A model generated the notes under the pieces. The model searched no databases. It was not told the DNA's origin and saw nothing but the letters and a program-made list of their open reading frames with translations. The position numbers were made by a program, and so were the translations under genes. From positions 9,362,001 to 9,426,000 of the forward strand of contig NC_043012.1 of assembly GCF_006345805.1 (NCBI RefSeq): a DNA stretch of 64,000 nt, given 5' to 3'. This stretch comes from Octopus sinensis (Eukaryota). Numbering within the stretch: position 1 is the first letter of the stretch; every line of letters starts with the position of its first letter. This document shows, one piece after another, positions 1 through 64,000 of this stretch.

Positions 1-245
1 GCAAGACATTTGAAGCAGAAACGTCTGTTAGATGGGATAGTGTTTTGTATTAAAAAATAATAATCGATGGTAATCAATTGTCGTTGATCAGGGTGAGGTA
101 AGATATTTGAGGACATATCTTTTTGGGGTCATTGATGCATTTTTTTTCGGAAAATAATAATCGAAGACACTCAGCTTCCTCAAGAAATGAAGGGACATGC
201 TGTCATTGTGGTTATTATGGTTGAGCATAGCGATTTAGAAGTATA

Positions 246-1188
246 TTGATTTTTAAAGTTGTCAGATATTTCGTCTATAAAGTTTGTAAGGAGCTAGAGA
301 CTGAAGATGGAAATATATCACCAGTATCAAAGCATAAAAAGCATTCTAAAAGCTCTGAAATCATCAGAACACCTGAATTCATCCAACAAGTTCAACAGAC
401 TATTGATTACAATCCCAGAAATTCCGTGAGGTCAATTGCAAAAGATCCCCATGTATCAGAAGGAACAGTCATACATCAGATCTAAATCTTGTATGATGAG
501 GAAAGGTCAATTTATCTGAAAAAGAAAAAGAAAATCACTACATCAGACCTAAAAGGCTTTTAAACAAACTGTAAAATCCAGCAGAAGATTTGATTTGGTT
601 TTTCTCGCACGAGAAAAACTTCTATTAAGATCAAAAAGTTAACAGAACTAATGATAGATGGATATGAGAAGAACCTTCTGAAGTTCCAAGTGTTATGCAT
701 ACAAAGTTTACCCGCAACTGTCATGGCTTGGGGCGTTGTCAGCAATGCAGGACATGTGATACCTCCTTATTTCTTTCCTCAAGGCCTTAGAGTTAACCCT
801 ACCGCCTACATTAAGGCCCTGGAAATCATTACTAAGCCCTGGATAGACAGTGTATGCAATAGAAGGTCATATGTGTTTCAGTAAGGCTCTGCAATATCAC
901 ATATGGCTGTACAAACACAGGAATGGATGGCTGAAAATTTTCATGAACACACAACTCATAACATTTCGCCTCCTAATTCCCCAGATCTCAATTCATTAGA
1001 CTATTACATGTGGAGCGTTGTTGAGAGTTAGGTCAATGAACAAGCCCATAACGCCAAAGATTCTTTGAAAGTTGCCATAATCAAGAGTAATGTCCTAAAT
1101 GAACCAGGACCACTTGATTCGAGCATGTAGATGATTTAGATCTCGTATAGAAGCAGTTGTCGAAGCTGAAAGTGGCTTTATTGAATAA
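246..1188 (+). pseudogene. Tc1/mariner-superfamily transposase relic (frameshifted, with stops)
   Basis: Pieced frames give an HTH-like part (IRTPEFIQQVQQTIDYNPRNSVRSIAK), FFSHEKNF, PATVMAWGVVSNAGHVIPPYFF and ENFHEHTTHNISPPNSPDLNSLDYYMWSVVE, the typical PPNSPDLNPLDY-W catalytic C-terminus. Confidence 0.9.
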
Positions 1189-1357
1189 CATTATTGAAAA
1201 GTTTTATTTTTATCCTCATAATATTTTTGATAGAAAATTTTATGATCTCTTATTATATATCTGTTTTATATATATAAATATCACATTCAAAATGTGATCG
1301 CGTGTGTACCGTTGGCGATTTTTTTCCACCGTCTTCCCTCCTTTGGATCTTTCCTAT

Positions 1358-1392
1358 GTTTCTGACGAAGAGCTCCGCTCGAAACGTTAAAC
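1358..1392 (+). ncRNA. Minimal type I hammerhead ribozyme motif (Penelope-like type)
   Basis: GUUU-CUGACGA-A-GAGC(UCC)GCUC-GAAAC-GUU^AAAC. Stem I is GUUU/AAAC, stem II has 4 bp, and stem III is the loopless palindrome ACGU, which would need a dimer. Confidence 0.6.
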
Positions 1393-1493
1393 CCTCATTC
1401 TTTCCTTCTTTTCTGAGCGTCCAGTAATACTATACTTATTCCATGTCCTCGCGTTGTTGTGTTTTTTCTTTGTGATTTCATGTTTGGATTAAC

Positions 1494-1676
<183 letters not shown>

Positions 1677-2703
1677 AGCCACAACTTAAAATAACTTCGA
1701 GTTAAACAGATTATCGGATAAATCGCCCAAATCAACATTGGTTAGCGATATTGCCATAAACAAAATCCGAAATATCGATACCTACTACAATAAGAACAAC
1801 ATCAATAGCATCAGCGATGTAGTTCTAGACAGTATTATCACTGAAAATACAAGAAGATTACAGCTGATGCGTACGCCCAGTGTCACTAAATATATTTCAT
1901 ATCGTATCCAAACTTTGGCTGAAGGAAAATATAAATACTAAATCTTTTTCATATATGGCTTTGGATGATATTTGGAGACAGGTACAAAACATTGAGTTGA
2001 AGGACTGGTCATTGAAAAGAAATATAAGGAAAGCTGCTGGAAGTCTTCACTAGAAATATCTGAAGTTCAACAAGTGTGTTACATTGAGCGTGAACAAAAC
2101 TATCGCCAACATATTGGATAATATAGAATTATATGACAGTGTACTGGAAAACGGTTCTAAAGATTTGGTTGGCTGGAACCAACATTGGTATCTACTAGAA
2201 GTTTTCTTTCAAGTGAGCCACACAGTTCTTCAGGCTGTCATGTTGGAATAAAGTTCAAAATAGAAATATTGTCAATGAATAGCAAAGTATAAGTATCGTT
2301 GTGATCTCACATTATCACAAGTATTAAAAGGAAAATTATATTTAAGAAAAGAAAAATCACATTTCGGTGATCAAGTATACAAGGGAGATAATCCATGTCT
2401 TAAAACTGAATAATACGGTAGTATTTATAGGGTAAATGTAAGGAAAGAGCTTGGGGAACGATTGTCACTACATTGGTGTTACCGCGTGTACCTTGTTTGC
2501 TGACAGTTCTTAAGATTTACTCCGAGTTAACAAATTTAGATTCCGTAAAAAAGCAAGTTCAAGACGGAACGAAATTCTTTAAATAGATTACAAATTCATG
2601 CACAAAACCATATCACTTTGAAAGCAGCGGCACACTTGCGATTAGCAAATTTAATATCGAACCTAGATAATATCGAACCTAGATAAAACTCAGATGGGTG
2701 ATC

Positions 2704-2812
2704 GCTTGGCAAACCTTGGCAAACATTTGGCAAACCTTGATAATACCTGGCATGCCTTGATAAATATTCTGCAAACCTTGGTAAACCTTGGCAAACCTTG
2801 GCATATCTTGGC
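2704..2812. repeat. 10-bp minisatellite (AAACCTTGGC)n, degenerate
   Basis: About 11 imperfect copies of aaaccttggc. Confidence 0.85.
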
Positions 2813-3431
2813 ACTGGACGAAAAAGTTTAATTAATTGCTCCAGCATGATCAGAGATCCTGTTTGAAACAAGTAAAAGTAAATATATTACCGAACCAGAA
2901 GCATTTGCTATACTGATGTTATCACCGTCTTTCGACTGTTTAAAGGCTGTAGATTCTTCATAGTATTGATTACATCTTCCATCGCCTAACAAGGCACGAA
3001 ATAGAACACTGGCGAAATAAAAGAAAACAAACAAAATCGGCATGAAGTCAATGAAAAGACACAAATGGTGTATGCTTTACGGGTTCACCTGCTAAGCATG
3101 GACTTAGTAGCACGTGGGGTCCTCGTCTATAAACAGAGATTAACTTTTGAAACGATTGAAACGTAGTAATGCAGTATGGAATTATACTCAGCATATTTTG
3201 CAATATGAAGGTAATTGTATACATGTATGTATGTATGTATGTATGTATGTATGTATGTATGTATGTATGTATGTATGGTGTATGTATGTATGTATGTACA
3301 TACAGACATATATATATATATATACTTTATTTAAAGCAGCAGAAAATTCAACAAAACCTGTTACTCTGAGTTTCCCGTTTCCGTTCGTCAGACAGTTTTT
3401 ACTCCGGTATATATATATATATATATATATG

Positions 3432-3967
3432 CACAGGGTGGGCAAAAATTAGTGCCCTAACCTGATTTTTTTGAAAATCCAGCGATTTCGTAGGTGCTGT
3501 GTCATAATGAGGAGGTGCTCCCTCTTGCACAAAGATTTTGGAATAACGGTATCGAAAATACGGCCAGATGATGTTTATACACAACGCCAGGATAACGATC
3601 ACCATTCATCGTCTCTTGTTGAATATGGAATGTAAATATTCTTGAAGACGATATCGCCGCCCAAATGACAAGGGAAGGTGAATTGACGTGCTTTTCCCAA
3701 ACCATTTCAGGGTCATCTTCTGACTAATAGAAGCAGTTAGGGCAGTTGATGTGCCCGGAAACGTGGAAAGTCGCTTCATCAGAGAAAAGGAGTCGATCGA
3801 AAAATCTGGAATCTCTGGCGTCTGCCAGCATTCTCTCACAAAATTCGACACGTCGAATAATCAATGACATAGAAATAATAACAGCATACATCAATAAACT
3901 ATAGAACTAATAGACACATATAATTGGGGCACATACATTTGGGGCGTTAGTTTTAGCCCAGCTTGTA
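3432..3967 (-). mobile_element. Internally deleted Tc1/mariner element
   Basis: Minus-strand fragments VWEKHVNSPSLVIWAAISS, ETMNGDRY and IFVQEGAPPHY (QDGAPPH motif). Degenerate terminal inverted repeats cacagggtgggcaaaaattagtgcc (3432) and ggcgttagttttagcccagcttgtac (~3942-3967). Confidence 0.8.
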
Positions 3968-3975
3968 CACACACA

Positions 3976-4006
<31 letters not shown>

Positions 4007-4047
4007 CCACACACACACACACATATATATATATATGAGTGTATTTT

Positions 4048-4165
4048 AGAGACACCACCATGCCGAAACAGCAGTCAGAACCCTGACTCTAAAAACCACC
4101 TTAAATGTTTGAGGTGGTTTTTAGAGTCAGGGTTTTGACTGCTATTTCGGCATGGTGGTGTCTCT
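4048..4165. repeat. Near-perfect 118-bp foldback built from two degenerate hammerhead-like motifs
   Basis: 58-bp arms with 3 transition mismatches and a 2-nt loop. Each arm reads ...GAGAC-accaccat-GCC-GAAA(C/T)-agca-GTC, with a damaged CUGANGA core. Confidence 0.85.
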
Positions 4166-4374
4166 CAGATACCCTTATTTATAGTTGTAAAAAATTATTA
4201 CCTTTGTATGGTATTTATTCCCATGCTGGCCACTTGATAATATTGATATTTAAATATCGATATTATTCTTATTTATAATATATATATATATATATATACT
4301 TTATTTTAAGCAGCAGAAAATTCATATATGCATATATATACATATATATACATATATATACATATATACATATA

Positions 4375-4408
<34 letters not shown>

Positions 4409-5298
4409 TATATATATATTTATACATATAGACATATATATATATACACATATATATATGTATATATATATACATACACATACGTAAACACACGTATATA
4501 CATATATTTGTGTATATGCATAAAATAAATATAGAATCCTTTACGGCTGAATTGAAGAATATTGAAACGATTTTGATTCTGACACCAAGTTAGCCAATTA
4601 AATCAGGGTTCTGCATCTCAGTTATAAGAAATGTCAATGATTTCCGGTATAAATCTCAAATGTCTATTACAGGATCCAATTAAATTTTAAGGGAGTAAAG
4701 AATTATACTAATTATCTCATCACGCGTAATATCAAGTTCCACCTTGGGCATATTTACCTTATATTGTGACAGCAATCTATAATAGGGTGGGGTTAGATCC
4801 TAGTTTGTAGAACAACCCCAATGTAGTCTGGTCTGAAAAAGTGAGAGATTTGAGGGTAACGAGAGGAAGGTGTTAGGGGCGAGAAGCATTTGAAGAGAGA
4901 AACGGGGCAAGGAAAGAAAGTAATTAGAGAGGAAAGAGAGGAAATGAACCAAGAAGCGAAAAAAGCAGAAGGGTGTGGCTCACGTGTCTTAAATACATTG
5001 TGATATGTCGCTAGGAGGGCAGTTTTCTGTATTTGGGACCCTCGATCCTAAAATATCGAGATCCCATTGAAACGCAGTTTAGTTGCTTGTAGTCAGTGGT
5101 TTTGTATTTGAAGAACATGAAGGCAGTGCAGAAGTCAAGAAGGAAGTTAAGTTATTCGTTAATCCAGCGAGAAACACACAAGCTATAAAACCCCGGATAG
5201 TGGAGACAAACCACAGTAAGGGGTATCATTCTCTTATGAATTGTAGGAATGAGTTTCACACGTAGAAAGATATATGTTCTATGCCCATACATTAAAAC

Positions 5299-5345
<47 letters not shown>

Positions 5346-5866
5346 TAATAATAATAATAATGAAATTATTGTATACAGTGCTCAGGTGCACCACAACGTG
5401 TCAGAAAGTGCATATAAAGTACATGCAGTAATGTAAAAATGTCTGGAAAGCGAACAATGTATGAATCAGATACATGCCTGTGTGTGTATGGAGGGGAGAA
5501 AATCAGGTGTAGTGTTGGCAAATCTCAGAAAGCATGGAAGTTTTGAAGGATGCAGTGCTCCGACAACTAACAAATGTAGCCCCGACTTCCAATTTACCGA
5601 TGAGAACTCATTTTTGATAAAGATTTATGAACACGAAGCTGTTAACGGAATAAACATGAAATTTGACGCCAGAATCAATGTTTCTAGTCATTGATGATTA
5701 GTTATTTTCTTACTCTGTAATATTGGTCATAGTTTCTTCAGCCACTAGGCTGTTCACAGATCCATGCTTGCTATTGTTCCTGTCTGTATACTTGTCACTT
5801 ATGTCACATATTACTGTATGTCTATGTGTGAGTGTGTGTGCGTGCGTGTGTGTGTATAGATAGATA

Positions 5867-5900
<34 letters not shown>

Positions 5901-6359
5901 AACAGACACGCATAGACATATATATTTACACACTCATAAACGTATCTAAATATAAATACACAGCAATAATTGTACGCGCATTTAGATATATGTGTATATC
6001 AATCATTTATATAGATATTCATATATATACATACAACATACACACACATACATATATGCATATATATACATAAATACATGTATATCTGTTACATACACAC
6101 GCGTTACATATATATGTATATACATACATACATACATACATACATACATACATACATTCGTAATACATATATTCGTACACATTCGTGCAAACATACGCAC
6201 ATATAGACGCAGGTACATAAGTGTGCGTTCGTTTGTGTGTGTTTTTCGTGTCCTACTGTGAGATGAAAGCAATATATAAAGTTTGGAGTAGGGTCATTCG
6301 TTACAATAAATTTATAGTGAATATATTAATGTAATTCATCAGCTCTATCATAATATACA

Positions 6360-6412
<53 letters not shown>

Positions 6413-7643
6413 TATATATATATATAATATATATATATATATATACATATATATGTATATATATATATATATATGTGTATATATATATATATTGTTATGG
6501 CTCTAATACAATTACCGTATTGATTTCAATATCTCTCCTTATTATAATGTCCCTTTGATATGTTGGAATCTTCAGATTGCATTTACTTCGCAAGTGGCGG
6601 TAGCTAGGTAATTGATTGGTACTTCCCATACGCTGCAACTGCTTAAACGTATAACACGTCCCTCTCCTCCAACAACACCGCAACTTCGCCGTGTAGTTTC
6701 CTTAGAAAGAAATCAATGCGCGAAATTCAATTGCTTACAACTTTATTTTATCTGTATCTGTTCGCCTTCACCGAGATGAATTATAACTTGCGCGTCGTGT
6801 GAATTTGTCTCTTTCTATCTTCACAGTAAAGTTCTGTGAAATTGTCTTAGTTACATAGAGAACTTTTCTCTCAGTGTATTCTATGACTATTTTCCGGTGT
6901 CGTGCTGTCTACACTTACACGTATTTACGTTTGCTATAATTTGCTTATCGTAAATATCTTTCTGTCACCTGAACATAGATTGATAAGATTCATCTACCAA
7001 AGTCTACAGATGTCTTCTTCTAGGAGGAAGACGGAAATGTAATTGTTATCGTAATCATTCATCTAAAAATTGCTGTTATATATTAATACAGCTTTTTCTT
7101 ACTTCTAAAAGAATACCTTCGGGTAGTATCTCCGTTAGTAGCCTCCTACACGTTTTCAATGTACAGATAAATATTGTTTTAATAAAATATAGATATATTT
7201 CAATTTTCGCTACCCTCACAAGCTTCCATCATGCGAAACTGCATGATGGAGACAAGAACTCCGTTACCAAACATTTTCTGGTTTCTCCTCGTACGCCATT
7301 TGTCTAAAAGTTACATCTTTAACCCTTAAATGGCAGACATTGTCAATTGATGTTTCAAAAATGTGACTTGAAGTGAATAATTCACGACACTTTCCGATAA
7401 TGAGATTCTAAAGTTTATTCTGCAATAGACCAGCTATTATTACAGCCTTTGTACTTACAAAAAAAACAAAAAAACTTTTCGTTTTCGGCCCGTTTGGCAT
7501 ACATATTCATGTGACCTTTCCCCGCCGTTCAAGGGTTAAACACGGAATATTCACACTTGTCTATACAGAGGTATGATCATCTGTACATACAGAAACCGTG
7601 CTAGAAATCAGGAGTATCTTTTCTAGAGTTATTCTTTTTCTTT

Positions 7644-8075
7644 CACTTGTTTCAGTCATTTGACTGAGGCCATGCTGGAGCACCGCCTTTTAGTCGAACA
7701 AATCGATCCCAGGACTTATTCTTTGTAAGCCTAGTACTTATTCTATCGTTCTCTTTTGGTAAAGCGCTAAGTTACGGGGACGTAAACACACCAGCGTCGG
7801 TTTCAAGCGATGGTGGGAGGGGGGACAAACATCGACACAATCATACACACACAAACACACATATACATACATACATACATATATATATATATATACATAC
7901 ACACACACACACACACGCACATATATATATATATAGGACGGGCTTCTTTCATTTTCCGTCTACCAAATCCACTCACAAGGCCTTGGTCGGTCCGAGGCAA
8001 TAGTAGACGACACTTGCCCAAGGTGCCACGCAGTGGGACTGAACCCAGGACCATGTAGTTAGTAAGCAAGCTACT
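7644..8075 (-). mobile_element. tRNA-derived SINE, family 1
   Basis: Minus strand has a B-box-like GGTTCAGTCCC head, core ccttgggcaagtgtc, central (CA/TA)n and tail gactgcggccatgctggagcacc. Related copies at ~19500, 23090, 24295 and 28735. Confidence 0.85.
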
Positions 8076-8253
8076 TTATTTCATAAAAATTTGCCATAAA
8101 GGCATTACAAAGAGTAGCTGCGGGCTGGAAATATACATTAACGAGGTGAATGATGATATAAGGACGATATTGATGCGAGAAGGCAGAAACGCTCCCCGAT
8201 TTTCTTCTTCTCTAAATCATTGTTCTTTTTTTTTTAACAGAATAAACAAAGCG

Positions 8254-8604
8254 AGGTATTGAACCTCTCACAACAGTTTTTGCACTTAATAGTCCATTAC
8301 AAATATTATCATGCAAAATATATTCAATATAAAATCAACACTAGTCCATTTACAAATGAGGCGCTGGGCCTCTTACACTTTATAACACTGAGGCTCTTGT
8401 CAATTTTTCACCTCAACGAGGTATTGAACATCTTACTACAGTTCTTGCAATTATTGAACTTAATAGTCCATAGGATGCAATAATATGCAATGAAATATTC
8501 AATATACAATCAACACTTACAATCCACGTGCAAATGAGGCGCTGAGCCTTTTACACATTATAACACTGAGGTTTTTCAACCTTTTGTCAATTTTCCACCT
8601 CATA
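8254..8604. repeat. Two diverged tandem copies of a ~165-185 bp unit
   Basis: gaggtattgaac...caaatgaggcgctg...ataacactgagg...tgtcaattt..cacctca occurs at 8254-8417 and 8418-8604. Confidence 0.85.
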
Positions 8605-8609
8605 ATCGC

Positions 8610-9811
8610 TTGTGTCCGTGTACTCCGCCATAACCCATGCTTCGTTTAAAATCACGGCGGGGTCCGAGTTGGCGTTACCCGGCCACGAGCGATATTCTTC
8701 TTTTAGTCCCTTCAGCATCATAAACAGGCGCAACGTTATGACCTCCATAGCTATCTGCAGAGGTCATTCGGGGTTCTGTGTGAAGACCAAAGGTATTCCT
8801 TCGTAGTGTTCTTTCACTATTTTTTCCACCTCTCCGCCTCTATAAAAGAAGACCAACAGTTTCTGGTCCATCGGGTCCGGGTCGGTCAATTTTACCGTTG
8901 GCGGCAGAATTCCCGACAATGGTGTCTGCCTCCTCCGGTGGCACAACCGACGAGGCTCCGTGACGTTTCGGCGTCATGTCTCCTCTTTTTTTCTTCTCGA
9001 CTGGGGGAGGGTGCGTCTTCTCCGTGACCTGGAAATTCGCCTCCCCTCCATCATCCCCAGGATCCATCGGTGAGCACCCATTATTGCTCTCCTTCTTCCT
9101 TTTGCGACTCTTCCTTGAGAAGTCCTCCGTCTCTTCGGCCGCCTTCATTCCCTCCTCTACAGAGGTCTCCGTCAACCGCTCCGGGACTTTGCTTTGCCCT
9201 TGAGAACAGTTCTTTTTTTATATGGCCAGGCTTCAAGCACCGATGATATTTGGGGAAGCGTCGCTCAAGAATCACCAGATACTTAGACCCGGCCATTCTC
9301 AAAAAGTCTGGAAATACCAGACTTTCGGCTGACTGGGTCCATAGGGTCAAAAGCTGTTTTGACCCCTCCCAGTCAACCACAGGCAGAATATTTACGCTGA
9401 GAACCTTGGTGCTACTGCCACCCAGACCCGCGGGATAGTATCTCCTATCCACTGGGGCTCAACTCCGAGTGGCAAGCCGCAACCCCAAGCCCTCGTGAAA
9501 CTCTTCCCACAATAAGTGGGAAGAAACTAAATTTCATTACCCTCCAGGGGATGACTTGCAAATTCACAGGCCACTTCTGGGGAGTCAAACAGCAACCACA
9601 CGGTTGCGCATTTGACCGCCAGAGTGATAAACCTAATCGCTAGCTTAAATTCTGCCAGCTCTCTTTCGATTATATCCTTTCTGAAAACGGCAATGGCATC
9701 GAGGGTCCTAGAGTAGGTCCTCAAAACCACCGTCTTACTTTCAAGTTCTTTTAACCATTTTTTGGGTGGTGTGATTTCCCAATCCAACAACTTTTCATTG
9801 TTATTTGCCAT
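8610..9811 (-). pseudogene. L1/Tx1-like non-LTR retrotransposon ORF1 relic with decayed zinc knuckle
   Basis: GC-rich broken ORFs from MANNNEKLLDW through LVFPDFLRMAGSKYLVILERRFPKYHRCLKPGHIKKEL (decayed CxxCxxxGHxxxxC), followed by a basic/acidic tail. No ORF2 seen downstream. Confidence 0.65.
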
Positions 9812-10824
9812 GTTTGTTTTAAAGAGTCCAAAAATACAGTTGTTAAAATATAAAATAATTAAAGAAAAAGAAGGAAGAGGAAAAAAGTCCAATCAAAAGG
9901 AAGGAGAGAGAAAAAATTAACAGTCTAATAAAGTTTTTTTTAAAAAATCAAAGATAGAAGAAGAGAGAGCAATCCGATCTGGCAATGTTTCTACCTCTGG
10001 ATGTTCTTCCTAACGCCAATCACTCCGAGAGTTTAGTGAGTGATTTTTACGTGTTACCTGCACAGGAACCAGTCGGGGCGTATCGACCACGTTGGGATGA
10101 ATATTTTTAGACGATGAATGTTCAAGTATAAATATTTAGATTTTTACATATTAACAGAGCAAATTTACACAGAGTTAAAAAAACGCGGAAAATGAAGACG
10201 TGAGGTTTGGTGTTACAAGTCCGACAGCTGTTTCTGGGGGTCGAAGTTACTTCATAATGTTGGCAGATATAGATCACTAGAATAAACATTGGATAGATTC
10301 GACCTACGACTTCGGGGTGGGGAAATAAAATTTGGTTTATAATCATGTGGGAATAAGTTATGGTATTATTTATGCACCATCACACGTATTTAGGGGTTAA
10401 ATTGTAGAGATAGGAAAACACATAAGAAATCTCATATTAGAAATTATCCAGACAGAATCAAATGACAAAAAAAAATTTACACTTGGATGAGGCTATTATA
10501 TATACAGTCAGTAATCAGGAGATCTATAGATAGTTAGAAGGGAGATTAAAGAAGAAAGTGATATAACAGTAGAAATATAAGTAATAATACCTACGTGTAT
10601 TACATCCATTTCCAACTCTCGCTACTTTTTATACGAATATCTTTTTCTTCATTCTCCCTCTTAACTATATATATATACCACTTAATTACTATAAGTAAAC
10701 GGTTCATCCAGGTGAAAAATTTATATTATTTTATTCTCTGTCTGGAAAATTTCTACTAGGAGATATCTGTCTGTCTATCTGTCTGTCTACCTGTCTGCCT
10801 ATTTGTTCTCCGTCTATCTATCGA

Positions 10825-10879
<55 letters not shown>

Positions 10880-11233
10880 CTGTCTATCTATCTATCACTG
10901 TCTGTCACAGAATGTTCGCACACAGGTTTCCCCGTCAATCAATGACCCAAAATATCATAGTGGTTTCGCACCATTACAATTGAGACCACTGGATTTTGGA
11001 GGCACCAGTTTTGTTATAAAGCTACTGGAGAAAAGTAGGCGAATGTATACTGAGAGAGAAACAAAGAAGATATTATATAAATACAACAGACAAAGAATTA
11101 TGCATATATAACAGCACGAAGCCTTACGGCTATACACAACAGAAGAAAATAATTAATAATAATAATACATATACCACAAATACAATAGAAAGAGCCTTTG
11201 CACCTATCGAACGAAATTAGTAGGGTTGCGCAA

Positions 11234-11284
<51 letters not shown>

Positions 11285-11415
11285 ATGTGGGGTTAGTTCA
11301 CAGGTGATCTAAGCGCGATTAGTTGTGCTAGGTAAGTGCTGTAACGGATTACTCAGGTTCCAAGGTTATAGCCGATACGGTAGTTATGGGGCAAAGAGCA
11401 ATTGCAAATTTCCGA

Positions 11416-11456
<41 letters not shown>

Positions 11457-12155
11457 TCTTCTTCTATCTCTATATATAAAACTGAAATGCGTTTTTACCG
11501 CTTGGATCGCTTTCAATGCCACTACATCCCGTCCGATTCGCTCCAAAATTTACAGGGACATGTAGAATGAGGTGACGATGCTCGTGGGCTACCTTAGAAA
11601 TCCATATCTTAAAAGATGTGGTTGCTAGGGGCCATCTTCCTCACTCACCCTATTTCCTCCTTTCCCTCTCTTACTCCACTTCATAACTTTCAGAAGTCCA
11701 CTACCGTTATTTAAAGTATCTGTCACTATCGCTATTTCCTTTCTTTTTCACTGACCTTCCTATCACTTCGGCGGCGTTCTTTTAAGTATATGTCTGTCAC
11801 CAACAAACAACACACGAGCATGAGAACAAATATTATGAATCAGATATTCTTGCGTTCATTTATATGTGTGTGTATGTGTGTTCTATATATAAATATGTAT
11901 ATATAATGTATGTGTGTGTGTGTGTGTGGTCTATATATAAATATGTATATATAATGTATGTGTGTGTGTGTGTGTGTTCTATATATAAATATGTATATAT
12001 AATGTATATATACAAAGTGTATATATCTGTATTTATGTATATTAAACTTTTTCATACTTTTTCATAGTTATATATATTTTTAAACAAATTATAAATATAA
12101 TTTAATAATTTTTATATTCAATTTAAATAATTTAAAGTTTTCAATTTTATATTTT

Positions 12156-13684
12156 ACTAGCAGTATCGCCCGGCGTTGCTCGGGTTTCTAAGGGAAATAA
12201 CTATATAAGCATTTTTAGTGAGTTATAGCAAAAAAATAGCAAAAAATGCATTAAAAAAGGAATAAAAAATGATAGTAATTTTTTTTTAAATCGTTGACTC
12301 ATCGTAGACATTTTTAGAGAGTTACTTCCCTTATATAATAGCGAAAAATGCATTAAAATGGAATAAAAAATTATGGTAATTATTTTTTTAATCGTTGACT
12401 CATCGTAGACATTTTTAGAGAGTTACTTCCCTTATATAATAGCGAAAAATGCATTAAAATGGAATAAAAAAATGATGGTAAATTTTTTTTAAATCGTAGA
12501 CTCATCGTAGACGCGCGCTAATACCCAGAAAGGCTCGATATGAATCACGACTATAAGATACCCGGTTTTGGTTACACTGCACCGCAAAATGTGGGAGTAG
12601 TTAGGAATCAAAATCGTAGGAGACAGACACACAACCTTACTTTTACATATAGCTAGCAGTATCGCCCGGCGTTGCTCGGGTTTGTAAGGGAAATAACTAT
12701 ATAAGCATTTTTAGAGAGTTACTTCCCTTATAGATGCCAATTCGGGCTTTCTTAGCCATTTCTGTTTTGGTGTCTTCCAGCCATGAAGTCGTTGTTCTAA
12801 AAGAACGCTGGTCTCCTTGACAACGCTTTACGACGTTGATTTCCTTACACTCCCTTCCCCACAGCTTCACGAGGGAGGGAAGAAGGGGAGAAGCAAACAG
12901 GTGCAGGTGTGACCATGGACGCCAACTCCGCCGCCATCGACACACGAAAAATTATGCATTAAAATGGAATAAAAAATGATGTTAAATTATTTTTAAAATC
13001 GTAGACTCACCGTAGACGCGCGCTAATACTCAGAGGGGCTCGATATGAATCACGACTATAAGATACCCGAATTTGGTTAAACTGCACCGCAAAATGTGGG
13101 AGTAGTTAGGAATCTAAATCGAAGGGGACAGACACTCACACAACTACAGTTTTATATATATAGAAGATTTGTGCAACAACTAAAACATTCGGTTGTGCAA
13201 ATTGTTTGCATAGGAAACCTGCTCTGTGTGGTGGTTTTTGCCGTTTTTGTGGATCTGTTTCAGCTTTTTTAGCGATTTCTGTTTTGGCGACTTCAAGCCA
13301 TGAAGTCGTTGTTCTAAAAGAACGCTGGTCACCTTCACAACGCATTACGACGTTGATTTCCTTACACTCCCTTCCCCACAGCTTCACGAGGGAGGGAAGA
13401 AGGGGGAGAAGCAACACAGGTGCAGGCGTGAGCGTGGACGCCAACTCCGCCGCCATCGACACACGAAAAAATATGCATTAAAATGGAATAAAAAATGATG
13501 TTAAATTATTTTTAAAATCGTAGACTCATCATAGACGCGCGCTAATACCCAGACGGGCTCGATATGAATCACGACTATAAGATACCCGAATTTGGTTAAA
13601 CTGCACCGCAAAATGTGGGAGTAGTTAGGAATCTAAATCGAAGGGGACAGACACTCACACAACTACAGTTTTATATATATAGAT
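12156..13684 (+). mobile_element. Cluster of ~3 Helentron-like non-autonomous elements (HINE/DINE-1 type)
   Basis: Starts (a)ctagcagtatcgcccggcgttgctcggg at 12156 and 12653, shared 3' ends ...aaaatgtgggagtagttaggaatc...ttttatatata(t)ag, internal ~105-bp tandem subrepeats, and a GC-rich insert twice (12757-12947, 13256-13465). Confidence 0.7.
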
Positions 13685-14692
13685 ATATTTTCTATGTTAT
13701 ATTTTCTTTTTTTATGTTTTTGTTTTTGGTTTTTCACTGTTTGATTTGCCTATTAGTGGTTTTATCTCTAATTTAATTTATACAGATATATATCTCATTT
13801 GTATACACTTGTATATATAATGCGTGCACTCACACACACATATATATATACATACACATATATATATAATGTGTGCATTACGTAGTCGGTCGATTCAGCT
13901 GAAAATATGCACACCTATGTTAAAGGTGCTGAAAAGTTTGCATGACAACTATTTTGTTCCTCAAATGAAAGGCGTCACCTCTAGGACAAAATTCATCATC
14001 TTATAAAATGTGGCCCCAGTAGACCCGAATGAAATCGGGTTATATTAACCAAAATGTGAAAAGGGGTCTAAATGGGGCTGGAAGGGGATTAAAATTTCAA
14101 GGAGCGGGTGTTTAGGAATTCTCTGTTACATCAAGCTAAAAAATTTGCGCCAGCCTTTTAATCGTTAATGTGTTGCCGTCCATGATAAAGAAGTTTTGAA
14201 TGCTTGCCATGGTGAGTCTACTGTCGTGAGGAAGAATCACTTCAAAACTTGATGTTTACGAATTTTCTTTTACATCAAGTTCAAAATTTTACGCCAGCCG
14301 TTAAACTGTCACTACGTTGCTGTCCGTCGTTAACAAATGCCAGCCATGGTGACTCTACTATCCTCAGATTCTATCCCTTCAAACTTTGGTTTCCAATATT
14401 TTATTATTTTTATTCAGCTCGCAAGTTCGTCTGTCCCTTTTAAATGTTAGCGTTTTGCTGTCTGCCTTGAAGCAGACCTTTCCATTGCCACTGCCTCATA
14501 TTTCTGATTGATCTTTCTAAATATTTTATTTCTCAACTTACTCAAGATCTTCTGTTGTTTATAAATGGGAGAGAGATAGATAAAGATAGAGAGTAAGAGA
14601 AAGCGAGGGAGAGTCCGAGAGAAAAGAAAAGTAAGAGAGTGGGAAAGTGAGAGAGAAAGGAGAGAGAAACATATACGGAGAATCAATATCAT

Positions 14693-14995
14693 CATCATCG
14701 TTTAACGTCCGTTTTCCGTGCTAGCACGGGTTGGGCAGTGTGACCGGGGTTTCGGAAGCCAGGAGGCTGCACCAGGCTCCAGTCTGATCTGGCAGTGTTT
14801 CTACAGGTGGATGACCTTCCTAACGCCAACCACTCTGTGAGTGTAGTGAGTGCTTTTTTCGTGCCGCCGGCACTGGTGCCAGGGAGTCTCGCAGTGGCAA
14901 CGATCAGTTGGTGCTTTTTACGTGCCACCGGCACAGAAGCAAGTCAAGGCGGTGATGCAATCGGCCACGTTCGGATGGTGCTTTTTACGTGCTGA
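14693..14995. mobile_element. SINE/LINE-tail repeat family (tttaacgtccg...ttcctaacgccaaccact...ggtgcttttacgtgccaccggcac)
   Basis: A homologous fragment lies at 9978-10065. Internal tandem ggtgctttttacgtgcc units. Confidence 0.7.
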
Positions 14996-16982
14996 AAGGA
15001 AGCAACAGAAAGTAACACCCACACTCTTACCCGCGCGTAGAGCGGGTCACCTTCAGCTAGTATATTTATATAAGCAAAGCAAGTAAAAAAAACATGTAAT
15101 CCGCAATGGTGGCTTGTGTAATGAACCACAGAAAATTTTTTCTTACCGTCATATCAAAGATTCGTTTTTATCTAGTTACAGATGAATCATGGTTTTAATG
15201 AATTGTAAAGCATGTACAAATCGTTGAAGTAGTTCGTTAGTAATACATCTTTGATAGAGATTTATACTATATCATAGATATAGATTGTATGTTTTTTACA
15301 ATAACATTTCTCAGACGCTCTGGCAGACGCGCTCGTGAATATTTTGATTGCAAGTGTATTTCCGCATCGGAGAACATCATCCACTCCCTTTAGATGATAT
15401 TCCACGCGATTCACCATTGTAAGGGGACTTTAGACACTTCAGTGTTTCAGCCTTATTGTGTGTGTCCTCAATCAAATCTGCCGCGTCAGACCTCTGACTA
15501 TATAAACAATCATATTTACAGAAATCAGCAAACAACCTACTGGCTGGAGCGTGCTGATGTCAGTCAAACAGAAAATAATTCATGAGATGCACGAAAAACA
15601 GCAAGAATCCAAGCAATAACGAATTTGTTCATTGACAATTCATTGTGGCTGATTCCAACGTGAAAGAATAGTTTCAGAACTTAAGCATTAATAACAATCA
15701 GCGGTATCTCTCTAGACTTAATGCCAAATATTCGTCAGAGGTCGAATCACACATTCCAGTGTTCTTCAGCACATAAATATATGATTCACCCTTAGAACGA
15801 GATCACCGCCCTTAGAGGGTTAGTGTGCATAACAAACGTGTTCATTGATGTCAGTGAACCTTGATTATGTGCTTCCAGTACCCTTGTTAGATTCATTGAT
15901 TCAGAAGTCAAACATCACCGCATTTCAAAGTTCTCCTACATCGAGGAAGCGTGTATATTTTGAATGTACATTTTGGAAAGGGATGAGATATTTTCGGATG
16001 ACTAAATACAACAGTGATGAACATGTTCACGCTCAAATCTGCTGGAATCTATTGAGGATGAGGAGATACACAACTGTTAGGATTCTCGTTGTTTTTCGTG
16101 TATCTTACGAATTGTTTTTGTGTTTGGTTAAAACGGATTAAAATATCAGTTTTTCGCTATAGGAAATTTATTTTAGAAGTAAATACTGACGAAGTGGATT
16201 ATTGTCAATCTGAGCTGCTATCATTAATAATTATGGATTAGATGTGGATTTTTTAAAATAGTTTAAGTCAGAGTGGAGTTTGTCAACCTCTGCAAGGTGT
16301 TTTAGCGCGATATTTTTATCAAAAGATAATCTTTCAAAAAATAAAAAAAAAATTATTGAACATTTTATGGAAAGCTATTTTTAATTCTAATTTTAAAACT
16401 GTACTTTGTAAAACTTCTTAAAAATATTTTCCAATAATTTTTAAAAGCCACAAAAATTCTATTCAAAAATAATTTAGATTCTTGAGAAGTTTTTTGTTTT
16501 TGTGAAAATCTTTCAAGACATTCTTTTAAAGAAAACGAATTGTTAATTCTAAACGGACAGTTAAGGTTCACATTTGAACATTTATTTAATGCGCGAACAG
16601 GTTACAGTTGCATATACAAATGTAGAAACAAAAGGATGTCTTGTTTCATATGTGTATTTCAACGTTTATGTCAATGCGTTTATATATATATATATTATAT
16701 ATTATATATAGATATATCTCTCTAGATATAATGTATATAGATGAAAATATAGATGAAGTGAGTTAGATAGAGGTATATAGATAATGTTAGTAAAAAGGGG
16801 TAAAAGTAAATAACGTAAAATAAAACAATAAAAATAAAAAGACCAAAATACAAAAAATGCAAAGAAATAAATGAAAATTGGAAGGAAAAATTTATAAAAA
16901 TATAAAGTATATAATGTGGAAAAACATCAAAAGAAAAATAATTTAAAAATAAACAAAATATAAAACAACATATGCAAAATGG

Positions 16983-17048
<66 letters not shown>

Positions 17049-17273
17049 ATCTATCTATCTATCTATCTATCTATCTAAACCCATGTATAATATATGCATA
17101 TATATATATATTATATATAATATATATATATATTATATATACATATATATATATACATATATATATACATATGTAATTAATAATATCAAAGGGTAATCTG
17201 AAATATTAGAAATCTCCATTACCAGTGGCCTAGTGTGTAAAAAGAATTTAGTCAATAGCCTATATATTATTTA

Positions 17274-17407
17274 TATAAATACAGTGTACATTTAAACAGA
17301 AAGAGGTATCCATTATAGGACTACCTGCACGCTAGAGGGGACAGTTAAATTCCAGACTACTATTAGGTATAAATCTCTCTGTCTGTCTGTCTTTCTTTCT
17401 CTCTCCC

Positions 17408-17464
<57 letters not shown>

Positions 17465-17558
17465 AATTTCCATTCGAAATTTTATCCCTAATAGTAGTTT
17501 GGAATTTAACTGTCCTTTCTAGCGTGCAGGTAGTCCTATGATGTGCACTGTATTTATA
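17274..17558. mobile_element. MITE-like element with long terminal inverted repeats around a (TATC)n tract
   Basis: taggactacctgcacgctagaggggacagttaaattccagactactattagg (~17316-17367) matches the reverse complement of ~17485-17539. Outer tataaatacagtg(t/c)ac repeats. Confidence 0.75.
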
Positions 17559-19499
17559 CATACATATGTATATAGATATAGCTAATTGTATGAATAGGAA
17601 GTGCAAAATTTTTAAAAAAGGAGTTATTATATGTGGAATATAGAGTGTAGCTACTTATTTACTCTTAACTCTTAGAGTTTCTTCATAAAAGTCTTAATAA
17701 CATTTCGAGTTACAGAAATCAACAAAGGAATTATTGCTTTGCAATTTGATTCTGACTTCAAAGTTTCGCCCTTTAGCAGATCGTCACATTGTCTGAGTAG
17801 CTGCTGGAGATGAAAGTTCACAATACAACCATGTTGCATTTTATTTGAGTAGTGCGCGTATATTGTATTAAGAGTGATATCTTACATGTTGCAAATACGT
17901 TTCGCTGTGAGAATAGTTCTTCAAAGATGTAAACGATATTACAAAACTCAGTTATTTTAGTTAAAAAGAATGATTGCAGGAAACAGTTTTTAGTGGGATG
18001 AGGCAAGAAGAATAATCGATAAAAGAAACAAAAGAGAATATCACTGGATATTTGTAGAGAGGCGGACATTTTAAAGCTTAAAAGTGGGAACAACACGAAC
18101 AAGGAGAGGATTGGTGGCAGGAGATATAACGGAAATAAAATTACATTCGAAAATCCGTTGCATTTGTTTCAAGATGTTTTAGGAAAATTCATCGAAGATA
18201 GCGGTTAAGTTTTATATATAAGTGGAGATATTCGACTGTTAACCAGCAATCGTAGGCTAAGGTAAAAACTACTGTAATTTTTCAGTGCTACGTATTAAAT
18301 ATGTGTGATATATACGGTTGGAAATTAAATTGTTATTTAATTATGAATTACGAATGTCTACAATAATCGTTATATACTGTTCGTGGTGTAATAAGGTAGA
18401 TATATACCTTGATCAAACCGTAAAGTCATCATTCTGTTAGGTTACAGAAAGGGTTAACTTGGAAATTTACATCTTCAGATTTGCGATGATTTAAAAAGGT
18501 TGAAATCAATGACAAAATTTTGCACTGAGGACATTGCCACAATATTTCAAAGAACGCTGAATAACTGGGTACAGGGGAATTTATTTTAGCTACTTTTTAG
18601 GGATTTAAAGATTCCCTAGAAATTGTAGGTGAAGATACCTAGAGCCGTATTGCTATTTGCATGTGAAGAGAAATGATTGCTCTTTGTACGAATTAAGCAG
18701 TGGAGAACAGAAAAGCAAAAGAGATTAAATTGAGCGAATAATGAAGAATGTTAGAAAGAATACGACAAAGAGAAAGATGGAAAAGCAAAATATTCGAACA
18801 AATAATACAACTTGTCAGATGAGAATATTGAAAATACGAATGAAAGAAAGCAACAATAAATAAATACATAAATAAATAAATAGATAAATGATAGTGAATA
18901 AATAAAGGATAATGAACATTAAATTTCTCAATAATGGGTTTGGAAAATGAGAAATAGAAAAGCCTGCGTAGTATTGCGAAAACCGACTGAGAAGCAGATA
19001 TCAATTGAAGCAATAAGTCCGTTGATAATTAAGTTACAAATCAAATTTAAGAAAATGAAAATGGATAAAAGACGAGGACAATTAAATTTAAACTTGTTAA
19101 AATTGACAGAATACAAACAGCACATAATGTGGAAATACGAAGCAAGTATGAACATTTACACAATAAGGAAGTAACACTAGAATCATATAACAAAAGAAGA
19201 TATGGCAGAAAAACGAAACCCGATTAAAACTTGCATGCAAACATCAGTAAAGGAAGGAGCGAGAAAAAAAAACAAAACAGAAGAAACGAAAGAAACAGGG
19301 ATGAGTGATGAGACTCCATGAAAAATCTATGAAACCGAAGAGTAGCAAAATAAAGATGAAGATAAATGTAAGAGATTACTAAATATAGAAACATGCGTTG
19401 AGTGTTGAAAAGAACAAAAGCCAAAGCTTGTGGTGTTTATGTGTGGGCGAAATGTGATGAGCAGATCCTTTCATTTCTTTATAATTTCATTCTTTTTCC

Positions 19500-19815
19500 C
19501 TTGTTTTAGTCATTAGACTGCGGCCATGCTGGGGTACCGTCTTGAAGAGTTTTAGTAGAACAAATCGACACCAATTCATAGTTTCAATCATACTTTGCTT
19601 ATTTTATCGGTCTCTTTTTTGCCGAAGTGTTCCACTACGGAGACATACGCGAACACAAAGACAAACACACAAAAACATATACAAGCCTCTGTCTCTCTCT
19701 TAGCAAATCTCTCTCTCCCTCTCTACCAAATCCACTCACAAGGATTTAGTCTATAGTGGAAGACACTTGCCCAAGCTGCCACGCAGTGAGACTGAATCCG
19801 CAACGCTGTAGCTGG
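19500..19815 (-). mobile_element. tRNA-derived SINE family 1, degenerate
   Basis: Homologous to 7644-8075. Confidence 0.75.
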
Positions 19816-19833
19816 GAAAAACTCTGCTGCGGA

Positions 19834-19913
<80 letters not shown>

Positions 19914-20489
19914 ATATATATATATGTATATACGACCAAAACACACCCCGTCCAATGGACGGTGCTGAGTTGTCAAACATTTGAACCAAATTTTCTCAAA
20001 ACAACTTCTCCGACCGTCCTATAGGCCTTCTCTTTGAGAAACACTGATTTAATCTAAATTTGAGACACCAGCAAAAGAAGAAATAAAGATAGACTTTTTT
20101 TTCTATTCCAAAGTTAACGATTTTATTCATACAAATATGCAACCGAAGAGTTTAAAGTACCAGTAATGATAAGGCTGTTGACTGGGAGAACACAAACATG
20201 GTTTAAACAGTAAGCTTGGCAGGAAAGAAACGTGCCTTTAAGCAGTACTAAAACAACATAGAATGGAAGGTGCAGTTATAAAATGAAAAGCAGGAGAAAA
20301 ACGGCTTTATCGATCGCATTCTCACCTGGAATCGATTTTTGTAATTTTTTCAAGATTTATACACGCTCTGATACCGTCGGTATCTACATATCAAATTTGA
20401 GCGCAATCGAATCGAGGATACCCGAAATCCGGGAAGACACACAGACAGATAGAACGGATTTTATATAAGATATATATTTATATATATAT

Positions 20490-20567
<78 letters not shown>

Positions 20568-20586
20568 TCATATATATATATATATT

Positions 20587-20641
<55 letters not shown>

Positions 20642-20644
20642 ATT

Positions 20645-20679
<35 letters not shown>

Positions 20680-21460
20680 ATATGTATGTATATATATATA
20701 TGTATATATTTGTATATACATATGTGTGTGTGTACGTATATATATATATGTATGTATTATACAATTATACGTATACACACACAAGTGTGGGCGTGTGTGT
20801 ATCATGCATATACATATACACTTTGTCATATTATAAAGTAATTTATTATAAATACCAGCACCACTTGTTTCATTCTGGCAAATTAGTCAGTAATTTTCCA
20901 TTAGAAATGCAAAATGTCACACCCCGGTCTCATCTATTACTCATGCAATGGATGAGAGTTTTATACAGAAATTATAAGTCAGAGTTGGATACATTTGTGC
21001 TAGCATCTGCAGTTATACATATAATCTCAATCTCAAGTATGATCTATCTACCTATGTATGTATATATGTATGTATGTATCTATCTAGCTATCTATACACA
21101 CATACATATATTCATAAATATACATGCAAATCTGTGTGTTTATATATATATATCTATTTATATATATACATATATATATATATGTGTGTGTGTGTTTGTG
21201 TGTGTATGTGTGTGTGTGTTTGTGTGTGTATGTGTGTGTGTGTGTTTGTGTGTGTATGTGTGTGTGTGTGTTTGTGTGTGTATGTGTATGTGTGTGTTTG
21301 TGTGTGTGTGTGTGTGTGTTTGTATGTGTATACAAAGAGTGAAATTGCAGTTAGCCCTCTTGCTGATAACTCATGCAGAATTGGTGACCTTCTGTGTCTG
21401 GTTTCCTTTTGTTTGGGCATTTATTACACATCTTTTTGAACTTATCTATCTATCTATCTG

Positions 21461-21498
<38 letters not shown>

Positions 21499-21499
21499 C

Positions 21500-21561
<62 letters not shown>

Positions 21562-21568
21562 ACATACA

Positions 21569-21604
<36 letters not shown>

Positions 21605-21606
21605 TA

Positions 21607-21640
21607 CTAGCAAAAATACCCGGCGTTGCCCGGGTTATAG
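21607..21640 (+). mobile_element. Helentron/Helitron-type terminal motif
   Basis: actagcaaaaatacccggcgttgcccggg, same motif class as at 12156. Confidence 0.6.
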
Positions 21641-21988
21641 AGACTAATCAAATCTAGATACGCCAACTATATTACGCAGGTTTCAATTGCTAGTTGCTGA
21701 GATACAAACATTCTATATTAATAACTGTTGAACCTATGCCAGCTTGGAATATAGACATTAAGTGAAATTGTTAAAGAAAGTTTTCAGCTCATATATGTAT
21801 ATAAAGTAAATACAAGTAATTCAAAAACACGTTCGTGTAACTTATTTCGTAACCAAAAAAAAAAAAAACCAGCTATAGACTATAAACAATGAAAGGCCGA
21901 TTTTGGTGATTCATTTGACAGAGGTAGTTGAGAACCAATCCAATGATAAATCTGACCTTGGATTTTGAAAATTTGCTTGAAACCTGGC

Positions 21989-22516
21989 TCAGTTAAATCT
22001 CTTTTGGCTCGAAATAATGTCATCTGCAGCGTTGTACCGTCTAATTTTGTTTTGAAAGTGCTTGGAATCTTGGTCAGTTGATGACAACAGTTTGTTCAAT
22101 AACGCTGGAGGTTGGGGGATTGCAGTGAGTTTAACCTTTCTACCACTGCATCGCAGTACCGGTTTCTCTCCAGGCCACTCCCTTGCTTTACGATGTATGC
22201 ATTCATTTGTCAATACATCAATGAAAACTCTAGTGTGATCTGCATAATGAACTCTTGGATCATAATTGAAAGCTACTTCATAGAATTTGCTTCTCTGAGC
22301 TGTTGCAACTGCTTTTCTTTCTGCAGTGGAGATCCTATGCCTTCTCAGCCGTGCATACCTCTGTTCATCACTTTGAGATGCTCTGGTTTTTGTAGTGCAT
22401 AGTCTGTTCCCTTCTTCGTATGCTTCCCTTTCAGCAGCTGTCTCTCTTTCCCTGGACAGAAACATTCTTTTGGCTGACCTTGACATTGTAAATAAACTTG
22501 ACACTTTCCCTGACAC
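21989..22516 (-). pseudogene. Helitron Rep/helicase N-terminal fragment
   Basis: AFNYDPRVHY...NECIHRKAREWPGEKPVLRCSGRKVKL...PQPPALLNKLLSSTDQDSKHFQNKIRRYNAA matches the typical AFNYDP / CxxC-A-WxGE-CCxxGKVxL / HFxxxIRxYN pattern, with the Cys residues eroded. Confidence 0.9.
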
Positions 22517-22649
22517 TTTCTTTGAAATAGAAAAAGTCTATCGTTATTTCTTCTTTTGCTGGAGTCTCAAATTAATTATCGAATGCATGGTACATTGTAC
22601 GAAGCCACACTCCCTTCCGAGTGGAAGACGTGTAGCGTCCACCAATGCA

Positions 22650-23077
22650 ACGATCCGTCAAAAGCGGCCAGCATTTGTTAGTTATAAGGGTATTGTCTTC
22701 CATTGCCTCAATGCCAGACCAGAAACTTCTTTGCAAACGCAGTAGAAGTAACTGGGGCGTGGCTGGAAAGTTGTACCACACCCTCCATATTTGTCCGACT
22801 TTGCGCCTTCAGATTTCCACCTGTTTTGGTCTATTCAATGTTCATTGAATGGACAGGCCTTCAACACTGAAGAGGATGTAAAAGTTCACCTAGATAAATT
22901 TTCCGTCAATAAACACAAGAAATTCTTTGAGCAGGGCGTAATAGATCTATCCACAAAGTGGTAGGCGACAATCGAACGAAACGATAATTATATTGATTAA
23001 ATAAACTGCCTTGTGTTAAAAATTTGTGTTTTACTTTCGCTTAAAACCCGAACGGTTTTTTTAATGCCAACCCAATA
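22650..23077 (+). mobile_element. mariner (DD34D-type) transposase 3' fragment with terminal repeat
   Basis: GIVFHCLNARP...GWKVVPHPPYLSDFAPSDFHLFWSIQCSLNGQAFNTEEDV...FFEQGVIDLSTKW (HPPYSPDLAPSDFHLF motif). Ends ...gccaacccaata followed by TA. Confidence 0.9.
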
Positions 23078-23089
23078 TAGTTACTGTCT

Positions 23090-23455
23090 TTTACTTGCTT
23101 CAGTCATTTGACTGCGGTCATGCCAGGATCACCCTTTGAAGGGTTTTAATCGATTGAATCGACCCGAGGACATGATTTTAAAACCTGGTACTTATTATAT
23201 CGGTCTTTTGCCGAACTCTTAAATTACAGATAGTTAAAGAAACCAACACTGGTCGTGAAGCAGTAGCGAGAGTTTGAGAAACACGCTCACAAAGATACAG
23301 AAACACACACTCACTCACACATACATGTATATATACGACGAGGTTCTTTCAGTTTCCATCTACCAAATCTGCTCACAAGTCTTTGGTTGACTTGAGGCTA
23401 CAGCAAGGGACACTTAACAATGTGGTTAGCACGCTTCTTACCACAAAACCACGCC
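23090..23455 (-). mobile_element. tRNA-derived SINE family 1, degenerate
   Basis: Homologous to 7644-8075. Confidence 0.75.
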
Positions 23456-24294
23456 GTATATATATATATGTATGTCTGTATATGTATATGTGCTTGTGTG
23501 CACGCATTTATGTAAACATGTTTCAATCGGCAACTTCATCTCTTCTGTAATTATATTTCATAGAAAAAGCACCAAAACTTACTTTAAGATCCCGAGATAT
23601 CCATGATTGCCAATCTTCAAACAATGCTTCGGCTTTCTGTCAAAACAAACATTGTTTCCAGCGAACTGACAGTAAATCTAAACCCTTTATGTTTCCCTTT
23701 TTGTTGTTCTGTTAGATTAGAGATGTTTTATATCTCTGATTGTTGCATTTGGTAATTGGTTGTATAAAACTAACTTCGCTGCTCCATACAAATGTCGTGA
23801 CACTCACGTTAATGTTGGACATGAGTGAAAAGAAACACATTCCCTACTAGAAAAACGCTAGCGGGTTCTGATCTTAAATGATAGATTACAAAACGATATG
23901 AATAGTAATGCATGCAGAAGAAAAGATGCAGAAGATTGATTGTCACTGTGCATAAATAGCATGATGCAGCTGAACCACAATATAAAATGAGGTTAGTTAC
24001 TTTATGAGCGATATATCAACCCAAGTCCCGAGATGATAAATTCCAAAAACGTATTAAATATGTAATATATTTGCTCAGTAAATCCTTTCTGTCCAACCTC
24101 AGTAACTTTGGATGTTAAAATGGAACCTTTTTTAAGAGAAGTTACTTCAACGTAAAGAATTTTTTTCTTTACGGACTTAAAGCCATGCCAATACGTTTAT
24201 ATAAACTAATACTAACCGACAAAATGAAACAAGTTATTACAAGAATTAGGAGTTGACTGAAAGCTCTTAGCCACGTTCGGAAGATTGTTTCTTT

Positions 24295-24800
24295 TACTTG
24301 TTTCAGTTACTAGATTGCGGCCATGCTGGGGCACTGCCTTGAAGAAATTATAATCGAACGAATAGACCCCATTGTTATTTTTTTAAAGTCTTGTCTATCG
24401 CTCTTTCATGCCGAACCGCATAAAAGCGATTGTGTGGGTTTGCTTACGAGACATAAACAAACCAATACCGGTTGTCAAGCGCTGGTAGGGAACAAGTTAA
24501 CAAACACAGACACAAAGACACACACACGCACGCACACGCACGCGCGCACACGCACACGCACGCACGCGCGCACACGCACGCGCGCACACGCACACGCACG
24601 CGCGCACACGCACACGCACGCGCGCACACACACACAGACGGCGAACATTTTTCCCTTTCTGTGTACTAAATCTACCCACAAGGCATTTGGTCTGCCCGAG
24701 GCCATAGTAGAAGACACTCACCCAAGGTGCAATGCAGTGGGGCTGAATCCGGAACCATGTATTTGAGAAGCAAGATTCCAATCACACAGCCACGCCTATG
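24295..24800 (-). mobile_element. tRNA-derived SINE family 1 with an expanded CG-rich (CA/CG)n centre
   Basis: Homologous to 7644-8075. The centre 24520-24636 is (cacgcacgcgcg)n. Confidence 0.8.
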
Positions 24801-25059
24801 TTTACACTATTTCTGTGAAGAGAGTAGAATTGGAGGAAAGTCTAATCAGATGGTCCGATCACGTAAAGACTTCATCGTTGCCTTGTACTTATATCGTATA
24901 ATTATATTTTGTTTCTGTTAGTTACAGCAACATTGATAAACCAGTAGTTGTGTGTTATAAATGAGATAACATTGTCCACCATGTTAGCTACACATATACA
25001 CATACACACAAGCACATGCGTTGGGGTGTGTGTATACGTGGTGTTATACTTTCCGTTTC

Positions 25060-25640
25060 TTGTTTAGATAGGTTGTAACTTGACGGGGGAAGGGTCAGTG
25101 TCTATGACATTTGCAGGCCATCCAAGGCCTGGGATCTTGATGCCGTTCACTCTCCTTTTATTCTGTTGCAGATCAATATCTATAGGAAAGATATAAGCAA
25201 AGAGAAAATCGTGGTGGTGTATGCAACAAAATGATAAGAAGTGGTAAGAAAGCGGGGGCTGCCTGAATGATGAGGGTTCGAGATTAGCATACTCCGTTGG
25301 AACGCGGGTCATTGTTATAATGATGGAAATGGCAGTGAGAAGGCAGCGCACCTGAGGCAGGAGGCTGGAGTGTGAATTTTAGTGACAGAATGCCCCTGAG
25401 TCGAGTGACTTTTCCCTGGAAGTGTCTTAAGATGTCAGTGAGAATAGCGGTATGGTTGTCCTAAATACGAAAACAATACTGAAATTATAGGATGCTCTTG
25501 AACCTGTTAGGGGCTGAAATATTTTCTAGTTCTGAACAGCGTGTCTACTTTTTAGGATGTCACCGTAACTATCTTAAGGATATCCTTTCATCAAAAGAGA
25601 TCATCGCTGATAATGAAGCCCAGAATTTGGAGCCACTTTC
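25060..25640 (-). pseudogene. Possible highly decayed Penelope-like retroelement C-terminal (GIY-YIG region) fragment
   Basis: GC-richer island. The minus strand has a KGYP motif and later Cys/His-rich stretches in roughly the order expected for Penelope-like elements. No intact motif; judged by eye. Confidence 0.3.
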
Positions 25641-25699
25641 AGGGGTCTTGTTCAGTTCCACTCGTGGTGGTGTTTTTAGGTGTGGTGTGGAGATTTAAG

Positions 25700-25910
25700 G
25701 TAGCGAGCTAGCAGAATCATTAACACTCCAGAGAAAAGGCTTAGCAGCATTTCATCCGTCTTTATGCTCTGAGTTCAAATCCCGTCGAGGTCAGCTTGGC
25801 TACTCGTCCTTCCGGGGTCGATAAAATAAGTACCAATTGAAAACTGGGGTTGTTGTAATCAACTTACTCCATCCCTTAAAATTGCTGGCTTTGTGCCCAA
25901 AATTTGAAAC
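25700..25910 (+). mobile_element. SINE-like family 3 (aggcggcgagctggcagaa...ttctgagttcaaattcc...aagtaccagt)
   Basis: Many copies in both orientations: ~27450, 35290, 36570, 45625, 45880, 46840 and their palindrome mirrors. Confidence 0.8.
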
Positions 25911-27341
25911 CAACATTAGTAACGCTTGAATAAATTTGCCTTTGAGTTTATTGCCATAGACACTATCATATTTATTTGCGATCTCAATTCATTTCATTTC
26001 CAAGAATATTCAGTTGGTCTTTTTTCCTATTTATAATCATAGTGAGAATATTACATTTTTTTATATTCATATTGAGAATGTTACATTTTCTTATAACTGT
26101 TTCTGGAAATGAAATGTAGAATTCAAAATCTATGTTACATTGTGAAGACATGAAGAGTATAAAATATTTCTTAATTATTTCCTATTTAGATCGTTCTACG
26201 TTATGTAATTTAACATAAACGTGCTCGAGCTTTTGAGTTACGTTATGAAAGTGGCACTTCACACTATAATAGATTCGTCGGAAAGAAAATAAAGCAATTT
26301 CTAAATGAAACCGTCAGCCACTAAGGGACGTGCTCCACCGAATAACGTCAAACAATTGACAAGCAAAGCTGTGGTATTGAGCAGAATATTTGCTGTAGCC
26401 CATCTTTTGTACCTGAAGAAAATTCTAATTGGGTCCCACCTGCAAGGTCATGCACTGTTTATTTTGATACATGGTGACTCGCACATGCATCACATATGGT
26501 TGTAATGCATGTGCGTGGTGTACCCTTATTAGACGGGTAGTCATGATGATTATATTGAGCTTCCTTTATTTCTACTCCACTGTAACACTGATGGCATGAG
26601 CTGCTCTCTCACTCAGTAGGAATAATGACAATAATAATAATGATAAATAATGGCGTGTGGTGCATAAACAGTGGGTAAAATGATCATGATAATTAGAACT
26701 ATATTGCGATATAAAAGGTCAGCTCTTTTTTTTAAAGAGCTATGATCAAAACAGTCCAGTAAATGTATCCTCGATTACATTATCAAATGCGGTCTTCCCT
26801 TCTTTTTCACACGGAGGGTATGTGCAACCGTTACTTCTCCAAGGATGAGGATCATGCACCTACTCATTGTAGTAAAATGTGTCAAATATAATCTAATTTC
26901 TCGTAATATTAAAGAACCACCCCTTTTTTTATGATAGTTTTAACAATGTTATATTATTTCTAATAAATATTTCTAGAGAAATATTATTTAATATACTGAA
27001 CAGTAACATCAGATTCTAGGGAAAAATGCAAAATTTCCTTATTAATTTCCAGTTTAGATGATCTTTCATATATAATTCAAAGTGGATGATGTATTGGCTT
27101 ATGAATTATTAATGCAATATATATACGCATGCAGAGAAACATATTTGCATGTCTGCAGGCAGGGACACATGCACAGATTGAGGAAAAAAATTTGAATTTA
27201 CTTACTTGCCATAAAGAGATATTTAGAAAAGAAAAAAAACGATGTTCAGAATATTCATTTAAAAATAAGTTTATTAAATGGAAAGTATATACAACCACAT
27301 GTAAAGCATAACAGGCATACATGCATATTTACCTATCTATC

Positions 27342-27930
27342 GAGGAGGTGCAATGGCCCAGTGGTTAGGGCAGCGAACTCGTGGTCAAAGGACCGCAGTT
27401 TCGATTCCAAGATCTGGCGTTGTTGGTATTTATTGAGCGAATAAGGCGGCAAACTGGCAGAATCTTTAGCACGCCGGGCGAAATGCATAGCGGTATTTCG
27501 TCGGCCGCTACGTTCTGAGTTCAAATTCCGCCGAGGTCGACTTTGCTTTTCATCCTTTCGGGGTCGGTTGAATAAGTATCAGTTGCACGCTGGGGTCGAT
27601 ATAATCGACTTGATCCGTTTGACTGTCCTTGTTTGTCTGTCCTTGTTTGTCCCTACTTGTGGGTAGTAAAGAAATAGGTATTTATTGAGCGAAAACACTC
27701 AAAGCATCACGAGGCTCCGGTAGAGGGTGGTGGCGAACGCTGCTGTACTTTTTCCCCACAACTTTTTCTCACTCTTTCTTCCTGTTTGTGTTGTATCTGC
27801 ATTTCGAAGAGCCAGCCTTGTCACACTCTGTATCAGTCTGGATCTCCCCGAGAACTGCGTTGAAAGTACACTTGTCTGTGGAGTGCTCAGCCACTTGCAC
27901 GTTGATTTCACGAGCAGGCCATAACCCAAA
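27342..27930 (+). mobile_element. Composite: tRNA-SINE family 2 interrupted by a family 3 copy
   Basis: Head caatggcccagtggttagggcagcg...gtttcgattcc, family 3 insert at ~27445-27620, then family 2 resumes at tttattgagcgaaaacac. Confidence 0.75.
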
Positions 27931-29166
27931 TTATCATGCGCTGTTTCTCTTGGTATGTGATCAGTATGCCGCGCACATATGGTTGTGGTACATGTATCTG
28001 GTGTACCTTTATCTGACGGGTAGTCATGATGAGTATACTGGGATTATCATTGGGGTTATTGCTGTCAAATAGTTAAGTATTATTAATTTTACTCTCCCTA
28101 CCCCATCAGCTTTAGCCTTCAAATTTTGGCTGAAATATATTCTAACTGAACCAGAATGGTTTCTACTTCAAAGAGATCTTGATTTATGACTCTGCCAGTT
28201 AAACTGTCTTTTTTTATTCTATCCATAAAAGATAGATTCTAGTTTCCATTAGACTTGATAAACTAGTCTATAAAATTAGAACTAACCCCCACCCCAGTAA
28301 TAAATTTAAATAACGAAGTAAAATCAATGATAAGCAGTGTCTTCCTGTGAAAAAAATATCAGTTACTACTATGATGTTGCTGATGAAACATGTCCTTTGT
28401 CTATCTACTTATCCTCTTTGTGATTGTGGTTAATGGAATAATTATACAAATGAATCCTTAGAATTTAACTAAATTCTATAATTTAATGCAGCTGAAGATT
28501 GCTCTACATTTTAAAACTGATGCTATATTTGCATTGTTCAATTAAATGGAGTCGCATGAAACGATTGTACTGCACTACCTTTGGATATCCTTGTTGGTTA
28601 TTTTGATTGTAATCACCCCATTTTGAATTATATGGATAATACCATACTAAATTCTGGTGCCTTTAACTTAAGTACCATATTCAACTGAATCTAAATTTTA
28701 CTGAACTTATATGTATATATATATATATACATGCATACAACGGGTTTTCTTGAGTTTTCGCCTTCCAAATCCACTTACAACGCCTTGGTCAGCCGGAAGT
28801 TATAGTAAAAGACTCATGACTAAGTTTCCACGCATTGAGACTGAAACCGGAACCATGTTTTTGAGAAGCAAGCTTCCTACCACACAGCCACTCTTATATA
28901 TATTTCTAAATTGAATTTTTCCCTGTAAGTTACGAATAATATTCCCTCAAATAATTATTTTATATATATATATATAGATATATACATACATACATTTATA
29001 TATATATATATTTATATATACATACATACATACATGCATACATACATACACACATATACGTGCGTGTGTGATTTGATCCTATATATGCGATTAGATATGA
29101 CGATATATGTGTTTAGTGAGTATCATGTGCAAATATATTTGCCTTTCACTTTTGTGCATAATTTAA

Positions 29167-29205
<39 letters not shown>

Positions 29206-31373
29206 TATTATTATTATTATTATTATATTATTATTATTATTACTATTTGTGTCTGGCACTTGTGTTGCCTGCCGAAGTTTTGTTAAATTTTGTTGAAATA
29301 ATTTGTTTAATATTCAAAACTTTTTATTGACTCTTGAAATAAGATACTCTGCTTCACTGAGTGAAGAGAAGTATTGTGAAATTGTGCCCTAAAGAGCCAA
29401 AATTTTGTAATATTCGCTTGTTTTAATTTGTGTTTGTTTCCCTCGTTAGAGTTATGGCGTCGTTAGTGCCCATTAACGGTTTCAATGATGAGATAGCAAG
29501 AACACCTCATACTGCTTCCAACTTCATGGCGGAGCAAAAACTAGTGAAAAACAAAAGCAATGTTCACAAACGCAACATAAACTACAGCTATGCAAACAAC
29601 GGCTGCTTTCTACTCACCGAAGGGGAGGTTAAAATCATACTGATCACAGTGCAAAGGTCAGCTAATATAGCGGCAATCGAGAGTTGCAAGTTCGACAAAC
29701 AACAATAGCAACAACAAAAACATTATCAAAAGCAACCACAACAACTGCAGCAATAGTAATAAAGGCAAAAGCGGCAATAGTTGTGGCATTAAAAGAATCA
29801 GATGTGACAAGGCGGCAGCGGCGGTAGCAGCAGCGGCAGTAGCAGCAGCGGCAATAGTGGTGACAGCAGAAGGAATAGCGACGACGACGGGTCAACTGGG
29901 GTAGCAGTATTGACATCACCAACAACAACACCAACAACAGCAGAGAGTGTAACAGTAGCGAGGAGTGGAGGCACAATGGCCCAGTGGTTAGGGCAGCGGA
30001 CTCTGCAGCGAGGAAATGTATTATTCACATGATAAAAATATGTGATATATGTGTGATATGTCACACACACGGACAAACACATACACACTCATACATACAT
30101 GTTATATTCATATACATACATACATATATATATATATTATATTTATAATGTTAATTACAATAATATATACATATATGTAATATAGATTATTATATATACA
30201 TACATCGAAGAAGAAACCAAAGAACAGCAGAAAAAAAGGAGAAAGAAGGAATGCACTCAACATTAGAGCTAAAGACACCTCCGAAAGGTGGGGGGGGGGC
30301 ACCACGTCGAAAACGGTATTTGAGTTCCACCGGATGGTATCTTTAGACACGGCATCCTATAAAGCAGCTGTTGAGGGAAAAAACAGCTAAATTTGGTTGG
30401 AATTCCTCCTTGTATGGAATGGGTTTAAGGATGGTGACCTCTTCAAAAGGAAAAAAACACCAAAAAAAAAACAGGTGTGGGGTGGACAACACTTAAAGTC
30501 CTTTTGCTTTCTTTCTTTCTTCCCTTTTTCCTCTTCTTTCCTCCTTTCTCTTTCTTTCTTTTCTCCTCTTTCTTTCTGATAAATACAGCACACTCATACA
30601 CACATACACACCCATACATACCCACACACACATACATATGCACCCTCACACACATACGGTTGCTATCACACACAACACACACACACACACCACAAGGACA
30701 ATTAAAACAAGACAAACATACTCAGACAGAGACACACACTCACTCATTCGCTCACGTACACACACATAACATCCCCACCAACACAATACACACAAACATA
30801 CACACGCACACACACAGAGTCGCACACACACACGCGGACAAACACATACACACACAGACGCACACACAACACCCTGACAAATACCAATTACACACATACA
30901 CATACACATCACCAGGAGAATTATAACAATAAAAACGCACACATACACACACGCGAACACACACATGCACACACATGCGCGCACACAACACCCTGACAAA
31001 TAATAATCACACCATCCTACCAAATATAAAGCACACACCAACATATATACACCCGCCACAATAAACTCTGTGATGAATCAAATACGGCCCCCACAAACAA
31101 ACATAAGCACATGTATATAAACACACACATAGAGACATGCATAGAGAGACACACACATACACCATTCTGACCTCTTTGACCAGTCCCCAAACCCACTGAA
31201 CCATGACACACTAATTCCACATTGCTCTTCTTTCCCACCCCAACCAACCTCCCACACTGTCCCTTAAAATAGCAAATATTCCATAGCTACACACAAGACA
31301 GAATAATGTCAGAAAGACAGGTCAGTTCGTCTCCAATTTTGTGTAAATTCTTAAATATATCTCCTTCTGTATA

Positions 31374-31409
<36 letters not shown>

Positions 31410-31502
31410 TTATATAAATATTATTTGAGACAAAACCACTATTTTGCAAAACAAGGAAAGACTTAATCAATACATAAAATTTAATAAATAGTCAAAAAAA
31501 CG

Positions 31503-31545
31503 CCACTACAATCGTTTCTTGTCTTGATCGACAATCTTCAGGTGG
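31503..31545 (-). ncRNA. Minimal type I hammerhead ribozyme
   Basis: Minus strand: CCAC-CUGAAGA-UUGUC(GAUCAA)GACAA-GAAAC-GAUU-GUA^GUGG. Confidence 0.8.
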
Positions 31546-32063
31546 ACTTCCAATCTAAAAAATCAAAATTTTAAAATATAAAAATAATACTTTTAAATAA
31601 TTAAAGTATAAATGAAAAAATATAAGTATAATCCATATATAACCTATATATAATCCATATCGAAAATATAGACTAATTACCACGAATTCCTAAAAAAACC
31701 ATGATAAAACAAAACTCTTAAAAACATATAACGATAAAATCTCCCTTTGCTAAACTCTATAACAAACCTATGTGTGAGTCTGTGGTTTACGTGTGTGTAT
31801 TTGTGTGTGAATGTTTAGGTTAGGGGGTTTACTTTATAGGTTTGTTATAGAGTTTAGCAAAGGGAGATTTTATCGTTATATGTTTTTAAGAGTTTTGTTT
31901 TATCATGGTTTTTTTAGGGAATTCGTGGTAATTAGTCTATATTTTCGATATGGATTATATATAGGTTATATATGGATTATATACTTATATTTTTTCATTT
32001 ATACTTTAATTATTTAAAAGTATTATTTTTATATTTTAAAATTTTGATTTTTAGATTGGAAGT

Positions 32064-32106
32064 CCACCTGAAGATTGTCGATCAAGACAAGAAACGATTG
32101 TAGTGG
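32064..32106 (+). ncRNA. Minimal type I hammerhead ribozyme
   Basis: CCAC-CUGAAGA-UUGUC(GAUCAA)GACAA-GAAAC-GAUU-GUA^GUGG. Stem I CCAC/GUGG, 5-bp stem II, self-complementary ACGAUUGU stem III. Predicted cut after 32102. Confidence 0.8.
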
Positions 32107-32293
32107 CGGTTTTTTTGACTATTTATTAAATTTTATGTATTGATTAAGTCTTTCCTTGTTTGTTTTGCAAAATAGTGGTTTTGTCTCAAATAATATTTTA
32201 TAATATTTTACTATATAATTGGATTTAATCCTAAATCTGATTTTTTTTTCCTGTAAATTTGGATATATTCCCTAATATTTATTATATGTTTAT

Positions 32294-32384
<91 letters not shown>

Positions 32385-32386
<2 letters not shown>

Positions 32387-32695
32387 AGGCGCAATGGCCT
32401 AGTGGTTAGGGCAACGGACTCGCGGTCGTAGGATCGCGGTTTCGATTCCCAGACCGGGCGTTGTGAGTGTTTATTGAGCGAAAACACCAAAAGCTCCACA
32501 AGGCTCCGGCAGGGGGTGGTGACGAGCCCTGCTGTACTCTTTCGCCACAACTTTCTCTCACTCTTTCCTCTGTTGGCCTGCTCGCTTAGCCAGCGGGTTG
32601 GCGTCATTTGAAGGCTAAAACAATACGAAGCGCATTGTGACCAGCGATGTGTAACAACATCTGATAGCCTGGTCGGTCACGGTGATCACGGTGAT
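32385..32695 (+). mobile_element. tRNA-derived SINE family 2, near full length
   Basis: A-box-like tggcctagtggttagg and B-box-like ggtttcgattcc. Inserted in (TA)n. Confidence 0.85.
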
Positions 32696-33025
32696 ATATA
32701 TATATATATATATATACTACCAAACAAACATGATTTTTATTGAACTTCTAGTACTTTTTGTTGAATACTTTCTTAAATACTTTCTTGTTAACTGTTTTTA
32801 ACATTTTCTTATTATTATCAAAGAATGTACATATGTATTTTAATACTTTTGTAACAACCGGTACTTAACACAACCAAGATTACATAAAGCTTTACATTTT
32901 ACTTTTGACAAGTTTTTTCTAAAAAAGTGAAACCGCTCAAGTGAATAAACATCTTTAAAATTGCATTTTCAAACATTCTTTCATGTACACACACATATAT
33001 ATATATATATATCTGATATATGATA

Positions 33026-33109
<84 letters not shown>

Positions 33110-33887
33110 AATACGAGTAGAGGAGAAGAGAAAGAATGATACATTTTTTAAAATCAGATATTTCTGGTTGGGTTGTCTTCGGTTTTTATAATTTGATAAG
33201 ATCTATCATGATTGTGCATGTTAAATGACAAAGGTTTAAGAAAATATGTTAGAATATCGAGTGAATGATCTGCCAAGGGATGAGAACGACACACAGTTAT
33301 ATTGAATTAAAGGATGCCGCTTTAAATCAAAATCTATGTGTAATATGTGATTCTCTACAGTGTCAAACATAATACAGGAAAAGCAATTGAAAACAAAGTA
33401 TGGAACATCATTATCCGAGAATATTGAGAATTTGAAGAAGAATGGCGTTTAAAGGGTATTTAGCAGAAACTTATCAAATTCCGCCTCAGTAGTGCTGGAA
33501 AATTATTACATATTGGAGAGCGGTAACTAGAACTCTACTTAACATTCTCAAAATTGTAAAGGACCTATAAGTACATATAAGTAGATATCACTGTTTCCAT
33601 CTATAAACAAGATGGTACGTACGATAGACAGGATGTCTGTTTGTAGCAGTAACAAAGAACCAGAAATAGACGAACGCTTGACTAGCTACCAGCCGACAAC
33701 CGCAGATTCTGCGAGTTTGCTCGACCTGTCAGAAATAGGAGTCAAGATCTCCCTCAAATTGTATAGTCTCAAAAATTGGTACCCTATATCTGATAATGTA
33801 TACGGGCTTCCTTCGGTTGGAATGACTCTAATCGCAGATCTGTTTCAACAACACTATGGTTTAGCTTCAGCAACATTAACCATTGAT

Positions 33888-33928
<41 letters not shown>

Positions 33929-36900
33929 GCATAGGCAAAAATATTAGTGTATAAATACATGTATATTTACATATATGCATAGATACTACCACAAATGCAT
34001 ATATCCATACATACAACCACATATACATATATACATACATGCATATATAAATACATGCATAGATACATACACACATACATAAGTAGACACACAAACACAT
34101 ATATAGACACAATGTTACACATTATATTATACATAACTCGTAGATTGGCAGAAAGGTGAGAATGCCGGACTAAATGCTTTGCGGTATTACTTCCAGCACT
34201 TGAGGGTCTGCGATGATATGAAACCGAGGTACCAGTAAAGTACTGGGGTTGATCTACTCGATTAACATCATTGTCATCAAACTTGATATCCTTGTGCGTT
34301 AATTAGAAATTAACACAACAATTAGGCATGCTATTATTTTTGTACTTGTTGAAACCCAACTCATGCCATAATTGAACACCATTCATGATCAAAAGGAATC
34401 CATTTGTGACCATACCATATTTTATTGATACACCCAATATCGAAGCACACATTATCCAATAGGGACTTCCATCTTAAATGTTACGATTTGAGTCAAATGT
34501 GGTTACCATTTCTTGCACATTGAGTAACCATGTAGATGTCTCTCGTTTTATTTCTCGCTTCCATGGTGACCATGTCGATTGGTCAATCGACGGAATTACC
34601 TATTCATTAAGCTAATGTTCAAAGTGGTTGAATATTCCACAGGCCCTTTGTAACTATAATCTAACGCTAAGTCGGCACCAGTGTGATGCAAGTGTGACTA
34701 GGCTGGCTCTCTAAATTACAAGTACTATCTACCAGAAGGGCTGTCATACAGCTTACGTCTACCAAATTATACTTACAAGACTCGGCTTTGGTAAAAGAAT
34801 TAAACTTGCCGAAGATGCCAGACAGTAGAATCGATTAAAGGATCTCATGATTGCGAAGAGAATTTCTTAACTGGTCGCCCATGTTTCATCTCTATGTGGA
34901 TACGTTTGCTCGTAATGTGAAATTGTATTGAAACGAAAATTTCTAAGTGAAGAGCTTCGAATTTCTAAAATTTGTGTAGAAAGTAATACTCTTCTGGCAA
35001 GAAGTTTCCGTGTATATCGATGCCCAAACAGCTCAGGGCCCTGCGTTACATCATAAAGCTTCCTCTGGAGTTTTTTTAAGAATAGCTTTTGGCTGAATCG
35101 TGAAGAACGATCACGTAACCAATTGGTGAGATGTCTAGCGAACAAACAACACTTGGTAATGAACCGAAACGAACATGTTGTCATGTAATCGATGAGCATA
35201 ATTAGATAGACCTGTTATTAAAGAATAGTGTACAGATTCGATCATCCAGTCCAGTAACATAACGGTTTGAAATGTTGGCACTAGGTCAGAAATTTCGAGG
35301 GATCGGATAAGTCGATTACATTGATCCCAGGGCTCAACTAGTAAGTATGTTATCGACCTCGGAAGGATGAAAGACAATGTTAACCTCGGTGGAATTTGAA
35401 CTCAGAACGTAAAGACGGACGAAATACTAAACATTTTGTCCCGCGTACTGGTGATTCTGCCAGCTAGCAATATAACGGCAATACCATAAAGAAGTTTAAT
35501 TGGTTTACATCCAAATCCACTCTTTACGTTAGTACACGTGGTAAAACAGGAAAGGACAAGCAACATAATCTGGCTTCTGCTTGAGCTGATAATCGAAATG
35601 TTTCACCACTCCGTTAGATATTCGAAGGTAAACCAAAATATGGGTTCAATCCCAGCTTAGCTATAGTGTCATGTCAGTAAGCATGTTGCATTCTCAGTGC
35701 TCTCCTCTGGTGTAATGGTAGACAGTATTATCTATCAAGAATTCCTGTCCGGTAAGAAAGCTTAAGCCACCGCATCATTTGTTTCATGAGTTAGTTACTA
35801 CCGTCAACATTGAAATGTGGTGGTCAATAGATGAGCTACAATGGTATAGGAATGATCATTGATGAAGATTAATTGTTATATGGTTGATTATCAATATGAG
35901 AGGTCAGTGCGTAGAATAGGTGTTCAACAGTTGGATGGACTATAACAATTTATTAAAGGTCAACGGTAAAAATTTGGGGTCAACTATTCGATGATATACA
36001 CTTGTTTATGAGAGATCAAAGAAAACTATTACTGGTTAACATTTGGATGACCATCGACAATATAGTGAAAGCGAGTGGTTATGATCGGTGATTAGCTGGT
36101 GGATGGATTACAACCACGTATCACAGGCGAAAGGTCAGAGATCAGAGGTCAGGCTTGGTGATCAGCCTGTGGGTGGGTTACAACAGCTTATGAAAGAGAA
36201 GAAATAAGTGGTCAGCTAATAAACTGAGCTCTATCCATATTCGAAATCTCAAAGGTAAAAGACGGATGATCCCCTAACCGTCAAACTTCATATTCATTGC
36301 GGAAAGAATACAGAATTATGGGCGAGACTGTAGACTCTCTAATATTTGCCAATAAATCTTTGGTGGAAACCATTTTCCATCTGTCACCTCTGACGATCAC
36401 TAGGGATGGGCATGGATAGCTTTAGGTACAAATTATCACATGGAGAGAATGGAAACGAACTAATAGGAAAATGCACTCTTCTAAATCATGCGTTAGTCAT
36501 TAAGAGTATATTCGGATCAACCTGGACATGAAACATATAAATTATCCTTTCTACTGGAAGTACAAAACCTCAAATTTGGGGAAAGGGATTAAGTGGATTA
36601 CATCGACCACAATGCGTAACTGGTACTTATTTAATCGCTCCCGAAAGGATGAAATACAAAGTTAACCGCGACGGAATTTGAACTCAGAACGTGGCGGTAG
36701 ATGAAATACCGCTGAGTATTTTGCTTGACGTACTAGCAATTCTGACAGCTAGCCTCCTTAAATGGAACATAAATTATATAAGTTAAAAAAACTTATGAAA
36801 TCTTCATCAATTTTTGCCAAACTCTCATCAACGGTGAGTTGTGTTTGAAAATATATAGAATTTCGAAGAAAGACCTGAATTCTTCAGCTTTTCTGAAAAA

Positions 36901-37714
36901 GAAGAGTTATTAAATATTTTCACAGGGATAACTATGATCTAAATAAAATATATAAATATATTACAATAAGAATATCTAGAAAAATAGCAGAGATATTTAT
37001 TATAGAAATATTTTCCAAATTGCTTGTGTTCTAAATTATATTTTACTTCCTATATAATGTGTGGCCATGAGGTTGGCAAAATTTTATTCTGCCATGTTTT
37101 GTTTAAAAAGCAACCATTCTCTTAGAGACGCAAAAAATATGAATGCTTCCTTTCCATATTTTTCTGACAATAATCTATTCTACAACATTTTAAATATAAT
37201 ATTTAATTTCTTTATTTTTTTTGCGCAGAACATGAGACAGAATAATAAACTGTTGGTTTTAAAATCCATAATATTAATAAAAATGTACATGGGAAAAATT
37301 TTATTCACGCCAGTATAATTGTTTTTTTATTCTCCTCATATAAAAGAAAAAAAAGAGAACGATAAATTTTAATAAACCAAGCCAATTAGAAAATATGCCG
37401 ATGGTTATTGAAATTTATATTACTATTTTAAAATCCAATCAGTCAATTTCTGATTTTTATGAAAAATTCTGAAATTTCATATTAAATTAGCAATCCATCT
37501 GCATATATAGACGTTTAAACAGTCGTATATGTAGCTTCATTTGATAGCAATTAAGGATGATTGAATGTTTGAGTAAGGATAAAACACAATCTTTGTCACT
37601 GTGAAAAGATAGGGATGAGAGTTAAACGAGAAATTATTTTAAACACGTATCAGAGGCCAGATTCTCCTGAACAGATAGATGGAGGGAAATAAATAGATAG
37701 AGAGATAAATAGAC

Positions 37715-37779
<65 letters not shown>

Positions 37780-38759
37780 CAGAGAGAGAGAGAGAGAGAG
37801 AGACAGATAGACAAAGAGCGACAGAGATGGGAGAGAGAAAAATTAGTAATCATAAATATACGATACAGAAAGTCAAACGTAAATAAACTGAAATAATCAA
37901 TGATCGATTTTTGACGAGAGTGTATAAAAACTTCAAACCAATTAGACGGGGTCGTAATATTTGGTTTTGCTTTTTACTTTGTGAATTCAAATCTTACTGA
38001 GGTCAACGTTACCTTTGCTCTCTTTAGAATCGATAAAATGAAGTAGTATTTACTTAGTTAAGGACTTGGATCGATGTAGCCGACTAAGCTCCACTCCTCC
38101 AAAATGCTGACCTGGATTAGAAACGATCTTTTAATTCTTTCATGTCACCAGCACTTGCGCTGATATGTGAATTGTGCATTCCAGTTTAGTTCAGAGCCAA
38201 TATTTACTTTGAGGTTTGGAAATAAATAACTCTCTCTGCGAGACGGATTGAATAAGACTTAAATCTGCTCAAGTTTGGTCATTTTTAGTGGACACATGCC
38301 AAAGATTTGGTTTAACAATGTCGATATACTCTTCTGTACAGAGCGAATCTAATGCACACATGGATCTTTACTTTAAACGACAACACATGTCACCCCCACA
38401 AACATACGCGTACGTACACACACACATGTATGTATACATATAATACATATATGTGTATGCAATCACATACATACATTCATACAAACAGACACACTGACAC
38501 ACACATACAAACATACACACATACACGGACACACATATAGGATAGTTCTCCGCTGGTTTCAACAATGAGGATTCAGTGGTCATTCCAAGAAGCTGAGATG
38601 TAAGCTGGAGTGTACGGAAAGCAACAGGTGATTGTTTAGTGCAGCCTGTTAAGGACAGATACGACTTGGCATTCATGGCACCAAAAGGTGGTTCAATGCC
38701 AATGCTCAGAACAGGAGAGGACTGAGAGTGCACAGAGGTTGAGAGGCAGCTGCGTGTAA

Positions 38760-39310
38760 ATACCATTGGACACACCTGTTACTTGTGGTGGTTATTGTGG
38801 GGGCCAGGTATTTCAGGTAAAGAACACAGAATACTGATCAAAGAAAGTTGTTCTGCCTCCTGCGTGCTATAGCAGACATCTAGCCTACTCCAAATATTTG
38901 GAGCCAAGAATGGGAGTCAACTCTTTGCATCTTGGACCATATTCTGTTCCGATTCTCTAGCATAATAGGAGGAGTATTATGCAAGTGGAGACGTGTTTTC
39001 CATTTTGTATCAAGTTTTGAAATAAGAGATGCAAGCGGATCAGAAATGTTAACAGTGGAAGATAATGTCCGGATGGAACGATCTTGCCATTTCTCACAAA
39101 ATGAAGAAATCCACTAGGGAATGGTTAATTCAGTGCTTGTTGCGCCACTCAAGTAAAGCGCACAGGTGTGAAACGCTTGTGAACCTGTGATATCTGTTGA
39201 AGGTATAGAATTATTCCAAAGAATGTTATGAATTTAGGTTCCATCAGAAGGCCTTGCAATCTCTTGCAATATCTTTAAGTAGCACCTGTAATTCTTGATT
39301 AGGGTCGCCT
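38760..39310 (+). pseudogene. Coding-like island, possibly a decayed phospholipid-scramblase/Tubby-C-like pseudogene (mirror at 59720-60270, -)
   Basis: Pieces across frames (QVFQVKN; LIKESCSASC; IIGGVLCKW...FHFVSSFEIRDASGSEMLTVED; GIE-FPKN...QKAL) echo the order of scramblase motifs. By-eye similarity only. Confidence 0.3.
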
Positions 39311-39503
39311 CTCTCTCATATTTATGGCACCTCTAAAAGTTAAAAGTGATAACACTGTATGGCGCACAAGTTATTTTGTTGTTCATTATGAAGAAATGAC
39401 TTAATGGGGTTAATATTTCCTACTGAGCTCAGTGCAGCGACTCACCAGTTATAAAGAAATGAGTATAAATTCATTGTCTTAATCACAAGCAAAACATTCA
39501 TAC

Positions 39504-39840
39504 ACAAGAGCACTCAGAGAGCGCAAACCTCCGCCAAGGCATCACCAACGTCCTCTTAACGATTAGCGGGAGATGATTCTTAAAATGAGAATATTTGAAA
39601 TAGACTCAACTGCTCTCATAAACGAGAATGCTAAAAATGAACCCGACCGCTCTCAAAAATTAAGTAAAAAAAAAAATGGAAAAATAATTCATAATCCTTG
39701 TTTGGTACCGGATCGATCTCAAAATCTAATCATTTGTGCAAATTCGAATCCATCCAGTGGTTCTTGAGATATCTTGCCCACGGACAAACAAACAAACACG
39801 TCTGAAAACAATACCTCCATCTTCGCTAAGGCGGAGATAA
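39504..39840 (+). mobile_element. Non-autonomous Helentron-like element (mirror at ~59190-59525)
   Basis: acaagagcactcagagagcgcaaacctccgccaaggc at the start and a terminal hairpin cctccatcttcgctaaggcggag. Confidence 0.55.
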
Positions 39841-42800
39841 AAAGAGACCAGAATATGGTGGCACACCTGTCATTAATAGCATGGCCTGTTTCAATCGCGA
39901 ACTAAAATTATTGTGGGAATGAAGAATCGGTGATGCAAAATAGCTTATAGTTTGGATTTCTATAATACTTATAATACATTGGAAAATACTTCTGTGGACA
40001 AACTCCATCATGAAGATTAAAGAAATGTTGTGAAGATGTTATTGGTAGGAATGATTACAGCCACAAGAATCGCAATATTAAGTATTGGCATATGAACAAT
40101 TGGAATTGTGATTTACTGGTAGAAAAAAACGTCAAGTTATTTGCATTTGGTTGATAATAAAAGAGTAAAGGGACTTGCTTTAGGAAACAATAAAGATCAT
40201 AATAGGAACATGTTGAACTGTAGAGGAGATCTTCATATTTTAGAGATATGATATGGAAAGGCAATTTCTGTTTCAACACTTAAAAACGAAAGCTGTTAAA
40301 GTAGACTACATAATCTCTTGAGAGAATACTTTATAACTGACGTCTAATCACTTTGTGTCAATTAGAATGCGAAATTTCAAAGAGATGTGTGAAAAGCCCA
40401 TTACTCATTTATTCAAGAGAGCTGACGAAAGAAGAAATGCCATAACAGTACAGCAATTATTCCTGATGTTTATATTAAAATTTTCAAGTTTTACCATCGG
40501 TGTTAGTTCACGCATAAGTCTACCGACTAATCAGCAAACACACATGACATTTATATACTATGATGGCGAAAACCTTGTGTTATGTATTTACAGCACCAAA
40601 GTTTATTAATCAAATTTACCACAAAAACATATTTAACTTGAACAATATGCTGATAAAACCTTCCCTCCTCACCCTAGCACTCGTATATTTGATGGTATTA
40701 CACCATCACCGCAAATGGGAAACATAAGTTTCTGTTTAAGACTAGAATATGTTTCCTGTCAACGAGACTCCAAAGATATCTTGTGGTATTGATCACAAAT
40801 GGAATCGTGTAGTGATGTCCCGAACAGACATCGTGGCTCGCAAAAAATGCCCGGCCAAAATATTACAATCACTCGATAATCAATGTCTTTCGTTTGTCTC
40901 ATTTGCTGTTTCTATAGTAACGAATAACCCCTAGAACTTGTACTAGACACCATAGGTTCAATAATGTACTACTCCTCACGTTATGATAATCTTGTCCTAT
41001 CCCTTCTATCCTATGTCACAGCTTTGACAACATCTCTTCATGAGACAAACTAAAACAAATATTGTATTTTGTTTGAGGTTAAATGAGAAGTAAACACTAA
41101 CAACAAAAAGAAAAGAAAGTTTTCATATTTTTGTTCGAAAATTTGAAGCTAAGATAATTTCACTATTTATATTTGGTTATGGCATTTTTCAGCGAATATA
41201 TTTGCTTTCATGTCATGTTAATTCCCCCGTTTCTCATCTCCTTCACTATTCATGTTGAAGTTACATACAGACCTTCATGTTTACAAGGTTCCAATATCGA
41301 TTTCATGTCAAGTGCTCTTCGTCGATGAATCAATTGAAAAATAAAACTACTAAATTCATTTGAATATATTTAAAGCAAGTTATAACATTATGGTGAAATC
41401 GCTTCGCCCGTTATTTAAAACTGATTTATTATTATTATTATTATTATTATTTTTGTTACTTTATTGATAAAGCGAGCTAAAATAGTTTTCATTTTCAGAG
41501 GGATCTTTCAACTGAAATCAACATGCCAAAATAACAAACCGGAGAAAGTAGAATGAACAAAAGCTCACAGATTTTCTAGTCTTAAGAAAAATAATCCTTA
41601 GAATAAAACAAGAAAATTCTTTTACAAATATGATTTTCTCTCCGATACACCTAATGTTTATTTTTTAATTTACTTTTCTTCCTGTCTTCCATACTTTCTC
41701 CATTCATTCTTTCGTGACAACATGATTTGGTTGGTGATGCAACTTAAATATTTGAATATTCTCATATGGACCGAGTGGAGAAAAGAAAAAAGAGGGGGAA
41801 ATCAATATTTTTAGGAATTTTCTAGATGTTTATATAATAGTCACATGTCAAGTGGCGTATGATAGAAGCTGTTTAATGTTTATGCAAGAATCGTATTAAA
41901 AATATGAAGATGACGTATCCACTAATTAAGGGCTAAACTTTATACATTATTTACAAGGAAATAAAAAATCTGTATCAGAGTTTTCTTCCTTGTACGAAAG
42001 AGTTCGAAGACCAGAGCTAGGTTCACGTGCTGCTGCATTTGTGTTCTATTCCGATATCTTCGACAATACAAATATTACACATATAAATATTCTAGAATGC
42101 ACCATCTTAAAATACCTCATTAGTTATGAGGACAAAGGTTTACTCTCCGAAAAACTGACAGTATCGTTTTACCGCAACTTTTACAGCCTCAACAATCGTA
42201 CTGCGATCTGATGTTTTATTTATACTTTTAGTCGTAAATTGTAACCGGATAAGTCACTAGCGTTCTTTGATAAATAGTTTGATCATTTATATTCTACCGT
42301 TTGGATTACGATCCGTTGATGATCAATAGGCCTAGCTTTTAACAACTCAGTCTGGTTTACTAAGCAGTGATAAAATCATTTATACTCGTAAGAAAGCAAT
42401 TCTTTTCAATTTACCAAATTAATATCACTGCAACCGTGTAGATATATAAGATCTCATGGCTTTGCAGTTAACGAGTGGACACATTGACGACTTGGTCATA
42501 GCTTTAGAATTAATTCAGAAAACATCAAGTGTTCTGTTATCCGTAGTTTCACACATATTTTGATTTATACCGACCGAAGCGAAGTAAATTAAAGCTCGGA
42601 AGGAATGCAATTTGAACATATATTTTAATCCCAGAATGGAACGAGAATTTACATTTGGTATCTTGCTGTTATTCTTCCTATATATCTATTATCTTTAGAT
42701 AAATATTCTATTCATATCGAAGAAATGGCACTTTCTTACGAATCTAGGAACTGTGAAATTACTTTTATGTCACCACAGTACTTCAAAGATAATTATGTTC

Positions 42801-43032
42801 TGTCTGTATTGTTGAGTCAACATCTGCCTGCAAACAACAAGTTTTCTATTTAATTTCCACAGTGCTCTGCCCAGTTTATATGTACAATAAACGTATGCCT
42901 TGCTCACAGTAATAAATTGTCTCTTTCTCTGCGTGGTTTTCATGTCTATATATCTCTCTATACTTCCCCCACAAAGGCTTCAATATTTGGGCGTATTCCA
43001 GTTAAATAACTATCTTTCCAAATAAAGTAGGT

Positions 43033-43283
43033 GGTGGAAGCACTCCGACGGTTACGACGACGAGGGTTCCGGTTGATCCGAATCAACGGAACAGCCTGCT
43101 CAGAGTGAGAGAAAGTTGTGGTGAAAGAGTACAGCAGGGATCACCACCATCCCCTGCCGGAGCCTCGTGGAGCTTTAGGTGTTTTCGCTCAATAAACACT
43201 CACAACGCCCGGTCTGGGAATCGAAACCGCGATCCTATGACCGCGAGTCCGCTGCCCTAACCACTGGGCAATTGCGCCTCCAC
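43033..43283 (-). mobile_element. tRNA-derived SINE family 2 with 16-bp target-site duplication (mirror at ~55746-55996, +)
   Basis: TSD tccaaataaagtaggt at 43017-43032 and 43284-43299. tRNA-like head on the minus strand. Confidence 0.9.
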
Positions 43284-44449
43284 TCCAAATAAAGTAGGTA
43301 AACTCTATTACAATTAAACATTGGTAAGTGCTCTAAGTACTGCGTGACAAGTACTACACGATAGAAGCCGGCCATCTACATCATAGCAATGTAAATGACT
43401 ATAGGATATTTCTCTCTAACATCTATATTGATCTCTGCTGTTAGAGAACATAGTACTTTTCTGTGAATATTGCACCCTACTATCATATAACACAGGTCGT
43501 TACCGTTACAGAACTTAAGTTCCTGTTGTCGATATTGTTCTCAACAACATAACTCTAATTAGCATAGCTCTTAGATATTGAAACCGACATTAAACCTTTG
43601 ACCACACACACACACAAACACACGCGCACACTCAGACGCGCACACACACACATTAATAGGTAAAATGGATTGAATCAAAGCCTTTAATTCTCGACCGTGT
43701 TAAATTTAGTCTCCTTTTTCCTTGGACACAGATGAATCCGAAATTAAAGTAAGTATGATAATACAAACCGATAAAAACACACGCACTATATATTTGCTTC
43801 AGCTTTATTTATTTTTTTACATTAATCTTAAGAGACACACAAATAAGAAAGAAGAAAGCAAAGGACCACTGATGAGGTCACAGAAGTGTGACGAAAGAAC
43901 TCTGGCCGAAATACGATTGATGTAAAAAATAAAATAAAGCTGAAGCAAATTAACACCAAATATACAGTGCGTGTGTATTTATCGGCTAAACTGGCAACAT
44001 GACCATTCCTAAATACAACAATAATACAGACCATTTCATATATTACAACGAAAGGTGAGGATGAAACCAAAGAAATAAAATCAATATATAAAGCAAAAGT
44101 CAATCAATTTCTCTAGAAATAAAAAACAAAATAAGCATGTTTCTTCGCAACAGACGGAACAAACATGGAAAGAAATTGGTAAAATTAATTATTTATGGAA
44201 GACAGTAATCCCTCTTCGTATGTATTACGTGGTCGCCTGATCTGCTAAAAATAGCAGTTAAATATTATTCGGTCACACAACTTCTTAAAAAACAAACAAA
44301 CAAACAAAACAAAAAACAAAACAAAGAATGATCATGCTTATTAATGTCTCCTTGCACGCAATGTATCAAAGAAGAAAAGATATTGAATATCAGGCTATAA
44401 TATATTTCAATTCTATCTCATTTTATTCAGGGCTGTCTCGAATCTAAAC

Positions 44450-44650
44450 ACCACCGCCATCGCTGCTGCCATCGCCGCCGCCGCCACCACCACCACCACC
44501 ACCACCACCACCACCACCACCACCACCACTACCACGAACAACAACAACAGCAACACCACCACCACCAACAACAACAAAAACACCATCACCACCACCCCCA
44601 CCACCACTACCAACAACAAAAACACCACCACCACCACCAACAACAACACC
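44450..44650. repeat. (ACC/AAC)n triplet repeat; its mirror at ~54205-54575 is longer
   Basis: Seen directly. Source of the poly-G/poly-V ORFs. Confidence 0.95.
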
Positions 44651-45624
44651 ATTAAGACTACCCATATATTTAAAGTAATGATTGATTTTGTAACGTAAAA
44701 ATCTCTAAATAATCCGTCAAACTTGTAACTGTAAACATGCAGCAGTTTTATTTTTCTGCTTTAATACATTTGAGACTTCATTATTTCGTTGAGCAAGTCT
44801 TTCAATTTTGAATTATTTTGCAAGAATTTTGATCTGAAACTGCGTGTTTAAATATTTAGGAATACACACACCGGTTGTCGTATTTCTGTATTTCTCTTGT
44901 TTATTTTTTCCTAAGCATTTGGGGTTTGTTTATGTCCCTCACATTATTTCCCACTAAATCTTTAGCTTTGATAGGGATGTATATATTTTGGTAATAACAG
45001 AAAAAAAGAAAGAAACTCATATTCATTCATTAAGAAGGATACACATCTTTGTAGTGAAAAATACCATTGGAGTCATAAACAAACATCGGCTGTTTTGGAA
45101 AAGGAAAGAAAAGTGAAATATAAACAAACAACAACCGGTAAATGGGATTATGTTATGTTATTTCATCTCTCCATTGAAGTAACACAATATACCATTGCTT
45201 TCAAAATATCGTAAACATGTTAAGATGTAAATCTAAATTTCCCTTAAAAACAATCAAGTTTCCATCATTTAAATAATCACATTAAGTTTCACTTAAGTGA
45301 CAATAACATAATTAGATAGCATCGATAATTTAGACAAGAAGGCAGAACGACAAGACTGGGAATTAAAAAGATTTGAAAAGTGGGGCTGCAAGGTCGTAGA
45401 GCATAAAAAACAAAAACTTTCAAACATGTGCCAAAGAGAGTGTTCAGGTTGGCTTTTTATGCTATATACATCCGAGATTGTTCTCTTCATTGCAGCATTT
45501 CTCGCAACTCATGAAACCCCTTCTAAAACCCGAAACTATATACCACAAAACCTTTTCTCTGAAGCGCGACTGATTTTGCTACCCTACTGCGGCCACCTGA
45601 ATGATGATAATATTACTCCTTTCT

Positions 45625-45800
45625 AAGGCGGCGAGCTGACAGAAACGTTAGCACGCCGAGCGAAATGCTTAGCGGTATTTCGTCTGCCGTTACGTTCTGA
45701 GTCTAAATTCGGCCGAGGTCGACTTTGACCATCACCCTTTCAGTTGCGTACTGGCATCGATCTAATTGACCTGCTCCCTCCCCCAAAATTTCGACACTTC
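45625..45800 (+). mobile_element. SINE-like family 3 copy spanning the left-arm/spacer boundary
   Basis: Continues on the left beyond 45641. Only its first ~17 nt are present in the right arm (53225-53241). Confidence 0.8.
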
Positions 45801-48303
45801 TGCCTATTGTAGAAAAGAATAATAATTCTTTCTACTAAAGGCACAAGGCCTGAACTTTATGGGAAGGGATCAGTCGATTAGATCGACCGCAGTACGCAGC
45901 TGATACTTAATTTATCGACCCCCAAAAAGATGAAGAGCAAATTCGACCTCGGAGGAGCAGAGAACGTGAAGACTGACGAATTGCCGCTAAGCATTTTGGC
46001 CGGTGCGCTAAGGATTCTTCCAGCTCGCCAACTAATAATAATAATAATAATAATATAATAATAATGATGATAATAATAAGATAAAAATAACTGCCCCCAT
46101 GCAGCAACAAGCAATAGCGCTCATGGATTCTGGGCTTTACTAATTGGAAGTATTATCATGTACATGTCTGCCCTGATGCAGTAACAGGGACTGGCTCTTC
46201 ATGGCTTCTAATCTTAACTGATTGGAAGTGTTATCATCTACATTGTTTTGTCTTGGTATAAAAGGTGGGCTACAGCAAATATTCTGCTCAATACCACAGA
46301 TTTGCTTGTCAGGTGTTTGACCATAACTAGTTGAGCATGTCCCTTAGTGGCTGACGATATTTGCATCTTTGATCAGGAGAAGAAGTAGTGGGGGAGCTAA
46401 AACATCTTAAACAGACCCCAAATCAGTTTCATAAGGTTTTGCTTTTCCAGACGCCTAGTTCCAAGCCTAGTCACTTACCACGGTTAATTCACCGTACCGT
46501 TATTTTCTGGTCTTCTTCAAGAATAGTACCGGCCAACCCTGTTACTTGTGTGTCTGATACACAAGGCGGTGACATCATCCGAGGATACAAACACTGTTAA
46601 TGATTGTAATTATGAGAATGTTAACTATTATTTTAAATTTAGGCACAAAATCAACATTTTGTGATGATGGCTTGAATAATTACTGTCGACTCTAGTACTT
46701 GACTGGTACTTAATTTTATCTACTTTAGGGGTATGAAGTGCAAGTTTGACCTAGACGGAATTTGAACCCAGAAACTAAAGAACTGGAAGACATACTTTTA
46801 GCAGTTCTTCTAGATCTCAACTTTTACAATATAACAGTATTAATAATTGGAAGGTGGGTAATTGATTACATTGGCTTCAGTACCTGACTGATACTTCATT
46901 TTATTGATCGTGAGAACATGAAAGGAAAAGTTGACCTCGGCAGAATTTGAACTCCAAACATAAAGAGCTGGAAGAAATGCTGCTAAGCGTTTTGTTGAAC
47001 GCAGTAACGATTCTGTCACCGTATTCATATTGTTATATATATTATTGTTACCGGTTAGCTTAACAATAACAATTTTATCTGTGTCTATATTACTACTGCT
47101 GTACATGGTGATATCGTGACAGCAAATCCCACCTGTGCTGCTTCGAGTTTTCGGCAAAATTCCATATCAGCTGAAAGAGGAAGCTAACTGTAAGTATATC
47201 AATAGTTTGGGAAGGCATAGGAATAAAGATATGAGTTACAGAATAGCAGAGATACTTTTCAAAACCTTTCTCTTACAGAACCAGCAAAGGCACTCTATAA
47301 GCATGTATACCCGAGATAAACTATTTCTACACGCTTGCGTACTCACAATAATAGAATGTACATGGTTAAATACACAATGTTTTGCTACAAAACTGAAGCT
47401 GCCAACATAAAAAGACAATATTAAAGAATAGACATTCTACAAACGAAAGAAGTTAAATAACGCAGTTGGCCGGAAGTAACTTTTCTAGAAAACAACAATA
47501 TACACCGTTTGATTATTGAATACATGGCAGTGTTTAAATACATCGGAAATATTCAAATTCTTAAAATTGGAATATCTTCATTCATAATAAATTAAGATTT
47601 GTTTAGTATTTAGAAAAAAAAATTGTTCCCGCTGTTTCTCTGTGACTCCATCTAAAAGCAAAACTTTTTCAAAACAACCCGTAATTTTCCATAGGACAAT
47701 ATGCAGCAACAAAACAGAATTAAATATGACAGAGATTAAAGAGAAAGTAGAAATATTTTGGAAGCAAATTCTTGGAAACAATTCTAAGCATAACAAAACC
47801 GGCATAAACTGTACTTGATTTGAAAAATACGTTAGAAAAATATTATTGAAATCCATTTTCAAAAGCACGGCAAAAAATCTGATTTAGTTCTTGTATTATA
47901 TCTAATATTTGGGAAATGGAAAGTTTTCTGGCATTGACAGCATTTTAAACTTTAGATGGTGCGTTTGAAATTCTGCATTGCCAAACAACGCTGGTCTTCA
48001 GAATCCTCTTAAGTTTGAGAAGGTACGTAATTAGGTCCTTATTAGTAGAATAACAATGATCCCCAATCTGTCTAATGATTCTCCCAATATTGTCTGGCAA
48101 GAATTTGGAAACCTCGCCTCCAAAATATTAACACAAATGAACATTTACCAAAACTCAATATAATTCCAATAGTGTTCTTGACGAACGAGAACGCGAAACT
48201 CTGAGTAACAGTTTTTGTGTACTTTTTCTGCTTTTTAATAAACCATATTACTCTATTCGAGAACTATTTTTTCCACCTTGTTTCGCATTTGCGTCATTAC
48301 TCT

Positions 48304-48305
<2 letters not shown>

Positions 48306-48346
<41 letters not shown>

Positions 48347-48402
48347 GTGTATATATGTAGGTACACACACATACATGTATATGTATATGTATATAAATAT
48401 AT

Positions 48403-48498
<96 letters not shown>

Positions 48499-48572
48499 TA
48501 TTATATGTATATATATATGTAATAGAATATATAATATATATATATATAGATATTATATATATATATATGTGG

Positions 48573-48605
<33 letters not shown>
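48306..48605. repeat. TA-rich microsatellite flanking the array
   Basis: Seen directly. Confidence 0.95.
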
Positions 48606-48606
<1 letters not shown>

Positions 48607-49167
48607 ATTTATATATAGAGGGCATTATACATACATGCCAGAAGGCATTTATACATACAGCCACACGCTAAGGGGGACAATTAGTCATTCTACCAAAAAT
48701 ATTACTAATCCCACGAATGCAATTTTTCAAAGTAAGACATTTAAAAAAAATAGACCTGTATCACAGTGATTTCATACTTACGTATTCATCAGCAGGCCTG
48801 AATGCTTGATAAATAAACGACCCTGCCCCGCTTAAGCCGATCAGCTAATGATCAAAATCAACGAAGCAATGGGTGAGTTACATATATTACATCCGGATAA
48901 ATGGCAAACTTTTACGAATTGCATTTCGGGCGAGAAAAGTTTTTTCGGAATAAAAATTTAGCAATTAGGACAACTACTAATAAGGAAACTTAACAAGAAA
49001 TTGTCAGGTAGATAGCGTGAAAACCTCATAAGAGAAAAAAATTCGAAAATAATTATTTCTTATTGAACATATTAATTTATATATAGAGGGCATTATACAT
49101 ACATGCCAGAAGGCATTCACATACATGCCACACGCTAAGAGGGGACAATTAGTCATTTCTACCAAAA
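48606..49167 (-). mobile_element. Inverted ~1.2 units of the hammerhead tandem repeat (5' inversion)
   Basis: Reverse complement of the array unit. Contains the hammerhead at 48752-48799 on the minus strand. Confidence 0.95.
48752..48799 (-). ncRNA. Type I hammerhead ribozyme (inverted unit)
   Basis: AGGCCUG-CUGAUGA-AUAC(GUAA)GUAU-GAAAUCACUGUG-AUA^CAGGUCU on the minus strand. Confidence 0.9.
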
Positions 49168-52100
49168 TGTATAATGCCCTCTATATGCCCTATATATAAA
49201 TTAATATGTTCAATAAGAAATAATTATTTTCGAAATTTTTTCTCTTATGAGGTTTTCACGCTATCTACCTGACAATTTTGTTAAGTTTTCCTTATTAAGT
49301 AGTTGTCTTAATTGCTAAATTTTTATTCCATTGCCCGAAAAAACACTTTCTCTCCCGAAATGCAATTCGTAAAAGTTTGCCATTTATCCGGATGTAATAT
49401 ATGTAAACTCACCCATGTGCTTCGTTGATGTTGATCAGTAGCTGATCGGATTTAAGCGGGGCAGGGTCGTTTATTTATAATGCATTCAGGCCTGCTGATG
49501 AATACGTAAGTATGAAATCACTGTGATACAGGTCTATATTTTTTTAAATGTCTTACTTTGAAAAATTGCATTCGGTGGGATTAGTAATATTTTGGGTAGA
49601 AATGACTAATTGTCCCCATTAGCGTGTGGCATGTATGTATAATGCCTTCTGGCATGTATGTATAATGCCTCTATATATAAATTAATATGTTCAATAAGAA
49701 ATAATTATTTCGAAACTTTTTCTCTTATGAGGTTTTCACGCTATCTACCTGACAATTTCTTGTTAAGTTTTCCTTATTAAGTAGTTGTCCTTAATTGCTA
49801 AATTTTTATTCCGAAAAAACTTTTCTCTCCCGAAATGCAATTCGTAAAAGTTTGCCATTTATCCGGATGTAATATATGTAAACTCACCCATGTGCTTCGT
49901 TGATGTTGATCAGTTAGCTGATCGGCTTAAGCGGGGCAGGGTCGTTTATTTATAATGCATTCAGGCCTGCTGATGAATACGTAAGTATGAAATCCCTGTG
50001 ATACAGGTCTATATTTTTTTAAATGTCTTACTTTGAAAAATTGCATTCGGTGGGATTAGTAATATTTTTGGTAGAAATGACTAATTGTCCCTCTTAGCGT
50101 GTGGCATGTATGTATAATGCCTTCTGGCATGTATGTATAATGCCCTCTATATATAAATTAATATGTTCAATAAGAAATAATTATTTTCGAAATTTTTTCT
50201 CTTATGAGGTTTTCACGCTATCTACCTGACAATTTCTTGTTAAGTTTTCCTTATTAAGTAGTTGTCCTTAATTGCTAAATTTTTATTCCGAAAAAACTTT
50301 TCTCTCCCGAAATGCAATTCGTAAAAGTTTGCCATTTATCCGATGTATATATATGTAAACTCACCCATGTGCTTCGTTGATGTTGATCAGTTAGCTGATC
50401 GGCTTAAGCGGGGCAGGGTCTTTATTTATAATGCATTCAGGCCTGCTGATGAATACGTAAGTATGAAATCCCTGTGATACAGGTCTATATTTTTTTAAAT
50501 GTCTTACTTTGAAAAATTGCATTCGGTGGGATTAGTAATATTTTTGGTAGAAATGACTAATTGTCCCTCTTAGCGTGTGGCATGTATGTATAATGCCTTC
50601 TGGCATGTATGTATAATGCCCTCTATATATAAATTAATATGTTCAATAAGAAATATTATTTTCGAAATTTTTTCTCTTATGAGTTTTCACGCTATCTACC
50701 TGACAATTTCTTGTTAAGTTTTCTCCTTATTAAGTAGTTGTCCTTAATTGCTAAATTTTTATTCCGAAAAAACTTTTCTCTCCCGAAATGCAATTCGTAA
50801 AAGTTGCCATTTATCCGGATGTAATATATGTAAACTCACCCATGTGCTTCGTTGATGTTGATCAGTTAGCTGAGGCTTAAGCGGGGCAGGGTCGTTTATT
50901 TATAATGCATTCAGCCTGCTGATGAATACGTAAGTATGAAATCACTGTGATACAGGTCTATATTTTTTTAAATGTCTTACTTTGAAAAATTGCATTCGGT
51001 GGGATTAGTAATATTTTTGGTAGAAATGACTAATTGTCCCTCTTAGCGTGTGGCATGTATGTATAATGCCTTCTGGCATGTATGTATAATGCCCTCTATA
51101 TATAAATTAATATGTTCAATAAGAAATATTATTTTCGAAATTTTTTCTCTTATGAGGTTTTCACGCTATCTACCTGACAATTTCTTGTTAAGTTTTCCTT
51201 ATTAAGTAGTTGTCCTTAATTGCTAAATTTTTATTCCGAAAAAACTTTTCTCTCCCGAAATGCAATTCGTAAAAGTTTGCCATTTATCCGGATGTAATAT
51301 ATGTAAACTCACCCATGTGCTTCGTTGATGTTGATCAGTTAGCTGATCGCTTAAGCGGGGCAGGGTCGTTTATTTATAATGCATTCAGGCCTGCTGATGA
51401 ATACGTAAGTATGAAATCCTGTGATACAGGTCTATATTTTTTTAAATGTCTTACTTTGAAAATTGCATTCGTGGGATTAGTAATATTTTTGGTAGAAATG
51501 ACTAATTGTCCCTCTTAGCGTGTGGCATGTATGTATAATGCCTTCTGGCATGTATGTATAATGCCCTCTATATATAAATTAATATGTTCAATAAGAAATA
51601 ATTATTTTCGAAATTTTTTCTCTATGAGGTTTTCACGCTATCTACCTGACAATTTCTTGTTAAGTTTTCCTTATTAAGTAGTTGTCCTTAATTGCTAAAT
51701 TTTTATTCCGAAAAAACTTTTCTCTCCCGAAATGCAATTCGTAAAAGTTTGCCATTTATCCGGATGTAATATATGTAAACTCACCCATGTGCTTCGTTGA
51801 TGTTGATCAGTTAGCTGATCGGCTTAAGCGGGGCAGGGTCTTATTTATAATGCATTAGCCTGCTGATGAATACGTAAGTATGAAATCCCTGTGATACAGG
51901 TCTATATTTTTTTAAATGTCTTACTTTGAAAAATTGCATTCGGTGGGATTAGTAATATTTTTGGTAGAAATGACTAATTGTCCCTCTTAGCGTGTGGCAT
52001 GTATGTATAATGCCTTCTGGCATGTATGTATAATGCCCTCTATATATAAATTAATATGTTCAATAAGAAATAATTATTTTCGAAATTTTTTCTCTTATGA

Positions 52101-53219
52101 GGTTTTCACGCTATCTACCTGACAATTTCTTGTTAAGTTTTCCTTATTAAGTAGTTGTCCTTAATTGCTAAATTTTTATTCCGAAAAAACTTTTCTCTCC
52201 CAAATGCAATTCGTAAAAGTTTGCCATTTATCCGGATGTAATATATGTAAACTCACCCATGTGCTTCGTTGATGTTGATCAGTTAGCTGATCGGCTTAAG
52301 CGGGGCAGGGTCGTTTATTTATAATGCATTCAGGCCTGCTGATGAATACGTAAGTATGAAATCACTGTGATACAGGTCTATATTTTTTTAAATGTCTTAC
52401 TTTGAAAATTGCATTCGGTGGGATTAGTAATATTTTTGGTAGAAATGACTAATTGTCCCTCTTAGCGTGTGGCATGTATGTATAATGCCTTCTGGCATGT
52501 ATGTATAATGCCCTCTATATAAATTAATATGTTCAATAAGAAATATTTTTCGAAATTTTTTCTCTTATGAGGTTTTCACGCTATCTACCTGACAATTTCT
52601 TGTTAAGTTTTCCTTATTAAGTAGTTGTCTTAATTGCTAATTTTTATTCCGAAAAAACTTTTCCTCCCGAAATGCAATTCGTAAAAGTTTGCCATTTATC
52701 CGGATGTAATATATGTAAACTCACCCATGTGCTTCGTTGATGTTGATCAGTTAGCTGATCGGCTTAAGCGGGGCAGGGTCGTTTATTTATAATGCATTCA
52801 GGCCTGCTGATGAATACGTAAGTATGAAATCCCTGTGATACAGGTCTATATTTTTTTAAATGTCTTACTTTGAAAAATTGCATTCGGTGGGATTAGTAAT
52901 ATTTTTGGTAGAAATGACTAATTGTCCCTCTTAGCGTGTGGCATGTATGTATAATGCCTTCTGGCATGTATGTATAATGCCCTCTATATATAAATTAATA
53001 TGTTCAATAAGAAATAATTATTTTCGAAATTTTTTCTCTTATGAGGTTTTCACGCTATCTACCTGACAATTTCTTGTTAAGTTTTCCTTATTAAGTAGTT
53101 GTCCTTAATTGCTAAATTTTTATTCCGAAAAAACTTTTCTCTCCCGAAATGCAATTCGTAAAAGTTTGCCATTTATCCGGATGTAATATATGTAAACTCA
53201 CCCATGTACTTCGTTGATG
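49168..53219 (+). mobile_element. Retrozyme-like tandem array: ~8.5 copies of a ~476-bp unit, each complete unit with a type I hammerhead
   Basis: The marker aaattaatatg recurs at 49198, 49679, 50155, 50631, 51104, 51576, 52048, 52521 and 52992. No ORF of note. The hammerhead core is conserved in all 8 complete units. Confidence 0.9.
49488..49535 (+). ncRNA. Type I hammerhead ribozyme, unit 1 (others: 49963-50010, 50439-50486, 50913-50959, 51387-51433, 51857-51903, 52332-52379, 52800-52847)
   Basis: Stem I AGGCCUG/CAGGUCU (7 bp, one G-U; one G shorter in units 4 and 6), core CUGAUGA, stem II AUAC/GUAU with GNRA loop GUAA, GAAA, stem III AUC(A/C)CUGUGAU, cleavage triplet AUA. Confidence 0.92.
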
Positions 53220-53224
53220 GTGTA

Positions 53225-56200
53225 TGTCAGCTCGCCGCCTTAGAAAGGAGTAATATTATCATCATTCAGGTGGCCGCAGTAGGGTAGCAAAATCAGTAGC
53301 GCTTCAGAGAAAAAGTTTTGTGGTATATAGTTTCGGGTTTTAGAAGGGGTTTCATGAGTTGCGAGAAATGCTGCAATGAAGAGAACAATCTCGGATGTAT
53401 TTACCATAAAAAGTCAGCCTGAACACTTTCTTTGGCATATGTTTGAAAGTTTTTGTTTTTTATGCTCTACGACCTTGCAGCCCCTCTTTTCAAATCTTTT
53501 TAATTCCCAGTCTTTTCGTTCTTCCTTCTTGTCTAAATTATTGATACTATCTAATTATGTTATTGTCACTTAACTGAAACTTAATGTGATTATTTAAATG
53601 ATGTTAACTTGATTGTTTTTAAGGGAAATTTAGATTTACATCTTAACATGTTTACGATATTTTGAAAGGAAGCGTATATTGTGTTACTTCAATGGAGAGA
53701 TGAAATAACATAACATAATCCCATTTACCGGTTGTTGTTTGTTTATATTTCACTTTTCTTTCCTTTTCCAAAACAGCCGATGTTTATTTATGACTCCAAT
53801 GGTATTTTTCACTACAAAGATGTGTATCCTTCTCAATGAATGAATATGAGTTTCTTTCTTTTTTTTCTGTTATTACCAAAATATACACATCCCTATCAAA
53901 CTAAAGATTTAGTGGGAAATAATGTGAGGGACAGAAACAAGCACCAAATGCTTAGGAAAAAATTAAACAAGAGAAATACAGAAATACGACAACCGGTGTG
54001 TGTAGTTCCTAAATATTTAAACGCGCAGTTTCAGATCAAAATTCTTGCAAAATAATTCAAAATTGAAAGACTTGCTCAACGAAATAAATGAAGTCTCAAA
54101 TGTATTAAAGCAGAAAAAATAAAACTGCTGCATGTTTATAGTTGCGAGTTTGACGGATTATTTAGAGATTTTTACGTTACAAAATCAATCATTACTTTAA
54201 ATATATGGGTAGTCTTAATGTTGTTGTTGGTGGTGGTGGTGGTGTTTTTGTTGTTGGTAGTGGTGGTGGGGATGGGGGTGTATTTGTTGTTGTTGTTGTT
54301 GATGGTGTTTTTGTTGTTGTTGGTGGTGGTGGTGTTTTTGTTGTTGGTAGTGGTGGTGGTGGTGGGGTGTATTTGTTGTTGTTGTTGTTGATGGTGGAGG
54401 TGGTGGTTGTGATGGTATTTTGGTTGTTGTTGTTGGTGGTGGTGGTGGTGTTGTTGTTGTTCGTGGTGGTGGTGGTGGTGGTGGTGGTGGTGTGGTGGTG
54501 GTGGTGGTGGTGGTGGTGGTGGCGGCGGCGGCGGCAGTGATGGCGGCGGTGATGGCGGCGGCGATGGTGGTGGTGTCTAGATTCGAGACAGCCCTGAATA
54601 AAATGAGATAGAATTGAAATATGTTATAGCCTGATATTCAATATCTTTTATCCTTTGATACGTTGCGTGGAAGGAGACATTAATAAGCATGCTCATTCTT
54701 TGTTTTGTTGTTTTTTTGTTTGTTTGTTTGTTATTTAAGAAGTTGTGTGACCGAATAATATTTAAGTGCTATTTTTAGCAGATCAGGCGACCACGTAATA
54801 CATACGAAGAGGGATTACTGTCTTCCATAAATAATTAATCTTACCAATTTCTTTCCATGTTTGTTCCGTCTGTTGCGAAGAAACTTGCTTATTTTGTTTT
54901 TTATTTCTAGAGAAATTGATTGACTTTTGCTTTATATATTGATTTTATTTCTTTGGTTTCATCCTCACCTTTCGTTGTAATATATGAAATGGTCTGTATT
55001 ATTGTTGTATTTAGGAATGGTCATGTTGCCAGTTTAGCCAATAAATACAACGCACTGATATTTGGTGTTAATTTGCTGGTTAATTTTGCTTTTTATTTTT
55101 TTTTACATCAATCGTATTTCGGCCAGAGTTCTTCGTCACACTTCTGTGACCTCATCAGTGGTCCTTTGCTTTCTTCTTTCTTATTTGTGTGTCTCTTAAG
55201 ATTAATGTAAAAAAATAAATAAAGCTGAAGCAAATATATAGTGCGTGTGTTTTTATCGGTTTGTATTATCATACTTACTTTAATTTCGGATTCATCTGTG
55301 TCCAAGGAAAAAGGAGACTTAAATTTAACACGGTCGAGAATTAAAGGCTTTGATTCAATCCATTTTACCTATTAATGTGTGTGTGTGCGCGTCTGAGTGT
55401 GCGCGTGTGTTTGTGTGTGTGTGTGGTCAAAGGTTTAATGTCGGTTTCAATATCTAAGAGCTATGCTAATTAGAGTTATGTTGTTGAGAACAATATCGAC
55501 AACAGGAACTTAAGTTCTGTAACGGTAACGACCTGTGTTATATGATAGTAGGGTGCAATATTCACAGAAAAGTACTATGTTCTCTAACAGCAGAGATCAA
55601 TATAGATGTTAGAGAGAAATATCCTATAGTCATTTACATTGCTATGATGTAGATGGCCGGCTTCTATCGTGTAGTACTTGTCACGCAGTACTTAGAGCAC
55701 TTACCAATGTTTAATTGTAATAGAGTTTACCTACTTTATTTGGAGTGGAGGCGCAATTGCCCAGTGGTTAGGGCAGCGGACTCGCGGTCATAGGATCGCG
55801 GTTTCGATTCCCAGACCGGGCGTTGTGAGTGTTTATTGAGCGAAAACACCTAAAGCTCCACGAGGCTCCGGCAGGGGATGGTGGTGATCCCTGCTGTACT
55901 CTTTCACCACAACTTTCTCTCACTCTGAGCAGGCTGTTCCGTTGATTCGGATCAACCGGAACCCTCGTCGTCGTAACCGTCGGAGTGCTTCCACCACCTA
56001 CTTTATTTGGAAAGATAGTTATTTAACTGGAATACGCCCAAATATTGAAGCCTTTGTGGGGGAAGTATAGAGAGATATATAGACATGAAAACCACGCAGA
56101 GAAAGAGACAATTTATTACTGTGAGCAAGGCATACGTTTATTGTACATATAAACTGGGCAGAGCACTGTGGAAATTAAATAGAAAACTTGTTGTTTGCAG

Positions 56201-59200
56201 GCAGATGTTGACTCAACAATACAGACAGAACATAATTATCTTTGAAGTACTGTGGTGACATAAAAGTAATTTCACAGTTCCTAGATTCGTAAGAAAGTGC
56301 CATTTCTTCGATATGAATAGAATATTTATCTAAAGATAATAGATATATAGGAAGAATAACAGCAAGATACCAAATGTAAATTCTCGTTCCATTCTGGGAT
56401 TAAAATATATGTTCAAATTGCATTCCTTCCGAGCTTTAATTTACTTCGCTTCGGTCGGTATAAATCAAAATATGTGTGAAACTACGGATAACAGAACACT
56501 TGATGTTTTCTGAATTAATTCTAAAGCTATGACCAAGTCGTCAATGTGTCCACTCGTTAACTGCAAAGCCATGAGATCTTATATATCTACACGGTCGCAG
56601 TGATATTAATTTGGTAAATTGAAAAGAATTGCTTCCTTACGAGTATAAATGATTTTATCACTGCTTAGTAAACCAGACTGAGTTGTTAAAAGCTAGGCCT
56701 ATTGATCATCAACGGATCGTAATCCAAACGGTAGAATATAAATGATCAAACTATTTATCAAAGAACGCTAGTGACTTATCCGGTTACAATTTACGACTAA
56801 AAGTATAAATAAAACATCAGATCGCAGTACGATTGTTGAGGCTGTAAAAGTTGCGGTAAAACGATACTGTCAGTTTTTCGGAGAGTAAACCTTTGTCCTC
56901 ATAACTAATGAGGTATTTTAAGATGGTGCATTCTAGAATATTTATATGTGTAATATTTGTATTGTCGAAGATATCGGAATAGAACACAAATGCAGCAGCA
57001 CGTGAACCTAGCTCTGGTCTTCGAACTCTTTCGTACAAGGAAGAAAACTCTGATACAGATTTTTTATTTCCTTGTAAATAATGTATAAAGTTTAGCCCTT
57101 AATTAGTGGATACGTCATCTTCATATTTTTAATACGATTCTTGCATAAACATTAAACAGCTTCTATCATACGCCACTTGACATGTGACTATTATATAAAC
57201 ATCTAGAAAATTCCTAAAAATATTGATTTCCCCCTCTTTTTTCTTTTCTCCACTCGGTCCATATGAGAATATTCAAATATTTAAGTTGCATCACCAACCA
57301 AATCATGTTGTCACGAAAGAATGAATGGAGAAAGTATGGAAGACAGGAAGAAAAGTAAATTAAAAAATAAACATTAGGTGTATCGGAGAGAAAATCATAT
57401 TTGTAAAAGAATTTTCTTGTTTTATTCTAAGGATTATTTTTCTTAAGACTAGAAAATCTGTGAGCTTTTGTTCATTCTACTTTCTCCGGTTTGTTATTTT
57501 GGCATGTTGATTTCAGTTGAAAGATCCCTCTGAAAATGAAAACTATTTTAGCTCGCTTTATCAATAAAGTAACAAAAATAATAATAATAATAATAATAAT
57601 AAATCAGTTTTAAATAACGGGCGAAGCGATTTCACCATAATGTTATAACTTGCTTTAAATATATTCAAATGAATTTAGTAGTTTTATTTTTCAATTGATT
57701 CATCGACGAAGAGCACTTGACATGAAATCGATATTGGAACCTTGTAAACATGAAGGTCTGTATGTAACTTCAACATGAATAGTGAAGGAGATGAGAAACG
57801 GGGGAATTAACATGACATGAAAGCAAATATATTCGCTGAAAAATGCCATAACCAAATATAAATAGTGAAATTATCTTAGCTTCAAATTTTCGAACAAAAA
57901 TATGAAAACTTTCTTTTCTTTTTGTTGTTAGTGTTTACTTCTCATTTAACCTCAAACAAAATACAATATTTGTTTTAGTTTGTCTCATGAAGAGATGTTG
58001 TCAAAGCTGTGACATAGGATAGAAGGGATAGGACAAGATTATCATAACGTGAGGAGTAGTACATTATTGAACCTATGGTGTCTAGTACAAGTTCTAGGGG
58101 TTATTCGTTACTATAGAAACAGCAAATGAGACAAACGAAAGACATTGATTATCGAGTGATTGTAATATTTTGGCCGGGCATTTTTTGCGAGCCACGATGT
58201 CTGTTCGGGACATCACTACACGATTCCATTTGTGATCAATACCACAAGATATCTTTGGAGTCTCGTTGACAGGAAACATATTCTAGTCTTAAACAGAAAC
58301 TTATGTTTCCCATTTGCGGTGATGGTGTAATACCATCAAATATAACGAGTGCTAGGGTGAGGAGGGAAGGTTTTATCAGCATATTGTTCAAGTTAAATAT
58401 GTTTTTGTGGTAAATTTGATTAATAAACTTTGGTGCTGTAAATACATAACACAAGGTTTTCGCCATCATAGTATATAAATGTCATGTGTGTTTGCTGATT
58501 AGTCGGTAGACTTATGCGTGAACTAACACCGATGGTAAAACTTGAAAATTTTAATATAAACATCAGGAATAATTGCTGTACTGTTATGGCATTTCTTCTT
58601 TCGTCAGCTCTCTTGAATAAATGAGTAATGGGCTTTTCACACATCTCTTTGAAATTTCGCATTCTAATTGACACAAAGTGATTAGACGTCAGTTATAAAG
58701 TATTCTCTCAAGAGATTATGTAGTCTACTTTAACAGCTTTCGTTTTTAAGTGTTGAAACAGAAATTGCCTTTCCATATCATATCTCTAAAATATGAAGAT
58801 CTCCTCTACAGTTCAACATGTTCCTATTATGATCTTTATTGTTTCCTAAAGCAAGTCCCTTTACTCTTTTATTATCAACCAAATGCAAATAACTTGACGT
58901 TTTTATCTACCAGTAAATCACAATTCCAATTGTTCATATGCCAATACTTAATATTGCGATTCCTGTGGCTGTAATCATTCCTACCAATAACATCTTCACA
59001 ACATTTCTTTAATCTTCATGATGGAGTTTGTCCACAGAAGTATTTTCCAATGTATTATAAGTATTATAGAAATCCAAACTATAAGCTATTTTGCATCACC
59101 GATTCTTCATTCCCGCAATAATTTTAGTTCGCGATTGAAACAGGCCATGCTATTAATGACAGGTGTGCCACCATATTCTGGTCTCTTTTTATCTCCGCCT

Positions 59201-61252
59201 TAGCGAAGATGGAGGTATTGTTTTCAGACGTGTTTGTTTGTTTGTCCGTGGGCAAGATATCTCAAGAACCACTGGATGGATTCGAATTTGCACAAATGAT
59301 TAGATTTTGAGATCGATCCGGTACCAAACAAGGATTATGAATTATTTTTCCATTTTTTTTTTTTACTTAATTTTTGAGAGCGGTCGGGTTCATTTTTAGC
59401 ATTCTCGTTTATGAGAGCAGTTGAGTCTATTTCAAATATTCTCATTTTAAGAATCATCTCCCGCTAATCGTTAAGAGGACGTTGGTGATGCCTTGGCGGA
59501 GGTTTGCGCTCTCTGAGTGCTCTTGTGTATGAATGTTTTGCTTGTGATTAAGACAATGAATTTATACTCATTTCTTTATAACTGGTGAGTCGCTGCACTG
59601 AGCTCAGTAGGAAATATTAACCCCATTAAGTCATTTCTTCATAATGAACAACAAAATAACTTGTGCGCCATACAGTTTTATCACTTTTAACTTTTAGAGG
59701 TGCCATAAATATGAGAGAGAGGCGACCCTAATCAAGAATTACAGGTGCTACTTAAAGATATTGCAAGAGATTGCAAGGCCTTCTGATGGAACCTAAATTC
59801 ATAACATTCTTTGGAATAATTCTATACCTTCAACAGATATCACAGGTTCACAAGCGTTTCACACCTGTGCGCTTTACTTGAGTGGCGCAACAAGCACTGA
59901 ATTAACCATTCCCTAGTGGATTTCTTCATTTTGTGAGAAATGGCAAGATCGTTCCATCCGGACATTATCTTCCACTGTTAACATTTCTGATCCGCTTGCA
60001 TCTCTTATTTCAAAACTTGATACAAAATGGAAAACACGTCTCCACTTGCATAATACTCCTCCTATTATGCTAGAGAATCGGAACAGAATATGGTCCAAGA
60101 TGCAAAGAGTTGACTCCCATTCTTGGCTCCAAATATTTGGAGTAGGCTAGATGTCTGCTATAGCACGCAGGAGGCAGAACAACTTTCTTTGATCAGTATT
60201 CTGTGTTCTTTACCTGAAATACCTGGCCCCCACAATAACCACCACAAGTAACAGGTGTGTCCAATGGTATTTACACGCAGCTGCCTCTCAACCTCTGTGC
60301 ACTCTCAGTCCTCTCCTGTTCTGAGCATTGGCATTGAACCACCTTTTGGTGCCATGAATGCCAAGTCGTATCTGTCCTTAACAGGCTGCACTAAACAATC
60401 ACCTGTTGCTTTCCGTACACTCCAGCTTACATCTCAGCTTCTTGGAATGACCACTGAATCCTTATTGTTGAAACCAGCGGAGAACTATCCTATATGTGTG
60501 TGCGTGTATGTGTGTATGTTTGTATGTGTGTGTCAGTGTGTCTGTTTGTATGAATGTATGTATGTGATTGCATACACATATATGTATTATATGTATACAT
60601 ACATGTGTGTGTGTACGTACGCGTATGTTTGTGGGGGTGACATGTGTTGTCGTTTAAAGTAAAGATCCATGTGTGCATTAGATTCGCTCTGTACAGAAGA
60701 GTATATCGACATTGTTAAACCAAATCTTTGGCATGTGTCCACTAAAAATGACCAAACTTGAGCAGATTTAAGTCTTATTCAATCCGTCTCGCAGAGAGAG
60801 TTATTTATTTCCAAACCTCAAAGTAAATATTGGCTCTGAACTAAACTGGAATGCACAATTCACATATCAGCGCAAGTGCTGGTGACATGAAAGAATTAAA
60901 AGATCGTTTCTAATCCAGGTCAGCATTTTGGAGGAGTGGAGCTTAGCCGGCTACATCGATCCAAGTCCTTAACTAAGTAAATACTACTTCATTTTATCGA
61001 TTCTAAAGAGAGCAAAGGTAACGTTGACCTCAGTAAGATTTGAATTCACAAAGTAAAAAGCAAAACCAAATATTACGACCCCGTCTAATTGGTTTGAAGT
61101 TTTTATACACTCTCGTCAAAAATCGATCATTGATTATTTCAGTTTATTTACGTTTGACTTTCTGTATCGTATATTTATGATTACTAATTTTTCTCTCTCC
61201 CATCTCTGTCGCTCTTTGTCTATCTGTCTCTCTCTCTCTCTCTCTCTCTCTG

Positions 61253-61333
<81 letters not shown>

Positions 61334-64000
61334 GTCTATTATCTCTCTATCTATTTATTTCCCTCCATCTATCTGTTCAGGAGAATCTGGCCTCTGATAC
61401 GTGTTTAAAATAATTTCTCGTTTAACTCTCATCCCTATCTTTTCACAGTGACAAAGATTGTGTTTTATCCTTACTCAAACATTCAATCATCCTTAATTGC
61501 TATCAAATGAAGCTACATATACGACTGTTTAAACGTCTATATATGCAGATGGATTGCTAATTTAATATGAAATTTCAGAATTTTTCATAAAAATCAGAAA
61601 TTGACTGATTGGATTTTAAAATAGTAATATAAATTTCAATAACCATCGGCATATTTTCTAATTGGCTTGGTTTATTAAAATTTATCGTTCTCTTTTTTTT
61701 CTTTTATATGAGGAGAATAAAAAAACAATTATACTGGCGTGAATAAAATTTTTCCCATGTACATTTTTATTAATATTATGGATTTTAAAACCAACAGTTT
61801 ATTATTCTGTCTCATGTTCTGCGCAAAAAAAATAAAGAAATTAAATATTATATTTAAAATGTTGTAGAATAGATTATTGTCAGAAAAATATGGAAAGGAA
61901 GCATTCATATTTTTTGCGTCTCTAAGAGAATGGTTGCTTTTTAAACAAAACATGGCAGAATAAAATTTTGCCAACCTCATGGCCACACATTATATAGGAA
62001 GTAAAATATAATTTAGAACACAAGCAATTTGGAAAATATTTCTATAATAAATATCTCTGCTATTTTTCTAGATATTCTTATTGTAATATATTTATATATT
62101 TTATTTAGATCATAGTTATCCCTGTGAAAATATTTAATAACTCTTCTTTTTCAGAAAAGCTGAAGAATTCAGGTCTTTCTTCGAAATTCTATATATTTTC
62201 AAACACAACTCACCGTTGATGAGAGTTTGGCAAAAATTGATGAAGATTTCATAAGTTTTTTTAACTTATATAATTTATGTTCCATTTAAGGAGGCTAGCT
62301 GTCAGAATTGCTAGTACGTCAAGCAAAATACTCAGCGGTATTTCATCTACCGCCACGTTCTGAGTTCAAATTCCGTCGCGGTTAACTTTGTATTTCATCC
62401 TTTCGGGAGCGATTAAATAAGTACCAGTTACGCATTGTGGTCGATGTAATCCACTTAATCCCTTTCCCCAAATTTGAGGTTTTGTACTTCCAGTAGAAAG
62501 GATAATTTATATGTTTCATGTCCAGGTTGATCCGAATATACTCTTAATGACTAACGCATGATTTAGAAGAGTGCATTTTCCTATTAGTTCGTTTCCATTC
62601 TCTCCATGTGATAATTTGTACCTAAAGCTATCCATGCCCATCCCTAGTGATCGTCAGAGGTGACAGATGGAAAATGGTTTCCACCAAAGATTTATTGGCA
62701 AATATTAGAGAGTCTACAGTCTCGCCCATAATTCTGTATTCTTTCCGCAATGAATATGAAGTTTGACGGTTAGGGGATCATCCGTCTTTTACCTTTGAGA
62801 TTTCGAATATGGATAGAGCTCAGTTTATTAGCTGACCACTTATTTCTTCTCTTTCATAAGCTGTTGTAACCCACCCACAGGCTGATCACCAAGCCTGACC
62901 TCTGATCTCTGACCTTTCGCCTGTGATACGTGGTTGTAATCCATCCACCAGCTAATCACCGATCATAACCACTCGCTTTCACTATATTGTCGATGGTCAT
63001 CCAAATGTTAACCAGTAATAGTTTTCTTTGATCTCTCATAAACAAGTGTATATCATCGAATAGTTGACCCCAAATTTTTACCGTTGACCTTTAATAAATT
63101 GTTATAGTCCATCCAACTGTTGAACACCTATTCTACGCACTGACCTCTCATATTGATAATCAACCATATAACAATTAATCTTCATCAATGATCATTCCTA
63201 TACCATTGTAGCTCATCTATTGACCACCACATTTCAATGTTGACGGTAGTAACTAACTCATGAAACAAATGATGCGGTGGCTTAAGCTTTCTTACCGGAC
63301 AGGAATTCTTGATAGATAATACTGTCTACCATTACACCAGAGGAGAGCACTGAGAATGCAACATGCTTACTGACATGACACTATAGCTAAGCTGGGATTG
63401 AACCCATATTTTGGTTTACCTTCGAATATCTAACGGAGTGGTGAAACATTTCGATTATCAGCTCAAGCAGAAGCCAGATTATGTTGCTTGTCCTTTCCTG
63501 TTTTACCACGTGTACTAACGTAAAGAGTGGATTTGGATGTAAACCAATTAAACTTCTTTATGGTATTGCCGTTATATTGCTAGCTGGCAGAATCACCAGT
63601 ACGCGGGACAAAATGTTTAGTATTTCGTCCGTCTTTACGTTCTGAGTTCAAATTCCACCGAGGTTAACATTGTCTTTCATCCTTCCGAGGTCGATAACAT
63701 ACTTACTAGTTGAGCCCTGGGATCAATGTAATCGACTTATCCGATCCCTCGAAATTTCTGACCTAGTGCCAACATTTCAAACCGTTATGTTACTGGACTG
63801 GATGATCGAATCTGTACACTATTCTTTAATAACAGGTCTATCTAATTATGCTCATCGATTACATGACAACATGTTCGTTTCGGTTCATTACCAAGTGTTG
63901 TTTGTTCGCTAGACATCTCACCAATTGGTTACGTGATCGTTCTTCACGATTCAGCCAAAAGCTATTCTTAAAAAAACTCCAGAGGAAGCTTTATGATGTA
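53225..64000 (-). repeat. Right arm of giant palindrome (open at the window end)
   Basis: Reverse complement of 35047-45641. The last bases ...ttatgatgta mirror tacatcataa at 35047. Confidence 0.99.

What the first reader, a model, noticed from the sequence alone, without database searches (positions are those of the whole stretch)
35047..64000. Giant palindrome (arms of at least 10.6 kb) centred on the ribozyme array, with a divergence gradient
Seen: outer arms differ by scattered substitutions, by eye about one per few hundred bp (ORF pairs TESSLL/TESLLL, TFFSTS/TFLSTS, HSHNN/HSRNN). Inside ~43900/55130 the difference rises to several percent and is highest next to the spacer (9 of 65 residues differ in the MKRTISDV ORF pair). 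Inference A: a real palindrome homogenised by arm-to-arm gene conversion, as in mammalian Y palindromes, with conversion fading near the loop. Inference B: an old ~1.7-kb inverted repeat at which the assembler turned back onto the other haplotype. It may extend well beyond the window.
Basis: partly seen in the sequence, partly recalled or inferred. Interest (0 to 1): 0.72.

Follow-up and report, generated by a model that had tools for sequence, protein, structure and literature searches.

The report
Two-layer giant inverted repeat, unverified
The window holds a real-looking 11-kb inverted-repeat core around a small satellite array, flanked by nearly identical inverted arms of at least 8.9 kb that are either a young genomic inverted duplication or an assembly turn-back, and sequence alone cannot say which.

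Summary
The inverted repeat is there. Left arm 35047-45646 matches the reverse complement of 53220-64000, and the right arm is cut by the window end. The divergence is a step, not a gradient. The outer arms differ at 10 of 8,882 aligned sites (0.11%). From 43930/55098 inwards they differ at 56 of 1,710 sites (3.3%), with no significant rise towards the centre. The left satellite copy differs from the right array by 2.3-3%, so it belongs to the same old layer.

The centre is asymmetric. The right side lacks about 3 kb present on the left, and there are 1.2 inverted against 8.5 direct satellite copies. They meet head-to-head at about 49168. This rules out a simple fold-back read. The 11.2-kb core is probably genuine.

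A single discrete event at 43930/55098 made the outer arms alike. It happened either in the genome (fold-back or template-switch duplication seeded by the old inverted repeat, or one long conversion) or in the assembler. The satellite consensus is noisy (singleton deletions), which flags a trouble spot. No independent copy of the locus could be retrieved. No hammerhead ribozyme is supported by Rfam. No genes lie in the arms. Interest is moderate to low until reads are checked.

The parts
35047..43929 (+). Left outer arm (young layer), non-coding and rich in SINEs and microsatellites
   Evidence: 10 substitutions in 8,882 aligned sites against 64000-55099 (7 transitions, 3 transversions; 2 at CpG), four 1-bp indels and an (ATAG)n length difference. 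No ORF >=140 aa.
43930..45646 (+). Left inner arm (old layer)
   Evidence: 56 substitutions in 1,710 sites (3.3%; 27 transitions, 29 transversions) against 55098-53220. Indels of 7, 8, 18, 21 and 110 bp lie mostly in the CCA-type microsatellite 44484-44651.
45647..48305 (+). Left-only segment, missing from the right side
   Evidence: A SINE starts at about 45624 inside the arm. The right arm keeps only its first ~17 nt (ggcggcgagctgaca) and then jumps into mid-satellite at 53220, so the right side reads as a ~3-kb deletion. The segment holds an inverted SINE pair (45624-45741 +, 45864-46036 -) and SINE fragments at 46679-46807 and 46864-47018.
48306..48617 (.). (TA)n microsatellite on the left side only
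   Evidence: TRF: period 2, 160 copies, 80% matches.
48614..49168 (-). 1.2 satellite units in inverted orientation (L1 plus partial L0)
   Evidence: Aligns to the reverse complement of the right array. L1 differs from R2-R8 at 11-14 substitutions (18 against R3) in ~472 bp, i.e. 2.3-3%.
49168..49169 (.). Head-to-head junction of the two satellite blocks, the true turning point
   Evidence: The sequence reads ...gtcatttctaccaaaa|tgtataatgccctctata..., and the two blocks meet about 80 bp out of phase.
49169..53219 (+). Direct array of 8.5 units of a 472-bp satellite (R1 to partial R9)
   Evidence: TRF: period 472, 8.5 copies, 97% matches, 2% indels. R2-R8 differ mainly by singleton 1-2-bp deletions, and R1 next to the junction is the outlier. 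The CTGATGAATACGTAAGTATGAAA box occurs once per unit.
53220..55098 (-). Right inner arm (old layer)
   Evidence: Mirror of 45646-43930 at 96.7% identity over aligned sites, 181 bp longer because of microsatellite insertions. An imperfect ~13-bp tandem duplication sits at its outer edge.
55099..64000 (-). Right outer arm (young layer), cut by the window end
   Evidence: Mirror of 43929-35047 at 99.89% identity. Stretches of 3,025 and 2,662 bp show no difference.

Best explanation
The structure has two layers of different age.

Layer 1, probably real. This is an old inverted-repeat core of 11.2 kb (43930-55098). It has two 1.7-kb arms about 3.3% apart. Each arm leads into the same 472-bp satellite, and the satellite blocks meet head-to-head at about 49168. 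The centre was later made asymmetric by a ~3-kb deletion and by array expansion on the right side.

Layer 2. Everything outside 43930/55098 is 99.89% identical in inverted orientation. One discrete event at that point made it so.

My best single guess is that the event happened in the assembler. At the genuine inverted repeat the contig path left the right inner arm and ran back into the reverse complement of the left flank instead of into the true right flank. Polishing with reads of both haplotypes then left a few allelic differences between the two copies. On this reading the outer arms are a false inverted duplication and only the core is biology.

Shown: the two layers, the sharp boundary, the asymmetric centre and the noisy satellite consensus. 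Inferred: where the event took place.
For: - The step is sharp. Divergence goes from 0.11% to 3.3% at L 43930 (delta lnL 76.5), with a flat plateau inside that extends into the satellite. That means one event with one endpoint at the edge of a pre-existing inverted repeat, which is the pivot a bidirected assembly graph can mis-traverse.
- The outer differences look like real alleles rather than consensus errors: 7 transitions to 3 transversions, 2 at CpG, plus microsatellite length changes. Their density of about 1 per kb is in the range reported for heterozygosity (0.1-1.6% in Rhie 2021, PMC8081667).
- No arm-specific transposon insertion or indel >17 bp occurs in 8.9 kb of outer arm, so that layer is very young or has no age at all.
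- Among R2-R8 the differences are mostly singleton 1-2-bp deletions, which outnumber substitutions (TRF 2% indels). This is the signature of a poorly supported long-read consensus exactly at the pivot.
- False duplications are among the commonest assembly errors and need depth or k-mers to detect (PMC8081667).
Against: - The inverted repeat is only 1.7 kb long, 3.3% diverged, and carries arm-specific indels of 7-110 bp. The whole core is 11.2 kb. Ordinary long reads should span it and resolve the exit, so the mis-traversal is not an easy error.
- There is no N gap, so this is not a simple scaffolding of a haplotig.
- A read-level fold-back artefact is excluded. Those turn within about 200 bp and carry two strands of one molecule (PMC12870357). 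Here the young layers are 11.2 kb apart, and the centre differs by 3.3% and a 3-kb indel.
- The locus already made one palindrome (the core), so a second biological event there is plausible.
- I could not see contig ends, read depth or any independent assembly.
Confidence: 0.45

Rival explanations
1. Real two-step palindrome. The old inverted-repeat core seeded a recent genomic inverted duplication. After a break or a stalled fork at about 55098, the right inner arm annealed to the left inner arm on the same strand (fold-back), or the nascent strand switched template. Synthesis then copied the left flank outwards. The result is near-identical outer arms around an 11.2-kb 'spacer' made of the stem and the loop.
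For: - The architecture matches sequenced human fold-back inverted duplications. Those have a single-copy spacer of 0.77-70 kb (median 3.4 kb) bounded by inverted homology, including repeat pairs 82-95% identical, with the transition inside the repeat (PMC3907307).
- In yeast, inverted repeats 30 kb apart and up to 25% diverged still fold back in single-stranded DNA (PMC10164571).
- The boundary is sharp and the outer layer is young with no arm-specific insertions.
- A complex mutation cluster (5 substitutions plus an imperfect ~13-bp tandem duplication within 45 bp) sits at the boundary and could be a junction scar.
- The locus has formed an inverted structure before.
Against: - Fold-back events usually give dicentrics or terminal deletions and are rarely transmitted. 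An interstitial version needs a second junction, which would lie outside the window.
- Nothing in the sequence separates this from the assembler doing the same thing in silico.
- The outer divergence (0.11%) is what allelic variation would also give.
Confidence: 0.3
2. Single-origin palindrome with a conversion-exclusion zone. One old event made the whole palindrome. Arm-to-arm gene conversion keeps the outer arms alike. The inner 1.7 kb escaped, accumulated mismatches and indels, and is now locked out by heteroduplex rejection, which gives a sharp boundary.
For: - The outer part meets the usual working criteria for large palindromes (arms >=8 kb, >=99% identity; PMC8327919).
- Rearrangements and asymmetric deletions concentrate at the centre of symmetry in primate X palindromes. 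That matches the ~3-kb one-sided deletion and the copy-number asymmetry here.
- Conversion tracts of up to 9 kb have been inferred in human P6 (PMC3723533).
Against: - No gradient exists. There are zero substitutions in the last 1.5 kb of the outer arm, then an immediate 3%.
- The first 540 bp of the old layer has no large indel that could block conversion.
- No arm-specific insertion has appeared in 8.9 kb over the long time implied by 3.3% divergence.
- Arm divergence is about five times that of human Y palindromes (0.02%).
- There are too few differences and no outgroup, so GC bias cannot be tested.
Confidence: 0.2
3. The whole right half is the other haplotype. Both arms, inner parts included, are alleles of one locus next to a long satellite. 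The assembler joined the array of one haplotype to the reverse complement of the other through false overlaps between satellite units.
For: Both arms enter the satellite in the same relative orientation. The array consensus is noisy and may be collapsed. Structural polymorphism next to satellites is common.
Against: - It still needs a genuine head-to-head satellite junction at 49168.
- R1, next to that junction, is the most diverged unit, as expected of a true array edge.
- The single variable site GAAATC[A/C]CTG follows A-C-C-A-C-C-A-C across R1-R8 without a break, so there is no sign of a chimeric switch.
- 3.3% allelic divergence directly beside 0% over 1.5 kb would be a strong outlier.
Confidence: 0.05

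Closest known systems
Fold-back inverted duplications with a spacer (Hermetz et al. 2014, PMC3907307; yeast fold-back inversions, PMC10164571)
   Same: Two inverted copies of a flank are separated by a non-duplicated segment of a few kb to tens of kb. Its ends carry inverted homology, and the switch from old to new sequence lies in or at that homology.
   Different: Here the inverted homology is long (1.7 kb plus satellite) and is itself part of an older palindrome. The distal end (telomere, translocation or second junction) is outside the window. Copy number is unverified.
Large sex-chromosome palindromes kept alike by arm-to-arm gene conversion (human Y P1-P8; primate and mouse X palindromes)
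   Same: Arms are at least 8 kb at more than 99% identity around a spacer, with instability and asymmetric deletion at the centre of symmetry.
   Different: No genes lie in the arms. There is a diverged inner layer with a sharp edge, which is not described in the palindrome papers I read. Conversion cannot be shown from one sequence, and the chromosome is unknown.
False (haplotypic or homotype) duplications in long-read assemblies (Rhie et al. 2021, PMC8081667)
   Same: A near-identical second copy sits next to the first. The differences are at the level of heterozygosity, and the copy lies beside a repeat with poor consensus.
   Different: The copy is inverted, gap-free and inside one sequence, and it pivots on a repeat short enough to be spanned by reads. 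Contig ends and depth cannot be seen.
Fold-back read artefacts in nanopore gDNA (Heinz, Meyerson and Li 2026, PMC12870357)
   Same: An inverted self-join.
   Different: Those turn within about 200 bp and both halves come from one molecule. Here the halves differ by 3.3% and a 3-kb indel at the centre, and the young layers are 11.2 kb apart.

Membership tests
Large near-identical palindrome (working criteria of Jackson et al. 2021) | Inverted arms >=8 kb with >=99% identity around a spacer | tested here: met
   Outer arms have 8,882 aligned sites at 99.89% identity. Over the full 10.6-kb arms identity is 97.6% with gaps, so the criterion holds only if the old inner arms are counted as spacer.
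Large near-identical palindrome (working criteria of Jackson et al. 2021) | Both arms present on one DNA molecule, with doubled copy number | not testable with these tools
   No reads, depth or independent assembly. Look-ups and searches were empty.
Large near-identical palindrome (working criteria of Jackson et al. 2021) | Ongoing arm-to-arm gene conversion (variant patterns across individuals or species, GC bias) | not testable with these tools
   Only 10 differences and no outgroup or population data.
Fold-back inverted duplication | Non-duplicated spacer between the inverted copies, within the reported 0.77-70 kb | tested here: met
   11,169 bp lie between the two step points 43930 and 55098. 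Of this, 7.6 kb lies between the inner arms; only about 3 kb of it (45647-48617) is confined to one side, the rest being satellite units present on both sides.
Fold-back inverted duplication | Inverted homology at the two ends of the spacer | tested here: met
   43930-45646 against 55098-53220 at 96.7% identity.
Fold-back inverted duplication | Distal junction (telomere, translocation or second template switch) and loss or retention of the original distal flank | not testable with these tools
   The right arm runs off the window at 64000.
False duplication in an assembly | About half the normal read depth on each copy, with arm-specific variants behaving as alleles | not testable with these tools
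   No read data.
False duplication in an assembly | Gap (N run) or contig end at the join | tested here: not met
   The window holds no N. Contig ends cannot be seen.
False duplication in an assembly | Adjacent low-quality or collapsed repeat | tested here: met
   Satellite units R2-R8 differ mainly by singleton 1-2-bp deletions.
Read-level fold-back artefact | Turn within about 200 bp, with both halves being the two strands of one molecule | tested here: not met
   The halves differ by 3.3%, a ~3-kb indel and 1.2 against 8.5 satellite units. Definition taken.
Hammerhead ribozyme (Rfam hammerhead families) | Match to a covariance model: conserved core plus helices I-III | tested here: not met
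   No hit at gathering score, at E<=1 or at E<=10 on 1 kb. Only the CUGAUGA-N12-GAAA box is present. By hand, the hairpin next to GAAA is out of register with the core, and no helix I partner was seen.
Transposon with long terminal inverted repeats (foldback-type element) | Inverted termini bounded by unrelated host flanks | tested here: not met
   The flanks outside the 1.7-kb inverted repeats are themselves inverted copies of each other. No coding ORF lies in the interior.

The most novel reading that the evidence does not exclude
The outer arms are real. This would be a germline palindrome caught while growing. An old inverted-repeat core of about 2.3 kb per side, centred on a head-to-head satellite junction, primed a second recent fold-back or template-switch duplication that extended the arms by at least 8.9 kb. 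It would leave two clean age layers (3.3% and 0.11%) and a scarred junction at 43930/55098. That would be a natural example of stepwise palindrome growth seeded by inverted repeats, in an invertebrate-like, gene-poor region.
Probability: 0.3. Interest if true: 0.5.

Novelty: new member of a known kind. Interest (0 to 1): 0.3.

Why it matters
If the outer arms are real, the locus shows with base-pair resolution how a small diverged inverted repeat can seed a much larger palindrome. That step has been reconstructed in yeast, tumour cells and patients but is rarely seen as a standing germline structure with both age layers preserved.

If the outer arms are an artefact, the locus is a useful warning. 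A genuine short inverted repeat next to a satellite can make an assembler produce a gap-free palindrome of over 30 kb whose arm differences mimic gene conversion.

Either way there are no genes in the arms, so the functional stakes are low. The value is mechanistic or methodological.

Tried and rejected
- Independent copies of the locus or organism identification all failed. An exact look-up of 10 window ORFs found nothing. A contig look-up for an ATG ORF found nothing. Three homology searches (arm ORF, Helitron-like ORF, gag-like ORF) found nothing (one search was a coordinate error). A metagenome scan with a satellite 28-mer found nothing. A full-text search for sequence strings gave only chance hits. 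The SINE looks octopus-like to me from memory, which is a lead and not a result.
- I tested whether the left-only segment also has noisy consensus by using its SINE copies. Pairwise BLAST suggested more gaps there. The multiple alignment showed these are larger old indels in 20-30% diverged copies, not 1-bp noise, so I rejected it as evidence.
- Homopolymer concordance between the arms is uninformative. There are only 8 runs >=7 nt, and the longest differs (A11 against A12).
- Patchiness of the outer differences (bins 0,0,2,3,3,0,2,0) is not significant by my chi-square (about 10.8, 7 df). It gives no support for a mosaic of conversion tracts.
- A fold-back read at the centre is rejected on asymmetry.
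- A transposon with long inverted termini is rejected because its 'flanks' mirror each other.
- The ribozyme reading is rejected on Rfam and on a single-strand fold that is no better than shuffles (z -1.17).


Full report
**What the window is.** The window is AT-rich (about 35% GC) and full of microsatellites. It has no tRNA genes, no Rfam family at gathering score and no long ORFs. A ~180-bp SINE family occurs at least eight times. This is gene-poor nuclear DNA of a eukaryote. I could not identify the organism. Every route to outside data returned nothing. The SINE reminds me of octopus SINEs, but that is memory, not a test.

**The observation.** The inverted repeat is real and far beyond chance. 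Bases 35047-45646 align with the reverse complement of 53220-64000 over 10,786 columns at 97.6% identity. The left arm starts at 35047 only because its partner would lie beyond base 64000. The true arm length is unknown and is at least 10.6 kb. The MKRTISDV pair differs at 8 of 65 residues, not 9.

**Step, not gradient.**
- A base-by-base list of differences and a change-point fit show two rates.
- From 35047 to 43929 there are 10 substitutions in 8,882 sites (0.11%).
- From 43930 to 45646 there are 56 substitutions in 1,710 sites (3.3%).
- The two-rate model improves the log-likelihood by 76.5 units.
- The last 1.5 kb of the outer part has no substitution at all. The very next 45 bp has five substitutions plus a complex indel.
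- Inside the old part the four quarters show 3.0, 3.5, 2.3 and 4.2%, with no significant trend by my chi-square on the counts.
- The distribution of the 10 outer differences is also compatible with uniform.
- The outer differences look like real mutations: 7 transitions and 3 transversions, two at CpG, plus length changes in (ATAG)n and a long A run.

**The centre.**
The 472-bp satellite is present as 8.5 direct units (49169-53219) that abut the right arm directly. It is also present as 1.2 inverted units (48614-49168) on the left, separated from the left arm by (TA)n and 2.66 kb of left-only sequence.
- Read from the outside in, both arms therefore enter the satellite in the same orientation. 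The two blocks meet head-to-head at about 49168, about 80 bp out of phase.
- The left-only segment begins inside a SINE whose first ~17 nt are still present at the end of the right arm, followed at once by mid-unit satellite. The right side has therefore lost about 3 kb, or the array has overwritten it.
- The left unit L1 differs from R2-R8 at 11-14 substitutions per ~472 bp (18 against R3), i.e. 2.3-3%. This is the same level as the inner arms.
- The old layer therefore runs from 43930 through the centre to 55098, 11,169 bp in all.
- One-sided deletions and rearrangements concentrated at the centre of symmetry are what has been described for primate X palindromes and transgenic palindromes (PMC8327919).

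**Consensus quality.** Units R2-R8 are almost identical in substitutions (0-3 between most pairs; R3 differs from the others at 6-8) but carry many singleton 1-2-bp deletions, often outside homopolymers. TRF reports 2% indels against 97% matches. Real satellite variation is not normally dominated by deletions. I read this as residual long-read consensus error in an array that reads do not fit well, because it is collapsed or heterozygous in length. The arms are clean by comparison, with four 1-bp indels in 8.9 kb. The pivot of the palindrome is thus the least trustworthy part of the sequence.

**What can be excluded.**
- A fold-back read artefact. Such reads turn within about 200 bp and carry the two strands of one molecule (PMC12870357). 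Here the halves differ by 3.3%, a 3-kb indel and satellite copy number.
- A scaffolded haplotig. There is no N gap.
- A transposon with long inverted termini. The sequences outside the 1.7-kb inverted repeats mirror each other, and the interior has no coding capacity.
- A ribozyme array as labelled. No hammerhead or other self-cleaving family is found at any threshold tried. The local fold is no better than shuffles. Only the CUGAUGA-N12-GAAA box recurs.

**What remains.** The 11.2-kb core is short enough for single long reads and its two arms are clearly distinguishable. I take it as probably genuine: an old inverted duplication around a head-to-head satellite junction. The question is what made everything outside 43930/55098 nearly identical. 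The sharp edge and the flat plateau point to one event with one endpoint at the edge of the old inverted repeat. Three readings fit.
1. The assembler left the right inner arm into the mirror of the left flank, and polishing with both haplotypes left allelic differences.
2. The genome did the same thing. Fold-back priming or template switching at the old inverted repeat copied the left flank. Sequenced human cases show this design, with a spacer of 0.77-70 kb bounded by inverted homology and the transition inside the repeat (PMC3907307). Yeast work shows that repeats 30 kb apart and up to 25% diverged still fold back in single-stranded DNA (PMC10164571).
3. One old palindrome is homogenised by conversion everywhere except an inner zone now locked out by its own divergence. 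Long tracts exist (up to 9 kb inferred in P6; PMC3723533).

**Weighing.**
- For the artefact: false duplications are among the commonest assembly errors (PMC8081667). The pivot has poor consensus. The outer divergence is at the level of heterozygosity. The outer layer shows no sign of age.
- Against the artefact: a 1.7-kb, 97% repeat with arm-specific indels should be spanned by reads, and the join is seamless.
- For a real event: the locus has already formed one inverted structure, and the design is textbook fold-back.
- Against the conversion model: there is no gradient, no large indel at the start of the old layer that could block conversion, and no arm-specific insertion in 8.9 kb over the time implied by 3.3% divergence.
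- My estimates are artefact 0.45 to 0.5 (including the all-allelic variant), real two-step growth 0.3, and conversion with an exclusion zone 0.2. The sequence alone cannot decide.

**Comparison and novelty.** Whichever reading holds, this is a member of a known kind: a fold-back-type inverted duplication or palindrome, or a false duplication. The two clean age layers would be an instructive natural example if real. No genes lie in the arms. Interest is moderate to low until reads are checked. The checks are simple and are listed under next steps.

Noticed in passing
window 49169-53219: At the single common variable site of the satellite unit (GAAATC[A/C]CTG), units R1-R8 read A-C-C-A-C-C-A-C (R5 inferred through a 1-bp deletion). 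This hints at a three-unit (about 1.4 kb) higher-order repeat. It rests on one site only.
   Followed up: partly
window 49190-49670 (unit R1): The unit next to the head-to-head junction is the most diverged (17-26 substitutions from R2-R8 and an 8-bp insertion ATTGCCCG). This is expected of a true array edge, or of the worst consensus.
   Followed up: partly
window 45624-46036: Two SINE copies in inverted orientation form a ~400-bp hairpin. Rfam's weak MIR2670 hit (41 bits against a gathering score of 117, E 3.7e-6) is this hairpin, not a credible miRNA.
   Followed up: partly
window 55050-55098 (mirror 43930-43973): At the edge of the old layer there are five substitutions within 13 bp. The right arm also has an imperfect ~13-bp tandem duplication (GCAAAATTAACC|AGCAAATTAACACC) where the left has CTGA. 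It could be a junction scar or just a complex mutation.
   Followed up: partly
window 21989-22516 (- strand): A 175-aa ORF whose C-terminal half resembles, from memory, the N-terminal region of Helitron-type helicase proteins. It found no homologue in the protein collection.
   Followed up: partly
window 8840-9892 (- strand): A GC-richer block (44%) with three adjacent ORFs of 111-123 aa in different frames. One carries a degenerate zinc-knuckle-like motif (CLKPGH), so this is possibly a decayed retroelement gag/ORF1. It found no homologue.
   Followed up: partly
window 32384-32564 and 43102-43282: A 181-bp inverted pair at 94% identity, one copy outside the palindrome and one inside the left arm (mirrored at about 55750-55930). 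Probably another dispersed repeat.
   Followed up: no
window 44484-44651 and 54228-54575: A CCA/TGG-type microsatellite inside the inner arms is 168 bp on the left and 348 bp on the right. It accounts for most of the length difference between the inner arms.
   Followed up: yes

What the first reader, a model, noticed from the sequence alone, without database searches (positions are those of the whole stretch)
48606..53219. Hammerhead-ribozyme tandem array: a candidate cephalopod retrozyme / circRNA system
Seen: each complete ~476-bp unit has a type I hammerhead with intact core, GNRA-capped stem II and AUA site. Predicted + strand cuts follow 49528, 50003, 50479, 50952, 51426, 51896, 52372 and 52840, releasing seven monomers of 468-476 nt that begin CAGGUCU. 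Known: hammerhead cleavage leaves 5'-OH and 2',3'-cyclic phosphate ends that RtcB-type ligases or the ribozyme can join. Tandem hammerhead repeats (newt satellite 2, Schistosoma Sm-alpha, Dolichopoda pDo500, non-LTR retrozymes of mussel, coral and axolotl) yield monomeric and often circular RNAs. Inference: this is a protein-free, viroid-like retroelement family. I am not aware of one described from cephalopods but cannot check this.
Basis: partly seen in the sequence, partly recalled or inferred. Interest (0 to 1): 0.95.

Follow-up and report, generated by a model that had tools for sequence, protein, structure and literature searches.

The report
Hammerhead-ribozyme tandem repeat, octopus-like genome
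A 477-base non-coding sequence repeated 8.5 times carries a complete self-cutting "hammerhead" RNA motif in every copy; it looks like a new (probably octopus) member of the known animal "retrozyme" class of ribozyme-bearing mobile repeats, not a new kind of system.

Summary
TRF finds a 472-bp-period array (49190-53219, 8.5 copies, 97% match), and all eight predicted plus-strand cut sites are right. A 1.2-unit inverted copy (48600-49170) carries a ninth hammerhead on the minus strand.

Each copy has helix I of 7 bp, CUGAUGA, helix II of 4 bp with a GUAA loop, GAAA, helix III of 3-4 bp and an AUA cut site. My descriptor found no such motif in 38 Mb of composition-matched random sequence.

The plus-strand monomer folds far better than shuffles (z -8.1, against -4.1 for the minus strand). 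Helix I brings its two ends together. There is no ORF longer than 67 aa.

Three points weaken the case:
- No Rfam hammerhead model matches, even at E<=10.
- The 10.1-11.1 pair is A-U, not the usual G-C.
- I found no second locus, no relative in another species and no expression data, so activity and mobility are inferred.

The layout matches a Penelope-like insertion: a (TA)n flank, a head-to-head inverted 5'-truncated copy and a head-to-tail array. A transposon ORF in the window matches only Octopus sinensis.

Verdict: new member of a known kind (metazoan non-LTR retrozyme); moderate interest.

The parts
48306..48617 (.). (TA)n microsatellite flanking the outer (3') end of the inverted copy; likely the insertion target
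   Evidence: TRF (period 2, 160 copies). The inverted copy ends in the unit's own TATATATAAATTAATAT stretch, which merges into (TA)n. (TA)n is a reported preferred target of Naiad Penelope-like elements (PMC8557442).
48600..49170 (-). Inverted, 5'-truncated 1.2-unit copy of the repeat. It covers unit positions 63-477 and then 1 to about 160, read on the minus strand.
   Evidence: 95-96% identical to the direct units, with 22 differences in 579 aligned positions (8 substitutions).
48752..48799 (-). Hammerhead on the minus strand (A variant; stems 7/4/4 bp). Predicted cut between 48759 and 48758.
49171..49190 (.). Head-to-head junction between the inverted copy (5' end at unit position 63) and the first, 5'-truncated direct unit (about unit position 124-144), with a small scrambled duplication (GCCCTCTATAT / GCCCTATATAT)
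   Evidence: It is not a perfectly symmetric fold-back: the self-reverse-complement alignment is only 89% identical with 76 gaps.
49190..53222 (+). Direct head-to-tail array: a 339-nt leading partial unit, seven complete monomers (468-476 nt) and a 382-nt trailing partial unit ending at about unit position 381. Consensus unit 477 nt, 33% GC.
49488..49535 (+). Hammerhead 1: AGGCCUG | CUGAUGA | AUAC-GUAA-GUAU | GAAA | UCA-CUG-UGAU | A^ | CAGGUCU. A variant. Cut after 49528.
   Evidence: energies.
49963..50010 (+). Hammerhead 2 (C at 15.4; helix III 3 bp). Cut after 50003.
50439..50486 (+). Hammerhead 3 (C variant). Cut after 50479.
50913..50959 (+). Hammerhead 4 (A variant). One G is deleted in the 5' strand of helix I, leaving 5 contiguous bp. 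Cut after 50952.
51387..51433 (+). Hammerhead 5 (1-nt deletion in helix III: AUC-CUGU-GAU). Cut after 51426.
51857..51903 (+). Hammerhead 6 (C variant). The 5' strand of helix I is shortened (UAGCCUG; 5 bp). Cut after 51896.
52332..52379 (+). Hammerhead 7 (A variant; stems 7/4/4 bp). Cut after 52372.
52800..52847 (+). Hammerhead 8 (C variant). Cut after 52840.
53223..53260 (.). Right junction. The array (...GTTGATGGTGTA) abuts TGTCAGCTCGCCGCCTTAG, the interior of a SINE-like sequence. This is also the inner end of the right arm of a large inverted duplication.
   Evidence: The left-arm copy at 45642/45643 runs uninterrupted through the same SINE-like sequence.

Best explanation
This is a non-coding, AT-rich 477-bp tandem repeat of the metazoan non-LTR retrozyme / hammerhead-satellite class, in a genome that is most likely octopod.

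Proposed mechanism:
1. The array is transcribed on the + strand as a multimer. The promoter is unknown. The T7 run 10 nt after each cut site argues against RNA polymerase III.
2. Each type I hammerhead cuts after the A of AUA, either alone or as a double hammerhead between neighbouring copies. [quoted passage not shown]
3. The monomer folds into a compact, 66%-paired structure. Helix I (5' CAGGUCU with AGGCCUG near the 3' end) holds the two ends together.
4. An RtcB-type tRNA ligase, or less efficiently the ribozyme itself, closes the molecule into a circle.
5. A reverse transcriptase supplied in trans copies the circular or multimeric RNA into more-than-unit cDNA. The most likely source is a Penelope-like element with a GIY-YIG endonuclease.
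6. The cDNA integrates at a (TA)n microsatellite, possibly primed on the RNA's own UAUAUAUAAAUUAAUAU stretch. The result is a head-to-tail array preceded by a head-to-head inverted 5'-truncated copy.

Shown here: the motif, its position in every unit, the fold statistics and strand asymmetry, the lack of coding capacity, and the insertion layout. Inferred: transcription, cleavage, circularisation, reverse transcription and the identity of the helper element.
For: - Complete hammerhead in 9 of 9 copies, with the cleavage site in the same place in every unit. There were 0 descriptor hits in 38.4 Mb of composition-matched random sequence.
- AUA is a natural cleavage triplet, as in the ELVd(+) hammerhead (PMC1636495 abstract).
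- Unit of 477 nt, 33% GC, no ORF over 67 aa. No LTR, no tRNA-like part and no Pfam domain in nearby ORFs.
- The + strand monomer has MFE -137.7 kcal/mol against -94.2 +/- 5.4 for shuffles (z = -8.06). The - strand has -97.9 (z = -4.09). There are 19 G.U pairs among 157, and 66% of bases are paired. The structure therefore favours the ribozyme polarity.
- In both the linear and the circular MFE, helix I closes the molecule and helix II forms.
- Two A-variant hammerheads cofold, as the MFE, into the textbook double hammerhead: cores unpaired, an 11-position extended helix III with one U.U mismatch, -31.1 kcal/mol against 2 x -12.8. This matches the way weak-helix-III animal hammerheads work (PMC4209133, PMC7229834).
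- The layout, (TA)n flank plus inverted 5'-truncated copy head-to-head with a multicopy head-to-tail array, matches the published hallmarks of Penelope-like insertions (PMC8557442). Those elements are the proposed helpers of retrozymes (PMC7229834).
- All published sequence-level features of non-LTR retrozymes are met, except unit size, which is slightly above the range.
Against: - No Rfam hammerhead model (types I, II, III, HH9, HH10) matches, at gathering score or at E<=10, even on a 96-nt slice.
- The 10.1-11.1 pair is A-U. G10.1-C11.1 is described as highly conserved in canonical hammerheads (PMC4209133).
- Loop 2 (GUAA) and the region beyond helix I do not resemble the canonical animal loop-loop contact.
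- The isolated hammerhead is not unusually stable (z = -0.96). An alternative pairing, UGAU of the core with AUCA of helix III, is 2.4 kcal/mol better than the hammerhead fold.
- Helix III of the C variant, about half the copies, has essentially no predicted stability, alone or as a dimer.
- Within the array the hammerhead is not better conserved than the body: 0.021 against 0.013 differences per site. Zero core changes against 1.35 expected is not significant.
- Only one locus is known. There is no second copy, no relative in another species, no covariation and no expression data.
- The unit (477 nt) exceeds the published 150-450 bp range.
- The right flank is not (TA)n and there is no target-site duplication.
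- The assembly looks noisy and may be misjoined near the array.
Confidence: 0.6

Rival explanations
1. Relic or inactive hammerhead satellite. The repeat descends from a ribozyme-bearing element, but this hammerhead no longer cleaves usefully. The array is now an ordinary satellite maintained by unequal crossing-over and makes no circular RNA.
For: - A-U at 10.1-11.1 and no Rfam hit.
- Helix III is marginal, with predicted stability of -0.2 (A variant) or 0.0 (C variant) kcal/mol.
- A competing inactive fold is more stable.
- Two copies have a damaged helix I.
- There is no excess conservation of the hammerhead within the array.
- Penelope-like minimal hammerheads are reported to cleave poorly in vitro (PMC4209133).
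Against: - All 14 core positions are intact in 9 of 9 copies, including the 4%-diverged inverted copy.
- There is strong strand-specific structure in the ribozyme polarity.
- The units are near-identical, which indicates recent amplification.
- Most differences among units are 1-bp deletions that look like assembly noise rather than decay.
- Natural invertebrate hammerheads with a 2-bp helix III cleave efficiently (PMC7229834).
Confidence: 0.2
2. Part of a Penelope-like element rather than a retrozyme. The units would be pseudo-LTR-type sequences of a Penelope-like element, or of its internally deleted non-autonomous derivative, amplified head to tail. The hammerhead would play whatever role it plays in those elements, not circle formation.
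For: - The layout is Penelope-like: inverted 5'-truncated copy, tandem copies and a (TA)n flank (PMC8557442).
- Non-autonomous elements of this type that form multicopy head-to-tail insertions are documented.
- A second candidate pair of minimal hammerheads sits in an inverted structure flanked by (TA)n at 31410-32203.
Against: - No reverse transcriptase or GIY-YIG ORF was found in or next to the array or among the window ORFs tested.
- The hammerhead is of the canonical-like type (helix I 7 bp, helix II 4 bp, closed helix III). The minimal Penelope type has helix I of 4-5 bp, helix II of 6-8 bp and no helix III (PMC4209133).
- 8.5 copies of a 477-bp unit with nothing between them fits the retrozyme description.
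- The two readings overlap if retrozymes are parasites of Penelope-like elements.
Confidence: 0.08
3. Chance motif. An ordinary 477-bp satellite happens to contain a hammerhead-like string with no RNA function.
For: - Rfam is negative.
- The isolated motif folds no better than shuffles.
- It is one independent occurrence.
- In a multi-gigabase genome a few descriptor matches are expected by chance, and the first-stage scan selects for them.
Against: - There were 0 descriptor hits in 38.4 Mb of random sequence, even with looser stems than those observed.
- The motif coincides with a tandem repeat of the right size, composition and non-coding nature.
- The whole unit folds with z = -8, with strand asymmetry in the same polarity as the motif, and helix I closes the monomer.
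Confidence: 0.04
4. Endogenised cDNA of an exogenous viroid-like or satellite-like circular RNA replicon. On this reading it was captured once by a cellular reverse transcriptase as a multimer and is not a genomic retroelement family.
For: - Tandem more-than-unit copies are what rolling-circle reverse transcription of a circle gives.
- Only a single locus is known.
- The units are near-identical.
Against: - There is a ribozyme in one polarity only, and nothing on the minus strand at Rfam E<=10 or by my descriptor.
- Exact-word scans of the viral and metagenome collections found nothing.
- AT-rich composition and type I topology are typical of genomic animal retrozymes (PMC7229834).
Confidence: 0.04

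Closest known systems
Metazoan non-LTR retrozymes (Cervera & de la Pena 2020, NAR; coral Acropora millepora, mussel Mytilus galloprovincialis, axolotl)
   Same: - Type I hammerhead once per unit in a head-to-tail array.
- Low GC (33%), no ORF, and no LTR, primer-binding site or polypurine tract.
- The monomer RNA is predicted to be highly self-paired, with the hammerhead ends brought together.
- As in the mussel, the canonical loop 1-loop 2 nucleotides are missing.
- Possible co-occurrence with Penelope-like traces in the same genome.
   Different: - The unit is 477 nt, against 150-450 bp repeats and roughly 170-400 nt RNAs.
- The 10.1-11.1 pair is A-U, and loop 2 is a GNRA tetraloop.
- Helix III is longer (3-4 bp) than the 1-2 bp typical of animals.
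- Expression, circles, cleavage and copy number are all untested here.
- The host lineage (cephalopod) has not been reported in the held literature.
Classical hammerhead satellites (newt satellite 2, Schistosoma Sm-alpha, Dolichopoda pDo500)
   Same: - A tandem satellite-like repeat of a few hundred bp (pDo500 is about 500 bp) with a type I hammerhead per unit.
- A near-palindromic helix III that can form a double hammerhead between copies. Dimeric action is established for the newt and discussed for Dolichopoda (PMC2837043).
   Different: - Those hammerheads have G10.1-C11.1, and they are conserved across species with compensatory changes (PMC2837043). No cross-species data could be obtained here.
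- I detected no sequence similarity to anything outside the array.
Penelope-like elements and their minimal hammerheads (Cervera & de la Pena 2014; Craig et al. 2021)
   Same: - Insertion layout: an inverted 5'-truncated copy head-to-head with tandem copies, and a (TA)n target.
- A type I hammerhead in the repeated part.
   Different: - No reverse transcriptase / GIY-YIG ORF.
- The hammerhead is not of the minimal type; it has a closed helix III, a 7-bp helix I and a 4-bp helix II.
- The whole unit is only 477 bp.
Plant LTR retrozymes and hammerhead viroids / circular satellite RNAs
   Same: A small, non-coding, highly structured RNA that is cut to unit length by a hammerhead and is predicted to be circularised by a tRNA ligase.
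   Different: - Those carry type III hammerheads and have high GC.
- Plant retrozymes also have LTRs, a primer-binding site and a polypurine tract.
- Viroids replicate RNA to RNA, often with ribozymes in both polarities. Here there is one polarity only, in a genomic DNA array.

Membership tests
Hammerhead ribozyme, type I | Conserved core C3 U4 G5 A6 N7 G8 A9 ... G12 A13 A14, with A15.1-U16.1 and H17 (not G) at the cleavage site | tested here: met
   CUGAUGA, GAAA, A15.1-U16.1 and AUA are present and invariant in 9 of 9 copies.
Hammerhead ribozyme, type I | Three helices around the core, with helix I open and helices II and III closed by loops | tested here: met
   Helix I is AGGCCUG/CAGGUCU (7 bp with one G.U; 5 bp in two copies). 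Helix II is AUAC-GUAA-GUAU (4 bp). Helix III is AUCA-CUG-UGAU (4 bp) or AUC-CCUGU-GAU (3 bp).
Hammerhead ribozyme, type I | G10.1-C11.1 pair closing helix II (highly conserved in canonical hammerheads; PMC4209133) | tested here: not met
   All copies have A10.1-U11.1. The pair keeps purine-pyrimidine orientation, but activity may be reduced. The reduction is from my own knowledge of mutagenesis work and was not checked here.
Hammerhead ribozyme, type I | Match to a curated covariance model (Rfam Hammerhead_1 and related models) | tested here: not met
   No hammerhead family is listed at gathering score or at E<=10 on 5.2 kb or on 96 nt.
Hammerhead ribozyme, type I | Tertiary contact between loop 2 and a loop or bulge in helix I | tested here: inconclusive
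   The canonical animal loop nucleotides are absent. A GUAA loop faces a 9-nt unpaired AUAUUUUUU stretch beyond helix I in the MFE. No test is possible without relatives or structure probing. Mussel retrozyme hammerheads also lack the canonical contact.
Hammerhead ribozyme, type I | Site-specific self-cleavage | not testable with these tools
   This needs in vitro transcription and cleavage assays.
Metazoan non-LTR retrozyme | Type I hammerhead within short tandem repeats (150-450 bp), from dimers to large multimers | tested here: met
   There are 8.5 head-to-tail copies. The unit is 468-477 bp, just above the stated range.
Metazoan non-LTR retrozyme | Low GC (<45-50%), no coding capacity, no LTR / primer-binding site / polypurine tract | tested here: met
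   GC is 33%. The longest ORF is 67 aa and differs between units. The six-frame translation has no relative among 5.8 billion proteins. No tRNA-like element was found.
Metazoan non-LTR retrozyme | Monomer RNA predicted to be stable and highly self-paired | tested here: met
   MFE -137.7 kcal/mol, z = -8.06, 66% of bases paired. The ribozyme polarity is favoured over the complement (z = -4.09).
Metazoan non-LTR retrozyme | Expressed as unit-length linear and circular RNAs | not testable with these tools
   No transcriptome of the source organism is searchable by DNA here.
Metazoan non-LTR retrozyme | Many dispersed genomic copies (mobility), sometimes with target-site duplications | tested here: inconclusive
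   Only this locus was seen. There is none elsewhere in the 64-kb window or in 20.8 kb of O. sinensis, and no duplication is discernible. The host genome itself could not be searched.
Penelope-like element (autonomous) | ORF encoding a reverse transcriptase, with or without a GIY-YIG endonuclease, between pseudo-LTRs | tested here: not met
   There is no such ORF in the array and no Pfam hit in the 18 window ORFs tested. The six-frame scan of the window was not exhaustive.
Penelope-like element (insertion signature only) | Head-to-tail partial tandem, adjacent inverted 5'-truncated copy, and microsatellite (often (TA)n) target | tested here: met
   compared with the description in PMC8557442. 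The signature is met on the left side only; the right flank is a rearrangement junction.

The most novel reading that the evidence does not exclude
This locus would be the first cephalopod retrozyme. It would also be structural evidence that non-LTR retrozymes are integrated by Penelope-type (GIY-YIG) machinery, a link so far only hypothesised. The evidence would be the (TA)n target, the priming-compatible UAUAUAUAAAUUAAUAU stretch exactly at the outer 3' end of the inverted copy, and the head-to-head inverted 5'-truncated copy next to a head-to-tail array. The ribozyme would be a working natural hammerhead with an A10.1-U11.1 pair and a GNRA loop 2. Such arrays might also act as hinges for large inverted duplications.
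Probability: 0.25. Interest if true: 0.6.

Novelty: new member of a known kind. Interest (0 to 1): 0.45.

Why it matters
If active, this element would extend ribozyme-made circular RNAs (retrozymes) to cephalopods, a group of wide interest for its RNA biology. It would also add a natural hammerhead variant (A10.1-U11.1, GNRA loop 2, 477-nt circle) that current covariance models miss.

The insertion layout gives a concrete, testable lead on which reverse transcriptase and endonuclease mobilise animal retrozymes. That question is left open in the primary papers.

It does not change the picture of what such elements are. The class, its mechanism and a molluscan example (mussel) are already published.

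Tried and rejected
- **Rfam scans.** Whole window at gathering score, 48300-53500 at E<=10, and a 96-nt slice around one hammerhead. None listed a hammerhead. The hits were AT-rich microRNA and snoRNA noise in the (TA)n tract.
- **Exact-word scans for other copies.** The 23-25-nt hammerhead word and a 21-nt GC-rich body word were run against the viral and metagenome collections and gave 0 hits. Both metagenome scans are now used.
- **Six-frame protein trick.** I used the six-frame translation of the consensus unit as a pseudo-protein query, to fish out ORF calls on repeat-bearing contigs in public assemblies. There were no hits.
- **Organism identification.** The Helitron-like ORF at 21989-22516 gave no hit. 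The gag-like ORFs at 9081-9892 gave one hit, Octopus sinensis.
- **O. sinensis locus L001** (20.8 kb). It holds no copy of the unit.
- **Pfam on 18 window ORFs**. Nothing significant: no reverse transcriptase or endonuclease.
- **Higher-order repeat of three units.** The A-C-C pattern at helix III position 15.4 and a shared G deletion in units 2 and 5 suggested this. Pairwise differences by lag show no real signal (lag 3 mean 11.5, against 12.3-12.8), so I dropped it.
- **Covariation between the inverted and direct copies.** There are only 8 substitutions, which is too few.
- **Excess conservation of the hammerhead within the array.** Not seen, and not informative, because differences are dominated by 1-bp deletions.
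- **tRNA-derived or polymerase III origin.** No tRNA was found, and T7, T6 and T5 runs inside the unit argue against polymerase III read-through.
- **Simple fold-back read artefact at the head-to-head junction.** Rejected as the sole explanation, because the two sides are out of register by about 60-80 nt.
- **One script timed out** and was rerun without the faulty shuffle.

Full report

Yes. Tandem Repeats Finder reports one long array, 49190-53219, with period 472, 8.5 copies and 97% matches.

The string CTGATGA-N-GAAA-N-CAGG occurs eight times on the + strand and once on the - strand, against 0.03 expected. Slicing the array after each GTGATA gives cuts after 49528, 50003, 50479, 50952, 51426, 51896, 52372 and 52840. 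The seven monomers are 475, 476, 473, 474, 470, 476 and 468 nt, and all start CAGGTCT.

The consensus unit is 477 nt with 33% GC. Units differ mainly by single-base deletions: 28 gap columns, against about 6 genuine substitution columns. That looks like long-read assembly noise on near-identical copies, not divergence.

**2. Anatomy of the motif**

Read on the + strand, each copy is:

5'-AGGCCUG (helix I, 5' strand) | CUGAUGA | AUAC-GUAA-GUAU (helix II, 4 bp, GNRA loop) | GAA | AUCA-CUG-UGAU (helix III, A15.1-U16.1 first) | A17 ^ | CAGGUCU (helix I, 3' strand)-3'.

All 14 core and cleavage-site positions are present in all nine copies.

Departures from the ideal:
- The pair closing helix II is A10.1-U11.1. 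G-C is described as highly conserved in canonical hammerheads (PMC4209133).
- Position 15.4 is A in four copies (three direct, one inverted) and C in four, and the ninth copy has a 1-nt deletion there. Helix III is therefore 4 bp with a 3-nt loop, or 3 bp with a 4-5-nt loop.
- Two copies lack 1-2 nt in the 5' strand of helix I.

AUA is an accepted natural cleavage triplet, as in the ELVd(+) hammerhead (PMC1636495 abstract).

My own descriptor required helix I >=5 bp, helix II >=3 bp and helix III >=3 bp. It finds the nine sites, nothing else in the window, and nothing in 300 random 64-kb sequences of matching dinucleotide composition on both strands. The nine sites are copies of one sequence, so this is one independent event. 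A chance origin inside a 477-bp unit has a probability below about 1e-4.

**3. The negative model test**

Rfam 15 lists no hammerhead family at gathering score on the window, at E<=10 on 48300-53500, or at E<=10 on a 96-nt slice.

I attribute this to the A-U closing pair, the GNRA loop 2, the unusual helix III and possibly the speed filters. I could not prove that, because the tool does not accept edited sequences. It stays as evidence against 'canonical' membership.

**4. The rest of the unit**

There is no ORF over 67 aa, and the ORFs differ from unit to unit because of indels. A six-frame pseudo-protein of the consensus has no relative among 5.8 billion proteins.

- **Fold.** The + strand monomer folds to -137.7 kcal/mol against -94.2 +/- 5.4 for shuffles (z = -8.06). 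The complement reaches only -97.9 (z = -4.09).
- **Pairing.** 66% of bases are paired, and 19 of 157 pairs are G.U. This explains the asymmetry and points to the + RNA, the ribozyme polarity, as the structured strand.
- **Ends.** In both the linear and the circular MFE, CAGGUCU at the 5' end pairs with AGGCCUG near the 3' end. The cleavage termini are held side by side, and helix II forms.
- **Hammerhead alone.** It is not especially stable (z = -0.96). An alternative pairing of UGAU from the core with AUCA from helix III beats the hammerhead fold by 2.4 kcal/mol.
- **Dimers.** Helix III as a hairpin has almost no predicted stability (-0.2 kcal/mol for A, 0.0 for C). However, AUCACUGUGAU is a near-palindrome. 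Two A-variant hammerheads cofold, as the MFE, into a textbook double hammerhead (-31.1 kcal/mol, against 2 x -12.8). A/C and C/C dimers are much weaker.

This is the behaviour described for animal type I hammerheads with a weak helix III (PMC4209133; PMC7229834).

**5. Surroundings**

The array is preceded by a 1.2-unit copy in the opposite orientation (48600-49170, 95-96% identical, with its own intact hammerhead).

The two meet head to head at 49171-49190, and both are 5'-truncated: unit position 63 on one side and about 124-144 on the other. The outer 3' end of the inverted copy lies in the unit's own TATATATAAATTAATAT stretch and merges into a 312-bp (TA)n tract.

Craig et al. 2021 (PMC8557442) list these hallmarks of Penelope-like element insertions:
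- partial or multicopy head-to-tail tandems;
- an inverted 5'-truncated copy adjacent at the 5' end;
- a bias for microsatellites, (TA)n for Naiads.

They also note remnants of such elements in cephalopods. Cervera & de la Pena 2020 name Penelope-like elements as the likely helpers of animal retrozymes. The locus therefore carries the footprint expected if that hypothesis is right. This is an inference from layout only.

The right end is different. The array stops mid-unit (about unit position 381) at 53222/53223. It is joined to the interior of a SINE-like sequence, which is also the inner end of the right arm of a large inverted duplication. The arms are 35047-45642 and 53223-64000, running off the window, and are 98.9% identical over 9.7 kb. 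The left-arm copy runs through the same SINE-like sequence without interruption, so the right junction is secondary. It is either a real recent inverted duplication hinged at the array or a misassembly.

No reverse transcriptase or endonuclease domain was found in 18 window ORFs.

**6. Organism**

A gag-like transposon ORF (9081-9892, - strand) has a single relative in the protein database: LOC115225585 of Octopus sinensis, at 53% identity. The 20.8-kb O. sinensis locus around that gene shares several repeats with the window at 74-87% DNA identity but holds no copy of the hammerhead unit.

This supports a cephalopod source, probably an octopod. The species is not identified.

**7. What could not be obtained**

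I found no second locus, no copy from another species, no covariation and no expression evidence. Four exact-word scans of the viral and metagenome collections gave nothing.

Within the array, the hammerhead region is not better conserved than the body (0.021 against 0.013 differences per site). Zero core changes against 1.35 expected is not significant.

**8. Interpretation**

The best reading (confidence 0.6) is a non-autonomous, non-coding hammerhead repeat of the non-LTR retrozyme class. The proposed steps are:
1. Multimeric + transcripts are made.
2. The hammerhead cuts after AUA, alone or as a dimer.
3. [quoted passage not shown]
4. A tRNA ligase of the RtcB type closes the circle. RtcB circularised about 30% of mussel and over 80% of axolotl retrozyme RNA in vitro, against 1-3% self-ligation (PMC7229834).
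5. A Penelope-type enzyme reverse-transcribes the RNA to more than unit length and integrates it at (TA)n.

The anatomy and statistics are shown here; every biochemical step is inferred.

Rival readings:
- an inactive relic satellite (0.2);
- a pseudo-LTR array from a Penelope-like element (0.08);
- a chance motif (0.04);
- an endogenised exogenous viroid-like RNA (0.04).

The remainder allows for assembly artefacts that would affect the architecture.

**9. Comparison and novelty**

The sequence-level defining features of non-LTR retrozymes are met, with unit size slightly above the published range. The functional features are untested.

As a hammerhead, the motif meets the core and helix rules. 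It fails the G10.1-C11.1 convention and the Rfam model test.

Full-text searches found no hammerhead or retrozyme reported from cephalopods. The class itself is established, including in a mollusc, the mussel.

This is a new member of a known kind. Interest is moderate (0.45), mainly for the insertion layout that links retrozymes to Penelope-like machinery and for the unusual hammerhead variant.

Noticed in passing
window 35047-45642 and 53223-64000: A giant inverted duplication. The arms are at least 10.6 kb long, and the right arm runs off the window. They are 98.9% identical over 9666 bp (about 38 mismatches and 68 gap positions), and the inner 1.16 kb is 94.7% identical. The 7.6-kb spacer holds SINE-rich DNA, the (TA)n tract and the whole hammerhead array, and arm homology ends exactly at the array's right edge. 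It is either a recent inverted segmental duplication hinged at the array or a long-read misassembly.
   Followed up: partly
window 31410-32203: A palindrome of about 370-bp arms (97% identical, 64-nt spacer), flanked on both sides by (TA)n (31370-31421 and 32275-32384). Each arm carries near its outer end a candidate minimal type I hammerhead, for example + strand 32064-32106: CCAC|CUGAAGA|UUGUC-GAUCAA-GACAA|GAAA|CGAUUGU-A^GUGG. It resembles the pairs of minimal Penelope-like hammerheads on opposite strands described in PMC4209133. The evidence is weak: the relaxed descriptor gives about 0.017 chance hits per window, the fold has z = 0.0, and Rfam lists nothing.
   Followed up: partly
window 8840-9892 (- strand): Three adjacent ORFs (111-123 aa) look like a frameshifted gag-like transposon gene with a CCHC-like knuckle. 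A 217-aa query from two of them (9081-9892) has as its only database relative an uncharacterised Octopus sinensis protein, LOC115225585, at 53% identity. There is no Pfam domain.
   Followed up: partly
window 21989-22516 (- strand): A 175-aa ORF that from memory resembles the N-terminal region of Helitron-type proteins. It has no hit in the protein database or in Pfam.
   Followed up: partly
window 45643-47010 and 53223-53260: Several copies, in both orientations, of a SINE-like sequence (motifs such as GCTAAGCATTT...GCGTGCTAACG.TTCTG.CAGCTCGCC). One copy spans the left-arm boundary intact, and its right-arm counterpart is cut by the hammerhead array. The window shares short repeats with O. 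sinensis at 81-87% identity, for example 14688-14879.
   Followed up: no
window 49590-49670 and the same place in each unit (unit positions about 98-143): Each unit contains a 23-bp direct duplication, TGGCATGTATGTATAATGCC(T/C)TC x2. It forms the long central hairpin of the predicted monomer structure.
   Followed up: no
array 49190-53222, helix III position 15.4: The A/C polymorphism in helix III follows the order A, C, C, A, (deletion), C, A, C along the array, which hints at a three-unit higher-order repeat. Overall pairwise differences by lag do not support this.
   Followed up: yes
whole window: Microsatellite density is very high (112 TRF rows: (TA)n, (TG)n, (ATCT)n, (CCA)n/(TGG)n and others). 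The AT-rich tracts give spurious sub-threshold microRNA matches in Rfam.
   Followed up: no
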